Shown here in pieces: positions 1-64,000 of a stretch of DNA of 64,000 nt. How positions within the stretch are numbered: position 1 is the first letter of the stretch; every line of letters begins with the position of its first letter. The stretch comes from an uncultured Acidobacteriota bacterium (GTDB lineage: Bacteria; Acidobacteriota; Vicinamibacteria; Vicinamibacterales; CAVPJW01). The stretch spans positions 162,241 to 226,240 of the forward strand of contig CAWGYQ010000002.1 of NCBI GenBank assembly GCA_963826865.1, written 5' to 3'. The position numbers were made by a program, and so were the translations under genes. The notes under the pieces were generated by a model, which saw nothing but the letters and a program-made list of their open reading frames with translations, was not told the DNA's origin and ran no database searches.

Positions 1-114
1 GCCGCTGTAGCGGCCGACGATTTCTTCGATCTGCGTGTGCAGATCGCTCACCTGCTGCTCGGTGGCCTCAGGTGAGACGATATAAACGAGCTCGTACTGT
101 CGGGTGATGCTCAT
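1..114 (-). CDS. rpsF: 30S ribosomal protein S6, N-terminal part (gene runs off the left edge)
   Basis: Minus-strand ATG at 114-112 preceded by GAAGGAGA. Translation MSITRQYELVYIVSPEATEQQVSDLHTQIEEIVGRYSG matches the conserved S6 N-terminus. Lies directly downstream of pth. Confidence 0.8.
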   Translation of the reverse strand, partial: MSITRQYELVYIVSPEATEQQVSDLHTQIEEIVGRYSG

Positions 115-205
115 AGGTCTCCTTCTGGACGCTTCGGGCCCTCAGCCCGCCTCCGGCGCGTTGTCGCGCCGTCACGGCCACCCATTGGTGGCAAGGAGCG
201 TGCGG

Positions 206-826
206 TCAGTGTGACGTATCGCGAGGCTCTTTGTCGTTCGGCTCCGTGTCGCTGTCGATCTCGTCGCTCCGGTTGAACACGTTCATCGTGCGCTCGATTC
301 CCTCGATCGCAAACATCTCCGCCGCGTCGGCTGCCCGCTGCACGCTCGCATCGACCACCGACCGCTCGTCGGCCTCGAAGCGGTCCAGCACGTGATCGGC
401 CAGGTCGCGGCTCGAATCCCCGCGACCGACGCCGACGCGCAACCGCGCGAACTCCATGGTGCCCAGCTCGTCGATGAGCGACCGCAGGCCGTTGTGCCCG
501 CCCGCCGATCCACGCGCCCGGGCCCTCAACCGCCCCAGCGGCAGGTTCACGTCGTCGGTCACCACCAGCAGGTCGGACGCCTCGATCCGAAAATACCGGA
601 GCAGCTCGGCCACCGCCCGCCCACTCAGGTTCATGAACGTGAGCGGCTTGGCGAGCAAGGCGCCGTCACCGAGCGTCCGCGCCTTCGCGTACATCGCGTC
701 GGCCGGCGCCGACGCGAACTCGGCGCCGTGGCGCCGGACCAGCTCGTCGAGCACGTCGAACCCCACGTTGTGCCGCGTGCCGCGATAGCGGCGCCCCGGG
801 TTGCCGAGCCCGACAATCAGCTTCAC
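206..826 (-). CDS. pth: peptidyl-tRNA hydrolase
   Basis: 206-aa ORF with GTG start. N-terminus KLIVGLGNPGRRYRGTRHNVGF is the Pth signature. Sits in the conserved prs-rplY-pth order. Confidence 0.92.
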   Translation of the reverse strand: MKLIVGLGNPGRRYRGTRHNVGFDVLDELVRRHGAEFASAPADAMYAKARTLGDGALLAKPLTFMNLSGRAVAELLRYFRIEASDLLVVTDDVNLPLGRLRARARGSAGGHNGLRSLIDELGTMEFARLRVGVGRGDSSRDLADHVLDRFEADERSVVDASVQRAADAAEMFAIEGIERTMNVFNRSDEIDSDTEPNDKEPRDTSH

Positions 827-833
827 CGCGCGG

Positions 834-1511
834 CTACTTGTCCTTGTCCTCGTCCTCGGCCTTCTCGACCTTGCCCTTCTTGATCACTTCCGGCTCGGCC
901 GGCGCGACCGGCGCGGCAGCCGCATCGGTCGCCGCAGCCTCCTCGGCCTTCGGCGTCACGACGTGTACGAGCATCAGCTCGAGGTCGCTCACCGGCTTCC
1001 ACTTGGCGCCCTCTGCCACATCGCGCAAACGCACGGCCTGGCCGAGCATCAGCTCCGAAACGTCCACCTCGATGTTCTCGGGAATCTCGGTCGGCAGCGT
1101 TTCGACTTCGATTTCGCGGTGGACGAAATCGAGCAGGCCGCCCTGCTGCTTCACGCCCCGCGCTTCGCCGCGCAGGACGATGGGCACGGTCACCGTGATC
1201 AGCCGGTCGAGCGCCACACGGTAGAAATCGGCGTGCAACAGGTGGTGCGTCACGGGGTCGAGCTGATATTCCTTGATGAGGACCTGCGACTCGCGCAGGC
1301 CCTCGATGCGCAGGGCAATCAAGGTGTTCGCACCGGACTCCGAGTGGAGAATGCGCAGCAGCGACTTGGGATCGACCGCGATGGCGTGCGTGCCCGATTC
1401 CGACCCGCTGTCGCCGTAGACGACGGCCGGCAGCCGGCCGGCGGCGCGGAGCCGATAGGCTTCGTTCTTCCCGCGCGTGTCGCGGGGGGTTGCTTCGAGT
1501 GTGACTGCCAT
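834..1511 (-). CDS. rplY: 50S ribosomal protein L25 / general stress protein Ctc
   Basis: 225-aa ORF with ATG start. L25/Ctc N-terminal domain (RLRAAGRLPAVVYG...) plus an Ala/Glu/Lys-rich tail. Lies between prs and pth. Confidence 0.9.
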   Translation of the reverse strand: MAVTLEATPRDTRGKNEAYRLRAAGRLPAVVYGDSGSESGTHAIAVDPKSLLRILHSESGANTLIALRIEGLRESQVLIKEYQLDPVTHHLLHADFYRVALDRLITVTVPIVLRGEARGVKQQGGLLDFVHREIEVETLPTEIPENIEVDVSELMLGQAVRLRDVAEGAKWKPVSDLELMLVHVVTPKAEEAAATDAAAAPVAPAEPEVIKKGKVEKAEDEDKDK

Positions 1512-1530
1512 AGAAATCCTTCGTTCTCTT

Positions 1531-2481
1531 TCAGACGAACAGCGACGATACCGACGTTTCCTCGTGAATGCTCTTGATGGCCTGTGCCAGCAGGCGCGCC
1601 ACCGACAGCACGACCACCTTCTTGCTCGCCGCGCGCTCGCCGTTCAGCGGAATCGTGTTGGTCACGACGAGCTTTTCCACGGGCGAGCGTTCGATGCGCT
1701 CAATCGCCGGGCCCGACAGCACGCCGTGCACGGCGCACGCGATGACGCGCTCGGCGCCGTTCTCCACGAGCGCATGAGCGGCTTTGACGATGGTGCCGGC
1801 GGTGTCGATGATGTCGTCCTGAATGATGCACGTCCGGCCGCTCACGTCGCCGATGACGTTCATCACTTCGGCCGTGCCGTCATCGGTTCGGCGCTTGTCG
1901 ATCACCGCCAGCTCGGCATCGAGGCGCTTGGCATACGCTCGCGCGCGCTCGGCGCCGCCGGCGTCGGGCGACACGAGCGTGAGGGCCGGGTAGTCGAGCC
2001 GCGACAGATGATCGATGATCACCGGCGCCGCAAACAGATGATCCACCGGAATGTCAAAGAACCCCTGAATCTGCGCCTTGTGCAGATCCATCGTCAGCAC
2101 GCGGTGCGTGCCCGCGGCGCTCAGCACGTTCGCCACGAGCTTGGCCGAGATCGGCACCCGCGGCTTGTCCTTGCGATCCTGCCGGCCGTAGCCGTAATAC
2201 GGCACCACCGCCGTGATGCGTGCCGCCGACGATCGACGAAACGCGTCGATCATGATGAGCAGCTCGACCAGGTGCTGATCGACCGGTGCGCAGGTCGGCT
2301 GCACGATGAACACGTCGGTGCCGCGGATGTTCTCGTCGATCTGAAACGACACCTCGGTGTCGGGGAACCGCCGCAGCCGCGCCTCGCCCATCGGGATGCC
2401 GAGACAGTCGGCAATCTCCCGCGCGAGCGTCGGGTGCGCGCTGCCCGAGAACACCTTCAACTCGCCGAATCCAACTGCCAT
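1531..2481 (-). CDS. prs: ribose-phosphate pyrophosphokinase (PRPP synthetase)
   Basis: 316-aa ORF. Motifs VLTMDLHKAQIQGFFDIPVDHL and the PRPP loop CIIQDDIIDTAGTIVKAA. Confidence 0.93.
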   Translation of the reverse strand: MAVGFGELKVFSGSAHPTLAREIADCLGIPMGEARLRRFPDTEVSFQIDENIRGTDVFIVQPTCAPVDQHLVELLIMIDAFRRSSAARITAVVPYYGYGRQDRKDKPRVPISAKLVANVLSAAGTHRVLTMDLHKAQIQGFFDIPVDHLFAAPVIIDHLSRLDYPALTLVSPDAGGAERARAYAKRLDAELAVIDKRRTDDGTAEVMNVIGDVSGRTCIIQDDIIDTAGTIVKAAHALVENGAERVIACAVHGVLSGPAIERIERSPVEKLVVTNTIPLNGERAASKKVVVLSVARLLAQAIKSIHEETSVSSLFV

Positions 2482-2515
2482 GCTGACCCGCTACCGCGCC
2501 CCTCGGTCGGGAAAC

Positions 2516-2590
2516 TGGCTGGGGCGGAAGGATTCGAACCTTCGAATACGGGATCCAAAGTCCCGCGCCTTACCGCTTGGCCACGCCCCA
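2516..2590 (-). tRNA. tRNA-Gln (anticodon TTG), CCA encoded
   Basis: Reverse complement reads TGGGGCG-T-GGCCAAGCGGTAAGGCG-CGGGA-CTTTGGA-TCCCG-TATTC-GAAGG-TTCGAAT-CCTTC-CGCCCCA-G-CCA. It has a 7-bp acceptor stem, a 5-bp anticodon stem, loop CTTTGGA (anticodon UUG) and a canonical T-arm. Confidence 0.9.
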
Positions 2591-2737
2591 TCGAGCACGC
2601 CGCCCATCCGCGTCGCCGACGCCCGCCTGGCCCGAGAACAAGGCGACTCGCCGCGTCCGCGTCGGCCCCGGCCCTTGTCGCCGTCCGGGGAGCTGACCTC
2701 AAGGAAGGGTTCGGCCGAGCCGGTGCAATCCGCGAGT

Positions 2738-3685
2738 TTAACCGATGAGAACCGATGGCGGCAAGCGTCGGAGCCTCTGCACGGCGCCGCGCTTCAGGTA
2801 ACGGCGTCGCTCGAGGACCCGGGTGACGATAGGGGTCCATCGCGTGCGTCGGAGCAATCGGAACGCCGAGGCGGCAGCGCGCTCGGTCGGAAACAGACCG
2901 AACACCGAGGAGCCACTGCCGGACATCGCCGCCAGGCTGGCCCCGCTTGCCTCGAGCGCGCGGCGCATCCGGGCAATGTCGGGATGTCGTGCCGCCACCG
3001 GCTGCTGCAGATCGTTCCAGACGTCGGTGGGCGTCAGGTAGGCCGAACCGTTCGCCTGGCTTTTCCTTGAAGGCGGCACCCGTCGAGCGCGCGGAGATGT
3101 CCCGGCGCGATCCGCATCGAGCCATTGGTAGGCATCCGCGGTCCGCACGCTGAAGGCGGGCACCAGAACGACGACCCATGTGGGCGCCATGGCGGCCAGC
3201 GGATACAACTCGTCGCCGCGTCCAAGGCCGAGCGCGGCCCCTCCGGTGAGAAAGAACGGCACGTCGGCGCCGAGCTCGGAGGCGATGTCCGCCAGCTCAT
3301 CGAACGGCAGTCGCGCCCGCCAGGCGACCGCGAGCGCTCGCAGGGCCGCCGCGGCATCGCTGCTGCCGCCGCCAAGGCCCCCACCGACCGGAATCCGCTT
3401 CTCGAGAACGACCTCGACGCCTCGAGGCGCTCCATCGCGTCCCAAACGTCGCCACAGCAGCTGCCCCGCACGCATCACGAGATTGGTCTCGTCGAGCGGC
3501 AGCCCGGCAGCGGTGCATCTGAGCCGCATCGCCCCTCTGCGCCGCAGGAGCGTCAGCGTGTCGTGCAGCTCGAGCGTTTGAAACACAGTCCGCAACTCGT
3601 GAAAGCCGTCCGGCCGCGTGCCCATCACGCGGAGCCCGATGTTGATCTTCGCGTACGCACGCGCTCTCAGCGCGTGATGGCTCAC
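2738..3685 (-). CDS. ispE: 4-diphosphocytidyl-2-C-methyl-D-erythritol kinase
   Basis: 315-aa ORF (GTG start). N-terminus AYAKINIGLRVMGTRPDGFHELRTVFQTL and the GHMP-kinase loop IPVGGGLGGGSSDAAAAL. Confidence 0.9.
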   Translation of the reverse strand: MSHHALRARAYAKINIGLRVMGTRPDGFHELRTVFQTLELHDTLTLLRRRGAMRLRCTAAGLPLDETNLVMRAGQLLWRRLGRDGAPRGVEVVLEKRIPVGGGLGGGSSDAAAALRALAVAWRARLPFDELADIASELGADVPFFLTGGAALGLGRGDELYPLAAMAPTWVVVLVPAFSVRTADAYQWLDADRAGTSPRARRVPPSRKSQANGSAYLTPTDVWNDLQQPVAARHPDIARMRRALEASGASLAAMSGSGSSVFGLFPTERAAASAFRLLRRTRWTPIVTRVLERRRYLKRGAVQRLRRLPPSVLIG

Positions 3686-4488
3686 GGTTGTCCCTCACGC
3701 CCCGTGCCTCTGAGCGGCCCACTCTCGCGCAGGGCGTTCAAATCGATGGGCACGGCATCGGGCGGCACCGTCAATTCGAACGCCTCGGGACCCAGAGCGA
3801 CGTTGGGCTCGAGGTCCGTGACGCGTACGCTCAAATCCACGCGTGCCGGCTCGCCGATGGATTGCAGTCGAATGGTGGAGGGAAACGCGGCCGAGCGCTC
3901 GACATATTCGATCCGCCAGGTCTCGGAGGTGGCCGCGAGGATCGTCCACCGGCCGGTCTCCTGGCGGGCGAAGAGACGCGCGCCGCCCTCCAGATCGATG
4001 GCGGCCCACTCGCCGTAGCTCCGCCCTCCGGTGGGCTGGGCCCCTGCAATTGCACAACCAGACAGAATCGCCAGCACGTCGGCTGGCGCGAGCGCGGCAC
4101 CGGTCAAGGCGTCGAGCACGTCGGAGGGCGCGGCGTCGCTGAGGACACGGTTGTCGCGCGGAAGAAGGAGCGTGGCGTGGCCCCCTCGGGCCACCAGAAT
4201 GAATGCCGGGGCGCCGAACGGAGCCAATCCTTCGAGGCGCAGCAGGTCTGGGCGAGCGACACCAAACAGGGCCCGGCCCCGCACGCGCCCGTCTCCGACG
4301 CGACCTGAAATCTGCAGCTCGCCCGTCAGCGCCTCTGCAGTCGCGCAGCCAGCGATCGCCTCGTCGTAGATTGCCTGGAAGTTGTCGAGCGGCGTGCCGG
4401 CGCCGGTCGGAAGCGTGAGACGCGGCGGCGCGCAGGCGGCGGCAGATGCGAGGGCAGCCGCCGCGACGAGTAGACGCGCGTCCCTCAC
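3682..4488 (-). CDS. putative outer-membrane lipoprotein, LolB-like by position
   Basis: 268-aa ORF. Signal peptide ends in a lipobox-like ALASAAAC. Its position immediately upstream of ispE-prs mirrors the lolB-ispE-prs arrangement of proteobacteria. I could not name a diagnostic catalytic motif, so the function is tentative. Confidence 0.45.
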   Translation of the reverse strand: MRDARLLVAAAALASAAACAPPRLTLPTGAGTPLDNFQAIYDEAIAGCATAEALTGELQISGRVGDGRVRGRALFGVARPDLLRLEGLAPFGAPAFILVARGGHATLLLPRDNRVLSDAAPSDVLDALTGAALAPADVLAILSGCAIAGAQPTGGRSYGEWAAIDLEGGARLFARQETGRWTILAATSETWRIEYVERSAAFPSTIRLQSIGEPARVDLSVRVTDLEPNVALGPEAFELTVPPDAVPIDLNALRESGPLRGTGREGQP

Positions 4489-4491
4489 GCG

Positions 4492-6174
4492 CTACTTGGC
4501 CTTCTCGCGCGCGCTGCGAATCTTCTGCTCGATCGTGGATCGCTCGATCGACTCACCGTCGCCCGCGAGCGAGCGTTCCCAGGCCACGATGGCCTCGGCG
4601 TAGCGTCCAAGACGGAACAACAGTTCTCCCCAGTGATCCTGCACCACCGAGTTGCGCTGCAGCTCCTCGCTTGCCCGCCTGAGCGGCGGCTCGGCACGAT
4701 CGAGCGCGTCGAGCTTGAAGTAGGCCCAGCCGAGGCTGTCGAGGTACGACGGGTTGTCGGGCTCGACCGCCAGCGCGCGCTCGATGAACTGCACCGACTC
4801 CTCGAGCCGTTCGCCCTGATCGGCGAGCATGTAGCCGAGATAGTTGAGCGTGGGAGCGTGCTGGGGGTCGCGCGCCAGGGCCGTGCGGAATGCCTTCTCG
4901 GCTTCGTCGTAACGCTTCTGGCGCTCGTAGGTCGCGCCAATCTGAAAAGCAATTGATGCGTCCGGCGAGAGCTTGTCGGCGTCTTCCAGGGCGCCAACGG
5001 CCTTGGTCGAGTCGCCCGCTTGCTCGTAGGCGAACCCCAGGTGGAGCAAGAGTCGTGCGCCGTCCTGCTGCGCGGAAGAACCGGCCGTGCCTCGCGCCCG
5101 CGTGGCCAGCGGCTCGAGCACTTCGATCACGCGGCGGTACTCGTTGCGATCCTCGAAGATCTGGGCGAGCAGGTACGGGCCCCGCAGGCTTCCTGGATCC
5201 GCATCCACCAGCTTCCGCGCCGTCGCCTCGGCCGCCGGCAAGTCCCGCAGTCGACGCTGCGCAATCGCCAGGAGATAGAGTGCGCGCGATTCGCCTGGCC
5301 GCTCGCGCACGAGGGTTTCGAGCACCCCGCGCGCTTTCAGGGCAGGCGCATCGCCCGACTGATTGAGCAGGGCCGTGGCCCAGCGCAGCTTCACGTCGAC
5401 GCTTCGCGGACTCGCGGACGCAGCCTTTTCGTATGCGGCCGCCGCCTCGGGCCAGCGCTCGGTGCGCTCGTACAACTCGCCCAGCACGCGATAGAACTGC
5501 GGCTGTTCGGGCGCCAGCTGCTCGAGCAGCTGCACGGCCTCGCGTTCGCGACCCATGGTCGAATACGCCTGCACCAGGAGCCCGATCGTCTCCGTGTACT
5601 GTGGCTCGCGCTCGAGCAGTTCGCTCAGCAGAGGAATGGCCTTGGCCGCGTCACCTGACCGCAGGTACAGCCGTGCGAGCATCAGCTCCGCGCCGGGATC
5701 GTCGCCCAGTGAGGCCCGTTCGAGGTGTGAAATAGCACGCGAGAGCGACTCGCCCGCGCGCTCGCGATCGTCGGCCTGAGCCATCGACGCGTACACCGTG
5801 CCGAGCACGCGATGCGCATCGGCGTTGTCCGGATCGACAGCGAGCGCCGACTGACCCGCCGCCACGGCGTCCTCGGCGCGATTCATCCGCAGATAGAGCG
5901 ACGCGAGCATCACCGGGATCTCGGCCGACGCCGGATCGAGTCTGGCGGCACGCTGGTAGGCGGCGATGGCGCCGTCGAGGTCGCCTTCGCTCTCGTTGTG
6001 CAGCCCGAGCAGGAACTCGTAATAGGATGACGCCCGCGCCGCGGAGTCAGTTTCTGTCAACGCAGACGGGCTCGCCGTCTGGGCGGCGCGATCCGGGACG
6101 GCCGCGGCGACGGAGAGCCGTCCCGCGGTCGGCTCCATTCCGCCCATCGCCAAGGCCAGCAGCAGAGCAATCAT
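4492..6174 (-). CDS. tetratricopeptide (TPR) repeat protein with N-terminal signal/anchor
   Basis: 560-aa ORF (ATG). Repeated 34-residue A/L/Y-rich units, e.g. AIAAYQRAARLDPASAEI, ALAVDPDNADAHRVLGTVY, AFRTALARDPQHAPTLNYLGYML. Confidence 0.8.
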   Translation of the reverse strand: MIALLLALAMGGMEPTAGRLSVAAAVPDRAAQTASPSALTETDSAARASSYYEFLLGLHNESEGDLDGAIAAYQRAARLDPASAEIPVMLASLYLRMNRAEDAVAAGQSALAVDPDNADAHRVLGTVYASMAQADDRERAGESLSRAISHLERASLGDDPGAELMLARLYLRSGDAAKAIPLLSELLEREPQYTETIGLLVQAYSTMGREREAVQLLEQLAPEQPQFYRVLGELYERTERWPEAAAAYEKAASASPRSVDVKLRWATALLNQSGDAPALKARGVLETLVRERPGESRALYLLAIAQRRLRDLPAAEATARKLVDADPGSLRGPYLLAQIFEDRNEYRRVIEVLEPLATRARGTAGSSAQQDGARLLLHLGFAYEQAGDSTKAVGALEDADKLSPDASIAFQIGATYERQKRYDEAEKAFRTALARDPQHAPTLNYLGYMLADQGERLEESVQFIERALAVEPDNPSYLDSLGWAYFKLDALDRAEPPLRRASEELQRNSVVQDHWGELLFRLGRYAEAIVAWERSLAGDGESIERSTIEQKIRSAREKAK

Positions 6175-6254
6175 CGTCGAATCATTGTTCCATAGAAGCC
6201 GGGCGCGTCATAGCCGGGCGGTGTCCAACGACGACAAGTTCGACCTTTCGGCAG

Positions 6255-6283
6255 TCGACCCGTCAGGGGTCTTTCGATATAGT
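6255..6283 (+). promoter_or_regulatory. candidate sigma70-type promoter for the Trm112-like gene
   Basis: TCGACC (6255-6260), 17-nt spacer, TATAGT (6278-6283), about 30 nt upstream of ATG 6314. Lies in the divergent intergenic region. Confidence 0.25.
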
Positions 6284-6313
6284 TTCGGAACAGATTGCAA
6301 AGGAGCTCAGCGA

Positions 6314-6499
6314 ATGGCAGTCGATCCGGAACTGCTCGAGATTCTGGCGTGTCCCAACTGCAAGACTCCGGTCACGCTGGTCAAGGACGGAGCCGGCCTG
6401 AAGTGCGGCCAATGTCATCGCGTCTATCCGATCAAGGATGACATCCCGGTGATGCTGATCGACGAGGCGACGATCGAGCCCGACCGCGCACCGGGATAG
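6314..6499 (+). CDS. Trm112/YcaR (UPF0434) family zinc-ribbon protein
   Basis: 61 aa from ATG 6314, with AGGAG at 6301-6305. LACPNCKTPV...KCGQCHRVYPIKDDIPVML is the Trm112-like CxxC...CxxC fold. The longer ORF from 6185 has no support. Confidence 0.8.
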   Translation: MAVDPELLEILACPNCKTPVTLVKDGAGLKCGQCHRVYPIKDDIPVMLIDEATIEPDRAPG

Positions 6500-7552
6500 T
6501 CAGCCGGCACTCGTCGCCGAAATCGTCGTGAGCTCATCGATCGCCGCCAGCGCCTCTGCGGGCGTGATCGACTGCATGCAGATGTTCTCGCGGCAGCTCT
6601 TCATCAGCGGCGTTCCGTAGCAGGGTGCGCAGAAAACCGGATGCCGCACGATTCTGACGGGGCTTCGCGTGGAAATCGGCCTGGTTTGATCAAGAATCCC
6701 GGGTCCCCACAAGACAACCAGCGGCGTGCCCACGGCGGCGGCCACGTGCGCCGGTCCGGAGTCCACCGAAACGAACAGGACGGTGCGCCGGATGACGGCC
6801 GCGAGCTGGCGAACTGTCGTCCGCCCCGCGAGCAGCCGAGACGTTCCCTCGGGCAGGCTGGCGGCAATCCGTTCTGCGAGCTCGCGATCGTCGGCCGAGC
6901 CGGTGAGCACCAGGTGAAACCCGCGGCTCGCCAGGGTTCGGCCGAGCGCGGAGAAGTTTTCCGCGCTCCATCCGCGCAGTCGGTGCTCCTGGATGTTCTT
7001 GTGCCGCTTCGCCCCGTAACCCGCATGGAGACCGATGATCGGCCGGCCGACTCCACGCAGGAAATCCTCGGCGGCCTTCTCGTCGTCGGCCGAGAGCGGC
7101 AAGTCCATGCGAAGCCGATCCTCCGGCCAGCGGTCGAAACCTGCGGCGCGGAGGTTGTTCACCATGCTGTGCAGCGCGGGATCGAAGCGAATGGTGTCGA
7201 AACCACGGACCTCGGCGGCTCCGGCACGTCGCACCAGATCGAAATACCGGTCGGCGTGCTCGAGGACGACGGCCAGCTCGTAAGCCTGCCCCGCGAGGCC
7301 GCGCGCCAGCTGGCGCTTCTCGAGCGAGAGCGCATGTGGCAGATTGCGGTTCTTGAGCGACCAGACTCGGCGGATATTCGGATTGAGCTCGAGGAGCGGC
7401 GCGGCTTCCGCGCTGCAGAGGAAATCGATGGAGGCGCCGGGGTGCCGCTCGCGAAGCGCCGCCACGACCGGCGTGGCCATCAGCGTGTCCCCGAGGGCAC
7501 CCGCCCGCACGACGAGGATCCGTGAGAACGAGGGGGGGATGCTGGAGTTCAC
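6500..7552 (-). CDS. glycosyltransferase family 9 (LPS heptosyltransferase-like)
   Basis: 350-aa ORF (GTG). N-terminus ILVVRAGALGDTLMATPVVAALRERHP is the GT9 signature. C-terminal half reads ...GPAHVAAAVGTPLVVLWGP. Confidence 0.8.
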   Translation of the reverse strand: MNSSIPPSFSRILVVRAGALGDTLMATPVVAALRERHPGASIDFLCSAEAAPLLELNPNIRRVWSLKNRNLPHALSLEKRQLARGLAGQAYELAVVLEHADRYFDLVRRAGAAEVRGFDTIRFDPALHSMVNNLRAAGFDRWPEDRLRMDLPLSADDEKAAEDFLRGVGRPIIGLHAGYGAKRHKNIQEHRLRGWSAENFSALGRTLASRGFHLVLTGSADDRELAERIAASLPEGTSRLLAGRTTVRQLAAVIRRTVLFVSVDSGPAHVAAAVGTPLVVLWGPGILDQTRPISTRSPVRIVRHPVFCAPCYGTPLMKSCRENICMQSITPAEALAAIDELTTISATSAG

Positions 7553-7580
7553 TTACGGCGCGACGATCGACGCCGCAGTC

Positions 7581-7586
7581 TATAAT
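7581..7586 (+). promoter_or_regulatory. perfect TATAAT -10 hexamer upstream of the O-antigen-ligase-like gene
   Basis: TATAAT at 7581-7586 in the 93-nt divergent intergenic region, about 60 nt before ATG 7646. A perfect hexamer should be rare at this GC content. No good -35. Confidence 0.25.
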
Positions 7587-7645
7587 ACACGGCTGATCGA
7601 CGTCCTTCCGTCGACGTTCCGCGCTCCCGCGTCGGGCTGCGGGGA

Positions 7646-8845
7646 ATGCTCGGGCCACGCCGTCCACTCATGACTTCCATCAGCATGCTGGCTGGGGCGC
7701 CGCCTCGCGATCGGCTGGAACTGACGGGGCTGCTGGCGCTCATCGGTTGCGTGGGCTTGCTGCAGTTTTCAATCGTGGCGGCCCAGGCATGCCTCGCGCT
7801 GGCGCTCGTGTGCTGGGTGGCTTCGCTCGCCGTCCATCACCAGCGCATCGAGGCGCCGAGGTTCTTCGTGCCGCTCGTCGCGTACGCGGGCCTCACCTTG
7901 ATCTCGGCCGCCGCCTCGGCTGACCCTGCCACCGGGTTCGCTGACTCCAAGCAGCTCCTGCTCTTCGCCGTGGTCCCGGCCGTGTATCACTTCGCCCGTG
8001 GCGACCGGGCCCGCCTGGTCGTCAACGTCCTCATCACCGTGGGCGCGATCAGCGCCGCCGTGGGCATCGTGCAGTACGGCATCTTGCACTACGACAATCT
8101 CGGTCAGCGCCCGCGCGGGACTCTCGGCCACTACATGACGTACTCGGGCCTGCTCATGCTGGTCATCTGCGCCGCTGCGGCCCGCCTGCTGTTCGAGACG
8201 CGCGAGCGCACCTGGCCGGCGCTCGTGATGCCGGCGCTGCTCGTGGCCGTGGCCGTAACCTTTACGCGAAGCGCGTGGGTCGGCGCCTCCGCGGCGGTGG
8301 CCCTGCTCTTCCTGATCAAGGATTTCCGGCTGATTGCGGTGCTGCCCATCGTGGTGGCCGTATTCTTTGCCGCCGCGCCGGCCCGTCTCACCGAGCGCTT
8401 CCTCTCGATGTTCGATCCGAGCGATATCACCGGACGAGACCGCGTCGCGATGCTCAGGGCCGGCGCCAACATCATCCGCCAGCATCCGCTCACGGGCGTG
8501 GGACCGAACATGATCGAGCGCGTGTACCCGCAGTACCGCGATCCGTCGGCTGTCGAGAAAACGGCCCCGCACCTCCACAACGTTCCCGTGCAGATTGCGG
8601 CCGAACGCGGGCTGCCGGCGCTCGCGGCCTGGATCTGGTTCATCGCCCAGGCGTCGCTCGATCTGCTGAAGAAGGTGCGCACCACGTCCCACCGCTTCCT
8701 GCCCGCCACGGCGCTCGCGTCGATTGCCGCGATGCTGGCCGCCGGACTGTTCGAATACAATTTCGGCGATTCAGAATTCCTGATGCTGTTCCTCGTGCTG
8801 ATTACCCTTCCGTTCGCCGAGGATCGCGAGAGCTTCCGCGCATGA
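7646..8845 (+). CDS. O-antigen ligase (Wzy_C/WaaL-like) family membrane protein
   Basis: 399-aa polytopic ORF. Wzy_C-type segment VAVTFTRSAWVGASAAVALLFL. Flanked by heptose/LPS genes. The start could instead be a downstream in-frame Met. Confidence 0.7.
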   Translation: MLGPRRPLMTSISMLAGAPPRDRLELTGLLALIGCVGLLQFSIVAAQACLALALVCWVASLAVHHQRIEAPRFFVPLVAYAGLTLISAAASADPATGFADSKQLLLFAVVPAVYHFARGDRARLVVNVLITVGAISAAVGIVQYGILHYDNLGQRPRGTLGHYMTYSGLLMLVICAAAARLLFETRERTWPALVMPALLVAVAVTFTRSAWVGASAAVALLFLIKDFRLIAVLPIVVAVFFAAAPARLTERFLSMFDPSDITGRDRVAMLRAGANIIRQHPLTGVGPNMIERVYPQYRDPSAVEKTAPHLHNVPVQIAAERGLPALAAWIWFIAQASLDLLKKVRTTSHRFLPATALASIAAMLAAGLFEYNFGDSEFLMLFLVLITLPFAEDRESFRA

Positions 8846-9864
8846 GCCGGACGCCGGCCCCGGCGCCGCTGCCGTCCCTGTCCGAGGGACGCGTGGCCGA
8901 TCTGCTGAACGGTTTCGAGCGGGTCTCGCTCGTGGTCGTGGGCGATCTGATGCTGGATCAGTTTCTCGTGGGGCAGGTTCGGCGCATCTCACCCGAGGCG
9001 CCCGTACCGGTCGTCGAGTTCGAACGCGACGAGTACCGCATGGGCGGCGCCTCCAACGTCGCCAACAACGCGCACGCGCTCGGGGCGCGGGTCGAGCTCG
9101 TCGGCGTGGTCGGCGACGACGCTCCGGCGGCCAGGCTCCGTCAACAGCTGACCAGCCGCGGCATCGGCACGTCGGCCGTGCTCACCGATCCAGACCGCAA
9201 GACCACAACGAAGATGCGCATCGTCACCGACCGCCACCAACAGGTGGCCCGCGTCGACTACGAGAGCGAGGCCGACATCTCCGAGCGCCTCGAGCGGGAC
9301 CTCGCCGAGGCGACCGACCAGCTGGCGGCTACTGCGGGCGCCATCATCGTGTCCGACTATCTGAAAGGCGGCATCACCGCCGGCCTGATGGCGCGCCTCG
9401 TGACCATCGCACACCGCCGGCGCATCCCGGTGCTGGTCGATCCGAAGATTCCGCACATCGGCTTCTACCGCCACACGCGCATGGTGACGCCGAACCATCA
9501 CGAAGCCGAGATCGCGACCAACCGGCGGATTCGCACCGACAGCGAGGCGCTCGACGCCGCGAGGGACTTCCGCGAACGAGCGGGGTGCGAAGGTGTGCTG
9601 ATCACCCGGGGTGAGCACGGTATGTGGCTGCTGGACGGCGAGACGGAAGGATCGCTTGCTGCCGTGGCGCGCGAGGTGTCGGATGTGACCGGAGCCGGCG
9701 ACACCGTGATCGCCACGCTTGCCCTGGCATTTGCCGGCGGCGCGTCGATGGCCGAGGCCGCGACGCTTGCCAATCACGCCGCCGGCGTTTCGGTGGGAAA
9801 GTTCGGGCCGTCGACCGTCGACCGCAATGAGCTGAGCGGGGCCCTGGCCGCGGCGAGGGACTGA
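8842..9864 (+). CDS. D-glycero-beta-D-manno-heptose-7-phosphate kinase (HldE/RfaE domain I only, PfkB family)
   Basis: 340 aa from ATG 8842 (ATGA overlap with the upstream stop). VVVGDLMLDQFLVGQVRRISPEAPVPVV and the C-terminal DVTGAGDTVIATLA match RfaE domain I. No adenylyltransferase domain present. Confidence 0.8.
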   Translation: MSRTPAPAPLPSLSEGRVADLLNGFERVSLVVVGDLMLDQFLVGQVRRISPEAPVPVVEFERDEYRMGGASNVANNAHALGARVELVGVVGDDAPAARLRQQLTSRGIGTSAVLTDPDRKTTTKMRIVTDRHQQVARVDYESEADISERLERDLAEATDQLAATAGAIIVSDYLKGGITAGLMARLVTIAHRRRIPVLVDPKIPHIGFYRHTRMVTPNHHEAEIATNRRIRTDSEALDAARDFRERAGCEGVLITRGEHGMWLLDGETEGSLAAVAREVSDVTGAGDTVIATLALAFAGGASMAEAATLANHAAGVSVGKFGPSTVDRNELSGALAAARD

Positions 9865-9876
9865 TTCCTCTCCGTG

Positions 9877-11472
9877 CTAGTGGCGGAAGTGACGCCGCCC
9901 CGTGAACACCATGGCGAGGTGGTGCTCGTCGGCTGCCGCGATCACTTCGGCATCGCGTACCGAGCCACCCGGCTGCACGATCGCCGTGGCGCCTGCCGCG
10001 GCAATCTCGTCGACCCCGTCGCGAAACGGAAAGAACGCGTCTGACCCGGCGACCGAGCCCGCCAGCACCTGGCGATGCCCGGCAGTCCACCCCGACGCCT
10101 TGGTCACCGCCAGGCGCACCGCATCCACGCGGCTCATCTGACCCGCGCCAATCGCCAGAGTCTTTTCCTCATCGGTGAACACCACGGCGTTCGATTTCAC
10201 GTGAGCGGTGACGCGCCACGCGAAGCGCAACGCACGCCACTCCGGCCCGGTGGGAGCCCGGCGCGTCACGACACGGATGTCCGTTGAATTCTCGGGTGGC
10301 CACGCAGGGAACGCTTCGACAGCGGCGTCCCGCGTCTGGACGAGCACGGCGCCCATGATCGAGCGAAGCTCCTGCGTGACTGCCCTGCCCGCCTCGGATT
10401 CCTCCAGTACGACCACGCGGAGATTGGGCTTCGCGTGCAATATGCCCCTCGCGTCGACATCCACGGCCGGCGCCACGACGGCCTCGAGAAACGTGGCCGT
10501 GAGCGCGTTGGCCGTCGGCACGTCGATCGAACGGTTCAACCCCACGATGCCGCCAAAGGCCGAGAGCGCGTCGGCATCGCGCGCGCGCAGGTAGGCACCG
10601 GCAATCGAATCACCAATCGCCACGCCGCACGGATTGGTGTGCTTGATTACGGCAGCCGCCGGCTCGTCGAACTCGAGAACGATGCGTGCGGCTGCGTCGA
10701 GGTCGAGCAGGTTCGTGAACGAGAGCTCCTTGCCTTGAACGACCTGGGCGCCGCCGAACCCTGCCGGGGAGACCGACGCGTACCACGCCGCCGGCTGGTG
10801 CGGATTTTCGCCGTAGCGAAGGTCGCCCTTCTTGCGGAGGTCGAGCCGGAGGGGCTCCCCGCGCCCGGGATGACGCACGAAACGCGAATCACGAGCATCG
10901 AACTCTCCGAGCGTCGCGGCAATCGCGGCGTCGTAGGCCGCCGTGTGGGCAAAGGCCTTTCTCGCGAGCTCCAGTCGGAACGCCAGGTCGCGGTTGCCCC
11001 GACGGTCGATCTCGGCGAGCACCGCGTCGTAGTCGTCGGGGGACACGACGACCAGGACGTCCTCAAAATTCTTGGCGGCCGCCCTGATGAGACCGGGGCC
11101 ACCGATGTCGATCTGTTCAATCAGGTCGTGGAACGGGATATCGGGATTCGAGGCGGTCCGAACAAACGGGTACAGGTTGACGACGACCAGATCGATCAGC
11201 CCGATGCCGTGCGCCTCTGCCGCCTCCAGGTCGGCGGCCACGCCCCGGCGGGCGAGGATGCCGCCATGGACGCGCGGATGGAGCGTCTTCACACGGCCGT
11301 CCATCATCTCGGGGAACCCCGTGAGCTCGCTAACGCCGAGGACCCGCAGGCCGGCTGCCTGGAGGGCGGCGGCCGTGCCGCCGGTGGAAACCAGCTCCAT
11401 GCCGCGGGCGGCCAGCCCACGGGCGAACTGCGGGAGTCCCGTCTTGTCAGAGACGCTGAGTAGGGCGCGCAC
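9877..11472 (-). CDS. purH: bifunctional AICAR transformylase / IMP cyclohydrolase
   Basis: 531-aa ORF (GTG). MGS-like N-terminus [11 protein letters not shown] and the AICARFT motif [13 protein letters not shown]. Confidence 0.93.
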
Positions 11473-11515
11473 GATGAAATCGGAGGGAATCAGGACGGAC
11501 GGCCGGCGGAGACTC

Positions 11516-11545
11516 TTGACACAGATGAGCCGGCGTCATTATTAT
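11516..11545 (+). promoter_or_regulatory. near-consensus sigma70 promoter of cspA
   Basis: TTGACA (11516-11521), 18-nt spacer, TATTAT (11540-11545). Predicts a leader of about 145 nt before ATG 11696, as is typical for cold-shock genes. Confidence 0.5.
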
Positions 11546-11695
11546 CACCATGGCGCCATGAGGCTTGGCGCTGGAAGTCGAGGCCGCATCTGCGCGGTCT
11601 TTTTTTGTGCCCACCAGATTCTTGGCGAGCCGGGGGGCATGGTCGAACGGCGCGGCGCCGGACGCCGCGCGAACAGCAAGGCAGGAAGAAGAACG

Positions 11696-11902
11696 ATGCG
11701 TATCACAGGTAAGGTCAAGTGGTTCAACAACGCGAAGGGTTACGGATTCATCGAGCGTGACGGAGGCAGCGACGTTTTCGTCCACTACTCGGCCATCCAG
11801 GGCGCCGGTTTCCGGTCGCTCGAGGAAGGACAGGTCGTGGAGTTCGAGATTGTCGACGGCCCCAAGGGCCCGCAGGCCGGCAACGTGACCAAGCCCTCCT
11901 AA
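11696..11902 (+). CDS. cspA: cold-shock protein (CspA family)
   Basis: 68 aa. RNP1 KGYGFI within [19 protein letters not shown], and RNP2 DVFVHYS. Confidence 0.93.
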
Positions 11903-11915
11903 CACCCCGGAGTCT

Positions 11916-11941
11916 GCCGGGCGCCCCTCGGGGCGCCCGGC
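11916..11941 (+). terminator. GC-rich hairpin terminator after cspA (no U-tract)
   Basis: GCCGGGCGCCC-ctcg-GGGCGCCCGGC gives an 11-bp perfect stem starting 14 nt after the TAA stop. It is followed by GCTCAATAC rather than a T-run. Confidence 0.5.
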
Positions 11942-12149
11942 GCTCAATACTCCCACGTCACGCCTTTCAATCCCCGCGCCGTAAAGCTCCCCGCCCGTCC
12001 CTGACCGCCACGCGAAACGCCTCTTCAGGATTGCCGCGGTGTCTGAGCTGGGCCACCTGGCTGGTCACGAGCAAGGCGGTTGCGCAAGTCGGGCTCAAGC
12101 CGCTTCAAGTCGCGTTCAATCTCGGAGGGCTCGGGCACGCCAGCACGAC

Positions 12150-12632
12150 CTAGCGGAGGAGAGCCCAGACCAGCGGGAGCCACAGCTCGCGCGCATAGGG
12201 GATGGGACGATCATCGACGAGCACTTCGCACTCATGGTACGGGCCGACGACCTCGAAGAGCTGCCGCAGCTTGGCCGCGTCAGTCGACCAGAAGCGGGCA
12301 CGATGCCGGAAGCTGTCGCCGGAGCCGGTTTCGCGGTACTCACTGGCCTTCTTCGCGAGCGCGACCGCCTCGTCATAGTCGGGCGAGTCGAGACGAGGAA
12401 AGACGAGCGTGATCGAAAAGGGATATCCGGGCGGACCGAAGAGCGCCGTGAACAACTCAGGATCGAGCGAAGCCAGTTCTTCATCGCTCGGATCCTCCGG
12501 CACGTCTACATACGGCCAGAATCGCTCCGACGGCCGATATGTCGGCAGCTCGTCCTGGGAACGCGCAGGATCGGCAGCCCGGGAATCTGGTTTCTGAGGA
12601 CCGGGGTCGCGATTCGATGATGGGCGATCCAT
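12150..12632 (-). CDS. hypothetical protein (160 aa), Pro/Asp-rich N-terminus
   Basis: Protein-like composition only from Met at 12632 (MDRPSSNRDPGPQKPD...LWLPLVWALLR). The upstream part of the 348-aa ORF overlaps selA and is Arg/Ala-rich GC artefact. I recognise no family. Confidence 0.45.
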   Translation of the reverse strand: MDRPSSNRDPGPQKPDSRAADPARSQDELPTYRPSERFWPYVDVPEDPSDEELASLDPELFTALFGPPGYPFSITLVFPRLDSPDYDEAVALAKKASEYRETGSGDSFRHRARFWSTDAAKLRQLFEVVGPYHECEVLVDDRPIPYARELWLPLVWALLR

Positions 12633-12773
12633 GGATGAGTGCTCTGGCGGCGAGAGCGATCCGCGAGCGTCTGTCGTCGCTGCCGGCCGCCCTCGAACGG
12701 GCACGAAACGCGATGATGGTATCCTGACAGCGCGCGAACGGGCAAGCGCGCCCGCCTCGCGCACCTGCCTCGC

Positions 12774-14195
12774 ATGACGTCTCGATCCCGCAAGCCAGCC
12801 GCCGGTGCGCGGGCGATCCCCTCCATCGATCGCCTGCGGCAGAGCGATCGTGTGCGCGCGCTCGAAGCGCGCTACGGAGGCTCGGAAGTCGTCGCCGCAC
12901 TTCGTGCGGAGACTGCTCTGCTGCGCAGCCAGCTGCACGTGGCGGGTGACGCCGAGCGCCGGTCGAGCGACACCCTCATCGCAGCGCTTGAAGACGGCAC
13001 GGAAGCGCGTCTCGCCTCGCTCTTTCGTCCGTCGCTCAGGCGCGTGATCAACGCCACCGGCGTCATCGTCCATACCAACCTCGGACGGGCGCCGCTGGCG
13101 CCTCGGGCCGCGACCAGCGTGGCTGACCTGGCAGGACGGTACACGAATCTCGAATACGACCTCGAGCGCGGAACGCGCGGGTCGAGACATCAGCACGCCG
13201 AATCGCTCGTCTGCCGACTGACGGGTGGGGACGCCGCGGTCGTCGTCAACAACAACGCCGCTGCCACCCTCGTCGCGCTCGCCGCGCTGGCTTCCTCACG
13301 TGAGGTGGTGATTTCCCGAGGTGAGCTGGTCGAGATCGGCGGCGGTTTTCGCATACCCGACGTGATGGCCCAATCCGGTGCGGTGCTGCGCGAAGTAGGC
13401 ACCACCAACCGGACGCGGGCGGCCGACTACGCCGCAGCCATCAACGAACGGACGGCGATGATTCTCCGCGTGCACCCGTCGAACTTCCGGATGGAGGGCT
13501 TCACCGAGAGGCCGTCGCTCGAATCGCTCGTCTCGCTCGGACAGAGCTTCGGCGTCGTGGTCTGCGAGGATCTGGGCAGCGGCAACCTGGCGACGGGAGA
13601 GGGCTCCGCGGTCACCGCCGAGGAACCAACCGTCCAGGCCAGTCTGTCGGCGGGAGTCGATCTCGTCTGGTTCAGCGGCGACAAGATGCTCGGCGGCCCC
13701 CAGGCGGGCATCATTGTCGGAAGAGCGCCGTTGGTGGAGCGCATTCGCGCTCACTCGCTGATGCGCGCCCTGCGCGTGGACAAGATGACCTACGCAGCTC
13801 TCGAAGCCACTCTCCTGGAGTACTTAGCGGGGCGAGCCGGCGAGGTTCCCGTGATGCGCATGATGGGGATGAACACCGAGGAGATCGAGCGGCGCTGTCG
13901 ATGGCTGGCCGCTCAGCTCGAAGGCTCCGGCGTCGAAACGCGCGTGGTCGAGGGAGCGTCGACCATCGGCGGCGGCAGCGCTCCGGGCGCCTTGATTCCC
14001 ACCAGGCTGCTCCAGGTCCACCAGCCCGGCTGGTCCGCCGATCGCCTGGACGCCGCCATGCGCGCGCGCGACGTGCCCGTGATTGCGCGCATCGATCATG
14101 ACCGCGTCGTGATCGATCTCAGAACCGTCCTTCCCGACGAGGACGCGCTCCTCGCACAGGCGTTAGGTGCAATTGCCGAGTCCGCGCGCGGGTAG
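12774..14195 (+). CDS. selA: L-seryl-tRNA(Sec) selenium transferase (selenocysteine synthase)
   Basis: 473-aa ORF (ATG). SelA N-terminal IPSIDRLRQ and the PLP-lysine context FSGDKMLGGPQAGIIVG. Confidence 0.9.
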   Translation: MTSRSRKPAAGARAIPSIDRLRQSDRVRALEARYGGSEVVAALRAETALLRSQLHVAGDAERRSSDTLIAALEDGTEARLASLFRPSLRRVINATGVIVHTNLGRAPLAPRAATSVADLAGRYTNLEYDLERGTRGSRHQHAESLVCRLTGGDAAVVVNNNAAATLVALAALASSREVVISRGELVEIGGGFRIPDVMAQSGAVLREVGTTNRTRAADYAAAINERTAMILRVHPSNFRMEGFTERPSLESLVSLGQSFGVVVCEDLGSGNLATGEGSAVTAEEPTVQASLSAGVDLVWFSGDKMLGGPQAGIIVGRAPLVERIRAHSLMRALRVDKMTYAALEATLLEYLAGRAGEVPVMRMMGMNTEEIERRCRWLAAQLEGSGVETRVVEGASTIGGGSAPGALIPTRLLQVHQPGWSADRLDAAMRARDVPVIARIDHDRVVIDLRTVLPDEDALLAQALGAIAESARG

Positions 14196-14247
14196 CCGCG
14201 CACACCACGGCCATCGGTCGCACGGATTTCGATCTCCTCCAAGACGT

Positions 14248-15691
14248 TCAGAACAGCGTCGAAATGGATTGAGCGGCGAGGGCAAGCACTCGCGTCGGCA
14301 GCACGCCGAGATACAGGACGAGCGCGACCGACACGCCGAGGGCCGCGCGCGGGCCGGTCGTCAGCGTCTGGGTCGGCGGTGCGACCACCGGATCGGCCAT
14401 GTACATCATGACGACGACGCGCAGATAGAAGAAGACCGCGACCACGCTCGTGAGGACGCCGACGATGGCCAGGCCGTAGGATCCGGTGCTGACGGCCGCC
14501 CCGAACACAGACCACTTGGCGACGAAGCCTGCGGTTGGCGGCACGCCGCCGAGGGACAGCAGGAAGATGGTCAAGAGGGCCGCCATGCCCGGACGGCTCT
14601 GCCAGAGTCCTGCGAAGTCCCGCAGGTCGTCGAATCGCCGCTCCTCGGATCCGAGGAGCGCGAGCACCCCGAAGGCGCCAAGGTTGGTCACGGCGTACGC
14701 GAGCAGATAGAACAGAATGGCACCCTTGCCCATCTCGTTGCCGGCGACGAGCGCGATGAGAATGTACCCGGCGTGCGCGATGCTCGAGTAAGCCAGCATC
14801 CGTCTCACGCTGGTCTGCGCCACGCCGACGACGGTGCCCAGGATCATGGTCGCCACCGCAATCGCTGACACGACGGGCGCCCAGTCGGGCCGGAGAGGCT
14901 CGAGGGCCGAGAGAAACACCCGGGCAAAGGCGGCGAACGCCGCGGCCTTTACGCCGGTCGACATGAAGGCCGTGACGACAGTGGGCGCCCCTTCGTACGC
15001 GTCAGGTGTCCACATGTGGAACGGCACGGCTGAAACCTTGAACGCGAACCCGACCAGGAGCAGCCCGAGCCCCAGGAGGACCAGTGGATCGTCCACCATG
15101 GCCTGCGCGGCCAGCGCGGTGCCGATGCGATCCAGGCGCGTGCTTCCGGACGTACCGTAGATGAACGCCACGCCGTAGAGAAAAAACGCGCTGGAAAAGG
15201 CCCCCAGCAGAAAGTTACTTGAACGCCGCCTCCGGGCCCCTGGCGGACTCCCGGCGAATGCCGGTCAGCACGTAGACGCCGATGGACAGCACCTCGAGCG
15301 CCAGGAAGATCACGAGTAGATCTGTCGCCGTCGCCATGAGAATCATCCCGCTCACGGTGAACAGCAGAAGGGCGTAGTAGTCACCCACCGGGAGCCGATC
15401 GCGATCGACGACACCCGCCGAGAGACCAACCGTGAGCGCGCCAACCAAGAGGATGATGAGCGTCGTGAAGAGGCCGAAATTGTCGGCGGCGACCACGCCG
15501 AAGCTGCTCGTCTGCCGGTCCCACAGCAGAATGGACACCGAGGCGGCGCCAGCAAAGCCGATCATGGCCAGGGCGCCCATCGGGGGACGCTCGTCGCCCT
15601 CCCGAAAGGCCTCGGCGATCATCGCGGCCAGGGCCGCCGCCACGACGCAGGTCATCGGGAAAACGGCGTTGAACGACGGAGCGATCATCAT
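14248..15691 (-). pseudogene. nuoN: NADH-quinone oxidoreductase subunit N, reading frame broken by a 1-nt insertion at 15214-15218
   Basis: Two ORFs (15691-15215 and 15211-14248) together give a full NuoN. The span is 1444 nt, i.e. 481 codons plus 1 nt. Coding strand reads ...GCG TTC AAG TAA C TTT CTG CTG GGG..., whereas the conserved motif is ...AAFKYFLLGAFSSAFFLYG. The ATG at 15691 overlaps the nuoM stop (ATGA). Confidence 0.85.
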
Positions 15692-17250
15692 CGGGTCCCC
15701 CGCTCCGTCGTGACGTGGATCATGTGCCCGTCGCCGGGACGCTGAACGCGGAAAGGCCGCTCGCCCTGCACGCGTCCCACCAGCCGCTCGACCGAGGCTT
15801 CCATCGGGCGGAGAAAGATCGCCGGAACGATCCCCATCAAGATCGCGACGACCACGGCAGGTATCAGCATCCACGCCTCACGCACGGACAAATCAGGCAG
15901 GTGGCGGTTCTTGTCGTTCGAAATGGTGCCGTAGTTGACGCGCTGGAACATCCAGAGCATGTAGACGGCGGAGAGCACGATACCGGATGCCGCGACGGCC
16001 GCCATCCACGGGTCCCACCGGAAGGCGCCGACCAGAATCAGGAACTCGCCGACGAAGCCGTTGAGACCGGGTAATCCGATCGACGACAACGTGATGAGGA
16101 GGAACACGGCCGTCAGGCGTGGCATCACCTGCTTGAGCCCGCCGAACTCGACGATGAGCCTCGTATGCCGGCGATCGCTCAGCATGCCGACGATGAGGAA
16201 GAGCGCGCCGGTGCTGACGCCGTGGTTGAGCATCTGGTACACGGCGCCCTGCACTCCCTGTACGTTCATCGCCGCGATGCCGAGCACCACGAACCCGAGG
16301 TGGCTCACGCTCGAATACGCGACGAGCTTCTTGAGATCGGGCTGGACCATCGCCACCAGCGCGCCGTACACGATGCCGATCACGGCCAGCCCGGCGAGGT
16401 AGGGCGCAAAATAGGTGCCGGCAATCGGAAACAACGGGAACGCGAAGCGGACGAACCCGTAGGTCCCCATCTTCAACAGCACGCCGGCCAGGATGACGGA
16501 CCCGGCGGTGGGCGCCTGCACGTGCGCGTCGGGCAGCCACGTGTGGAACGGGAAGAGCGGCACCTTGATGGCGAAGGCCAGACCAAAGGCCAGGAAGAGC
16601 CAGAACTGCACTCCCGGCGGGAGCGAAAGCTCCTGCAGCTTGAGGAGATCGAAGCTGAGGGCGCCGGTGGAGACCTGGTGAAAATAGCCGAGCGCGATGA
16701 TGGCCACGAGCATCAGCACGCTGCCCGCCATGGTGTAGAGGATGAACTTGACGGCCGCGTAGATGCGCCGGTCGTAGCCCCAGATCCCGATCAGAAAGTA
16801 CAGCGGGATCAGCATCGCGTCCCAGAAGAGATAGAACAGGAACAGATCGAGCGACACGAAGACGCCGATCATGGCGGCCTCGAGCACCAGCACCAGCGCC
16901 GAGAACTCGCGCACCTTCTTGTGCACCGACTCCCAGGACGACAGGAGCGCGAGCGGCGTGAGAAAGCCCGTCATCACGATCAGGAGCAGGCTGATGCCGT
17001 CGACACCCACGAAGTAGTCGACGCCGAAGGACGGAATCCAGGCGTGACGTTCCATGAACTGGAAGCCGCCCTCGGTGGGCACGAAGCGGTTCCAGAGCAG
17101 CAGCGTCTGCCCGAAGACGACCAGCGACACGAGGAGCGACACGCGTCGGATCAGGGTATTGCGGGACCCGTCGCGATTGCCGATGAGCAGCAGCATCACG
17201 GCTCCCAGCACCGGGACGATGACGAGCGAGGAGAGGATCGGAAATCTCAT
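15688..17250 (-). CDS. nuoM: NADH-quinone oxidoreductase subunit M
   Basis: 520-aa polytopic ORF of the ND4/NuoM family (…FHTWLPDAHVQAPTAGSVILAGVLLKMGTYG…). Lies between nuoL and nuoN. Confidence 0.9.
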   Translation of the reverse strand: MRFPILSSLVIVPVLGAVMLLLIGNRDGSRNTLIRRVSLLVSLVVFGQTLLLWNRFVPTEGGFQFMERHAWIPSFGVDYFVGVDGISLLLIVMTGFLTPLALLSSWESVHKKVREFSALVLVLEAAMIGVFVSLDLFLFYLFWDAMLIPLYFLIGIWGYDRRIYAAVKFILYTMAGSVLMLVAIIALGYFHQVSTGALSFDLLKLQELSLPPGVQFWLFLAFGLAFAIKVPLFPFHTWLPDAHVQAPTAGSVILAGVLLKMGTYGFVRFAFPLFPIAGTYFAPYLAGLAVIGIVYGALVAMVQPDLKKLVAYSSVSHLGFVVLGIAAMNVQGVQGAVYQMLNHGVSTGALFLIVGMLSDRRHTRLIVEFGGLKQVMPRLTAVFLLITLSSIGLPGLNGFVGEFLILVGAFRWDPWMAAVAASGIVLSAVYMLWMFQRVNYGTISNDKNRHLPDLSVREAWMLIPAVVVAILMGIVPAIFLRPMEASVERLVGRVQGERPFRVQRPGDGHMIHVTTERGTR

Positions 17251-17260
17251 GCGTTCCCGG

Positions 17261-19261
17261 CTAGAGCCACAGGTACCAGCCCAGAATCACGATGACGCCC
17301 AGCAGCACCGACGCCGCATAGCTCCGCACGGAGCCCGTCTGCAGCCGGCGCAGGCCGGCGGCGCACTGTTCAACCAGGGTTCCGGCACCGTTCACCGCTC
17401 CGTCGATGACGCCCACGTCGATGCCCCGCCACAGAGCTTCCTCCGACACAATCCGAATCGGCCGCACGAGCGCAGTATCGTAGATTTCGTCCACGTAGTA
17501 CTTGTTCAGCAGCAGCCCGTACAGCGACGGAAACCGCGCGCGCAGGGCGGCGGCACTACCGGGCCGGCGCAGGTAGACATGCGCCGCGAGGCCAATCCCG
17601 GCGAGCGCAATGAGGGCCGAGAGCAGCGTGAGCCCCCGCTCGAGCGACACGTCCTCGGTCAGATGGTCCTCGACGACCCACTCCGCGCCGTCGGCTTCGC
17701 GGTGCGGCGCCGCAAAGCTCGGCGCGAGCCATTGCTCGATCCGGTTGTCTCCACCGAGCGCGTGCGTCACGCCGATATAACCCGCGACGACCGAGCCAGC
17801 CGCGAGCAGCACGAGCGCGAACGCCATGGCGCGTGGCGCATCGTGCATATGGTTCCCGCCGTGGGGAGCGTCGGTGCCAGTGGCGCCATGCGGCGCCGCG
17901 TGGCTCGCATGGTTGGACCGGGTCACATCCGCCGGCTGACCGTGAAAAGCCAGAAACACCAGCCGAAACATGTAGAAGGCCGTGAGCAGCGCCGTGAGCA
18001 CGCCAACCAGCCACAGGACGGTGTGCCCCGACGCGAAGGTGCGGAACAGAATCTCGTCCTTGCTGAAGAACCCGGCGAGCCCCGGCACGCCGGCAACTGC
18101 CAGCGCGCCAATGAGAAACGTCCAGTACGTCACCGGCAGAGCGGTGCGCAACCCACCCATCCGGCGAAGGTCCTGCTCGCCGCCGAGCGCGTGAATCACA
18201 GCCCCCGCGCCGAGGAACAGGAGCGCCTTGAAGAAGGCGTGCGTGAAGAGATGGAAAATGCCCGCGGTGTAGGCGCCCACGCCCATCGCCAGAAACATGT
18301 ACCCGAGCTGCGACACGGTGGAATAGGCCAGCACGCGCTTGATGTCGTTCTGCACAAGGGCAATGGTGGCCGCCATCAGCGCGGTCACGGCGCCAATCAC
18401 CGCCACCACGAGCAGCACTTCGGGGGTGTGCGAGAAGAGCACGGCGTTCCGGCCAATCACATACACGCCCGCGGTGACCATCGTGGCGGCGTGGATCAGG
18501 GCGGAGACCGGCGTGGGCCCTTCCATCGCGTCGGGCAGCCACACGAACAGGGGAATCTGCGCCGACTTGCCCGTGGCACCCACGAAGAGCAGCAGCGCGA
18601 TCGCGGATACCGTTCCGAATGCCGCCTCCGGCGCGAGCGGCGCGAGCTCCGACGCCATCGCCTGCATATCGAGCGTCCCGAAATGAGCAAACGCCAGCAG
18701 CATGCCGAGCACGAACCCGAAGTCGCCGATGCGGTTGACGATGAACGCTTTTTTCCCGGCGTCGGCGGCGGCGCGCTTCTGGTACCAGAAGCCAATCAGG
18801 AGGTACGAGCAAAGCCCCACGCCCTCCCACCCCACGAAGAGGACCAGCAGGTTGGCGCCGAGCACGAGCAGGAGCATGAAGGCGGCGAAGAGATTGAGAT
18901 AGGAAAAGTACCGCGCGTACTCGCTGTCGGACTCGTCGTGCATGTACGCGGTCGAGTAGATGTGGATGAGCGATCCGATGCCCGTGATCACCAGAATCAT
19001 CAGGGACGCCAGCGGATCCAGGTACAGCGACAGCGGCACCTCGAAATCGCCTGATACGATCCACGGGTAGAGCGTCTGCCTGACGGCTCGTGATTCCGGC
19101 GCCAGGCCGAACAGCGACGCCACCGCCGCCACCGACAACCCGAACGACGCCAGCATCGCCCCGCAGGCCACGCTTCCCGACACGGCCTTCGGCAACCGCC
19201 GCCCGAATGCGGCATTGACGAGGAATCCGGCGAACGGAGCGAGAGGAATCAGCGCCAGCAC
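17261..19261 (-). CDS. nuoL: NADH-quinone oxidoreductase subunit L
   Basis: 666-aa ORF of the ND5/NuoL family (…WLPDAMEGPTPVSALIHAATMVTAGVY…) with a long C-terminal extension. Confidence 0.9.
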   Translation of the reverse strand: MLALIPLAPFAGFLVNAAFGRRLPKAVSGSVACGAMLASFGLSVAAVASLFGLAPESRAVRQTLYPWIVSGDFEVPLSLYLDPLASLMILVITGIGSLIHIYSTAYMHDESDSEYARYFSYLNLFAAFMLLLVLGANLLVLFVGWEGVGLCSYLLIGFWYQKRAAADAGKKAFIVNRIGDFGFVLGMLLAFAHFGTLDMQAMASELAPLAPEAAFGTVSAIALLLFVGATGKSAQIPLFVWLPDAMEGPTPVSALIHAATMVTAGVYVIGRNAVLFSHTPEVLLVVAVIGAVTALMAATIALVQNDIKRVLAYSTVSQLGYMFLAMGVGAYTAGIFHLFTHAFFKALLFLGAGAVIHALGGEQDLRRMGGLRTALPVTYWTFLIGALAVAGVPGLAGFFSKDEILFRTFASGHTVLWLVGVLTALLTAFYMFRLVFLAFHGQPADVTRSNHASHAAPHGATGTDAPHGGNHMHDAPRAMAFALVLLAAGSVVAGYIGVTHALGGDNRIEQWLAPSFAAPHREADGAEWVVEDHLTEDVSLERGLTLLSALIALAGIGLAAHVYLRRPGSAAALRARFPSLYGLLLNKYYVDEIYDTALVRPIRIVSEEALWRGIDVGVIDGAVNGAGTLVEQCAAGLRRLQTGSVRSYAASVLLGVIVILGWYLWL

Positions 19262-19268
19262 GGCCGCA

Positions 19269-19565
19269 TCACCACTTGAGCGAGGTAAAGGCGTCGGGGT
19301 TGAGTGATTCGCGCACCCGGAAGAGCGCGATCACGATGGCCAGGCCGACAGCGGCCTCGGCAGCCGCCACGGTCATGACGAAGAACACGATGATCTGCCC
19401 GTCGAGCGAGCCGAGCGCCCGCCCGAAGGCCACGAACGCCAGATTGGTTGCGTTCAACATGATCTCGATCGACAGGAGAATCGTGATCAGGTTGCGGCGC
19501 AGGAACACGCCGGCCGTGCCGATAGCGAAGAGGACGCCGGAGAGTACCAGGTAGTGCGACAACAT
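19269..19565 (-). CDS. nuoK: NADH-quinone oxidoreductase subunit K
   Basis: 98-aa ORF with three TM segments (…IMLNATNLAFVAF…AAAEAAVGLAIV…). Its ATG overlaps the nuoJ stop. Confidence 0.9.
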   Translation of the reverse strand: MLSHYLVLSGVLFAIGTAGVFLRRNLITILLSIEIMLNATNLAFVAFGRALGSLDGQIIVFFVMTVAAAEAAVGLAIVIALFRVRESLNPDAFTSLKW

Positions 19566-20170
19566 CAGGCGTCCACCGATGGGCGCGGTGCTTCAGGCGC
19601 GGCACCCGGGACCTCGACCTCTTCCGGGGTGACGTCGCGAGGAGCCACCCGGACCTCGGTCCGGCGCGCGAGAACGACGGCACCCAGCATGGCGGTGAGA
19701 ATCAGCACGGATGTCACCTCGAACGCGAAGGCGTGCTCGGTGTACAGCCTCCGCCCGATCTCGGCAACGGATCCGAGGTCCGCGACCCCGTCGCTCGTCC
19801 CGCCCTGCGGAGTCACCTGGCTCACCCGCGTCAGCGCCCACCAGAGCTGCGCCGCCAGCACAGCCGCCAGCAGTGCGCCGAACTGACGAAGACCGCGCGC
19901 CTCCCGCACGACTTCACCGGGCACGTCCTCCGTGGGCGCGTTGAGCAGCATGACGACGAAGAGGAAGAGCACCATGATGGCGCCCGCGTAAATGATGATC
20001 TGGATGACCGCCACGAACGGGGCATCGAGGAGGACGTAGAGTCCTGTCAGACCGCCGAACGAAAGGATGAGGAGCAGGACGCTGTGGATCGGGTTGGGCC
20101 GACCGATGACGAGCAGCGACGCGCCAACCGTCACCGCCGCGAACAGGTAGAAGAGGAGACCTTCAGCCAC
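19565..20170 (-). CDS. nuoJ: NADH-quinone oxidoreductase subunit J
   Basis: 201-aa ORF of the ND6/NuoJ family (…FVAVIQIIIYAGAIMVLFLFVVMLL…). Its start overlaps the nuoH stop. Confidence 0.88.
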   Translation of the reverse strand: MAEGLLFYLFAAVTVGASLLVIGRPNPIHSVLLLILSFGGLTGLYVLLDAPFVAVIQIIIYAGAIMVLFLFVVMLLNAPTEDVPGEVVREARGLRQFGALLAAVLAAQLWWALTRVSQVTPQGGTSDGVADLGSVAEIGRRLYTEHAFAFEVTSVLILTAMLGAVVLARRTEVRVAPRDVTPEEVEVPGAAPEAPRPSVDA

Positions 20171-21191
20171 GGAAGTACAGAACTCCTGCAGCGGTCACCA
20201 GCAGGTTCAGGACCGCCAGCGGCAGCAGGACCTTCCAGCCGAAGTGCATCAACTGGTCGTAGCGGTAGCGCGGCAGCGTCCACCGCATCCAGACATAGAA
20301 AAACAGAATGGCGCCGACCTTCACCAGAAACCAGATCCACCCGAACGACTCGGGCAGCCACGGGCCGTGCCATCCGCCGAGAAAGAGATTGGTCGCCACG
20401 GCCGCCACCGTCACCATGTTCACGTACTCGGCCAGAAAAAACATGGCGAAGCTCATGCTGCTGTATTCGGTGTGGTATCCGGCGACGAGCTCCTGTTCCG
20501 CCTCGGGAAAATCGAACGGCGCACGGTTGGTCTCGGCGATTCCGGCCACCATGTAGACGAAGAACCCGAGCGGCTGCAGGAACAGGAACCATTTCGGCAC
20601 GATCCCGAACCAGGTGCCAGCCTGATCGTTCACGATGTCCCTGAGCGACAACGATCCGGCGATCACCAGCACCCCCGCCAGCGCCAGCCCGTACGACAGC
20701 TCGTAGCTGATCATCTGCGCCGACGATCGCAGCCCGCCGAGCAGCGAGTACTTGCTCGTCGAGCTCCAACCTGCGAGCACGATGCCGTAGACGCTCATCG
20801 ACGCGATGGCGAAGATGACCAGCATCGCCACGTTCACGTCGGCCACCTGCAGCGCGATCGGCTCGTCGAGCAGCCCGAACAGCGTGGTCTCGGCGCCGAA
20901 CGGCACGACGGCGAACGCTGCAAAGGCGCACGTGGCCGAAATGACGGGCGCCAGAAAGAAGACGACGTGATCGGCCGCGCGCGGCGTCAGCTCTTCCTTG
21001 AAGAGGAGCTTGACGATGTCGGCGAGCGGCTGGAGCATGCCCCGTGGCCCGACCAGGTACGGGCCGAGCCGCTGCTGAATCATGGCCGCGACCTTCCGCT
21101 CGACGTAGACCATCACCGCGGCGGAATTGAGGAGCATGAAGAAGACGAAGCCGAGCAGCCCGAGCTGGGCGATCACGGTGGCGTCCATCAC
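20163..21191 (-). CDS. nuoH: NADH-quinone oxidoreductase subunit H
   Basis: 342-aa ORF of the ND1/NuoH family (…ERKVAAMIQQRLGPYLVGPRGMLQPLADIVKLLFKEE…). The start may be the ATG at 21188. Confidence 0.92.
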   Translation of the reverse strand: MMDATVIAQLGLLGFVFFMLLNSAAVMVYVERKVAAMIQQRLGPYLVGPRGMLQPLADIVKLLFKEELTPRAADHVVFFLAPVISATCAFAAFAVVPFGAETTLFGLLDEPIALQVADVNVAMLVIFAIASMSVYGIVLAGWSSTSKYSLLGGLRSSAQMISYELSYGLALAGVLVIAGSLSLRDIVNDQAGTWFGIVPKWFLFLQPLGFFVYMVAGIAETNRAPFDFPEAEQELVAGYHTEYSSMSFAMFFLAEYVNMVTVAAVATNLFLGGWHGPWLPESFGWIWFLVKVGAILFFYVWMRWTLPRYRYDQLMHFGWKVLLPLAVLNLLVTAAGVLYFRG

Positions 21192-21212
21192 GCCCGATCC
21201 GATCCGTGCGCG

Positions 21213-22515
21213 TCAGTGGGCATGAACGGCCGTCCTGCCGCGCCAGTCGGCGACCAGCGGACACTGGCCCTCGCGAACGTGAGCCTCGGTACTCGGCCCT
21301 GAAGTGCTTCAGCGTCGTCAGGGCCGGCGTCGCAGCCGCGTCACCGAAGGCGCAGAGCGTCTTGCCCACGATGTTGTTCGCCACGCCTTCGAGGAGTGCG
21401 AGGTCGCTGGCACTGCCTTCGCCAGTCTCGATTCGGTGCAGGATCTTGTAGAGCCAGTCGGTGCCTTCGCGGCACGGTGTGCACTTGCCGCACGATTCGT
21501 GACGATAGAAGTGCAGCAGATTCTCGGCGAGCCAGACCATGCACGTCGTCTCGTCCAGCACGATGATGCCAGCCGATCCGAGCAGCGAACCCGCTTTCTG
21601 CACGGCATCAAAACTGGCTGGCACGTCGAGCTCGTGCGGCAGCAGCAGGGGCACGGACGATCCGCCGGGAATGACGGCCTTGAGACGGTGTCCGTCGCGA
21701 ACCCCGCCTGCGAAGCCGTCGATCAGCTCGCGGAGCGTCGTGTGCATCGACGCTTCGTACACGCCCGGACGCTTGACGTGCCCGCTCACGCAATAGAGCT
21801 TGGGCCCGCCGTTCTTCTCCGGGCCGAGCGCCGCGAAGGCCTCCGGCCCGCGCAGGAGAATGACGGGGACGTTGCAGAGCGTCTCGACGTTGTTCACCGC
21901 CGTCGGGCACTGATAGAGACCGGCGACGGCCGGGAACGGCGGCTTGATTCGCGGCTGCGCGCGCTTCCCTTCCAGCGACTCGAGCAGCGCCGTTTCCTCG
22001 CCCGCTTCGTACGCGCCCGCTCCGCGGTGCACGTAGATCTCGCAGTCGAAATCGGTGCCCAGGATGCCGCGGCCGGCATAGCCGGCGGCGTAGGCTTCCT
22101 CGATGGCGCGCTCGAGAACATGCTGCACGTGCATGAACTCGCCCCGGATGTAGATGTAGGCGATCTTGGCGCCGATCGCGTAGCAGCCGATGAGGCATCC
22201 TTCGAGCAGCAGGTGCGGATAGCGCTCCATCAGCACATGATCCTTGAACGTGCCCGGCTCGCTCTCGTCGGCATTGCAGGCGAGATATTTCGGTTGCGGC
22301 GTGTCCTTCAGCACGAATTGCCACTTCATGCCGGTGGGAAAGCCCGCACCGCCGCGGCCGCGGAGCCCGGACTGCTTCACGGCGTCGATCACCTGATCCG
22401 GCTTCATCGCCAGAGCCCGCTTGAGGCCTTCGTAGCCTTCGTGGCGCAGGTAGAAGTCGAGCGTGTAGGAACCAGGCTCGCGAACGAAACGCGTGAGGAT
22501 GGGCTCGAACGACAT
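21213..22515 (-). pseudogene. nuoF: NADH-quinone oxidoreductase subunit F, frame broken near the 3' end by a 1-nt insertion at 21288-21292
   Basis: N-terminal 410 aa are canonical NuoF (GLRGRGGAGFPTGMKW, ESCGKCTPCREG). After ...TLKHFRAEY the frame leaves the conserved HFRxEYEAH(I/V)xEGxCP ending. That ending (EAHVREGQCPLVADWRGRTAVHAH-stop at 21213) is present in the +1 frame. The span is 1303 nt, i.e. 434 codons plus 1. The 794-aa ORF in the track is read-through across nuoH caused by this shift. Confidence 0.85.
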
Positions 22516-22541
22516 CGGGCTTCAGGCTCCAGGCTTCGTGA

Positions 22542-23147
22542 TCAGCGCTCCCCTGCGACCTTCAAGTGACAGCCACTCACGGCACCGAGGCCGCGCGCGC
22601 GAAGAGCGTCGAGCAGCTCGCCGACCTGCTCGGGACGCTGGCGCTCGTGCCATTCGTCGTTGACCATGACGAGCGGGGCGCGGTCGCACGCACCCAGACA
22701 CTCCACCACCTGCAGCGTGAAGGTTCCGGTGGGGTCGGTTCCGCCCACGCCGACGCCCAGCGCCGCGGTGAGCTCGTCGACGACCCGCTCCGCTCCGAGG
22801 AGGGCGCACGACAGCGTGCCGCACACCTGCAGGACGTAGGTTCCCACCGGTCCGGTATGGAACATCGTGTAGAAGGACACGACGTCCTCGACTTCGGCGG
22901 GAGCGCACCCGATCACCTCGGCCACGTGGCGCATGGCATGTCCCGTGATGTAGCCCTGCTGCGCCTGCACCAGATGCAGCGCCGGCAGAATCGCCGATCG
23001 CCGCTGATCGGATGGGTAGCGCTGGCAAATCTGCTCGAGGCGCGCGCGGTGCTCGTCCGTGTAAAGGAACGGTTCGCCTTCCGGCACCAGTTTGCGAGCG
23101 GATCGGTGCTGCTCGCTCCCGTACGCCATCTTGGGGTGGAAGCTCAT
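22542..23147 (-). CDS. nuoE: NADH-quinone oxidoreductase subunit E
   Basis: 201 aa from ATG 23147 (ATGA overlap with the nuoD stop). 2Fe-2S ligand contexts VCGTLSCALLGAE and VECLGACDRAP. The upstream part of the 497-aa ORF is artefact. Confidence 0.9.
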   Translation of the reverse strand: MSFHPKMAYGSEQHRSARKLVPEGEPFLYTDEHRARLEQICQRYPSDQRRSAILPALHLVQAQQGYITGHAMRHVAEVIGCAPAEVEDVVSFYTMFHTGPVGTYVLQVCGTLSCALLGAERVVDELTAALGVGVGGTDPTGTFTLQVVECLGACDRAPLVMVNDEWHERQRPEQVGELLDALRARGLGAVSGCHLKVAGER

Positions 23148-24325
23148 CGATCCACATCTCCCATGACGACGTCGACCGAGCCAATCACCGCGATGACGTC
23201 GGCGATCAATCCGCCCACGACCAGCCGCGACAACGCCTGGCACGCCAGGAGCGACGGCGATCGGGCCTTCACGCGCCAGGGCCGATTCGTCCCGTCCGAG
23301 ACGACGTGGAACCCCTGTTCGCCACGCGGGCCCTCGACGGGCACGTACGCCTCGCCGGCAGGCACGGTGAAGCCCTGCGAATAGATCAGGAAGTGCTGGA
23401 TGAGCGCTTCCATCTCGGTGTAGACGCGATCCTTCGGCGGGGGCACGACACGCGGATCGTCCACGGCGAACTGGCCGGTGGGCGTAATCCGATCGAGCGC
23501 CTGGCGGCAGATCCGCAGACTCTGGCGCATCTCGGCGACCCGCACGAGATAGCGGTCGTAGACGTCGCCAGCCGATCCGTGCGGCACGTCGAATTCGAAC
23601 GTCTCGTAGCCGCAGTACGGAAACGCTTTGCGAACGTCGTAGGTGGATCCGGCCGCCCGGGCGATCGGCCCGACCAGGCTGTAAGCGATCGCCGCGTCTT
23701 TGGTAATGGCGCCGACGCCTTTTGTCCGTTTCAGGAAGATGCTGTTCGCGGTAAGGAGATCCTCGTACTCGGCCAGCTTCTCGGGAAACCGATCGAGGAA
23801 CGAGCGCACCGCCTCGTGGAACCCGCGCGGCAGGTCCTCGCGCAGGCCCCCGATCCGGATGTAGCTCGGAAACAGCCGGAATCCGGCGATCAGCTCGTTG
23901 ATGTTGAGCAGCAGCTCGCGCTCGCGGAAGCAGTAGAGCATCACCGACACGGCGCCCAGTTCCAAGGCATGCGTCCCGAGCCAGACCAGATGACTGTTGA
24001 TTCGCTGCAGCTCGGCGAGCAGGACGCGGATCCACGTGACGCGTTCGGGCATCTCGAGACCCAGGAGACGCTCAACCGACAGCGAGAACGCCAGGCTGTT
24101 CGACTGGGCGCTGAGGTAATCCATCCGCTCGACGAGCGTGATCACCTGCTGCCACTTTTTTTGCTCGCAGGTCTTTTCGATCCCGGTGTGCAGATACCCA
24201 ATGGTGGGAACCGCCGATACGACGTTCTCGCCGTCGAGCTCGAGCACCAGACGCAGGACGCCATGCGTGCTGGGGTGCTGCGGCCCCATGTTGACGGTCA
24301 TCGTCTCGGTGCGGAGTTCGGCCAC
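23144..24325 (-). CDS. nuoD: NADH-quinone oxidoreductase subunit D
   Basis: AELRTETMTVNMGPQHPSTHGVLRLVLELDGE is the NuoD signature. I prefer GTG 24325 (AAGGA 8 nt upstream, 2 nt after the gmhA stop) over the GTG at 24361, which would overlap gmhA by 34 nt. Confidence 0.9.
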   Translation of the reverse strand: MAELRTETMTVNMGPQHPSTHGVLRLVLELDGENVVSAVPTIGYLHTGIEKTCEQKKWQQVITLVERMDYLSAQSNSLAFSLSVERLLGLEMPERVTWIRVLLAELQRINSHLVWLGTHALELGAVSVMLYCFRERELLLNINELIAGFRLFPSYIRIGGLREDLPRGFHEAVRSFLDRFPEKLAEYEDLLTANSIFLKRTKGVGAITKDAAIAYSLVGPIARAAGSTYDVRKAFPYCGYETFEFDVPHGSAGDVYDRYLVRVAEMRQSLRICRQALDRITPTGQFAVDDPRVVPPPKDRVYTEMEALIQHFLIYSQGFTVPAGEAYVPVEGPRGEQGFHVVSDGTNRPWRVKARSPSLLACQALSRLVVGGLIADVIAVIGSVDVVMGDVDR

Positions 24326-24327
24326 GC

Positions 24328-24912
24328 CTAGTCCTTGATCTCCGATTCCACCAGCTCGCACAGGGCGTGCATCAGCGTGCGCTGTACTTCCTGCACCCGT
24401 GCGGGCGTTGTCTCGGCCACGTTGACGTGGAAGTCGACGAGGCCGGCGACGAGGCCGCCGTCGCCACCGGTGAAGGCTGCCGTTCTCGCGCCCACCACCC
24501 GGGCGGTCTTCAGGCCCTCGACGAGGTTCGGCGACCGGCCGCTGGTGGTGATGGCGAGCGCCAGGTCGCCCGGTCTCGCCAGCGCTTCGAGCTGGCGCGC
24601 GAAAACACGGTCGAACCCGTAGTCGTTGCTCACCGCCGTCAGGATGCTCGTGTCAGTCGACAGCGCGAGAGCCCCGATGGCGCGTCGCTCTCTCATGAAG
24701 CGGCCCACGAGCTCCGCGGCCAGGTGCTGCGCATCAGCCGCGCTCCCGCCATTTCCGAACACAAAGATCCTGCCCGATGCGGCCACGGTATCGGTGACCG
24801 CGCCGACGAGCGCCAGGAGAGGCGCCATGTCGGCGCGCACCATGCGCTCGTGCGCCCGGCGGGCATCCTCGAGAATCGCGCGCAGCGCATCGGCGCCCTT
24901 TTCAGCAGTCAT
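24328..24912 (-). CDS. gmhA: D-sedoheptulose-7-phosphate isomerase (SIS domain), embedded in the nuo operon
   Basis: RIFVFGNGGSAADAQHLAAELVGRF ... ALSTDTSILTAVSNDYGFDRVFARQLEALARPGDLALAITTSGRSPNLVEG aligns along its length with E. coli GmhA as I recall it. I prefer ATG 24912 (GGGGGAGAG upstream, 19 nt after the nuoC stop). A GTG at 24945 is the alternative. Confidence 0.85.
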   Translation of the reverse strand: MTAEKGADALRAILEDARRAHERMVRADMAPLLALVGAVTDTVAASGRIFVFGNGGSAADAQHLAAELVGRFMRERRAIGALALSTDTSILTAVSNDYGFDRVFARQLEALARPGDLALAITTSGRSPNLVEGLKTARVVGARTAAFTGGDGGLVAGLVDFHVNVAETTPARVQEVQRTLMHALCELVESEIKD

Positions 24913-24931
24913 CGCGAGCGCGCTCTCCCCC

Positions 24932-25480
24932 TCAGCTCGATCCACGGCGCGCCTGCCGGTCGGCCTGCAGGTTCGCGCGGAACTCCTCTTCGGTGATTTG
25001 AAGCGGCGAGCTCACCTGCGGCGCGAGCTTGATCTGCACCGGGTAGTCCTTGCGCAGTGGATGGCCCTCCCAGTCGTCGGGCATCAGGAGACGCCGCAGC
25101 TCGGGGTGCCCGTCGAAGACGATGCCCATCATGTCCCACACTTCGCGCTCCAGCCAGTTCGCCGAGGGCCAGATCGCCTGCACGGTCGGCACAGTGTCGC
25201 CGGCGGCGACCCGCACCTTGAGACGCAGCCGCGCGCGCTGAGTGATGGAGGCCAGGTGATAGACGATTTCGAATCGAGGTTCGGCGGGCCAGAAGTCGAC
25301 GCCGCTGACGTCGGCCAGAAGCGCGAAGTCCAGCTCGGGATCATCGCGGAGCACCCGGCATGTCTCGACGAGCCGGTCGGCGGACACGACGAGCGTGGAT
25401 TGATCGACGGCGGCCACGGCCTCGAACGCGGCCCCTGGGAGAGCCGATTCGAGCCGGGCGACGAGACTGGGCAGATCCAT
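24932..25480 (-). CDS. nuoC: NADH-quinone oxidoreductase subunit C
   Basis: 182 aa from ATG 25480. Motif PTVQAIWPSANWLEREVWDMMGIVFDGHPELRRLLMPDDWEGHPLRKDYP. The upstream part of the 260-aa ORF overlaps nuoB and is artefact. Confidence 0.9.
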   Translation of the reverse strand: MDLPSLVARLESALPGAAFEAVAAVDQSTLVVSADRLVETCRVLRDDPELDFALLADVSGVDFWPAEPRFEIVYHLASITQRARLRLKVRVAAGDTVPTVQAIWPSANWLEREVWDMMGIVFDGHPELRRLLMPDDWEGHPLRKDYPVQIKLAPQVSSPLQITEEEFRANLQADRQARRGSS

Positions 25481-25530
25481 GTCGAAGCTCGGCGGGCCGG
25501 CCGGGTGCGCAGGTCGGGCCCGCGGGAACG

Positions 25531-26007
25531 TCACGCCCGCTGGGCCGCGATCTTCTTCTGCAGCTGGACGATGCCGTAAATCAGCGCTTCGGGACGGGGC
25601 GGGCATCCCGGCACGTACACATCGACCGGGACGACCTGATCGACACCTTGTACCAGCGCGTAATTGTCGAAGACACCGCCGATCGACGCGCAGGCGCCCA
25701 TCGAGATCACCCACTTCGGCTCGGCCATCTGATCGTAGATGCGGCGCAGGGCGGGCGCCATTTTGCGCGAGAGCCGGCCGGCCACGATCATCAGGTCGGA
25801 CTGGCGCGGCGAGCCTCGAAACACCTCGGCGCCAAAGCGCGCGATGTCATAGCGGGAGGCGCTCATGGCCATCATTTCGATGGCGCAGCAGGCGAGCCCG
25901 AAGGTCACGGGCCAGATCGATGATCGCCTGGCCCATTGCACCATCTTGTCGACCGTCGTCGTCAGAACTGGAATCTCGAGATCGCTGGCCATGTGAACGT
26001 CGATCAC
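25531..26007 (-). CDS. nuoB: NADH-quinone oxidoreductase subunit B
   Basis: Motifs [19 protein letters not shown] and [10 protein letters not shown] (N2 cluster ligands). The start is either GTG 26007 or ATG 25992 (MASDLEIPV...). Confidence 0.92.
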
Positions 26008-26020
26008 GCGCCGGCGCGGA

Positions 26021-26386
26021 TCAGCGCGCCTCCTTGCCCCAGTCCAGTACGCCCTGGCGCCAGATATACACGTACCCGACCAGCAGGATCGCGAAGAACA
26101 ACACGACCTGCGCGTAGCCCGCCCACCCGAGATCGCGGAGTGCCAGGGCCCACGGATACAAGAAGGCCACCTCGATGTCGAAGAGCAGGAAGATCATGGC
26201 CACGAGGTAGAACTTCACGGATTGCCGCTCGTGCGCATCGCCGACCGGCGGCATCCCGCACTCGTACGGGGCCAGCTTCTCGGGGCTCGGCTTGCGGGGG
26301 CCGAGGACTCGCGACAGCGCCAGCGACGCCACTGCGAATCCGGCGCCGAGGCCGATCATGAGGAGGATGCTCAGCCACCCGTTCAC
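26021..26386 (-). CDS. nuoA: NADH-quinone oxidoreductase subunit A
   Basis: 121-aa ORF (GTG) with three TM segments and the LAPYECG motif. First gene of the operon. Confidence 0.9.
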
Positions 26387-26452
26387 GTCGTGTTATCCGT
26401 CTGCGAAGCCCTTGCAGCGCGCTCGTGAAGAATTTCTCAAGCGACCGCCCTC

Positions 26453-26481
26453 ATGCTACTGGACGCATCCGGGCAAGTCAA
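26453..26481 (-). promoter_or_regulatory. candidate sigma70-type promoter of the nuo operon
   Basis: On the minus strand: TTGACT (26481-26476), 17-nt spacer, TAGCAT (26458-26453), about 65 nt upstream of the nuoA start. Confidence 0.35.
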
Positions 26482-26523
26482 CGCGAGCGTCGGCGCGCGT
26501 CCGATCGCCGCAAGCTCTACGAC

Positions 26524-27897
26524 ATGCAATATCGCATCGCGTCACGGAGGGTCTACAATTCGCGGGTGTCCCGCCTCGCCTGGTTCACCCCGCTCGCGCC
26601 CGTGCGGTCCGGCATTTCTGCATACAGCGCCGAGCTCTTGCCCGCGATTCGCGCGCAGCACGACGTGGATGTGTATGACGAGTCCGGGGCCCACGATTTC
26701 GTCCCGCGGCACCTCCGCGCTCCCTACGATCTCGTCGTCTATCAGATGGGGAACGCGAGCCACCATGACTACATGTGGGCGTATCTGCTGCGCCATCCCG
26801 GGCTGCTCGTCCTGCACGACGCGCAGCTCCACCAGTCGAGGGCCCTTGCGCTGTTAACCCGCCGCTGGCGGCCGCTCGACTACCAGGCGGAGTTCAAGTA
26901 CAGCCACCCCGAGGCACCCATCGAAGTCTCCAACTTCGTCATCGACGGCAAATGCCGCACCCTGTTCGGCTTCTGGCCTATGCTACGGCTCGCGGTGGAA
27001 CGCTCGCGCCTGGTCGCCGTCCACAATCCCTGGCTCGCCCGCGATCTCGCGGCGCAGTTTCCCGCCTCACCCATCGTCCCGATCCGGATGGGCGTGACGA
27101 AGCTCTCGCCGAATCGAACCGCCGATCTGCGCGCGCGGCTGGGCATCGCGCCCGGCCAGGTGGTGTTTGCGTCGTTTGGACGGATCACACCAGAAAAGCG
27201 CCTGGGACCACTCTTCGAGGCCCTGGCCCGCGTATCCCGCGAGCGTCACGTCCACCTGCTGCTCATCGGAGAGGTCGCGCCCTATTACGACGTGATCTCC
27301 GAGCTGGAGCGCCACGGGATTCGCGATCGGACCACTCTGACGGGGTTTGTCGACGACACGGTGCTCGGCACGTATCTGGACGCCGCCGACGTGTGCGTCT
27401 GCCTGCGATGGCCGACCTCGCGCGAAACCTCGGCGTCGTGGCTGCGGTGTCTGGCCGCCGGGAAACCCACGATCGTGACCGAGCTCGCGCACGTGGCTTC
27501 TGTGGCGACGCTCGAGCCCTATGGATGGGCGACGCGGCAGGGCGCGATCGACGATCCGACGGTGGACCTCGGTCCGATTGCCGTCGGCCTCGATCTGATC
27601 GACGAGCCCTACTCCATCCAGCACGCCATGCGGCGGCTGGCGATCGACTCCGAGCTCCGCGCAGTGCTCGGTACGCGAGCACGCGAGTACTGGCAGCGCC
27701 AGCACATGCTGGAACACATGGCCGAGGACTACAGCCGCATTCTCCAGCGGGCCCTCGCCGCGGCGGACCCGCCAGTGCCCCCCGCGCTTCCACACCTCAG
27801 GAGGGACGGGACCTCGGGCATCGACGCCATTTTCCGGGAGACCGGGCTCGATCCGAGCCGGGTCGATATCCTTGGCTCGCTCGACTCGCTCGAATGA
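26524..27897 (+). CDS. glycosyltransferase, GT4/GT1-like
   Basis: About 457 aa from ATG 26524. C-terminal GT-B half: FASFGRITPEKRLGPLFEALARV...LLLIGEV...LTGFVDD...RETSASWLRCLAAGKPTIVTE (an EX7E-like motif). The start is uncertain (the ORF opens at 26425). Confidence 0.7.
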   Translation: MQYRIASRRVYNSRVSRLAWFTPLAPVRSGISAYSAELLPAIRAQHDVDVYDESGAHDFVPRHLRAPYDLVVYQMGNASHHDYMWAYLLRHPGLLVLHDAQLHQSRALALLTRRWRPLDYQAEFKYSHPEAPIEVSNFVIDGKCRTLFGFWPMLRLAVERSRLVAVHNPWLARDLAAQFPASPIVPIRMGVTKLSPNRTADLRARLGIAPGQVVFASFGRITPEKRLGPLFEALARVSRERHVHLLLIGEVAPYYDVISELERHGIRDRTTLTGFVDDTVLGTYLDAADVCVCLRWPTSRETSASWLRCLAAGKPTIVTELAHVASVATLEPYGWATRQGAIDDPTVDLGPIAVGLDLIDEPYSIQHAMRRLAIDSELRAVLGTRAREYWQRQHMLEHMAEDYSRILQRALAAADPPVPPALPHLRRDGTSGIDAIFRETGLDPSRVDILGSLDSLE

Positions 27898-27910
27898 ACA
27901 TCACGCTCGC

Positions 27911-30904
27911 ATGACGGCCACCGTCACGGCCCAGCGCGCCGTCCGGCTCGAACGCCTTTCACCCAGCTTCTGGGGCGTCCTGCTGGTCGTCGCGCTCAGC
28001 ACGATCTATGTCGTGCTACAGGTGGCCACGGTACGTCCCTATCTCTGGCCAGCCGGCCATGGGCTCGCCCTGGAAGGCGACTCGACGTTTGCCGGTGCAG
28101 TCGACCACATTCTGTTACTCGGTCGTCCTCCCGACATCACCGAGCGGGAGCTGACGACCGTGCGCGCGATCGCGCCCGGCAGCCCCGCCGCGCACAATGG
28201 ACTCGAAGCAGGCGACGAGATCGCGGGCCTCGCGAGTCCACGGACCGGCGAGGCGATCGATATCGATCGCATGTCGAGCCCGGCGTCCCGCATCGACGCT
28301 TGGCGAACGGCCTACCGGATGGGCCTTCGCGGACCGGTCACGTTGACCGCGCGAAGGGGCGTGGGATCTGTCGAGCGTCGCGAGGTCGAGCTCGATCGTC
28401 CGTCGGCGTGGATGAGCGGAGCCGGGGTGGGTCCCTGGGCCAAGCGCCACGTGGGCATGATGGCGCAGATTGTGGTGTTCACGCTGTCGGCGATCGTACT
28501 GCTCGTGCTGCGAAGTGACGATCTGACGGCGGCGCTCGCCGTGATGGCGCTGACGCTCTGCGCGGTCGGCGGAGGCGGTCCGCTCATGGGGAGCGAGCTC
28601 ACGCTCCCGCCCGGGCTCCGGGAGGTGATGGGGCTTTTTGCCTGGATCGCCACACCGCTCGCCTTTCCGTTCACCGGGCTGGCGATTCTCTATTTCCCGT
28701 CGCGCTCGGCGCTGCTCGGACGGCGGCCGTGGCTGCACGCGCTGCCCTTTATCGCCTCCGCGCCGATGATCGTCATCGCGACGCTGACAGGGCTCTACCT
28801 GATTGGGCTCGACCGATTTCGCGGAGCCGCCATCTGGGACGCCCAGCATCCGACGGCGTACTACCTCTCATTTGCCGCCGCGCTGGCGATCAACGTGTGG
28901 GCCATCGTGGAGGGCGTCACACGCTACCAGCGGAACACGGACGCCGACGAGCGCCGTCGCATCCAGGTGGCCCTCTTCACGGCGGTGCCGGGTGTCTTCG
29001 CGTACACGCTCAAGGACGGCATGCCGCTCGCGGCGCTCCTGACGACCGGCATGCTTCTGGAGTACCCGTGGTGGGTGACGGCCATCCTGCAGGCGCTCGT
29101 GCTGCTGCCCGCGTTCGGACTCACTTATTCGGTCGCCGTGCATCGCGTGCTCGGGCCGCGCATGGTGCTCAGGAGCAGCGTCCAGTATGCCCTCGCCCGC
29201 AAGACGCTGACGGCGTTGGCGGTCCTGCCGGCGCTGGCCCTGGTGCTCTCGCTGATCAGCCAGCGCGACCAGCCGCTTTCCACGATCATCCGAAGCAACG
29301 CCCTGTTCGATGCCGTGATGCTCGGCGCGCTGGTCGTCGCGCTGAAATACCGGGAACGGGCGCGCACATGGCTCGACCGCCGTTTCTTCCGCGAGGAGTA
29401 CGACGCGCAGAAGATTCTGCTCTCGCTCGCCTCGAGAATCCCGTATGAAACGGACCCCAACGAGCTCACCTCGCTCGTGCTCAGCCAGATCGATCAGGCG
29501 CTCCATCCGGAGCTCATCGCCGTCATGGTCACGGGTATCGAGGAGGGCCACCTGACGCCGGTCTCGGTGCTACATGGCAGCGCCGATTCTCTGCCGCTCG
29601 ATGGCGGCCTCGTCGCGATGCTGCGCTGGTCGCAGGAGCCGCTGGACATCGACCTCAAGGATCCGAAGTCTCCCACGCGACGGCTGCCGGCCGCCGAGCG
29701 TGAGTGGCTCGAGTGCACGAACACCGCCTTCATCGTGCCGGTCAGTACGCCGTCAGGTGACAGCCGCGCGCTCGTCGCCGCGCTGGTCCTCGGACGCAAG
29801 CGATCGGAGCAGCCGTACACGGCCGAAGATCGCCAGCTGTTGTCGGCCGTCGCTGCGCAGGTGAGCGTGGCGCTCGACGTGGCACGGCTGCGCAGCCGGG
29901 CGACCGAGACGGCGACCCCGACGTCGATCGTGACGGTGACCGGCGCCGGCGCCCCGCTGCTGGTGGAGTGTCCCAGGTGCGGGCGATGCGAGGATGCCGG
30001 CACCGAGGCGTGTCCCGCGGACGGCACCCTGATGCAGACCGTGCTGGCCATTCCGCGTGTCGTGGACAACAAGTACCGCAACGACCAGGTCATCGGCCGC
30101 GGCGGCATGGGCGCAGTCTATCGCGCGCGCGATCTGAGGCTCGACCGGGACGTGGCGCTCAAAGTCGTGCGTGCCGAGCTGCTCTCCGACCCCGAGGCGC
30201 GCTCGCGGTTCCGGCGCGAAGCGCAAATCGTGGCGCGGCTGCAGCACCCCTCAGTGGTTTCCATCTTCGATTACGGCACCCTCCCCGATGGAGGCGCGTA
30301 TCTTGTGATGGAGTTCGTGCGCGGCGAGGATCTGCGCCACGCCCTGAGGCGAGTGGAACGCTTCGATGCTCCCGACGCCGTGCGCCTGCTCACGGCGATG
30401 TGTTCGGCTATCGAGGCCGCACACCGCGAGGGCATCCTCCACCGCGATCTGAAGCCCGAGAATGTGCTGCTGCCCCAGGCGGACGTCGAAGTAAAGGTGC
30501 TCGATTTCGGCGTGGCGAAACTCGTCGCCCTTCCCGACCGACCCGCCGCCGAGCGCGCACGCCTCCAGACCATCACCATGAAGGGACAAATCGTCGGCAC
30601 GCCGGCGTACATGGCGCCTGAACAGCTGCGCGCCGGCGACGTGGATGCGCGCACCGACGTCTTCAGCCTTGGCGTCATCGCCTACGAGCTGCTCACGGGC
30701 GAGCTGCCGTTCGGCAAGGATTCGATGGTCGACATCGCGATGCGGCAATCGAGCGAGCCGCCACCCATGAGCCGGCACGGCGTCCCGCCCTCTCTCGAGC
30801 GCGCGATCCGGCTCGCGATTCATCATGAGCCCTCGCGGCGGCCGGCCTCTCCTGCCTCCTTCGCGGCGGCTCTGCAATCGGCGCTCGCGGGCACACCAGC
30901 CTGA
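27911..30904 (+). CDS. Hanks-type Ser/Thr protein kinase with N-terminal PDZ, multi-TM and GAF-like sensor modules
   Basis: C-terminal kinase domain: VIGRGGMGAVYRARD, VALKVV, HRDLKPENVLL, DFGVAK, GTPAYMAPE. N-terminal TM segment plus a PDZ-like AIAPGSPAAHNGLEAGDEIAGL. About 8 hydrophobic segments follow. A GAF-like block ends in RQLLSAVAAQVSVALDVARL. Cys cluster CPRCGRCEDAGTEACP lies just before the kinase. I prefer ATG 27911 because 27872 overlaps the upstream gene. Confidence 0.85.
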   Translation: MTATVTAQRAVRLERLSPSFWGVLLVVALSTIYVVLQVATVRPYLWPAGHGLALEGDSTFAGAVDHILLLGRPPDITERELTTVRAIAPGSPAAHNGLEAGDEIAGLASPRTGEAIDIDRMSSPASRIDAWRTAYRMGLRGPVTLTARRGVGSVERREVELDRPSAWMSGAGVGPWAKRHVGMMAQIVVFTLSAIVLLVLRSDDLTAALAVMALTLCAVGGGGPLMGSELTLPPGLREVMGLFAWIATPLAFPFTGLAILYFPSRSALLGRRPWLHALPFIASAPMIVIATLTGLYLIGLDRFRGAAIWDAQHPTAYYLSFAAALAINVWAIVEGVTRYQRNTDADERRRIQVALFTAVPGVFAYTLKDGMPLAALLTTGMLLEYPWWVTAILQALVLLPAFGLTYSVAVHRVLGPRMVLRSSVQYALARKTLTALAVLPALALVLSLISQRDQPLSTIIRSNALFDAVMLGALVVALKYRERARTWLDRRFFREEYDAQKILLSLASRIPYETDPNELTSLVLSQIDQALHPELIAVMVTGIEEGHLTPVSVLHGSADSLPLDGGLVAMLRWSQEPLDIDLKDPKSPTRRLPAAEREWLECTNTAFIVPVSTPSGDSRALVAALVLGRKRSEQPYTAEDRQLLSAVAAQVSVALDVARLRSRATETATPTSIVTVTGAGAPLLVECPRCGRCEDAGTEACPADGTLMQTVLAIPRVVDNKYRNDQVIGRGGMGAVYRARDLRLDRDVALKVVRAELLSDPEARSRFRREAQIVARLQHPSVVSIFDYGTLPDGGAYLVMEFVRGEDLRHALRRVERFDAPDAVRLLTAMCSAIEAAHREGILHRDLKPENVLLPQADVEVKVLDFGVAKLVALPDRPAAERARLQTITMKGQIVGTPAYMAPEQLRAGDVDARTDVFSLGVIAYELLTGELPFGKDSMVDIAMRQSSEPPPMSRHGVPPSLERAIRLAIHHEPSRRPASPASFAAALQSALAGTPA

Positions 30905-30938
30905 AGCGTGGTGATCGTCTGACGCCGAGGACACGTCG

Positions 30939-32030
30939 ATGAGTGATCCCATCAATCTGACCGAGTTCGAAGCCCTGGCGCGCGAACGTATGGAGCAGAG
31001 CGCGTACGACTACTACGCGGGCGGCTCATGCGATGAGGTGACACTCGCGCGCAACGAACGCGCGTTCGACCGCTTTGCCCTCCGGCCGCGAATGCTGGTG
31101 GACGTCAGCCGCCTGGATGCGTCCACCGAGGTCCTGGGTCAACGGGTGAGCATGCCGATCCTGCTCGCACCCACGGCATTCAACCGTCTGGCGCACCCGG
31201 AAGGGGAAATGGCCGCGGCGCGGGCAGCGGGGCGCGCCGGTACCATCATGACGGTGAGCACGCTGGCCACGTGCTCGCTCGAGGAGATAGCAGCCCAGGC
31301 AACGGGAGCGCTGTGGTTTCAGCTCTACGTGTACAGAGACCGGGAGTACACGCGCGATCTCGTCCATCGCGCCGAGGAAGCCGGATTCCGGGCGCTCGTG
31401 CTGACGGTGGATTCGCCTCTCCTCGGTTGGCGGGAGCGCGACGTCCGAAACCGGTTCGCGCTGCCGGAGGGCATCACGATCAAGAACCTGGAGCACACGC
31501 GCCAACGGCTCGTGACGGCCGGAGCATGGACATCGGACATGAGCTTTTCCGAATACATCCATCGCATGATGGATCCCGCTCTCACGTGGGACAGTGTCGA
31601 CTGGCTGGCCTCGATCACGTCGCTTCCGATTCTCATCAAAGGCATTCTCATCCCCGAGGACGCGCGCCTCGCGGTCGCGTCCGGCGCGCGCGGCATCATC
31701 GTGTCGAACCATGGTGGCCGACAGCTCGACGGCGCCGAGGCGACGATCGTGGCACTGCCCAGGATCACCGATCAGGTCGGCAGCGACATGCCCGTGCTGA
31801 TGGACGGGGGCATCCGACGCGGCACCGACGTCCTCAAGGCCCTCGCCCTGGGCGCGCGAGCTGTACTCATCGGCCGGCCGTATCTCTGGGGTCTCGCCGC
31901 CGACGGTGAAGACGGCGTGTTCCGTGTGCTGCAGTTGCTCAAGCGGGAGCTCGAGCTCGCCATGGCGCTCTCAGGCCGCCCGACGATCGGGTCCATCGAC
32001 CGGACCCTGGTGACGCTCGCCGATGTCTGA
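30939..32030 (+). CDS. FMN-dependent alpha-hydroxy-acid dehydrogenase/oxidase (LldD/glycolate-oxidase family)
   Basis: 363-aa ORF. Motifs SMPILLAPTAFNRLAHPEGE, IIVSNHGGRQLDGA and MDGGIRRGTDVLKALALGA. Confidence 0.85.
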   Translation: MSDPINLTEFEALARERMEQSAYDYYAGGSCDEVTLARNERAFDRFALRPRMLVDVSRLDASTEVLGQRVSMPILLAPTAFNRLAHPEGEMAAARAAGRAGTIMTVSTLATCSLEEIAAQATGALWFQLYVYRDREYTRDLVHRAEEAGFRALVLTVDSPLLGWRERDVRNRFALPEGITIKNLEHTRQRLVTAGAWTSDMSFSEYIHRMMDPALTWDSVDWLASITSLPILIKGILIPEDARLAVASGARGIIVSNHGGRQLDGAEATIVALPRITDQVGSDMPVLMDGGIRRGTDVLKALALGARAVLIGRPYLWGLAADGEDGVFRVLQLLKRELELAMALSGRPTIGSIDRTLVTLADV

Positions 32031-32078
32031 TCGACCAACGTCGAGTATCCTTGACGCGTTTCGAGACCCGATCGTCCC

Positions 32079-33560
32079 TTGACCACTCGCGCCGCTTCCA
32101 CGCCGACCGAACCGGTCCGGCCCCACGGCCTGCTCCCGCCCTGGGGCGTCGCGCCGCTGCCTGCTCCTCCGGTCTTCACCCTGCGCAACGTGCTGGCCAC
32201 CATCGGGCCGGGCGTGATCGGGCTCGGTGTAGCCGTCGGCAGCGGCGAGTGGCTGCTGGGTCCGTCGATCATCGTGCGCTACGGCCCGACCCTGTTGTGG
32301 ATCACGACGGTCTCCGTCCTGCTGCAGATCTTTCTGAATCTCGAGATGGCCCGCTACACCATGTACACGGGCGAGCCGATCTTCGTGGGCTTCATGCGCA
32401 CGAAGCCCGGGCCGACGTTCTGGGGATGGCTGTACGCCGCACTCTCGTTTTTTCAGTACGGGTGGCCGGGCTGGGCGCTCGCCAGCGCCACGGCCCTCGC
32501 CGCGCTCGCGCTCGGCCGCACGCCGGGCGAGGCCGACCGCGGGTTGATTCTCATGCTTGGCTACACCACCTTCGGCATCTGCTTCGCGATCGCCAGCGCC
32601 GGCAAGAAGGTGGAGCAGACCATCGAATGGGCCATGTGGCTCATGGTGGCCTGGATTTTTCTGTATCTCTCGGGGATCGCGCTCTTCACGGTCTCCGCCG
32701 AGAATTGGCACACGATTTTCCGGGGCTTCGTGAGCGTCGGGTCCACGCCGAGCGGCGCCGACTGGCTGCTCCTGGGCGCCTTTGCCGCGTATTCAGGCCT
32801 CGGCGGTGTCGGCAACGCGTTCATCACGAACTGGATGCGCGACAAGGGCTTCGGGATGGGCGCCACGGTCGGACACATCCCGACGGCGTTCAGCGAGAGC
32901 ACCAGGCTCTCTCCACACGGCAACGTGTTCGTCCCGACGACGGAACACCTCAGTCGATGGTCGGCATGGTGGAGGTTCCTGAGCATCGATCAGTGGCTGA
33001 TCTTCGGCGCGGGCTCGATGCTCGGCATGGTGTTGACGGCCCTGATGACGCTCCAGTACGTGCCCCTGGGCACGACGGTCAGCCCGTGGGCCGTTGCGAA
33101 CATGCAGGCCGACGCGGTGGCCGCCGCAAACGGCGCCATCTTCAGGCCTCTGACGCTCATCTGCGGCTTCTGGGTGCTCTTCTCGACGCAACTCGGGCTC
33201 GTCGATGGACTGCCTCGAGCCGTCACCGACATCCTCTGGAGCTCCAGCGCGCGCGTGCGCGGCTGGCGCAACGGCGACGTGCGTGCCATTTACTACAGCG
33301 TGGTCGCGCTCTTTGCGTTATGGGGCTGCATTGCCATGAACCTGGCGCAGCCACTGACGCTCGTGATTATCAGCGCCAACGTCGCGGGCTTCGCACTGGT
33401 CGTCCAGTCCATTCACACGCTCGTGGTCAATCGAAGGTTTCTGCCGTCCGAGCTCCGACCGCCTCTCTGGCGCGAGTTGATTCTGGTCCTCTGCGTCGTC
33501 TTTTATGGCACCTTCATGACAGCGACGCTGACCATGTCACTTGGAGGCCTGGGCCGCTAG
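32079..33560 (+). CDS. Nramp-related polytopic membrane transporter (divergent)
   Basis: 493-aa ORF (TTG start in the track; the true start is uncertain) with about 11 TM segments. N-terminal TIGPGVIGLGVAVGSGEWLLGPSIIVRYGPTLLWI...LQIFLNLEMARYTMYTGE resembles Nramp TM1-TM2 but lacks the DPGN motif. Confidence 0.5.
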   Translation: MTTRAASTPTEPVRPHGLLPPWGVAPLPAPPVFTLRNVLATIGPGVIGLGVAVGSGEWLLGPSIIVRYGPTLLWITTVSVLLQIFLNLEMARYTMYTGEPIFVGFMRTKPGPTFWGWLYAALSFFQYGWPGWALASATALAALALGRTPGEADRGLILMLGYTTFGICFAIASAGKKVEQTIEWAMWLMVAWIFLYLSGIALFTVSAENWHTIFRGFVSVGSTPSGADWLLLGAFAAYSGLGGVGNAFITNWMRDKGFGMGATVGHIPTAFSESTRLSPHGNVFVPTTEHLSRWSAWWRFLSIDQWLIFGAGSMLGMVLTALMTLQYVPLGTTVSPWAVANMQADAVAAANGAIFRPLTLICGFWVLFSTQLGLVDGLPRAVTDILWSSSARVRGWRNGDVRAIYYSVVALFALWGCIAMNLAQPLTLVIISANVAGFALVVQSIHTLVVNRRFLPSELRPPLWRELILVLCVVFYGTFMTATLTMSLGGLGR

Positions 33561-33612
33561 AGCTTCGCCCGGCACGCGATTCCGCCCTCCCGCCCGACAG
33601 TAAAATCGCCTG

Positions 33613-36600
33613 ATGAGCCGTACGCCTCCGCCGGAGGGTCCGCTCGACGTCTTCCATCCCTCGGTCGCCACCTGGTTCCGGACAACCCTGGGCGTCCCGA
33701 CTTCCCCGCAGACACTCGGATGGCCTGCCATCGCGCGCGGCGAGTCGACGTTGATCCTGGCTCCCACCGGCACGGGGAAGACCCTGGCCGCCTTCCTGTG
33801 GGCCGTCAATCGGTTGATGTTTTCGCCGCCGCCAGCCTCGCGCGAGCGCTGCCGGATTCTCTATGTTTCTCCGCTCAAGGCTCTCGCGGTTGATGTCGAA
33901 CGCAATCTGCGCCGGCCGATCGAAGGCATTGCCAGAATCGCACGCGACAGCGGAGTCAATCCGGTCCTGCCCACGGTCTGGGTGAGGACCGGCGACACTC
34001 CGCCGCGCGAACGCGCGCGGTTCGAACGCCATCCCTCGGACATCCTGATCACGACGCCCGAGTCGCTCTATCTCCTGCTGACCTCGAATGCGCGGGAAGC
34101 GCTCGTTTCGATCGACACGGTGATCGTCGACGAGATTCACGCGCTCGTGCCGACCAAGCGCGGCGCCCACCTTGCGCTGTCGCTCGAAAGACTCCAGGCC
34201 CGCTGCCGGCGCGCGCCGCAGCGCATCGGGTTGTCGGCCACACAGCGGCCGCTGGACGAGGTGGCGCGGTTTCTCGGTGGCACCGATCGTTCTGCACCCG
34301 GCGCCGCCTGGCCGGGCCCAGAGCCCCGAATCGCCGACGATGACCCGGCAGTCGACTATCGCCCGGTGACGATCGTCGACGCCCGCGAGCCCAAGAGGCT
34401 GGCACTCAGGATCGAGGTGCCCGTCGAAGAGGTCGCGGTCGCTCGCGCGGGAGCGCCCTCAATCTGGGCCGCCATTCATCCCAGGCTGCTCGATCTCATT
34501 CGGAGCCGCCGCTCCACGTTGATATTCGTCAACAACCGCCGGCTTGCCGAGCGGCTGGCAGGCGCGCTGAACGATCTGGCGGGCCAGGTGCTGGCGCGCT
34601 CGCACCATGGATCGATCGCCCACCCCCAGCGCCTCGAGATCGAGGAGGCGCTCAAGGAAGGGCGGCTGCCGGCACTCGTCGCGACCTCGTCCCTTGAGCT
34701 CGGCATCGACATGGGGGCCATCGACCTCGTCGTGCAGATCGAAGCGCCCCCGTCGGTCGCCAGCGGGCTGCAGCGGATCGGACGGAGCGGTCACCACGTG
34801 GGCGCCGTCAGCGAGGGCGTCATTTTTCCTAAGTTCCGCGCGGATCTGCTGGCGTCGGCCGCCGCCACACGTGCGATGCGCCGCGGCGAGGTGGAGGCGG
34901 TCCGGTATCCCCGCCGTCCACTCGACGTGCTGGCGCAGCAGGTGACGGCAATGGTGGCCATGGACGACTGGGACGTGTCGGAGTTGTTCGACACCGTTCG
35001 CCGCGCCGCCCCGTTTGCCGGACTCGACCGCGAGATCTTCGACGGCGTGCTGGACATGCTCTCGGGCCGGTACCCCTCGGACGAATTCGCCCAGCTCAGG
35101 CCGCGGCTCACATGGAACCGGACGCGCCAGAGGCTGACCGCCAGGGAAGGCGCGCGGCGAGTGGCGGTGGTCAACGGCGGCACGATTCCCGATCGCGGAC
35201 TCTACGGCGTGTTCCTGATTGGCGGAGGTCAGGGAACGGCTCGCGTGGGCGAGCTGGACGAGGAGATGGTGTTCGAGAGCAAGGTCGGCGAAACCTTCGT
35301 GCTCGGGGCGTCCACCTGGCGAATCGAAGAGATCACGCACGACCGCGTGCTCGTGTCACCTGCTCCAGGACAGGCAGGCAAGATGCCCTTCTGGCGCGGC
35401 GATCGGGCCGGGCGGCCCGCGGAGTTCGGACAGGCCATCGGGTGCTTGACCCGCGAATTGAGCGCCGCACCGGACGTCGAGGCCATTGCCCGTCTCGTCG
35501 ATCACCATGATCTCGACGCGCGGGCGGCGACCAGTCTCGTGCAGTACCTCCGCGAGCAGGCCGTCGCGAGCCTGATTCCCGACGATCGCACCATCGTCAT
35601 CGAGCGATCGCGCGACGAGCTGGGCGACTGGCGGGTCGCGATCCTGTCGCCATACGGAGGGCGCGTGCACGCACCGTGGGCAATCGCCCTCTCCGCAAAG
35701 CTCCGCCACGAGCTGGGCATGGACGTCGAGACGCTGTGGAGCGACGACGGTCTGGTGGTGCGGTTGCCGGAGGCCGCAACGCCACCCGATCCGGGTGTGA
35801 TGGTGCCGGACGCGAACGAGATCGATCGGCTTCTCCTGCCGGAGCTCGCTTCTACGGCGCTCTTCGCCGGGAAATTTCGCGAAGCTGCGGCACGGTCGCT
35901 CCTTCTGCCACGCCGCCAGCCTGGTCGTCGCACACCGCTCTGGCAGCAGCGCCGGCGCGCAGCCGACCTGCTGGCGGTTGCCTCGAGGCACCGGTCGTTC
36001 CCGGTGTGGCTCGAGACATATCGCGAATGTCTGCTCGACGTATTCGACATGCCCGCCCTCAAGGATCTACTGAGCGCGGTGGCCAGCGGGAACATCAGCG
36101 TTCGATCGGTCGAGACCGGCCGCCCCTCTCCGTTTGCCGCCTCGCTGCTCTTCGGCTACGTCGCCAACTTCATCTACGAAGGCGACGCGCCGCTCGCCGA
36201 GCGCCGGGCACAAGCGCTGTCGGTCGATCAGTCGCAACTCAGGGAACTGCTCGGCGATGCCGAGCTGCGCGATCTGCTCGACCCTCGCGCCATTGCCGAC
36301 ATGGAACGCGAGCTGCAGTGCCTCGACGAGCGTTATCAGGCGCGACACATGGACGGCGTGCACGACCTCCTGCTTCGCATCGGCGACCTGACTCGCAACG
36401 AGCTGGGTGATCGTCTGGCGTCTCCTGAGCTGATGTCGGCCGTTGACGACCTGATGAGCGCAGGCCGGGCCGTTTCGCTCGTCATCGCCGGCGAGCCCCG
36501 TTTCGTGGCCATCGAGGACGGCGCGCGCTATCGCGACGCGCTCGGCTCTGTGCTTCCTGCGGACTTGCCCGAGGGGCTGAGCCGACCCGTTGCCGATCCT

Positions 36601-38119
36601 CTGGGCGATCTCGTCCTCCGGTACGCGCGCACACACGGTCCGTTTACCGAGCACGAGTGCGCGCTCCGGTTCGGGATCGACTCATCGGACGTTCGCCGCG
36701 TGCTGACGCGGCTCGTGGACGGCGGTCGCATCGTGGAAGGCGAGTTCAGGCCCGGGAGAAGCGGCCGCGAGTGGTCCGGGGCGGAAGTCCTCCGCCGCAT
36801 CCGGCGACGCTCGCTGGCAAAGCTCCGGCACGAAATCGAGCCGGTCGATACGTGCGCCCTCACCCGGTTTCTCGTGGAGTGGCACGGTCTCGTGCGCCCG
36901 CGGCCCGGTGTGGAGGCGCTGCTCGACGCCGTCGAGCAGCTTCAAGGCGCGCCGCTGTCGGCGTCGATCCTCGAAGCTGAAATCCTCTCCCGGCGCGTGC
37001 GGGCCTATGAACCTTCGGACCTCGACACGCTCATTGCTTCCGGCGACGTGGTGTGGATGGGGCTCGAGCCGATCGGTGAGCGGGATGGTCGCATTGCGCT
37101 GTACTCTGACCGCCACGCTCCCCGCGCTAATGCGGCGGCCATCGACCGATCCGCTGGATCGCCGCGAGACGCTCATCGTCGAGCACCTGAAGGCGCGGGG
37201 CGCATCGTTTTTCGCGGAGCTGCACCAGGCATCTGGCGGCGGCTACCCGGCCGAGACGGTGGGAGCGATCTGGAGTCTCGTGTGGAAGGGCCTGCTCACC
37301 AACGACACCTTGCAACCGCTCCGAACGTTTGTCCGGAGGCCCGAGCCGCGTCGTCGTCGCGAGGCCGATGAGGCCATCGCGGCTCGACCGCGCCGTTTTT
37401 CGCCGCCTTCCACCGAGGGACGCTGGTCGCTCGTCGGCTCGCGCGTGACGGGAACGGTTTCCGCCACCGAATGCCTGACGTCGCTCGCCCGCGCCTTGTT
37501 GACCCGATACGGCGTGCTCACGCGCGAGGCAGTCCTCGCCGAAGGGATCGAGGGAGGCTATACCGCCGTTTATCCGGCCCTCAAGGCGATGGAAGAACTC
37601 GGACGCATCCGCCGCGGGTATTTCGCCGAAGGGCTGGGCGCCACGCAGTTTGCGCTGGCATCCGCGCTCGAGCTTCTTCGCTCACATCGTGATCCGGTCG
37701 ACCTGCCGCAAACGGTGCACTTGGCCGCGACCGATCCTGCCAATCCGCACGGAGCCGTCGTCCCGTGGCCGCCTGCACCGCGAGCCGAGGCCAGCCTCGA
37801 AGACGCGCCACGCAGGGCCCGCGACGTCGGCGCCAGCGTGATCCTGGTCGATGGTGCGGTCGGTGCGTATCTTGGACGCGGCGGCCGGCAACTGCTGGTC
37901 TACCTGCCCGACGACGAGCCGGGGCGCTCACGGGTGGGCTGGGAGGTGGCGCGCGTGTTGATGGATATCGCGCGCGACGGCGTGGACGGGCGCCCGGGCA
38001 TGTTGATCGGCGAAGTGAACGGCCTGAGCGCGTTCGACCACCCGCTCGCGCCGTTTCTCGCGAGGGCCGGATTCGTCAGAACCGCGCTGGGCTACCAGGC
38101 GCGCTTCGCCGCGTCTTGA
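33613..38119 (+). pseudogene. lhr: Lhr-family ATP-dependent DEAH-box helicase (about 1501 aa), frame broken by a 1-nt insertion near 37101-37105
   Basis: ILAPTGTGKTLAAFL (Walker A), VIVDEIHAL (DEIH), HHGSIAHPQRLEIEEALKEGRLPALVATSSLELGIDMG, plus a long Lhr C-terminal region. The ORFs 33613-37371 and 36908-38119 overlap. The protein-like sequence switches frame at ...GERDGRIALY / LTATLPALMRRPSTDPLDRRETLIVEHLKARGASFF. The span is 4507 nt, i.e. 1502 codons plus 1. Confidence 0.85.
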
Positions 38120-40314
38120 CGGTCTACGTCTCGCAGTGGCTCGAGCGTCACGATGGCGTTATAGACCGGCTCCTTGGATTCGGGATCGAGCGTGGGGCCC
38201 GGAATCAGAGACATGGCTTCCGGCCAGTGAACCTCGAGGTTGCCAGCCCTGATCGGCGCGAATTTGACGCGCCCATGAAACTCACCGGCGCTCGAGATCA
38301 GCTTCACCCATGTGGATTCGGCGAGGCCCAGCCGACGCGCGTCCGCTTCGCTCATGAGCACGGCGTCTCGTCCCGCGCCGGTGAGGGGGTCGACGTCGCG
38401 CTGCACCATCGAGTTGAATTGCTTTCCCCGACGTGTCGAGACGTGGAAGCTTCCCTCGGCGAGTGTGCGGTCGGCGGGGCGGACCGCCACGAAGTGCGCG
38501 CGACCGTCGGCGGTCGCGTATTGCCCATTCTCGAAGAGCAGCCGGCCACCCCACTGCACCTGATCGCCTTTGCGCTCGAGCGTATCGATGCCCGCATAGA
38601 GCGGCACGGCACGGGCAATTTCACGCCGAATTTCGCGCGCGGTTCGGAACCGCACCGCGTCGGCGGCTTCGGGCCGCACCAGCGCCATGACGTCGCCAAA
38701 CACCTGCCATTCGGGACGGGCCTCGCCGATGCGCCGTCCGGGAATCTCGGGCGAGAAGATGATGCGCCGCTCGGTCGAAGTTTCAGTGCCACCGCCTTCC
38801 GATTCGTAGCGGGTCGTGGCGGGCAGGATCAGCAGATCGTCGGACGGATCGACCAGCATCGATGAGGACAGCACGATGTCCTGGTGGATGCGAAGCCGCG
38901 GCCGGGCGAGCCCACGGCGGTTCATTTCCTCGTTGGGCAGGGTCTCGAGAAAGTTGCCGCCGACGATCCAGAAGACGTCGATGCCGCCTCGAGAGGATTC
39001 CTCGACCATCTCCGACGCAGCCAGGCCGTTCTCGGCGCTGACGGGAAATCCCCACACGGACGTCCAGTGCGCGGCAGTCGATCGGTCGAGGGATGGCGCG
39101 CAACCAACCTCGGCACCCCCCTGGACGCCTGAGTGGCCACGGATTGGCATGAGCCCGCGATTCGGCGTGCCGAGCAGGCCGCGGGCGAGACCGACGTTGA
39201 CGAGGGCGCGGATGGTGTCCACGCCGGTCGTATGCTGCGTCAGGCCCATCGACCAAACGAAGACGGTGTTGGGTTTCTGGCACAACAGATCGGCGAACGC
39301 CTCCATGCGATCGCGCCCGGTGCCGCTCGTACGCTCGAGAAGCGACCAGTCGGTGGCGCACGCCGCCGCGCTCGCGGCCTCGAAGCCGACGGTCTGTGCG
39401 GCGATGAACGGCCGATCGACTCCGCCGCGTTCGACGAGCGCCCGCAGGACCCCTACCAGAAACGCCTCATCACCACCGGTGTGCACGTCGAACCAGTGAT
39501 CCGCGAAGCGGGTGCCGAACATGGCGCTTGTCGGGATCGACGGCACCCAGTAGCGCGCCAGTCCCGGTTCGCGCACGGGATTGACCACCGCGATCTCGGC
39601 GCCGTTCCGCTTCGCGTAGTACATGTACTTCGTCGTGACGGGTTGATTGTTCGGCGTGTTCGACCCGAAGAAGACCAGCAGGTCGGCGCCGAGCCAGTCG
39701 GTGTAGCTGCACGTGGAGGCACCATGTCCGAGCATTTCCCTCATGGCCACGGTCGATGCCGCATGACAGAGCCGCGCTGAGTTGTCGATGTGCGGTGTGC
39801 CCAGAAACCTCGCAGCCTTCTGCGCCGCGTAGTACACCTCGTTGGTGATGCCGCGCGAGGTCAGATAGACGGCGACTCGCCGTGGCTCGGCCCTTCGGAG
39901 ATGCGATGCCGCCACGTGGAGGGCGTCATCCCAGGTGACGACCGAGAAGCCGCGCTCCCCTGCGCGTCGGCGCAGGGGATGCCCCAGCCGCCCCAGCTTT
40001 CTGAGCTCGGCCGACGAGAGGGCGCGAAGCGCGGCCACATCCACGAGTCGCCGTTCGTCGATCGCCGGCGCGGTATTGAGCTCCATGAGCTCGAGCCGCA
40101 CCATGCAGAGGTGGATGCCTGGAATCGTCCAGTCGGAGAGCCCCGACGTCCCGAGCGCGCATCCGTCACACACGCCGTCGCGAAGGATCCGCAGGGCGAA
40201 CCGCAGCTCATGCCGATTGGCCCAGGCCACACGCACCATCTCGCGGTAGTGTTGCGGCTTGGTATGGGTGATACCCGTGGGAATCCACGACACGCGGTGC
40301 GAACCGCGGGTCAC
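38092..40314 (-). CDS. molybdopterin oxidoreductase, YdeP/FdhF-like (formate-dehydrogenase-like alpha subunit), Cys type
   Basis: 740-aa ORF (GTG, 4-nt overlap with fdhD). N-terminus HTKPQHYREMVRVAWANRHEL and the Mo-ligand context NSARLCHAASTVAM (TGT at 39768-39766). Paired with fdhD. Confidence 0.8.
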   Translation of the reverse strand: MTRGSHRVSWIPTGITHTKPQHYREMVRVAWANRHELRFALRILRDGVCDGCALGTSGLSDWTIPGIHLCMVRLELMELNTAPAIDERRLVDVAALRALSSAELRKLGRLGHPLRRRAGERGFSVVTWDDALHVAASHLRRAEPRRVAVYLTSRGITNEVYYAAQKAARFLGTPHIDNSARLCHAASTVAMREMLGHGASTCSYTDWLGADLLVFFGSNTPNNQPVTTKYMYYAKRNGAEIAVVNPVREPGLARYWVPSIPTSAMFGTRFADHWFDVHTGGDEAFLVGVLRALVERGGVDRPFIAAQTVGFEAASAAACATDWSLLERTSGTGRDRMEAFADLLCQKPNTVFVWSMGLTQHTTGVDTIRALVNVGLARGLLGTPNRGLMPIRGHSGVQGGAEVGCAPSLDRSTAAHWTSVWGFPVSAENGLAASEMVEESSRGGIDVFWIVGGNFLETLPNEEMNRRGLARPRLRIHQDIVLSSSMLVDPSDDLLILPATTRYESEGGGTETSTERRIIFSPEIPGRRIGEARPEWQVFGDVMALVRPEAADAVRFRTAREIRREIARAVPLYAGIDTLERKGDQVQWGGRLLFENGQYATADGRAHFVAVRPADRTLAEGSFHVSTRRGKQFNSMVQRDVDPLTGAGRDAVLMSEADARRLGLAESTWVKLISSAGEFHGRVKFAPIRAGNLEVHWPEAMSLIPGPTLDPESKEPVYNAIVTLEPLRDVDRQDAAKRAW

Positions 40315-41141
40315 GACCGGGACCCTCCGACCCGATGACCGTGCGTGTAGATGTTGAACCGATCGTCTCGTACGAAGCCGACGAGCGTGATACCCGCCTC
40401 GCGCGCGAGATCCACCGCCAGCGATGAGGGCGCCGATACGGACGCGACGATTGAGATGCCGGCGACAAATGCCTTCTGCACGATCTCGAACGACGAGCGG
40501 CCGCTCACGAAGAGCACGGCGTCCGAGAGCGGCAGTCGGCCGTCGATCAGCATCCTTCCGACGACCTTGTCGACGGCGTTGTGACGGCCCACGTCCTCGG
40601 CGAGGCGCTCGAGACCGCCGTTCACGTCAAAGAGACCCGCCGCGTGCAACCCGCCGGTTTCGTGGAAGACCGTTTGCGACTGCCGCATCCGAACCGGCAT
40701 CTCGCCGAGACTCTCAATGGTCACGGTGCGCCCGGTGGACAGGGGCGCCAGCTCCAACTTGAGCGATTCGATCGTGCGTCGCCCGCAGAGCCCGCACGCC
40801 GAAGCGGTCGTCACCTGACGGCGATCGGCGAGGAGGGCCGGCAACCGACGCGCCGCGCGGTCCGTCAGCCGCACGTCGACGAGATTTCGTGCCTCCGAAG
40901 ACTCAGAGCGGCCGCAGTGCTCCATCGTGCCGATGTCGCTCGCGTCCGTCACGACGCGCTCGCTCAGCAGGAACCCGGCCACGAGATCGATGTCAGCGCC
41001 GGGTGTGCGCATGATGACGGCGAAGGGCTCGCCCCCGAGGGTGACCTGAAGGGGTTCTTCGACGGCCGCCAGATCCCGGCTGCGAGACCACTTCGTCCCC
41101 TCGACGCGCAGGAGCTCGACGGAGCGGAAGGATTCGGGCAC
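40311..41141 (-). CDS. fdhD: formate dehydrogenase accessory sulfurtransferase FdhD
   Basis: 276-aa ORF. Catalytic loop TTASACGLCGRRTIESL, and ...HNAVDKVVGRMLIDG.... Confidence 0.88.
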   Translation of the reverse strand: MPESFRSVELLRVEGTKWSRSRDLAAVEEPLQVTLGGEPFAVIMRTPGADIDLVAGFLLSERVVTDASDIGTMEHCGRSESSEARNLVDVRLTDRAARRLPALLADRRQVTTASACGLCGRRTIESLKLELAPLSTGRTVTIESLGEMPVRMRQSQTVFHETGGLHAAGLFDVNGGLERLAEDVGRHNAVDKVVGRMLIDGRLPLSDAVLFVSGRSSFEIVQKAFVAGISIVASVSAPSSLAVDLAREAGITLVGFVRDDRFNIYTHGHRVGGSRS

Positions 41142-41196
41142 CTGCCGGGTATCTTACGACGCCGGCACCTCGAGCCGCTCTCAGGTTGCGACGTGC

Positions 41197-42531
41197 TTGA
41201 TAGACCGATCGCGGCGCGAGCGGTGCGCGATCCGATGGCAGACGGCGTCGAACCCGGCTATCCTGAGGCCGGTGTTGATCGCCACGTATCTCACGATTCT
41301 CGGCGCCATCTTTCTCGTGTGGCTGCTGCTCGTGGTCATCTTCACGCCGGGCATCGACTACGAAGTCAGCGGCCAGGTCGATATCGAGCACCCCGACTTC
41401 GTCCGGCTCCTGCAATCCACCTGTCAGGCTGCGGTTCACGAGGGCAACCGCGTGGACATCCTGACCAATAGCGTGGCGTTCTACCCGGCGATGCTGGCCG
41501 CCATTCGCGCCGCCGAGACATCGGTGAATGTCGAGTGCTACATCTTCGAGCCAGGCGGCATCGGCGACGAGTTCGTCGACGCGCTGGCGGAGCGCGCGAA
41601 GGCCGGAGTCCGCGTGATGATTGTCGTGGACGCCATCGGCAGCTCCCGGCTGCGAGGTCCCGGCCTCTCGCGGCTGCTGGACGCCGGCTGCTCCGTTGAG
41701 CGCTATCAGCGCGTGACCTGGTACAGGCTGCATCGGCTCAACAACCGGACGCACCGCGAGCTCTTCATCGTCGATGGACGCGTGGCGTTTGTCGGCGGTG
41801 CGGGCATTGCAGACTGGTGGGCGCCCGGCGACGGCGCCCGCCCCTGGCGCGACACCATGGCACGTGTGGAGGGGCCGGTCGTCGCCGCTCTTCAAGGTGT
41901 GTTTGCCGAGAACTGGCTCGAGTGCTGCGGCCAGATCCTGACCGGGCCCGGACAGTTTCCGGAGCTGGCGGCTGAGGGCGAGACGACAGCGCTCGTCGTG
42001 AAGAGCTCGCCGGCCGATCGCGCGACTGCGTCGCGCGTGGCCTTTCAATTGCTCATCGAAGGCGCGCGCCGCGAGGTGCGCATCGCAACACCGTACTTCC
42101 TGCCCGACCGGGCGTTCCGCCGATGCCTCCTCCATGCACGGGCCCGAGGAGTGTCCATCGACGTGCTGGTGCCCGGCCCGAAGACCGATCAGCGCTTGGT
42201 GCGGCTCGCCAGCCGTCGTTTGTACGGCGAGCTGCTCGAAGCCGGCGTCCGGATCTTCGAGTACGAGCCGGTGATGCTTCATGCCAAGGTCATGGTCGTC
42301 GACGGAATGTGGAGCGTCATCGGGACCACGAACGTCGACAACCGATCGTTCGAGCACAACGACGAAGTGAATCTCGCCTCTCGCGACGGGCGGATCGCGT
42401 CACGACTGCTCGAAGACTTCGACCGCGACCTCACCGAATGCCGGGAAGTGACGCTCGACGCGTGGCGCGGGCGCCCGCTGCTCGAACAGCTGACCGGGCC
42501 TTTCGCCTGGGTGCTCGAGCGACAGCAGTAG
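41197..42531 (+). CDS. cls: cardiolipin synthase / phospholipase D family protein
   Basis: N-terminal TM segment (ILGAIFLVWLLLVVIF) and two PLD repeats. The second HKD is canonical (HAKVMVVDGMWSVIGTTNVDNRS). The first reads HRELFIVDG. The TTG start in the track is uncertain; GTG 41272 is an alternative. Confidence 0.8.
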   Translation: MIDRSRRERCAIRWQTASNPAILRPVLIATYLTILGAIFLVWLLLVVIFTPGIDYEVSGQVDIEHPDFVRLLQSTCQAAVHEGNRVDILTNSVAFYPAMLAAIRAAETSVNVECYIFEPGGIGDEFVDALAERAKAGVRVMIVVDAIGSSRLRGPGLSRLLDAGCSVERYQRVTWYRLHRLNNRTHRELFIVDGRVAFVGGAGIADWWAPGDGARPWRDTMARVEGPVVAALQGVFAENWLECCGQILTGPGQFPELAAEGETTALVVKSSPADRATASRVAFQLLIEGARREVRIATPYFLPDRAFRRCLLHARARGVSIDVLVPGPKTDQRLVRLASRRLYGELLEAGVRIFEYEPVMLHAKVMVVDGMWSVIGTTNVDNRSFEHNDEVNLASRDGRIASRLLEDFDRDLTECREVTLDAWRGRPLLEQLTGPFAWVLERQQ

Positions 42532-42556
42532 TCGGCGCCGTTCCCCTACCGCGCAA

Positions 42557-43558
42557 TCATCGACCGCCGAAGAACGAGGGCAGCTCCAGCGTGCGCATCG
42601 TCCGCAGGCCCGGTGCGGCTTTGATGATCTTCGGAATGGAATTGACGACGATGGATGCCGTGGCGATGTCGCCGTGGATGCCGCCGTCGATCCGCATGGC
42701 CAGCCGCGGCGACCCCTCGATGGTCACGGCGTCGTAGGACTCCGGCGCGCCGAGATAGGCTTCCATGTGGAGCCTGATGAGTGGCTCCGATCCCCGGTAG
42801 CCCACACCATCCTGGATGATGCCCGAGACGTCGCCGGTGTCGACGGTGAGGAATTCGCTCGAGATCCTCTCTTCGGCGATCTTCGGCCCGATCTCGTCGG
42901 TGATGCGACTGAGTTTCCAACCCAGGCCGTCCGCGATCATCGAGATCGACTCGGTGAGACCCACGTGCCGCACGGTTCCGGCATCGACCCTCTTTTGAAA
43001 TTCGCGGGGTGTGAGCCCCGCGCCGATCTTCTGCTGGAACGGCAGACGGCGGATCCGCGCGTCCTGGACGCGGTCGACCCTGATGGAATCGACGCGTTCC
43101 GAAACCCCGGTCAACATGAGCGGCAGCGCATCCATCGCAAATCCGGGATTGACCCCCGTACCGAGCACAGCAACTTTGGCCCTTTTTGCCAGCGCGTCGA
43201 TGCGGGCCGCCAGCCGACGTCTGCTCCGGTAGGGGTACGACAACTCCTCGGTGGTCGACACGATGGGAACCCGCGCGCGGAGGATCGTCTCGATGGCTGG
43301 CATCACTTTCACCAGTGATGACGACGTGCACAGCACAGCGACGTCCGGCCTGGACGACTCGAGCGCGCGTGCCGCATCCGCCGACACCTTCACCCGAAGC
43401 CGGCGGCCGAGCCCGACCACGTCGCCGAGATCGCGGCCCGCCTTGTCGGGATCGATGTCGACGGCACCGACTATCTGGAAACCCTTGCGAGACGCGATCT
43501 GCTGAACGATGCCTGCCCCGATCGGTCCGAGGCCGAAATGTATGACTCGAATCGGCAT
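42557..43558 (-). CDS. NAD(P)-binding dehydrogenase, dihydrodipicolinate-reductase-like (amine dehydrogenase / 2,4-diaminopentanoate dehydrogenase-like family)
   Basis: 333 aa from ATG 43558. Rossmann motif IRVIHFGLGPIGAGIVQQI. The family assignment rests on overall resemblance only. Confidence 0.55.
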   Translation of the reverse strand: MPIRVIHFGLGPIGAGIVQQIASRKGFQIVGAVDIDPDKAGRDLGDVVGLGRRLRVKVSADAARALESSRPDVAVLCTSSSLVKVMPAIETILRARVPIVSTTEELSYPYRSRRRLAARIDALAKRAKVAVLGTGVNPGFAMDALPLMLTGVSERVDSIRVDRVQDARIRRLPFQQKIGAGLTPREFQKRVDAGTVRHVGLTESISMIADGLGWKLSRITDEIGPKIAEERISSEFLTVDTGDVSGIIQDGVGYRGSEPLIRLHMEAYLGAPESYDAVTIEGSPRLAMRIDGGIHGDIATASIVVNSIPKIIKAAPGLRTMRTLELPSFFGGR

Positions 43559-43612
43559 GAACACCCCTCGAGAACCACGCGTTGGACGCGCCACGCTGAC
43601 GACAGCCACGAG

Positions 43613-43618
43613 ATTATA
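43613..43618 (-). promoter_or_regulatory. perfect TATAAT -10 hexamer (minus strand) upstream of the DapB-like gene
   Basis: Plus-strand ATTATA at 43613-43618, which is TATAAT on the minus strand, 55 nt upstream of ATG 43558. Preceded by TTG. No convincing -35. Confidence 0.25.
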
Positions 43619-43655
43619 CAAGTCGCTGTGCTAGGCTTCGCCCGGTCTTTCGGTT

Positions 43656-45209
43656 GTGCAGACTCTCACGTCGAACATCTCGAGGGTGCTGGCGCTCGCG
43701 GTCCTGGCCATCGCGGTCTGGCCCATGCTCCGGCTCCTTAACATCAGCGGATTCCGGCAGAAGTTGCGCGCGTTCCCGCTGGCCGCCTATGGCCTCGCAG
43801 CATCACTTGTGGCCTATACCGGCGTGGCCATCACACTCGCGATTCATTCGCCTCGGGTGCTGACCGGCGTGGCGGCGATGGCAGCGGTAGGGATCGCCTA
43901 CGAGCGCTGGCGCGCCAGGCCCTCGTACGGGCACGCGCGGGGCCTTCCTCCGGGCAGCATCGGGATCGCGACGCCCGATCCGTGGCAGCGGCGAGGCTTC
44001 TACGCGCAGGAGGCGGCGCGATGGGGTCCGGTCTTCAAGACCTGCTATCTCATGCAGCCTGTGGTGTGCATCGTCGGGTTGCGGCTGGGGAGCGAAGTGC
44101 TGCGGCGCCACGACGATGCGCTTTTTGCGCCATCGATGCCCTACAACCGGTTCGTCCCGCAAGGGTTTCTGCGTTACATGAACCCGGAGGCGCGCCGGGC
44201 GTACGCGCCGCTGTTTCGCGCGGCCTTCACGACTCAGGTCGTGGACGATGCACGAGATGATGTCGAAGCGATCGTTCGCCAGCGTGTGGAACGCATGGCC
44301 GCCGATTCCGCGGGAGGCACAGAAGAAGGACTGCAACCAGCTGACGCAATCAAGTCGATGGTGTTTGCAGCGTTCGCCCGCGTTGTCTTCGGCATCGATC
44401 GCGATGCGCCCGTTCTGCCACGACTCGAACACCTGATCTCCGTGATCGATTACGAGCGCGCCTGGCGAACGCCGCCGGCCCGTGTTCGCCGGGCGCTCGC
44501 CGAGATTGCCCGCATCCTGGACGAACAGGTCGGCCACCTTCGACGCGAGTCGGACAGCGGGAGTGTTCGCGCGTCGATTCTGTCCAAGTTGGTCGAATCG
44601 GCTCCTGAGTCGATGACCAACCCCACCATCACCTACAACCTCGCCTATATCCTGATGAACGGGACGCGCGACGTGGCATCGCTCGTCAACTGGCTCGTCA
44701 AGATGCTCTGCGATCACCAGGCCTGGTGGGTGCGCGTGCGCGCAGCGACCGTCTCGGCAGACCTCGACCAGGATTTGCCGGGGCGCATCGTGCGTGAAAC
44801 GCTGCGCCTGGCGCAAAGTGAGTATCTGCTTCGCGGCGTCAAGGCCGACATCCACGTGAACGGCTACCTGATTCCGAAGGGCTGGCAGGTGAGGATCTGC
44901 GTCCAGGAGAGCCATCGACTGGCGGACGCCTTCCGGGATCCTGACCGTTTCGATCCGGATCGTTCGCTCAGCCAGTCGTATGCGCGCCCCGAGTACTCAC
45001 CTTTTGGCGCGTCGCGGATTACGTGCCTCGGCGACCACCTGACCCTCACCCTGGGCCGCGCGTTCGTCACCGAGCTGGCTCGGGGATTCGACCTGTCGCT
45101 CGTGTCGGAAGGACCGCTTGAACTCGACGTATTCCACTGGCGACCCAGCTCGCGACTCCGCGTTCGCCTGACGCCGGGCGGACCGTCCCGTGCTGGAGCG
45201 TCGGCCTAG
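43656..45209 (+). CDS. cytochrome P450 with N-terminal membrane anchor region
   Basis: 517-aa ORF (GTG). EXXR motif (VRETLRL) and the heme-thiolate loop PFGASRITCLGDHL at 45003-45032. The first 95 aa or so carry about three hydrophobic segments. Confidence 0.8.
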   Translation: MQTLTSNISRVLALAVLAIAVWPMLRLLNISGFRQKLRAFPLAAYGLAASLVAYTGVAITLAIHSPRVLTGVAAMAAVGIAYERWRARPSYGHARGLPPGSIGIATPDPWQRRGFYAQEAARWGPVFKTCYLMQPVVCIVGLRLGSEVLRRHDDALFAPSMPYNRFVPQGFLRYMNPEARRAYAPLFRAAFTTQVVDDARDDVEAIVRQRVERMAADSAGGTEEGLQPADAIKSMVFAAFARVVFGIDRDAPVLPRLEHLISVIDYERAWRTPPARVRRALAEIARILDEQVGHLRRESDSGSVRASILSKLVESAPESMTNPTITYNLAYILMNGTRDVASLVNWLVKMLCDHQAWWVRVRAATVSADLDQDLPGRIVRETLRLAQSEYLLRGVKADIHVNGYLIPKGWQVRICVQESHRLADAFRDPDRFDPDRSLSQSYARPEYSPFGASRITCLGDHLTLTLGRAFVTELARGFDLSLVSEGPLELDVFHWRPSSRLRVRLTPGGPSRAGASA

Positions 45210-45213
45210 CCGC

Positions 45214-45774
45214 TCACTCTTTCGCGGGAAACCCGGCGGCGAACCGTTCCTTGTTCCGTTCGTTGAACCGGGCCGACTCGCCGCGCGGGATGCTCAGCGT
45301 CTGCCAAGTGCCCGCCGCCAGATGCCTGGCGAGAAAAACGATCTGGCCGACGTGATACGCCGCGTGCGTCATCGACCGGTCGATGGCCTGCAGCACCGAA
45401 TGCGGCTCCGAGCGGATCAGCACGCTCTGATCGAGGTGTGGGGGCGTCAACGTCTCCAGCGTCGCGATGAGAATGCGCCAACCCTCGTCCCAGACGGCCA
45501 CGACGACGCCACGCGACATGCCAGTGACCACGAACTCCGAGTCGCGATCGCGATCGGGCTTCTCGCCGTCGGTGGTCAGGAAGTCGGTCCAGCGCGATCG
45601 CAGATTGCCGCCCATGTGCTTGAAGATCACGGCCAGGCTGTTGGACTCGGGATCGATCGTCAGGAAGAACGCCTCGTCCGAAACTTGAGCCGCGGCCCGG
45701 TCGGCGAGCTTCTTGAGTCCCTTGAAGCTTCTGACGACGTCCGCGAGATAGAGCTCGCCAATCTCGGTAGCCAT
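45214..45774 (-). CDS. DinB-superfamily protein (DUF1572-like)
   Basis: 186 aa from ATG 45774 (GAGGAGGG upstream). Motifs ...VIFKHMGGNLRSRWTDFLTTDGEKPDRDRDSEF... and HAAYHVGQIVFLARHL. Confidence 0.65.
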   Translation of the reverse strand: MATEIGELYLADVVRSFKGLKKLADRAAAQVSDEAFFLTIDPESNSLAVIFKHMGGNLRSRWTDFLTTDGEKPDRDRDSEFVVTGMSRGVVVAVWDEGWRILIATLETLTPPHLDQSVLIRSEPHSVLQAIDRSMTHAAYHVGQIVFLARHLAAGTWQTLSIPRGESARFNERNKERFAAGFPAKE

Positions 45775-45865
45775 ACGCCCTCCTCGCACGATCATACTCG
45801 GGCAGAGTGAGCCCGCGGCGTCGGGGCGGTCGGACTGGTGATACGATCCAGCCGAGGGAGGATGC

Positions 45866-47970
45866 ATGCGCCGACTCGTGGGGCTCACCAGCCTGGGCGT
45901 GGTCCTGGCGAGCGCATCGATGCTGCCAGGCCGTGCCGCTGTCCAGGCGCAGCCGCCCGCTCCTTCCGCGCTTCAAGCACCCTCTGAAACCGATCCCGCT
46001 CCGGCGACAGCACCGCAACCGCTGGACGCGCGATCCCCGCGGAACGCGAATTACTCGATCGACGTTCGCCTCGATCCCGAGACCCGCACGCTGACCGGCC
46101 GCGAGGTGATCACGTGGCGGAACATCACGACACGCGCCACGTCGGAGTTGCAGTTCCATCTCTATTACAACGCGTGGAAGAACACGAGCTCCACGTGGAT
46201 GCGTGAGCGTCTGATGTCCGGAGGTCGCAGCGAGCTGGCGCGGCGGCCGGCGGAGGACTGGGCCTGGACCGAGGTGTCCGCCGTCCGGTTGCTCAGCGAC
46301 AACGCGGCGCCGTTCATCGACCTCACATCGGGCAAGCGCTACAGCGCGCCCGATGACGGGAATCCGCTGGATCAGACGGTGATGGTGGTGCCGCTGCCGA
46401 AGGCCGTCCAGCCAGGCCAGACGATTCGTGTGGAAGTGGCATGGACGACCAAGATTCCGCGCCCGTTCGCTCGAACCGGCGTGATCGGCGACTACTACTT
46501 CATCGTGCAGTGGTTTCCCAAGCTCGGCGTCCTCGAGGAAAAGGGCTGGAACTGTCATCAGTTTCACGCGTCGACCGAGTTCTTTTCCGACTTCGGGGTC
46601 TATGACGTGCGGATGACGGTGCCGAACGGCTGGATGGTCGGCGCAACCGGCACCGAGCGCCGCCGAACCGACAACCCCGATGGCACCACGACGCACGAGT
46701 ACAGCGAAGCGGATGTGCACGACTTCGCCTGGACGACGAGCCCCCACTATCTGGAACGGCGCGCGCGGTTCGAGCACCCAACGCTGCCCGCCGTCGACAT
46801 GCGGCTGTTGTTCCAGCGTGAGCACCTGGGACAGGAAGATCGCCACTTCGAGGCGACACGGGCCGCCTTGCGCTATTACGGCGAGTGGTTCGGCGCGTAT
46901 CCCTACGGTCATGTCACCGTGGTCGATCCCGCTTATCAGAGCGGCGCCGGGGGCATGGATACCCGACGCTCTTCACGGCAGGCACGCGGTGGCTGGCGCC
47001 GAGCAGGGTGACGCAGCCAGAAAGCGTCACCATCCACGAGGCCGGCCATCAGTTCTGGTATGGCATCGTCGCCAACAACGAGTTCGAGCACGCGTGGCTG
47101 GACGAGGGGCTGAACACCTTTTCGACCGCCCGGGTCATTCAGCAGGCGTACGAGCCGAATTTCATGGTGAGGCGCTACTTTGGAGGATTCATCCCCTACG
47201 TGTTCCGGGACATTCCTGTCTCGCGTGCGACGGACAACAACCGGCTGACCGGCTTCAGGCCGTCGGCCGAAGCCGATGCCCAGCTCACACCGACTTATCG
47301 GTACTGGGCGGACACGGCCGGCGACATCACCTACAACAAGACGGCGCTGTGGCTCAACACGCTGGAGAACATGCTCGGCTGGCCGACGCTTCAGCGCATC
47401 CTGTCCACCTTCTTCGTACGCTGGCAGTTCCGTCACCCCGAGCCCGAGGATTTTTTCAGCGTGGCCAACGACATCAGCGGCCAGGATCTGACGTGGTTCT
47501 TCGATCAGGTGTACCGGAGCTCGAACGTGTTCGACTACGCCATCGAGGAACTCGAAAGCGAATCGGCCTCTGGCGTGGGGCTCTTCGATCGGGACGGCGA
47601 ACGCCGGTATCAGGGCGCCGGCGGCACGCCATCGATGTTTCGCACCCGCGTGGTAGTTCGGCGGCACGGTGAGGCGGTCTTTCCCGTGGACGTCCTGGTC
47701 GTGTTTCAGAACGGCGAGCGGGTGCGTGAGCGCTGGAACGGCCGTGACCGCTGGACGATGTTCAACTACGAGCGAGCCAGCCGGGCCGCGTACGCGCAAG
47801 TCGATCCCGATCGCACGCTGCTCCTCGACATCAATTACACGAACAACAGCCTGTACGCTCACGCCACGCACCGCGCAGGCCACGAACAAGTGGATGTTGA
47901 AATGGCTGATCTGGATGCAGGATTGTCTGATGACCTACGCGTTCTTCGTGTAGGGGCACGCCAGGCGTAG
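45866..47970 (+). pseudogene. secreted M1-family zinc metallopeptidase (about 701 aa), frame broken by a 1-nt deletion at 46958-46962
   Basis: Signal peptide MRRLVGLTSLGVVLASASMLPGRAAVQA. The upstream ORF ends in ...VDPAYQSGAGGM. The downstream frame continues (E)YPTLFTAGTRWLAP...TIHEAGHQFWYGIVANNEFEHAWLDEGLNTF (HExxH + E). The span is 2105 nt, i.e. 702 codons minus 1. Confidence 0.85.
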
Positions 47971-48038
47971 TTCGCGCGCCTGCTCTCGAGCGGCTGGCGG
48001 CTGCCGGCCAGCAGCCTCGGTCCACCAGGAGACCACGA

Positions 48039-49064
48039 ATGTCACCGTTCGGGGCGTTTGTCGACGGAATCCGCCGCGTGATGCAGGCGCCGGCGATCCT
48101 GCTGGGCATTGCCGTCCTGACGTTCCTGCTGGCGCTGCCGATGGGACTGGCGCTGCGGGGCCTGCTGCGCGATCACCTCGGCAGCAGTCTGGCCGCCGAA
48201 ACGGCGGCGTCCGGCGTGAACCAAGACTGGTGGGAAGAGTTCAAGGCGGGCTCGAGCGGCATCGGCCGAACGTTCGACCAGAGCATCATCGGCGGCGCGG
48301 CGGTGCTCCACAACATCAGCGGCATTCTCGACAATCGTGCCCTCTCGCCGGTCGTCGCGAGCGCGGCGGCCGTTTATCTCTTCGTCTGGGCGTTCCTGGC
48401 TGGAGGCGTGCTCGACCGCTATGCGCGCGGCCGGCCGACGAGGTCGCACGGGTTCTTCAGCGCCTGCGGGGTGTTCTTCTTCCGCTTTCTCCGGCTCGCG
48501 GTGCTGATGGGGCTCGTCTACTACGTGCTGTTCCGCCACGTGCACCCGTGGCTCTTCGACAGCTTCTTCGAGCGCGTCACCAAGAATCTCACGGTCGAAC
48601 GCACGGCGTTCATCTGGCGCATGGGACTGTACGGTCTGTTCGCGTGGCTGCTGATGCTCGTCACGCTGGTCTTCGACTACGCGAAGGTCCGCGCCGTCGT
48701 CGAGGACCGGCGCAGCATGGTCGGAGCCCTGGTGGCCGCGGCGCGGTTCGTGAGACGTCATCCGGGGCGCACCATCTGCCTCTACCTCTTGAACGCGCTG
48801 TGCTTCGCAGCGGTGGCTGGAGCCTACGTTCTTCTGGCGCCAGGCGCGGGGGCGACCGGCGTGTCGATGTGGATGGGATTTGCGATCGGGCAGCTCTACC
48901 TGCTGGGCCGATTGTCGGTCAAGCTGCTCTTCTACGCCTCGCAGACTGCGCTTTTCCAGGGCGCTCTGGCGCACGCGGGATACACCGCGGCCGCGCCGCC
49001 AGTCTGGCCCGAGTCGCCCGCCGCTGAAGCGATTGGCAACGCCCGGTCAGACCTCCGGATCTAG
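48039..49064 (+). CDS. hypothetical polytopic membrane protein
   Basis: 341-aa ORF (ATG 48039, AGGAG 9 nt upstream) with about 7 hydrophobic segments. I recognise no family. Confidence 0.6.
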   Translation: MSPFGAFVDGIRRVMQAPAILLGIAVLTFLLALPMGLALRGLLRDHLGSSLAAETAASGVNQDWWEEFKAGSSGIGRTFDQSIIGGAAVLHNISGILDNRALSPVVASAAAVYLFVWAFLAGGVLDRYARGRPTRSHGFFSACGVFFFRFLRLAVLMGLVYYVLFRHVHPWLFDSFFERVTKNLTVERTAFIWRMGLYGLFAWLLMLVTLVFDYAKVRAVVEDRRSMVGALVAAARFVRRHPGRTICLYLLNALCFAAVAGAYVLLAPGAGATGVSMWMGFAIGQLYLLGRLSVKLLFYASQTALFQGALAHAGYTAAAPPVWPESPAAEAIGNARSDLRI

Positions 49065-51820
49065 CGTTCCGTACTGGCCAGCTGTCCTTTGGCCTGCCGG
49101 GCCGTCTCACGCAGCAGAGGATCGGGCGCGTCGAGCCATTTGTCGAGCTCGCCTTCGAGCGACTTCAGGCCGAGCGTGCCAATCGCGTACGCGGCGCACG
49201 ACTTGAGCCACGGGTCTTCGCTCACGAGCAGCATCGAGACGGCTTCTTCCTGCGACTCGACACCTGCGCCAACGATGCGGTTGGCCAGGCTCACACGCTC
49301 TGCCACGCTCACCTCGGCATCGAGGAGCGGCACCAGCAGGGTCCGAAGCTGGGGCTTGAGGACGCTCTCGAGAAATTCCAGCGAGTTGTCGTGCACCAGG
49401 GGCTTGTCCGACTGCAGTCCGAAATAGGCGCTGTGGAGATCGAAGTGCGGGAACAGGATCTTGAGCAGCCGGAAGATGCGCTCAACCTCCTGGTTCATCG
49501 AGTCGCGCAGGGCCTGCACGACGGGATCCGAGCTCTCCAGGTGCCCGCCCAGCATGCCGACGATCTGATAGGAGCGGTAGTGCCCCATGATCTCGGCGGC
49601 GAGCACCGTCTCGACCATCTTGACGTCGATCGGCTGGTTGGGGTTCTGCTGGACCAGTTTGTTGAGCGCCGAGATGGTGCGGAAGCGAAGCGCCGTGTCG
49701 GCCTCGAGCATGCCCTCGACGAGCACCGTCTCTGCCGCCGGCGTGCCAATCTGCAGCAGGACGCCCGGCAACTCGCGCCGGATCTCGATCGGAACCGACG
49801 GATCCGCCAGCTGATCACGCAGCGTGCCGACGACGCGGTCGCCGAACGCGGCGAGGGCGGAGGTGGCCTCGTCGACGAACTGCGGCTCGGCGAGTCGCGA
49901 GAGCAGTCGCGGAATGAACTCGCGCTTCTTCATCCGCCCAATCGCCCGTAACGCGTACCCCGCGACCTCCGGATCCTTGTCGTCGGCGAGCTGCTGCAAT
50001 TGCTCGGCGAAGCCTTCCGGAAGCAGCGAAAGCAGGCGCGCGGCCTCGAGCCGTGCGCGACGGCCCTCTATTCCTTCCTCAGCCACCATCGACTGGAGCA
50101 TGAACTGGGCCGCCTCCAGGTTCTGGGCGCGGCCTGGGCGCGCGAGAAAGGCCACCATCGCCGAACGGATTGAGAAGTCCGGGAAATCGCCCAGCGCCTC
50201 GATGCGCTCGAGCGGATCGATGTGCGCATGGTGTGTGAGATAGAGCAGCGCTTCGGTCCGCACGTCGAGCGACGGGTCGTACAGCAGACGCTCGATCGTC
50301 GCGAGGACCGTCTTGTCGCCCGCCGCGGCGAGCCGTGCAATGGCTCGCTGTCGGACTTCGGGCTCGGGGTGCTTCAACAACCCGCGGACAGCCGGGTGCG
50401 TGGCCTGCCGATGACCCATGTCGAAGAGGCCGAGCGCGTAGAGAATCTCGTCCTTGTCGCCCGACTGGAGGCTCGCGGCCAGCACGTTCGTGGTCGAGCG
50501 ATCGAGCACCGGCGCCATCGCGCGCTCGGCATCGAGCCGATGCTGATGAATGCTTTCGCCGAGCGTGGCGACGTACTGGCGCCGGGCGACGTAGGCGGCA
50601 GCGATCCAGCCGCCGAGCACGACCAGGGCGACGATGCTCATCTCGCGCGCGGAGAGGCCCATGCGGTTGGCGAAGATCAGCACGAGGAGCGCGCCGAGCC
50701 CATCGCCGGCCCGCCAGATCACGGTGTCGATGAACGACTTCACCTGCATCTTCTGCGTCGCCGCCACCGGCAGGTACAGCAGTTCGACCGTGGTCTTGTC
50801 GATGGAGTACCGGAGCACCTGGTCGCTGCCGCGAAGAAAGACGGCCGAGGCAAGCGACGCAAACACCAGCACGCCAATCGAGCCCAGGCTGAGCGACACT
50901 GGCACGATGAAGAGCGCGAACCCGAGGCCAAAGCGCTTCAGGAAGCGCGAGGTCAGCAGCAGTTGGGCCAGCAGGCTGGCCAGGCCGGCGTAGAAGTTGA
51001 ACTGGCCGAAGAATGCCGTCAGCAGATCCGTCTCGTGAATCGCCTGCTTCGCAATCGCCTTGAACTGCCAGCCCGTTATGCTCGTCGCGAACGACGAGAG
51101 ACAAATCACGGCGGCGATGGCCGACAGATACGGCGAGGATCGGATGACACGCAGGCTCTCGCGCAGCCCTCGCCGCATCGCATCGTCCATCCGCCCCGCG
51201 TCCGGATCGGCGGCGCCCGTCGACCGTGCTTCGGCAGAGATCCGGTTCACAAGAAACGCGCAGATGGCGAGGGCCATGGCCATCGCGAGCAGCGTGCTCT
51301 CGGTGCCGAAGCGCGTCGCGGCGACCTTCGTGAGGAAACCGCCGACGATCCATCCGCCGATGGCGCCGCCGCCGATGAGCCCGAACAGCCGCTTGGCCTC
51401 TCGCGGGGCGAGGACCGAGCTGGCGAGCGTCCAGACCTGCGTCGGCGCCAGGACGCCGAACACGCCCATCCAGACGTAGATCGTGGGCAGGAGCCACGGC
51501 GGATCCAGATAGTGATTGAGAACCCAGAAGAGCAGACAGTTGCTCGAAAAGATCAACAGGCTGCCGACGAGCAGGGCGCGGAGGCTCACCAGACGTCCGA
51601 GCTTGATGTACGGCGAGACGATGAGCGCGACAATGACTGCGACAGTGAAGTCGGCGTACGGCAGCTGCACGGCTTGAAAGCGATCCAGGAACATGGCGTC
51701 CCGGGCCGCCTTGCCGACCACGTAGCTGCTGATGACGAGGAACAGGTAGGTGAAGAGCAGGATGCCGCGGCGGAACTCGCCCGCCCGGAGATTCAGCACC
51801 CGCTCGAGGGCGCGCACCAT
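49061..51820 (-). CDS. TLC (ATP/ADP-translocase-like, Npt1/Npt2) transporter domain fused to HEAT repeats
   Basis: 919-aa ORF (ATG). N-terminal 430 aa or so are polytopic, opening LRAGEFRRGILLFTYLFLVISSYVVGKAARDAMFL, which is typical of PF03219-type carriers. The C-terminal half has repeated HEAT-like units (…HPEPEVRQRAIARLAAAGD…, …DPSLDVRTEALLYL…, …DKDPEVAGYALRAIG…). Confidence 0.7.
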   Translation of the reverse strand: MVRALERVLNLRAGEFRRGILLFTYLFLVISSYVVGKAARDAMFLDRFQAVQLPYADFTVAVIVALIVSPYIKLGRLVSLRALLVGSLLIFSSNCLLFWVLNHYLDPPWLLPTIYVWMGVFGVLAPTQVWTLASSVLAPREAKRLFGLIGGGAIGGWIVGGFLTKVAATRFGTESTLLAMAMALAICAFLVNRISAEARSTGAADPDAGRMDDAMRRGLRESLRVIRSSPYLSAIAAVICLSSFATSITGWQFKAIAKQAIHETDLLTAFFGQFNFYAGLASLLAQLLLTSRFLKRFGLGFALFIVPVSLSLGSIGVLVFASLASAVFLRGSDQVLRYSIDKTTVELLYLPVAATQKMQVKSFIDTVIWRAGDGLGALLVLIFANRMGLSAREMSIVALVVLGGWIAAAYVARRQYVATLGESIHQHRLDAERAMAPVLDRSTTNVLAASLQSGDKDEILYALGLFDMGHRQATHPAVRGLLKHPEPEVRQRAIARLAAAGDKTVLATIERLLYDPSLDVRTEALLYLTHHAHIDPLERIEALGDFPDFSIRSAMVAFLARPGRAQNLEAAQFMLQSMVAEEGIEGRRARLEAARLLSLLPEGFAEQLQQLADDKDPEVAGYALRAIGRMKKREFIPRLLSRLAEPQFVDEATSALAAFGDRVVGTLRDQLADPSVPIEIRRELPGVLLQIGTPAAETVLVEGMLEADTALRFRTISALNKLVQQNPNQPIDVKMVETVLAAEIMGHYRSYQIVGMLGGHLESSDPVVQALRDSMNQEVERIFRLLKILFPHFDLHSAYFGLQSDKPLVHDNSLEFLESVLKPQLRTLLVPLLDAEVSVAERVSLANRIVGAGVESQEEAVSMLLVSEDPWLKSCAAYAIGTLGLKSLEGELDKWLDAPDPLLRETARQAKGQLASTER

Positions 51821-51858
51821 TGAGGTGGGGAGATTCTATCCTACCCGGCGACCCGAAC

Positions 51859-51887
51859 TTGCCGGGGGGCGGGCCGTGACATAGAAT
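51859..51887 (+). promoter_or_regulatory. candidate promoter of the 1231-aa TLC-HEAT-cNMP gene; its -10 is one arm of an 8-bp inverted repeat
   Basis: TTGCCG (51859-51864), 17-nt spacer, TAGAAT (51882-51887). GATTCTAT (51832-51839) and ATAGAATC (51881-51888) are exact inverted copies. Confidence 0.3.
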
Positions 51888-52065
51888 CGCGCGAACCCGC
51901 AACGCGTTCGGTCAGCCAGCACGCCGTCCGCGGGCACACTTTGCAGGGCCATGATCGACCCCGTAGAGACTCCGCGCCCGCTCCAGCCTGTCTGGTCGCG
52001 GGCCTCACTGTGACGCCAGCGGTCCCCGGGCCCATCACCACTTCTCACCTACGGAGCCGCGCTCT

Positions 52066-55000
52066 ATGAAGGGATCTCTGCTCCGCCGCATTCTGACTCC
52101 CGTCGCCCAGCTCCGGGACGAGGAGGCGCAGACGGCGCTGATGATGTTCGCCTATTCGTTCCTGGCGATGACCTCGTACAACATCATCAAGCCCATCACG
52201 CGCTCGAAGTTCATCGAAGGTCTCGGGGCGGACAACCTGCCACTCGTGCAGCTCGGCGCCGGGCTGCTCATCGGCATCATCATGCAGGGCTATGCCAAGG
52301 CCGTCGGCGTGCTGCCCCGCCGGTGGGTCATCCCCATCACACAGGCCGGCATGGCCGGCATCATGCTGCTGTTCTGGGCGCTCTTCCAGACCGGCGCCGC
52401 GTGGGTTCCTGTCGCGTTCTATCTCCTCGGCCTCATTCTCGGCATTCTGCTCATCAGCCAGTTCTGGACGCTTGCCAACGACATCTACGATCCCCGGCAG
52501 GCCAAGCGCGTGTTCGGATTCATCGGCGGCGGAGCAAGCCTCGGCGGCATCCTCGGGTCGGCCATTCTCACCTTCTTCGTCGACGAGGTCGGCACCGTCA
52601 ATCTGCTGCTGATCAGCACGGTTGGACTCGGGCTGTGCATGGCGCTCGTCACGGCGATTGTCGCGCGTGAGAAGTCGGCGGGCGCGAGCGGTCCGGCCAC
52701 GGGTGAGGAGAAAGGCGTGGGCTGGGGCGAAGCGCTGAAGCTGCTGCGCGAGTCGAGGCACCTGCAGACGATCGCGCTCGTCATCGCGTTCGCCGCCATC
52801 GGCGCCGCCATCATCGAGCAGCAGCTCAATCTGGCGGCCGCCGCGGCCAAGGGCAGTGGCGGCACCGACGCCATCACCGCGTTCCTCGGGACCGTCCAGC
52901 TGTACACCTCGATCATCGGCTTCGTCGTCCAGGTCTGGCTGACCAGCCGCATTCACCGGTATCTCGGCATCGGATTCGCTCTGCTCGTCCTTCCGGTCAG
53001 CCTCGGCGCCACGGCCGTCGTGATTCTGGTGACGCGGGCGCTCTGGGCGCCCGGCCTCGCGCGGGTGCTCGACACCTCGCTGCGCTACACGGTGGACAAG
53101 ACCACGCGAGAGGTGCTGTTTCTACCGCTTCCGACCAACCTCAAATACCAGGCGAAGCCCTTCGTGGACGTCACCGTCGATCGCTTCGCGAAGGCTCTCG
53201 GCGCGTTGCTCTGCCTGGTTCTGATCAAACCGTGGGGCCTGAACCTTCCCTGGCCCGAGCTGAGCTACGCCAGCCTCGTGATGACGGGTCTGTGGGTGTT
53301 GATGTCCATCCGCGCCCGCCGCGGCTATTTGCTCGCCTTCCGCAAGAGCATCGAGCAGCGGGACGTCGTCCCCACCGATGTGCGGCTGAACGTCGCCGAT
53401 CTGTCCACGGTCGAAACGCTCGTCGAAGAGCTGTCGAACCCCGATCCGCGCCGCGTGCTGTACGCGATCGAGCTGCTCGAATCGCTCGACAAGCGGAACC
53501 TGATCACGCCGTTACTGCTGCATCACGGCTCCGAACAGGTGCGTGCGCGCGCCCTCGCAGCGCTCGAAGGAGCTCGGCCCGACGTGGCGGAGCGATGGCT
53601 GCCGGCGATCGAACGGATGCTGAAGGACCCGAGCGCCGACGTTCGGGCTGCAGCGGTCCGCGCGCTTTCGGCGATCCGCCGGGAAGACGTCTCACCCTTG
53701 ATGCGGAAGTACCTCGAAGATCGGGATCCGCGGGTGATGGTGACGGCCGCCGTGGCACTCGCCGACAGCTCCAATCCAGACGAGGTGAAGGCCGCGGAGG
53801 CGGCGCTGAAGACGGTGACCGCCGACACACGCCAGGTCACCGCCGCCGCGCGGAGAGAAGTGGCGAGCGCCGTGGCGCGCATCAAGAACCCGGACCTGCA
53901 ACACCTGCTCATTCCTCTTCTCTACGACTCGGATCTGGGCGTCGCGCAGGAAGCCATTCGCAGCGCGAAGATCATGGCTGGCAACCATGCGCTGCTGCTG
54001 CCGCCGCTCATCTCGCTCCTGCGCAACCGGCGGCTCAAGCCGCAGGTCCGCGAAGTGCTCGTCAGCTACGGGGAGGAAGTCGTCGACGTTCTCGGCTATT
54101 TCCTGCACGACACCGAGGAGGATATTTGGGTGCGCCGGCATATCCCCGGCACCCTGGCGCTGTTTCCCACTCAGAAGGCGATGGATATGCTCGTCACGGC
54201 CCTCGACGATCCCGACGGCTTCCTCCGGTACAAGGTAGTAGCCGCCATGGAGAAGCTGCGCCGCGACCACGAGGGTCTCACGATTGCGCGCGAGCCCATC
54301 GAGCGGCTGGCAGTCAAGGAAGCGAGCCGGTATTCCAACTACCTGACGCTGCGCTACAACCTCTTCAAGGCCAAGCCCAACGACTCGCTGCTCGCACGCG
54401 CGCTGACCGAGAAGCTCGATCGCACGGTGGATCGCGTCTACCGGCTGCTGGGACTCGTCTACCCGTGGAAGGACATCGCCGCTGCGCGCTGGGCGATCGA
54501 TCACGGGGACGCCCGGGCGAGCGCGAGCGCCAGCGAGTACCTCGACAACCTGCTCACGGGCCCACTTCGCAAGCGCGTCCTACCGGTTCTGGAGGAACTG
54601 CCGATCGACGAGAAGGTGCGCAAGGCCAATCTGTTTCTGCGCTCCCGACAACGGGACGCCGAGGAGACGCTGGCCCAACTCGTGGCCGACGAGGATCAGG
54701 TGGTGGCCGCCTCCGCCATTCATTACGTCGAGCAGACGAAACTCTGGAAGCTCGCCGACGACCTCGAACACGCGCTGGCGTTCCGCGATGTCAAGGACTG
54801 GTACGTCTTCGAAGCCGCGTCCTGGGCCCTGGCCGCATATCGGTTGCCGGTCGAGAAGCGCCGCGCGCTCTGGATGGAGCCGCTGCCCGCCGTCGAACTG
54901 GCCGACCGCCTGCGACACATCCCGCTTTTCGACTTCGTCTCGGTCGACGAGCTGTTCCGCATCGCCGGCATCGGCCGCCAGGTGCGCCACGAGAGCGGAC

Positions 55001-55761
55001 GCGTGCTCTACCAGCAGGGGGCGCCCGCCGAAGAGTTGCAGTTCCTGCTCGATGGCAAGGTGTCGATCGTGGAGAAAGACGGAGCGCCGCATGAACTGGA
55101 GGCCCCGGCGGCCCTGGCGTTCGAGGGAGTCCTCGAGGGAAGCCCGGTGCCGGCCACCGTCCGCGCCGTGGACGTGGCGATCGGCCTGGCGCTGAACATC
55201 GAAGAGTTCATGACGCTGCTCTCCGACAACACGCTGCTCGCGCAGGGGCTGTTCCGGATGCTGATGGCCAAGCCGTCGGCCACCGGATGGCGCACCGTCG
55301 TGCGTGCCGCGGCTGCGCCGGCTCCCGAGAGCACCAACCTCTCGCTCACCGCCATCGACGAGGTGCTCGTGCTGCACGGCGTGCCGGTGTTCCGACGCGC
55401 CTCACCGGAGCAGCTGCTGGCGCTCGGCCGTATCGCGGATCAGGTCCTGCTCGCCGACGGGGCGCAGCTGTTCGCCGAGTCGGATCGGGCCGCCATCTAT
55501 ACCGTGATTGCCGGTGAGGTCACGCTCGAGGGCGCCGGACTCTCCACGACCAAAGCGGGACCAGGCGATACCTTTGGCGTCTTCGAGACCCTCGGATTCG
55601 AGCGGGCCGGGTGGAAGGCACGGGTGACGAAGCCCGGACAGGCCCTCAGGATCGACAGGGAGGAGCTCTTCGATCTGCTGGGCGAGCACATGGACCTCCT
55701 GCAGGGTATTTTTTCGGCGCTTCTGCGAATCGAGGCGGCCGAACCGGTCTCGACCCCTTGA
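52066..55761 (+). CDS. TLC (ATP/ADP-translocase-like) transporter domain fused to HEAT repeats and two C-terminal cyclic-nucleotide-binding domains
   Basis: 1231-aa ORF (ATG). N-terminus LRDEEAQTALMMFAYSFLAMTSYNIIKPITRSKF plus about 12 TM segments. The central region has HEAT units (…HGSEQVRARALAAL…, …DPSADVRAAAVRAL…, …DRDPRVMVTAAVAL…). Two cNMP-type domains begin HIPLFDFVSVDELFRIAGIGRQV (about 54900) and HGVPVFRRASPEQLLALGRIADQV (about 55370). Confidence 0.75.
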   Translation: MKGSLLRRILTPVAQLRDEEAQTALMMFAYSFLAMTSYNIIKPITRSKFIEGLGADNLPLVQLGAGLLIGIIMQGYAKAVGVLPRRWVIPITQAGMAGIMLLFWALFQTGAAWVPVAFYLLGLILGILLISQFWTLANDIYDPRQAKRVFGFIGGGASLGGILGSAILTFFVDEVGTVNLLLISTVGLGLCMALVTAIVAREKSAGASGPATGEEKGVGWGEALKLLRESRHLQTIALVIAFAAIGAAIIEQQLNLAAAAAKGSGGTDAITAFLGTVQLYTSIIGFVVQVWLTSRIHRYLGIGFALLVLPVSLGATAVVILVTRALWAPGLARVLDTSLRYTVDKTTREVLFLPLPTNLKYQAKPFVDVTVDRFAKALGALLCLVLIKPWGLNLPWPELSYASLVMTGLWVLMSIRARRGYLLAFRKSIEQRDVVPTDVRLNVADLSTVETLVEELSNPDPRRVLYAIELLESLDKRNLITPLLLHHGSEQVRARALAALEGARPDVAERWLPAIERMLKDPSADVRAAAVRALSAIRREDVSPLMRKYLEDRDPRVMVTAAVALADSSNPDEVKAAEAALKTVTADTRQVTAAARREVASAVARIKNPDLQHLLIPLLYDSDLGVAQEAIRSAKIMAGNHALLLPPLISLLRNRRLKPQVREVLVSYGEEVVDVLGYFLHDTEEDIWVRRHIPGTLALFPTQKAMDMLVTALDDPDGFLRYKVVAAMEKLRRDHEGLTIAREPIERLAVKEASRYSNYLTLRYNLFKAKPNDSLLARALTEKLDRTVDRVYRLLGLVYPWKDIAAARWAIDHGDARASASASEYLDNLLTGPLRKRVLPVLEELPIDEKVRKANLFLRSRQRDAEETLAQLVADEDQVVAASAIHYVEQTKLWKLADDLEHALAFRDVKDWYVFEAASWALAAYRLPVEKRRALWMEPLPAVELADRLRHIPLFDFVSVDELFRIAGIGRQVRHESGRVLYQQGAPAEELQFLLDGKVSIVEKDGAPHELEAPAALAFEGVLEGSPVPATVRAVDVAIGLALNIEEFMTLLSDNTLLAQGLFRMLMAKPSATGWRTVVRAAAAPAPESTNLSLTAIDEVLVLHGVPVFRRASPEQLLALGRIADQVLLADGAQLFAESDRAAIYTVIAGEVTLEGAGLSTTKAGPGDTFGVFETLGFERAGWKARVTKPGQALRIDREELFDLLGEHMDLLQGIFSALLRIEAAEPVSTP

Positions 55762-55907
55762 TCCTGATCCGGACAGAGGTTCCGCGGTCCGTGGACGGGG
55801 GTACTCGACCTCTCGGCGGCTGGCGTTCCGCGCTATACTGCGCGCCGATCATATCAAGCTCTCCGGGCATTCCCCGTGGGCATGTCATCAAATTGCGGAG
55901 GTACTGC

Positions 55908-56735
55908 ATGCGCGTTTTGCTCCGTACCATGCTCGCCGGTCTCGTCGTCTTCGTCCTTCACGCACCGCCTGTCGTCCCGGTCGGCGCCCAGGCTCCTGCC
56001 GTCGCGCCGGCCGTCAATGCCAAGACGTGGGTGGGAAAGTACGCGGAGTATGAGGAGTACCTGCGCACGGCGGAGATCGAAAAGATCGAGGACGTCGGGA
56101 TGGGCGTGACCAAGCCGCGGCGCGCCTGGCTCAAGCCGGGCGGCCCGTTCGAGAGTATGGCGTGGAAGCCTCTGAAGCCCGGCATCCAGCGCGGGTACTG
56201 GGAGAGCTACAAGGCAGAGATCGCCGCCTATGAGATCGACAAGCTCCTCAAGCTCGAAATGGTGCCGCCGGCGGTCGAGCGGCGTATCGATGGCGACCTG
56301 GGCGCCGTGATCATGTGGGTCTCACCGACGCGCATGTGGAAGATGGGTGACACCGACACGCCGACAGGCTTCAAGTGGATGCGCGAGATCGTGCGCATGA
56401 AAATGGTCGACGACCTCATCGGGAACATCGACAGGAACGCCGGGAACCTTCTCGTCGATCCCGCCTGGAACATGATTCTCATCGACCACTCGCGAGCGCT
56501 CACACCCAAGAAGGAGCTGCCCACCAAGCTCGGTCGCATCGATCGCGAGTTGTGGGACAAGATGAACGCGCTCACCGAGGAGAGCCTGACGACCGCGCTC
56601 AGTGAGTGGCTCACCAAAGCGGAAATCAAGGGGATTCTCGATCGCCGTAGTGGCATGGACAAGATCATCAAGGAGATGATCTCGAAGGGCGGCGAAGCGG
56701 GCGCTTACCTGCCGAACATCCCCGTCACCCACTGA
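55908..56735 (+). CDS. secreted PI3/PI4-kinase-like (protein-kinase-fold) domain protein
   Basis: 275 aa from ATG 55908 (GGAGG 6 nt upstream). Signal peptide MRVLLRTMLAGLVVFVLHAPPVVPVGAQA. KP...GYWESYKAEIAAYEIDKLLKLEMVPP and DDLIGNIDRNAGNLLVD...ILIDHSRAL resemble the catalytic (DRHxxN) and activation (IDHG) loops of the PI3_PI4_kinase family. Confidence 0.5.
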   Translation: MRVLLRTMLAGLVVFVLHAPPVVPVGAQAPAVAPAVNAKTWVGKYAEYEEYLRTAEIEKIEDVGMGVTKPRRAWLKPGGPFESMAWKPLKPGIQRGYWESYKAEIAAYEIDKLLKLEMVPPAVERRIDGDLGAVIMWVSPTRMWKMGDTDTPTGFKWMREIVRMKMVDDLIGNIDRNAGNLLVDPAWNMILIDHSRALTPKKELPTKLGRIDRELWDKMNALTEESLTTALSEWLTKAEIKGILDRRSGMDKIIKEMISKGGEAGAYLPNIPVTH

Positions 56736-56776
56736 GCATCGCCGGACGCGCGGTCGACACGCGGGGGCACGAACGA

Positions 56777-58043
56777 TCAGTTCTGACCGGCGGGCTGCGG
56801 AACGGGCGGATCGATCTGCACGGTCGAGTCCAAGTACAGCGCGGTGACGCGGCCGTCTAGAATTTCCAGAGCTGACGCGCGCCCGCCCGTGTAGTGGCTC
56901 ACGAGCATGCCCGTGTCGATGAGGAACACGCGCCGCTGGAACCTGGGCGTGATGCGCCCGGACGCCGGCACGGTGTGCCCCACGACGATGCGATTGACAT
57001 GCTGGCCCTGGAGAATCGGCCCGATCTCCCGGGCGCCCTGCTCTGCGGTCCACAACGCGTAGCCACGGAACCAGAGCGGACCATCCTCGCGCACCACGGA
57101 CCATTCGCGAATCGCCTGCAGGCTGCGCATCACTTCAAGGTGTGCGGCGTCGAACACCCCGATCCCCGGCGCCAGATCCAGCGCCGACGGCTGTTTCGCC
57201 GCTGCGGCCGCGAGCGATTTCTCGGCTTCCAGGGCTTCGAGTATCTGGTTGATGTCGAACCACGGCAGAATCACCTTGCGATCGACGAGATGCCGGCGGG
57301 CTTCGTCGAGGTTCTTGATTTCCTTCTGCACCTGACGGCTCAGCGTGTCCGGTTTTTCCCCAGCCAGACGCGGGCTGATCCCACCGTGAAGAAAGAGCGT
57401 ATCGTCGATCTGTACCACGGTCTCCCGGGAACGCAGCCAGCGGCCATACTTGCCGTCGGGCCCAAGCGCCTCGACGTTACTCGAGATAGCCCGGGGGATG
57501 CGCCTCCATCCACTCCTCTTTGGAAGGCACCTGATAGATCTTCGGCGGATTCGAAAACACCTTCTGTCTCGCCCGGCAGAACTCGGCGTATCTCTCGTAC
57601 GCCTGATCGCGGCGCGCCAGCGAACCCTCGTCTGCGAAACTCTCGTATGCGGCCGGCGGCACATCGTGCAGGTCGCCGATGAGGTTCATCGTCTCGTGGT
57701 TGCCGAGCAGCGGGATCACGCGTCCACCGCTCGCTGAAGCCTGCTGTTCGAGAGCCATCAGCAGGTCGAGCGCGGCGCGCACCTGGGGGCCGCGATCCAT
57801 GACATCGCCGGTCTGGACCATGATGGTCGATCCGCCGATCCACCGGCGCGACGCATCGGTCAATCCGATCTTCTGGAGGATCTCCGCGAAGCTGTCCGCG
57901 TCTCCATGGATGTCGCCAATACTGACAACCCGGAGACTGGCCGGCGTCCGGCCCTTCATCGGGAGGCCTGGCCCCTGGCTCTGCGCGACGGCGGCCGTCG
58001 CGAACAGTGTCAGCGCCACGATTCCGACTGTCAGGCCACGCAT
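56777..58043 (-). pseudogene. secreted calcineurin-like metallophosphoesterase (about 421 aa), frame broken by a 1-nt insertion at 57476-57480
   Basis: Signal peptide MRGLTVGIVALTLFATAAVAQS. Motifs GDIHGD, GDVMDRG and GNHE lie in the upstream ORF, which ends ...HPPGYLE-TAA. The downstream frame continues VEALGPDGKYGRWL...LFLHGG...VVGHTV. The span is 1267 nt, i.e. 422 codons plus 1. Confidence 0.8.
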
Positions 58044-58047
58044 GGGT

Positions 58048-59961
58048 CTACGTCCTGCCCTTGGCCACCGTGTCGCCCGCTCCGCAGAGGGCCGTTACGG
58101 TCGAGACGATGTGCGCGGCCGAAATGCCGTAGCGATCGAGCAGCTCCTGCGGCTTTCCGCTGCGCGGTATTTCGCGAACCGCCAGACGGTGAACCGTGAT
58201 GCCCGCGCCGGCCACGGCGGCAGCCACCGCGTCGCCGATCCCTCCCGCCGCATAGTGATCCTCGACCGTAATGACGAGCCCGTTCGTGGCGCGGGCGGCG
58301 GCAATCAGTGTCGATTCGTCGATGGGTTGCACCGAATAGAGATCGACGACCCGGATTGAAAGGCCGCGTGCGGCGAGGATCTCGAATGCCTCGAGTGTCT
58401 CGAAGAGTGTGACGCCGGCCGCGACGACCGTCGCGATGTCCCGGGAGCTCTCACGCACCACTTTCGAGCCGCCAATCGGGAAGCGTTCGTCGGAGGAGTA
58501 GATCACCGGGGTCTTGGGACGACTGAGCCGGATGTAGGCGGGTCCGGCCACGCTCGCCACGGTGTTGACCAGCGACTCACAGCTCACGGCATCGGACGGA
58601 TAGAGCACCGTGAAGTTCGGCTGCGCGCGCATCATGGCCAGGTCCTCGAGCGCCATCTGCGAGGGTCCGTCCTCGCCGATCGAGACGCCGGCATGACTGC
58701 CCGCAAGCTTCACGTTGAGGTTGCTGATGGCGGCCATGCGGATGAAATCGTAGGCCCGCGTGAGAAAGCAGGCAAACGTGGAGGGGAACGGAATGGCGCC
58801 GCGCGCGGCCAGACCCATCGCGGCACCCACCATGACCTGCTCGGCGATGAACGTCTCGTGAAATCGCTCGGGCGCGACCGCCTCGAACTTCTCGCTGAAC
58901 GTCGAATTGGCGACGTCCGCGTCGAGCGCGACGATGCGGCCGTCGCGCCGGCCGAGCGAGGCGAGCGCGGCGCCGAACGCCTCACGGGTGGCAACCGAAT
59001 CGCCCACCTTGTAAGCCGTCTGCGGATTCGGGAGCGACGAACCTGTTTCGGCGCGGGCCGACGGTGGCTTCGGAATCTGGACCAGCCCGGCGCTCTTCGC
59101 GGGCGGGGTACCATCGGGAAGCGTCATGAACTGCGCCGCGAGCTCCGCGATCGCGGCGTCGGCCTCCGTTCCCAGCTTCAGCGCCTTCCCGTGCCAGCCG
59201 TTCTTTCCTTCCATGAGCGACACGCCCTTGCCCTTGATTGTGCGCGCCAGAATCATGGTGGGCTGCTGCCGGGTGTCCCGCGCTTCGCGCAGGGCCTCCA
59301 GTACGGCCTTCAGATCGTGACCATCGACGATGATCGTGTGCCAGCCGAAGGCCCGCCAGCGACGCGCGTACTGATCCATGTCGTGGCGAAACATCGTGGG
59401 CCGGCTCTGACCGAGCGCGTTGACGTCGGTGACGGCACACAAGTTGTCCAGATGGCCATAGCTGGCGACCTCGGCGGCTTCCCAGACCGATCCTTCGGCA
59501 GTCTCGCCATCGCCGAGGAGCACGTAGGTGCGATAGTCCGAGCCGATTCGCCGCGCGTTCAGCGCGATACCGACCGCCGCGCAGATGCCCTGTCCCAGCG
59601 ACCCCGTCGCGACGTCGACGAATGGCAGTCGTGGCGTCGGATGGCCCTCGAGATCGGAGCCGATCTCACGCAGCCGCAGCAGCTCGTCCTCGGGCACGAT
59701 GCCCGCCTGGGCCCACGCGGCGTAGAGAATCGGCGCCGCATGGCCTTTCGACAACACGAAGCGATCGCTCTCGGGATTCTTCGGATCATGGGGATCGAAA
59801 CGCATCTCGGCAAAAAAGAGCGCGGCGACGATCTCGGCGGCCGAGCAGCAGGTGGATGGATGACCGCTGCCCGCGACCGACGTGGACCGTACGGAGTCTA
59901 TGCGGAGCTGGGTGGCGATGTTATGAAGGATCGGGAGAAGCGTGGATCCATCGGACGGCAC
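58048..59961 (-). CDS. tkt: transketolase
   Basis: 637-aa ORF. TPP-binding region GSGHPSTCCSAAEIVAALFF, GDGETAEGSVWEA, plus the Pyr and C-terminal domains. Confidence 0.88.
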   Translation of the reverse strand: MPSDGSTLLPILHNIATQLRIDSVRSTSVAGSGHPSTCCSAAEIVAALFFAEMRFDPHDPKNPESDRFVLSKGHAAPILYAAWAQAGIVPEDELLRLREIGSDLEGHPTPRLPFVDVATGSLGQGICAAVGIALNARRIGSDYRTYVLLGDGETAEGSVWEAAEVASYGHLDNLCAVTDVNALGQSRPTMFRHDMDQYARRWRAFGWHTIIVDGHDLKAVLEALREARDTRQQPTMILARTIKGKGVSLMEGKNGWHGKALKLGTEADAAIAELAAQFMTLPDGTPPAKSAGLVQIPKPPSARAETGSSLPNPQTAYKVGDSVATREAFGAALASLGRRDGRIVALDADVANSTFSEKFEAVAPERFHETFIAEQVMVGAAMGLAARGAIPFPSTFACFLTRAYDFIRMAAISNLNVKLAGSHAGVSIGEDGPSQMALEDLAMMRAQPNFTVLYPSDAVSCESLVNTVASVAGPAYIRLSRPKTPVIYSSDERFPIGGSKVVRESSRDIATVVAAGVTLFETLEAFEILAARGLSIRVVDLYSVQPIDESTLIAAARATNGLVITVEDHYAAGGIGDAVAAAVAGAGITVHRLAVREIPRSGKPQELLDRYGISAAHIVSTVTALCGAGDTVAKGRT

Positions 59962-59988
59962 GAGAGACCTCCACGAAGCATAGGTACG

Positions 59989-61560
59989 CTATGAGAGCGG
60001 CGGATGTGATCGAGAAAAGGACGCGAGCTCGAGCGCGGCCAACCCGTAGGCCGCTCCGTGCGCGCCGTGTTTGCGGTACACCAAGGTTTGGGACGCAAGC
60101 GTCTGCCGGGCCCAGTCGCCGTATTCGGCCCGTTCGCTCAGAGCCGCGAGGGCGGCCAGTGCCCGGGCGGCTTCACAATTCGTATCCAGCGGTTTGATGC
60201 GTTCGGCCAGGAGCCCGATATCGCCATCCTCGGCAACCGGCGCGCTCCGATCGAAGAACCCGCCGCGCGCCTGGTCCCACAAGGTACGCCGCGCGTACTG
60301 CATCAGCTCCTCGGCGAGCATGACGTACGGCACGCGGCCCGTCAATTGTGCGGCCGTTACCAGAGACCACGCCGCCCGAACCTGATCGACGAGCAGCCCG
60401 CGCACGTGCGGACGGTCGGTATGGTAGTGGGCCAGGCCCGCGCCCGGACGATAGAGCGCCAGCACCACACGCTCGAGCGACGACAACGCCAGTTCCATGA
60501 GCGACGAGTCGTCAAGACTGTCGCCGACCAACAGCAACGAACTAGCGACCTCGGCATTCACGTCCGCGTAGAGCGTCCGATCGACGGAATCGGGATCGCA
60601 CGTGACTCGCTCCGTGGCATCGCGCTGGCCGTGATCGGCACGCTCGCTCGCGAAGAAACCCCCATGTTCCGTATCGACCATCCTCGTCCGGATCCAGCTC
60701 AACGCGCCCATCGCCCGCGCTCGATAGCGGGGGGAACCGAGCAGGGTGGCCGCCTCGAGACAGATTGTCGTGAGTCGCGCGTTGTCGGCTACGAGCTTCT
60801 CGGGACTCTGGCCGGTCCAATCCCGATGCGCCGCATATCGAAAGAACCCGCCTTCTCGCTCGTCGTACAGATGCTCGCAGATGGCGTCGAGCGATCGCGT
60901 GAGAACGACCGCGACCTCCGAATCCGCGCTCTCCCGGTACCGGGCCAGCAGCAGCCCGAGCGCCGCCGGCATCGGGTACTTTGGACCGTCGCCGAATCCC
61001 CCGCGAGCCGCATCGGCCTCGGCAAGCAGGTGCTCGACGAGCCAATCCGCGGCATCAACATCAATCGGCGCCTCCGGTTCGGGTTCGGTGGTCTGACTGG
61101 GCGATGCCGCCAATCCGCCGAGCGCCTCTTGTGGTACGGACAGCGTCTCGATGGCCTCGCGGGATCGCTCGAGCAGCGACATCAGCTCCTGCACCTCCAG
61201 GAACGTACCACCCGACAGAACTTCACCCTCCGATGTCAGAAGCGCCGTCGTCGGCCATCCCCCCAGGTTGTATCGCTCGTTGATGTCCGGTCTCCTGTCG
61301 GCGTCGACCCGCACGGCGATCCAGTCACGCCGCACGAGCGCGACCACGGCAGGATCCGCGAACACGAGCCGCTCCATGGCGGCACACCCCGCGGACCAGC
61401 GAGCCGTGAGAAACAGAAGCACACCCTTGCGCGACTGGCGTGCTGCGCCAAACGGTATACCGCTCCACTCGTGCCAGTGGACGGACGCCTCGGCGACGCG
61501 TCGATGCGCGATCTCTACTGGATAAACCTTCATCTGCACGCCTTCGTCGAGCCGCTTCAT
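59989..61560 (-). CDS. thioredoxin-fold DUF255 (YyaL/SSP411-like) protein
   Basis: 523-aa ORF. N-terminus VHWHEWSGIPFGAARQSRKGVLLFLTARWSAGCAAMERLVFADP...VRVDADRRPDINERY aligns with the DUF255 thioredoxin-like module. The C-terminal part looks like alpha/alpha-toroid repeats. Confidence 0.7.
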   Translation of the reverse strand: MKRLDEGVQMKVYPVEIAHRRVAEASVHWHEWSGIPFGAARQSRKGVLLFLTARWSAGCAAMERLVFADPAVVALVRRDWIAVRVDADRRPDINERYNLGGWPTTALLTSEGEVLSGGTFLEVQELMSLLERSREAIETLSVPQEALGGLAASPSQTTEPEPEAPIDVDAADWLVEHLLAEADAARGGFGDGPKYPMPAALGLLLARYRESADSEVAVVLTRSLDAICEHLYDEREGGFFRYAAHRDWTGQSPEKLVADNARLTTICLEAATLLGSPRYRARAMGALSWIRTRMVDTEHGGFFASERADHGQRDATERVTCDPDSVDRTLYADVNAEVASSLLLVGDSLDDSSLMELALSSLERVVLALYRPGAGLAHYHTDRPHVRGLLVDQVRAAWSLVTAAQLTGRVPYVMLAEELMQYARRTLWDQARGGFFDRSAPVAEDGDIGLLAERIKPLDTNCEAARALAALAALSERAEYGDWARQTLASQTLVYRKHGAHGAAYGLAALELASFSRSHPPLS

Positions 61561-61566
61561 TATAAT
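61561..61566 (+). promoter_or_regulatory. perfect TATAAT hexamer 7 nt upstream of the DUF4149 start codon (possible leaderless transcript)
   Basis: TATAAT at 61561-61566, then tgcccgt, then ATG 61574. No Shine-Dalgarno can fit in between. No good -35. Confidence 0.3.
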
Positions 61567-61573
61567 TGCCCGT

Positions 61574-62065
61574 ATGTTCGTGCTGCGCTATCTCTATGTG
61601 CTCGCCTTGGTCGTCTGGATCGGTGGCATGGTCGTGCTCGGCAGCATCGTGGCGCCTGCCACCTTCGAAGTGTTGCAGCGCCAGGAGCCGGGGCGTGGAC
61701 GATCGCTGGCCGGCGCGGTGTTCAGCGAATCGCTCAGTCGATTCTCGTGGGTGGCGTATGGAGCGGGCGTGACCGTGATTGCCTCGCTCGCCGTCATGGC
61801 GCTCATCGGACCCCGGCCACGCGGATTCGGCATGCGCACCGCGATTGCGGCGACGATGCTGGGCATCGCGCTCTATTCGGGCTTCTTCCTGAGCGCCAGG
61901 ATCACCCGGCTGCAGGCGGAGGTGCCGGGCCAGATCGTGGACCTCCCCGCCAACGACCCGCGTCGCGCAGAGTTCGGCCGCGCGCATGGTTTGGCGACCA
62001 TGTTGATGCTCGTCAACCTCGCCGGCGGCCTGGCCCTGCTGGTATGGGAAGCCAGGGAAAACTGA
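61574..62065 (+). CDS. DUF4149 (TMEM205-like) membrane protein
   Basis: 163-aa ORF with four hydrophobic segments. N-terminus MFVLRYLYVLALVVWIGGMVVLGSIVAPATFEVL is typical of DUF4149. Confidence 0.55.
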   Translation: MFVLRYLYVLALVVWIGGMVVLGSIVAPATFEVLQRQEPGRGRSLAGAVFSESLSRFSWVAYGAGVTVIASLAVMALIGPRPRGFGMRTAIAATMLGIALYSGFFLSARITRLQAEVPGQIVDLPANDPRRAEFGRAHGLATMLMLVNLAGGLALLVWEAREN

Positions 62066-62511
62066 TGCCGTCCCTCCACGAGTCCGTCGAGGCGTGCCTC
62101 AGCCTCGAGCTCCCCTCGATTTCCGATCCGTGGGACCGCATGACACGTGCCGTCGACACGCTGAAATCGCGCATGCCCGACTATGCCTGGGTCGGCATCT
62201 ATCTGCTCGATGGCCACGAGCTCGTGCTCGGCCCGTTCCGCGGTAAGCCGTCGCCGCACACGAGAATTCCACTTGCCCGAGGCATTTGCGGCGCCGCCGC
62301 CACCGCGAAGGCCACCATCGTCGTCGACGATGTGCGTCAGGATCCGAGGTATCTCGCCTGCAGCATCGAGACGCGTTCGGAGATCGTGGTGCCGATCCTT
62401 CGCGGAGACGCGCTCGTCGGCGAAATCGACGTCGACAGCGACCGTCTGGCGGCGTTCGGCGACGACGATCGCCGCCTGATTGAGTCGGTCGCCAAACTGC
62501 TGGCGGTTTGA
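62065..62511 (+). CDS. msrC: GAF-domain protein, free methionine-(R)-sulfoxide reductase (YebR/MsrC) family
   Basis: 148 aa. The ATG overlaps the upstream TGA (TGATG). WVGIYLLDGHELVLGPFRGKP...RIPLARGICGAAA...YLACSIETRSEIVVPIL..ALVGEIDVDS parallels E. coli YebR, including two of the three Cys positions. Confidence 0.7.
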   Translation: MPSLHESVEACLSLELPSISDPWDRMTRAVDTLKSRMPDYAWVGIYLLDGHELVLGPFRGKPSPHTRIPLARGICGAAATAKATIVVDDVRQDPRYLACSIETRSEIVVPILRGDALVGEIDVDSDRLAAFGDDDRRLIESVAKLLAV

Positions 62512-62533
62512 GCGCCGAAGAAAGCTGGCTGTC

Positions 62534-63559
62534 GTGACACATACGCTGACACTGATTCCCGGCGACGGTATCGGCCCCGAAGTCACTGACGCCGTGGTCC
62601 GAGTTCTGGCCGCCTCGGGCGCCGACATCGTCTGGGAGCGCCTGGATGCCGGGGCCGTGGCTGTCGAGCGGGGCGGAGAACCGCTGCCCGAGGAGCTTCT
62701 CGAATCGATTCAGCGGAACAAGGTGGCGCTCAAGGGTCCGGTGACCACGCCCATCGGCGAAGGGTTCACGAGCGTCAACGTCGGGTTGCGGAAGAAGCTC
62801 GAGTTGTATGCGAACCTGCGCCCCGTACGGAGCCTCCCGCAGATCCTCACGCGCTTCCAGGACGTCGATCTCGTCATCGTCCGCGAGAACACCGAGGACC
62901 TCTATTCCGGACTCGAGCACGAGATCGTGCCTGGCGTGGTCGAGAGCCTGAAGATCATCACGCGCCAGGCATCGACGCGCGTTGCCGAGTTCGCCTTCGA
63001 GTACGCGCGTCAGCACGGGCGACGGCTGGTGACGGCCGTCCACAAGGCCAACATTCTCAAGCTCGGCGACGGCTTGTTTCTCGACAGCGTGCGAGCAGTC
63101 GCGAAGACTCACCCTGAGATCAAGTACGCCGAGCGAATCGTCGATGCCACGTGCATGCAGCTCGTGATGGATCCGACGGTGTTCGACGTGCTGCTGCTGC
63201 CGAATCTCTACGGCGACATCGTGTCGGATCTGTGCGCGGGCCTCGTGGGAGGGCTGGGTGTCGTGCCGGCCGCCAATCTCGGCGTGCACGCTGCCGTGTT
63301 CGAGGCCGTGCATGGAAGCGCACCGGACATCGCCGGCAAGAACGTCGCGAATCCTACCGCGCTGCTGCTGTCGGCCGTCCTGATGCTTCGTCACATTGGC
63401 GAGACGGCCCGCGCCGACGTCATCCAGGCGGCGGTCGACGAGGTGCTCGGGTCGGGTCCGCGCACGCGCGACCTGGGCGGCTCCGCGTCGACCACGGAGT
63501 ACGCCGACGCGCTGTGCCGGGCCGTCGAGAACCGGCTCTCGCGCGGGGGCGTGGTATAG
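62534..63559 (+). CDS. isocitrate dehydrogenase, NAD-dependent type (isocitrate/isopropylmalate dehydrogenase family)
   Basis: 341 aa from GTG 62534. Motifs LIPGDGIGPEV, KGPVTTPIGEGFTSVNVGLRKKLELYANLRP, VIVRENTEDLYSGLEH, VHKANILKLGDGLF and NLYGDIVSDLCAGLVGGLG resemble IDH3-like NAD-IDH. Confidence 0.8.
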   Translation: MTHTLTLIPGDGIGPEVTDAVVRVLAASGADIVWERLDAGAVAVERGGEPLPEELLESIQRNKVALKGPVTTPIGEGFTSVNVGLRKKLELYANLRPVRSLPQILTRFQDVDLVIVRENTEDLYSGLEHEIVPGVVESLKIITRQASTRVAEFAFEYARQHGRRLVTAVHKANILKLGDGLFLDSVRAVAKTHPEIKYAERIVDATCMQLVMDPTVFDVLLLPNLYGDIVSDLCAGLVGGLGVVPAANLGVHAAVFEAVHGSAPDIAGKNVANPTALLLSAVLMLRHIGETARADVIQAAVDEVLGSGPRTRDLGGSASTTEYADALCRAVENRLSRGGVV

Positions 63560-63576
63560 TGCGGCCACCCTCCCCA

Positions 63577-64000
63577 ATGATGTCCGACGAGATCACGCAG
63601 GCGGTGCTCTCGCGCGAAGAGGTCGCGCGCTACCTGCGGGGCGCGCACGGTCAGCCTGAAGCCCGCGAGCGAATCTACGCGTATCTCGACGAACTGCGCA
63701 CGCGGCAGCGTTATGTCATCTATCGCGCGCTGAAGCACCCGCTCTATCCCATTCTCCGCAAGATTGAACGCATTCCCGAGAACCTCGAGGTCGTGACGAG
63801 GGCGACCACGAAGGGCCGGGTCATTTATGCCTCGAATCACAAGAGCCACATCGACTACCTGGTCGAGCCGCTGATCCTCGATGACAACGGCATCCGCCCG
63901 CCGATCATCGCCGCCGGCATCAACCTCTTTGGCGGCCCGCTCGGCGTGCTCCACCGTCACGTCACCGGCGCGATTCCGATCCGGCGCGACACGAAAGACC
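63577..64000 (+). CDS. glycerol-3-phosphate acyltransferase (PlsB-like), N-terminal part; gene runs off the right edge
   Basis: ATG 63577. ...VIYASNHKSHIDYLVEPLILDDNGIRPPIIAAGINLFGGPLGVLHRHVTGAIPIRRD matches PlsB blocks I-III (HxxxxD, AAGINL, FIRR-like). Confidence 0.7.
   Translation, partial: MMSDEITQAVLSREEVARYLRGAHGQPEARERIYAYLDELRTRQRYVIYRALKHPLYPILRKIERIPENLEVVTRATTKGRVIYASNHKSHIDYLVEPLILDDNGIRPPIIAAGINLFGGPLGVLHRHVTGAIPIRRDTKD

Follow-up and report, generated by a model that had tools for sequence, protein, structure and literature searches.

All six reading-frame breaks found in the window, the 64-kb stretch of DNA analysed here, are single-base indels that lie within a GTAC tetranucleotide or directly adjoin one, and we read them as systematic long-read consensus errors at GTAC that probably arose through a modification of this motif in the lineage, a reading to which we assign as a whole a probability of about 0.75. 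That the breaks are artefacts, absent from the organism's DNA, is nearly certain; that a modification of GTAC, which we infer, is their cause is probable. The window is DNA of a soil bacterium of the Vicinamibacterales (Acidobacteriota) and most probably comes from a long-read-only MAG assembly (Nanopore R10.4.1 with Flye and Medaka).

Results

Six Frame Breaks in Five Genes

The preliminary description of this DNA had placed five conserved genes, each broken by one single-nucleotide indel, on GTAC. Three-frame translation agreed with it at all five positions, the conserved protein going on in another frame each time, and all five do sit on the motif. The count was nevertheless incomplete, as a sixth break at 47852 also lies against GTAC, and the pattern of one indel per broken gene holds for nuoN, nuoF, lhr, and the metallophosphoesterase but not for the M1 peptidase, which has two. 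The genes and their breaks are as follows:

14248..15691, minus strand: nuoN, complex I subunit N; one lesion, 480 aa when repaired
15214..15218: nuoN break, GTTAC; +1 T inside GTAC (G[T]TAC), interrupting ..AAFK / YFLLGA..
21213..22515, minus strand: nuoF, complex I 51 kDa subunit; one lesion
21288..21292: nuoF break, GGTAC; plus strand with one extra G immediately before GTAC (+1), coding strand GAGTAC[C]GAG
33613..38119, plus strand: lhr, large helicase-related protein whose C-terminal part is AlkZ-like; 1501 aa repaired
37101..37105: lhr break, GTAC[T]CTG; extra T after GTAC, interrupting ..RIALY / LTATLPAL..
45866..47953, plus strand: M1-family peptidase; two lesions, repaired 695 aa with C-terminal ..MTYAFFV
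46958..46962: first M1 peptidase break, GA-TAC; -1, the G of GAGTAC gone, interrupting ..GAGGME / YPTLF..
47852..47856: second M1 peptidase break, the sixth of the window; extra T directly 5' of GTAC, AGCC[T]GTACG
56777..58043, minus strand: Calcineurin-like metallophosphoesterase; one lesion, 421 aa repaired
57476..57480: metallophosphoesterase break, GTTAC; +1 T inside GTAC, interrupting ..PGYLE / YVEALG..

The broken genes are unrelated housekeeping genes, subunits of complex I among them.

The breaks were placed at nucleotide level with the DNA of a sister genome, consisting of the loci L079, L163, and L162 on one contig, which spans positions 5599-64000 of the window at ~95% DNA identity. 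At six of six places GTAC and the reading frame are unbroken in this genome; compared with it, the window carries one extra nucleotide at five sites, and at the remaining site the G of GTAC is missing. The six indels fall within GTAC or directly adjoin it, and the orthologue alignments put none of them several nucleotides away; nucleotide runs at the sites are one or two bases long. The DNA of the relatives also bears out the finer claims made from the letters alone: the signs of the indels (+1 in nuoN, nuoF, lhr, and the metallophosphoesterase and -1 at 46958 in the M1 peptidase), the T inserted at the GT^AC centre in nuoN and the metallophosphoesterase, and the guess that the base lost from the M1 peptidase was the G of a GAG glutamate codon.

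In nuoN, where L079 reads AAGTA-CTTT and the window AAGTAACTTT, the frame switch was seen with tblastn queries from 14 related loci, and the repaired protein matches Pfam Proton_antipo_M over positions 1-292 of 294, spanning the break. The nuoF break (GAGTAC-GAGG in L079, GAGTACCGAGG in the window) lies 24 codons ahead of the stop; the frame change is backed by 43 loci, and the repaired protein contains Complex1_51K plus NADH_4Fe-4S (2-85 of 85). At the lhr site, L163 has CTGTAC-CTGACC and the window CTGTACTCTGACC. We dropped L161 as the sole reference for this gene: it has CTGTA-TTTGACC there, and since it reads GTATTTG and contains ~60 indel errors in 21 kb, the site was ambiguous until the better relative L163 settled the placement. 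The C-terminal 539 aa of the repaired lhr product are 99-100% covered by homologues named Lhr-like helicase. For the metallophosphoesterase, L162 has GAGTA-CGTC against GAGTAACGTC in the window, and its orthologue P0121 is unbroken at 437 aa; the repaired protein is recognized as Pfam Metallophos and covered 97-100% by homologues.

The two lesions of the M1 peptidase are supported separately. At the first, L161, L162, and L163 all have GGAGTACCC in place of GGA-TACCC, 65 loci support the frame change, and Peptidase_M1 (3-217 of 218) runs continuously over the break once repaired. At the second, a relative reads AGCC-GTACG, and the opposite strand of L162 and L163 reads GCGTAC-GGCTG. The insertion at 47852 leaves the last 33 codons in the wrong frame, a frame change supported by about 50 loci; more than 50 metagenome homologues have an end of the form ...NNSxTLxPR..KWxLKW..FFV-stop that the window encodes in the other frame, and with the repair made the C terminus agrees with the homologues.

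Comparison with the relatives revealed no further coding frameshift in 5599-64000, and Pfam domain coverage and codon statistics gave no sign of one in 1-5598. A separate 4-nt difference at 38124-38126 affects the final codons of a molybdopterin oxidoreductase; it is away from GTAC, and both relatives agree against the window. Both relatives also differ from the window at 43582, again away from GTAC, but we rejected this indel as a coding frameshift because it precedes the likely start codon of a diaminopentanoate dehydrogenase-like gene. At 61.5-63.6 kb the frame changes three times in a row on one strand, but this reflects three distinct genes (DUF4149, GAF, and Iso_dh). Finally, the first homology screen, which used all long ORFs of the related loci as queries, gave false frameshift calls (that at 20200, for example), because at 66% GC an alternative frame can continue without a stop into the neighbouring gene; in the repeat screen, the related-locus ORFs were filtered by codon statistics before use as queries.

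Association with GTAC

The repaired window contains 162 GTAC sites, with an observed/expected ratio of 0.93. The motif with one flanking base makes up 1.49% of the bases, and the probability of finding six of six breaks there is 1.1e-11. Judged post hoc, six sites drawn at random would have one tetramer or another in common with a probability of 8.9e-5, a figure driven by common GC-rich words; of the 136 tetramer classes, only 31 match GTAC in rarity. At the same time, only six of the 162 sites are broken (3.7%), and the other 156 read in frame. Comparison of the two groups gave no wider consensus around GTAC. Three of the six broken sites are GAGTAC, yet other GAGTAC(G) sites are unbroken, and the 9-mer GAGTACGAG is unbroken at two other places. 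With so few sites broken and identical 9-mers spared, the trigger is not simply the motif. Differences from the sister genome of the type GTAC versus GTGC/GCAC represent synonymous GTA/GTG wobble and are uninformative on substitution errors; GTAC conservation against this genome is not below average.

Frameshifts in Related Genomes

We compared the proteins of the window by tblastn with 80 related loci, 25 of them (nuo loci) from Microflora Danica and 55 from other MAGs. The Microflora Danica MAGs are Nanopore-only and were assembled with Flye and one polishing round of Medaka 1.8.0 using the model r1041 (PMC12313526). Across the 377 kb of coding DNA aligned in their 25 loci we counted 63 frameshifts, ~1.7 per 10 kb, against 2 doubtful ones in 635 kb among the 55 other loci; within the same order, Vicinamibacterales, the rate is thus ~50 times higher in the Nanopore-only MAGs. 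The two nearest relatives of the window come from the ENA assemblies ERZ25039555, a Microflora Danica Nanopore-only MAG, and ERZ25039469, in which the contigs are named in the style of Flye and indel errors are numerous.

GTAC was found within 5 nt of 12 of the 63 Nanopore frameshifts, where 4.6% would be expected, an approximately four-fold excess (P = 2.7e-5). Of the eight frameshifts peculiar to the sister genome, three lie at the motif (G[G]TAC, GTAC-TG, and GG[G]TAC; P = 1.8e-4), and L161 shows the GTAC-linked errors GG[T]TACG and GAGTAC[C]TGG. In L009, nuoD is broken as GAGTAC[C]GAGG, the same error as in the window's nuoF and in an identical 9-mer, which in the window's own nuoD is unbroken. 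In all, GTAC-linked frameshifts occur in at least nine Nanopore MAGs from differing samples. Their share varies strongly between loci (2/2 events in L009, 3/8 in L020, 1/13 in L028, 0/5 in L019, and 0/3 in L011), and this unevenness among error-rich loci is more easily reconciled with a lineage-specific modification than with a weakness common to all genomes. Further recurrent contexts of the Nanopore frameshifts are GCATC, GAGAC, and GATC, which we take to resemble recognition sites of restriction-modification systems.

Discussion

Motif-specific consensus error was also the reading preferred in the preliminary description, and the single lesions, the excess of frameshifts in Nanopore MAGs, and the recurrence of GAGTAC[C]GAG all argue for it. 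In this lineage, GTAC would be base-modified (6mA, 4mC, or 5mC); the modification would be foreign to the models of the basecaller and polisher, the signal at GTAC would be misread, and ~4% of the sites would emerge from the consensus with one base surplus or missing. Misreading by basecaller and polisher would account for the clustering of the breaks on the motif.

Consensus errors of Nanopore assemblies that are caused by modification, bound to a motif, and specific to a lineage are on record, with GCAGC and GCTGG in Listeria (PMC10687267) and ambiguous positions in Klebsiella (PMC11610573). Like these, the errors described here follow one short motif, are lineage-specific, outlast read-pileup polishing, and are missing from short-read assemblies and relatives. 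Unlike them, they are single-base insertions and one deletion, and their modification is a deduction, whereas the published errors are mainly substitutions and indels were ascribed to homopolymers (PMC10687267). It counts against the modification reading that the lesions are indels and that no run at them exceeds two bases. A modification of a kind that the models handle badly, unlike plain 6mA or 5mC, could account for indels instead of the usual substitutions, and such a modification of GTAC, for example 4mC or a bulkier adduct, may be common to several species of the Vicinamibacterales clade, although we hold this extension to be decidedly improbable. The main text of the Nanomotif preprint mentions neither GTAC nor Acidobacteriota. 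The homopolymer indel errors of long-read-only assemblies are similar in that one-base indels fragment well-conserved genes at a platform-dependent rate, but the errors in the window follow a palindromic tetranucleotide and not run length.

The artefacts could also have arisen without any modification, from a basecaller or polisher that is weak at certain GTAC-containing k-mers in high-GC DNA. The low fraction of affected sites, the differing outcomes at identical 9-mers, and the spread of GTAC-linked frameshifts over MAGs from differing samples would all suit such a weakness, and so would the lack of a methyltransferase or restriction-enzyme domain among the ~52 genes of the window (Pfam), a 64-kb part of a multi-megabase genome. 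We still regard it as unlikely, given that the error-rich loci L019, L011, and L028 of the same order show few or no events at GTAC and that the other recurrent contexts resemble restriction-modification recognition sites. In addition, we know of no report of a GTAC-specific weakness for well-studied genomes without GTAC methylation, which counts against this explanation. GTAC is the recognition word of known restriction-modification systems of the RsaI, CviQI, and Csp6I types, and a methyltransferase of this sort would supply the presumed modification. What differs is that the window holds no such methyltransferase or endonuclease gene and that GTAC is not avoided in it; with no depletion, composition gives no pointer to a GTAC restriction system.

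If the lesions were real, they would be recent inactivating mutations, either scars left where an RsaI-like enzyme cut its own genome at GTAC and the ends were rejoined imprecisely, or products of a mutational hotspot at GTAC. The extreme association with the motif and the two insertions at the GT^AC centre are what one would look for, but the indels are placed in four different ways (on the 5' side of GTAC, at its centre, on its 3' side, and removing its G), which does not fit a single cut site. The genes show no relaxed conservation, and nuoN, nuoF, lhr, and the metallophosphoesterase contain one lesion each. Genuine pseudogenes were rejected likewise: the lesions are not shared and the relatives are intact at the sites, the coding sequence on both sides of the lesions is ~95% identical to the relative with no signs of decay, and full Pfam domains return after adding or removing one base. 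Six lesions per 64 kb would, moreover, mean hundreds of broken housekeeping genes genome-wide. With the lesion class ~50 times commoner in Nanopore-only MAGs and an identical k-mer error found in a different gene of a second genome, real mutation is very unlikely. Programmed recoding, by ribosomal frameshifting or transcriptional slippage restoring the frame at GTAC, is close to excluded. Every break is at a Tyr codon TAC after a G-ending codon, and, as at the prfB and dnaX sites, a frame change is needed for the full product. The orthologues in the sister genome and dozens of others are simply in frame, though, with no conserved frameshift site; the sites in the window lack a slippery run, lie in unrelated genes, and require both +1 and -1 corrections, and the same tetranucleotide is read in frame at 156 other places. 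The low rank given earlier to cleavage scars and recoding is thus upheld by the four indel positions and the in-frame orthologues.

The breaks are best treated as artefacts, and in the annotation of this organism nuoN, nuoF, lhr, the M1 peptidase, and the metallophosphoesterase ought to stand as intact genes, not as pseudogenes. If miscalling affects ~4% of GTAC sites throughout the genome, several hundred false frameshifts are to be expected at this genome size, with inflated pseudogene and gene counts, truncated database proteins, and skewed estimates of completeness and metabolism; the same quality warning applies to other Nanopore-only MAGs of the order. One modest biological outcome is that a DNA modification specific to GTAC may be common to the clade. 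Should such a clade-wide modification exist, the frameshift patterns of long-read MAGs could reveal, from the assemblies by themselves, which motifs are modified in uncultured lineages.

Six Frame Breaks at GTAC

The preliminary description listed five frame breaks in the window, all at GTAC. At each of them the sequence was as described, and three-frame translation showed that the conserved protein runs on in another frame. We aligned the sites with DNA of two relatives: a sister genome (contig CAWFOC010000012.1 = ERZ25039555 contig_9434, MAG MFD06229.bin.2.236), which is 94.7–95.2% identical to the window and whose pieces L079, L163, and L162 jointly span window 5599-64000, and L161 (ERZ25039469), spanning window 26562-47818. 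The alignments placed the indels on or directly against GTAC, exact to the nucleotide, and confirmed the guess that the base missing from the M1 peptidase gives back GAGTAC. The placement at GTAC held, but the count of five did not. For every one of the 80 M1 peptidase homologues from metagenomes, the match ends near residue 662 of the once-repaired protein, and the window encodes the homologues' C-termini (..NNSxTLxPR..KWxLKW..FFV*) in a different frame. The frame switch at 47852, a sixth frameshift, again lies directly against GTAC.

Frame breaks in the window and the corresponding DNA of relatives
15214-15218, nuoN: relative AAGTA-CTTT, window AAGTAACTTT
21288-21292, nuoF: relative GAGTAC-GAGG, window GAGTACCGAGG
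37101-37105, lhr: relative CTGTAC-CTGACC, window CTGTACTCTGACC
46958-46962, M1 peptidase, first break: relatives GGAGTACCC, window GGA-TACCC
47852, M1 peptidase, second break: sister genome AGCC-GTACGCT, window AGCC[T]GTACGCT
57476-57480, metallophosphoesterase: relative GAGTA-CGTC, window GAGTAACGTC

The repaired window contains 162 GTAC sites and the raw window 159 (observed/expected 0.93). With one flanking base, GTAC covers 1.49% of the window, and the probability of six hits in six is 1.1e-11. Six sites drawn at random would have some tetramer in common with a post hoc probability of 8.9e-5, a figure that stems almost wholly from very common GC-rich words; of the 136 tetramer classes, only 31 match GTAC in rarity. 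Only 3.7% of the GTAC sites in the window are affected. The remaining 4-bp palindromes are, like GTAC, close to expectation, except for CTAG, which is scarce throughout the window (10 observed vs. 41.5 expected, ratio 0.24).

Gene Content and Search for Further Breaks

With a G+C content of 66%, the window carries ordinary housekeeping genes. It belongs to an Acidobacteriota bacterium (order Vicinamibacterales), and its best-matching loci are all MAGs of this group.

Genes of the window from left to right, assigned from Pfam
Block 1: pth, ribosomal protein L25, prs, GHMP kinase, TPR protein, heptosyltransferase, O-antigen ligase-like protein, PfkB kinase, purH, cold-shock protein, selA
Block 2, complex I operon: nuoA-B-C, SIS-domain gene, nuoD-E-F-H-J-K-L-M-N
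Block 3: glycosyltransferase, GAF/Ser-Thr kinase, FMN-dependent dehydrogenase, lhr
Block 4: molybdopterin oxidoreductase with fdhD, PLD-family protein, diaminopentanoate dehydrogenase-like protein, P450, DinB-family protein, M1 peptidase
Block 5: two large TLC/HEAT-repeat proteins, metallophosphoesterase, transketolase-like protein, others

Among the Pfam assignments of the 64-kb window there was no DNA methyltransferase or restriction enzyme. The complex I operon (19269-26386) is missing nuoG and nuoI from the cluster and has an unrelated SIS-domain gene (24328-24945) between nuoC and nuoD. At 49061-55761, two large paralogue-like genes transcribed divergently (919 and 1231 aa) each join HEAT repeats to a TLC/MFS-type transporter region, and the 1231-aa one has cyclic-nucleotide-binding domains as well; this unusual architecture is kept in the sister genome. 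The presence of selA (selenocysteine synthase, 12852-14195) and of a molybdopterin oxidoreductase adjoining fdhD (38092-41141) suggests that the organism may have a selenocysteine-containing formate dehydrogenase.

The search for further frameshifts joined a codon-statistics frame scan, codon-filtered ORFs of 160 related loci, nucleotide alignments with relatives, and Pfam domain coverage. The remaining unpaired indels in the sister-genome alignments were intergenic, kept the frame, or broke the reading frame of the relative alone; the last group falls in nuoM, purH, the PfkB kinase, a PI3/PI4-kinase-like gene, the FMN dehydrogenase, lhr, the diaminopentanoate dehydrogenase-like gene, and the M1 peptidase. 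Region 1-5598 is without a close relative, and its Pfam coverage looks complete. Neither of two further differences is at GTAC. One spans 4 nt, with substitutions (38124-38126), and lies in the molybdopterin oxidoreductase gene (38092-40314, minus strand), three codons from its end; the protein ends ..EPLRDVDRQDAAKRAW* in the window and ..EPLREGG* in both relatives, which could be real 3'-end divergence or another type of assembly error. The other is a single T (CGCGTTGGACG) at 43582 that both relatives lack; it precedes the likely start codon of the diaminopentanoate dehydrogenase-like gene by ∼18 nt and is noncoding by the relatives' gene calls.

Frameshifts in Related Assemblies

The deciding control was a tblastn search of 80 related loci from the surroundings of the nuo operon, with the repaired proteins of the window as queries. 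Of these loci, 25 came from Microflora Danica MAGs, which rest on Nanopore-only metagenomes put together with Flye and given a single round of polishing in Medaka 1.8.0 (model r1041; PMC12313526); they contained 63 frame changes in 377 kb of aligned coding DNA. The other 55 loci, from further MAGs whose contig names point to MEGAHIT or SPAdes short-read assemblies, contained 2 doubtful ones in 635 kb. Such frameshifts therefore belong to the platform, not the lineage.

The motif recurs in independent assemblies: GTAC was within 5 nt of 12 of the 63 Microflora Danica events vs. 4.6% expected (P = 2.7e-5). In the related locus L009, nuoD reads GTCGAGTACCGAGGAC, with the extra C of the window's nuoF in an identical 9-mer; the 9-mer GAGTACGAGG is intact in the window's own nuoD. 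In L041, nuoD is broken at CTGTACCTG, which is also the context of the lhr break in the window. In the sister genome, three of eight frameshifts were at GTAC (P = 1.8e-4; FMN dehydrogenase G[G]TAC, lhr GTAC-TG, M1 peptidase GG[G]TAC), and L161 has errors at the motif in GG[T]TACG and GAGTAC[C]TGG. Hits on the same k-mers in different genes and genomes, and only in assemblies of one platform, would not be expected of real mutations. The share of GTAC is uneven: most events were at GTAC in L009, L020, L027, and L013, and few or none in the error-rich Nanopore loci L019, L011, and L028.

Contexts containing GCATC, GAGAC, or GATC (for example, GAAGCATCGCG, CGCAGCATCGTC, GACGCATCGTC, and CGAGACGCC) were also recurrent at frameshifts in Nanopore-only Vicinamibacterales MAG loci (L009, L011, L013, L020, L028, L033, L048, L049, and L079). 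Such recurrence suggests additional error motifs particular to individual genomes, which may be modification motifs; the words resemble restriction-modification recognition sequences. The public 21-kb contig L161 (ERZ25039469 contig_158362) is a very error-rich assembly with ∼60 single-base insertions and ∼8 deletions relative to the window; its lhr is called as five fragments, and its protein fragments sit in the public protein collection (e.g., P0001).

Origin of the Frame Breaks

Each lesion is a single base, both flanks stay ∼95% identical to the relative, and adding or removing one base gives back full-length domains in the broken genes. The lesions do not look like gene decay. Together with the platform control and the recurrence of GTAC elsewhere, their single-base nature supports the motif-specific consensus error initially preferred, and we consider the six breaks artefacts of sequencing and assembly, of a generally known kind (probability about 0.95), slightly unusual in that the indels are at a nonhomopolymeric palindrome. 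We reject cleavage at GT^AC followed by imprecise rejoining: the indels fall at four different places with respect to the motif, six scars in 64 kb would imply hundreds of broken housekeeping genes, and the platform control argues against real lesions. Programmed recoding is likewise rejected, as the orthologues show no change of frame and recoding would require corrections in both directions (+1 and −1).

The most likely cause is base modification. Modifications new to the basecalling model disturb the current signal and cause recurrent miscalls at the same loci that pile-up polishing is unable to clear, and the loci concerned share a lineage-specific motif (PMC10687267; PMC11610573). The errors described in these studies are mostly substitutions, whereas the window lesions are indels. 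The uneven share of GTAC among error-rich Nanopore loci fits modification, and GTAC is therefore probably modified in this clade. A weakness for the GTAC context independent of any modification is a live rival that we regard as unlikely. At 42259 and 23762 the 9-mer GAGTACGAG is undamaged. Which sites fail must therefore depend on the broader context, on coverage, on strand balance, or on partial modification.

In practice, the six lesions call for repair or flagging, and a frameshifted gene in a Nanopore-only MAG of Vicinamibacterales should not be taken as a pseudogene. The sole biological lead is a possible clade-wide modification of GTAC.
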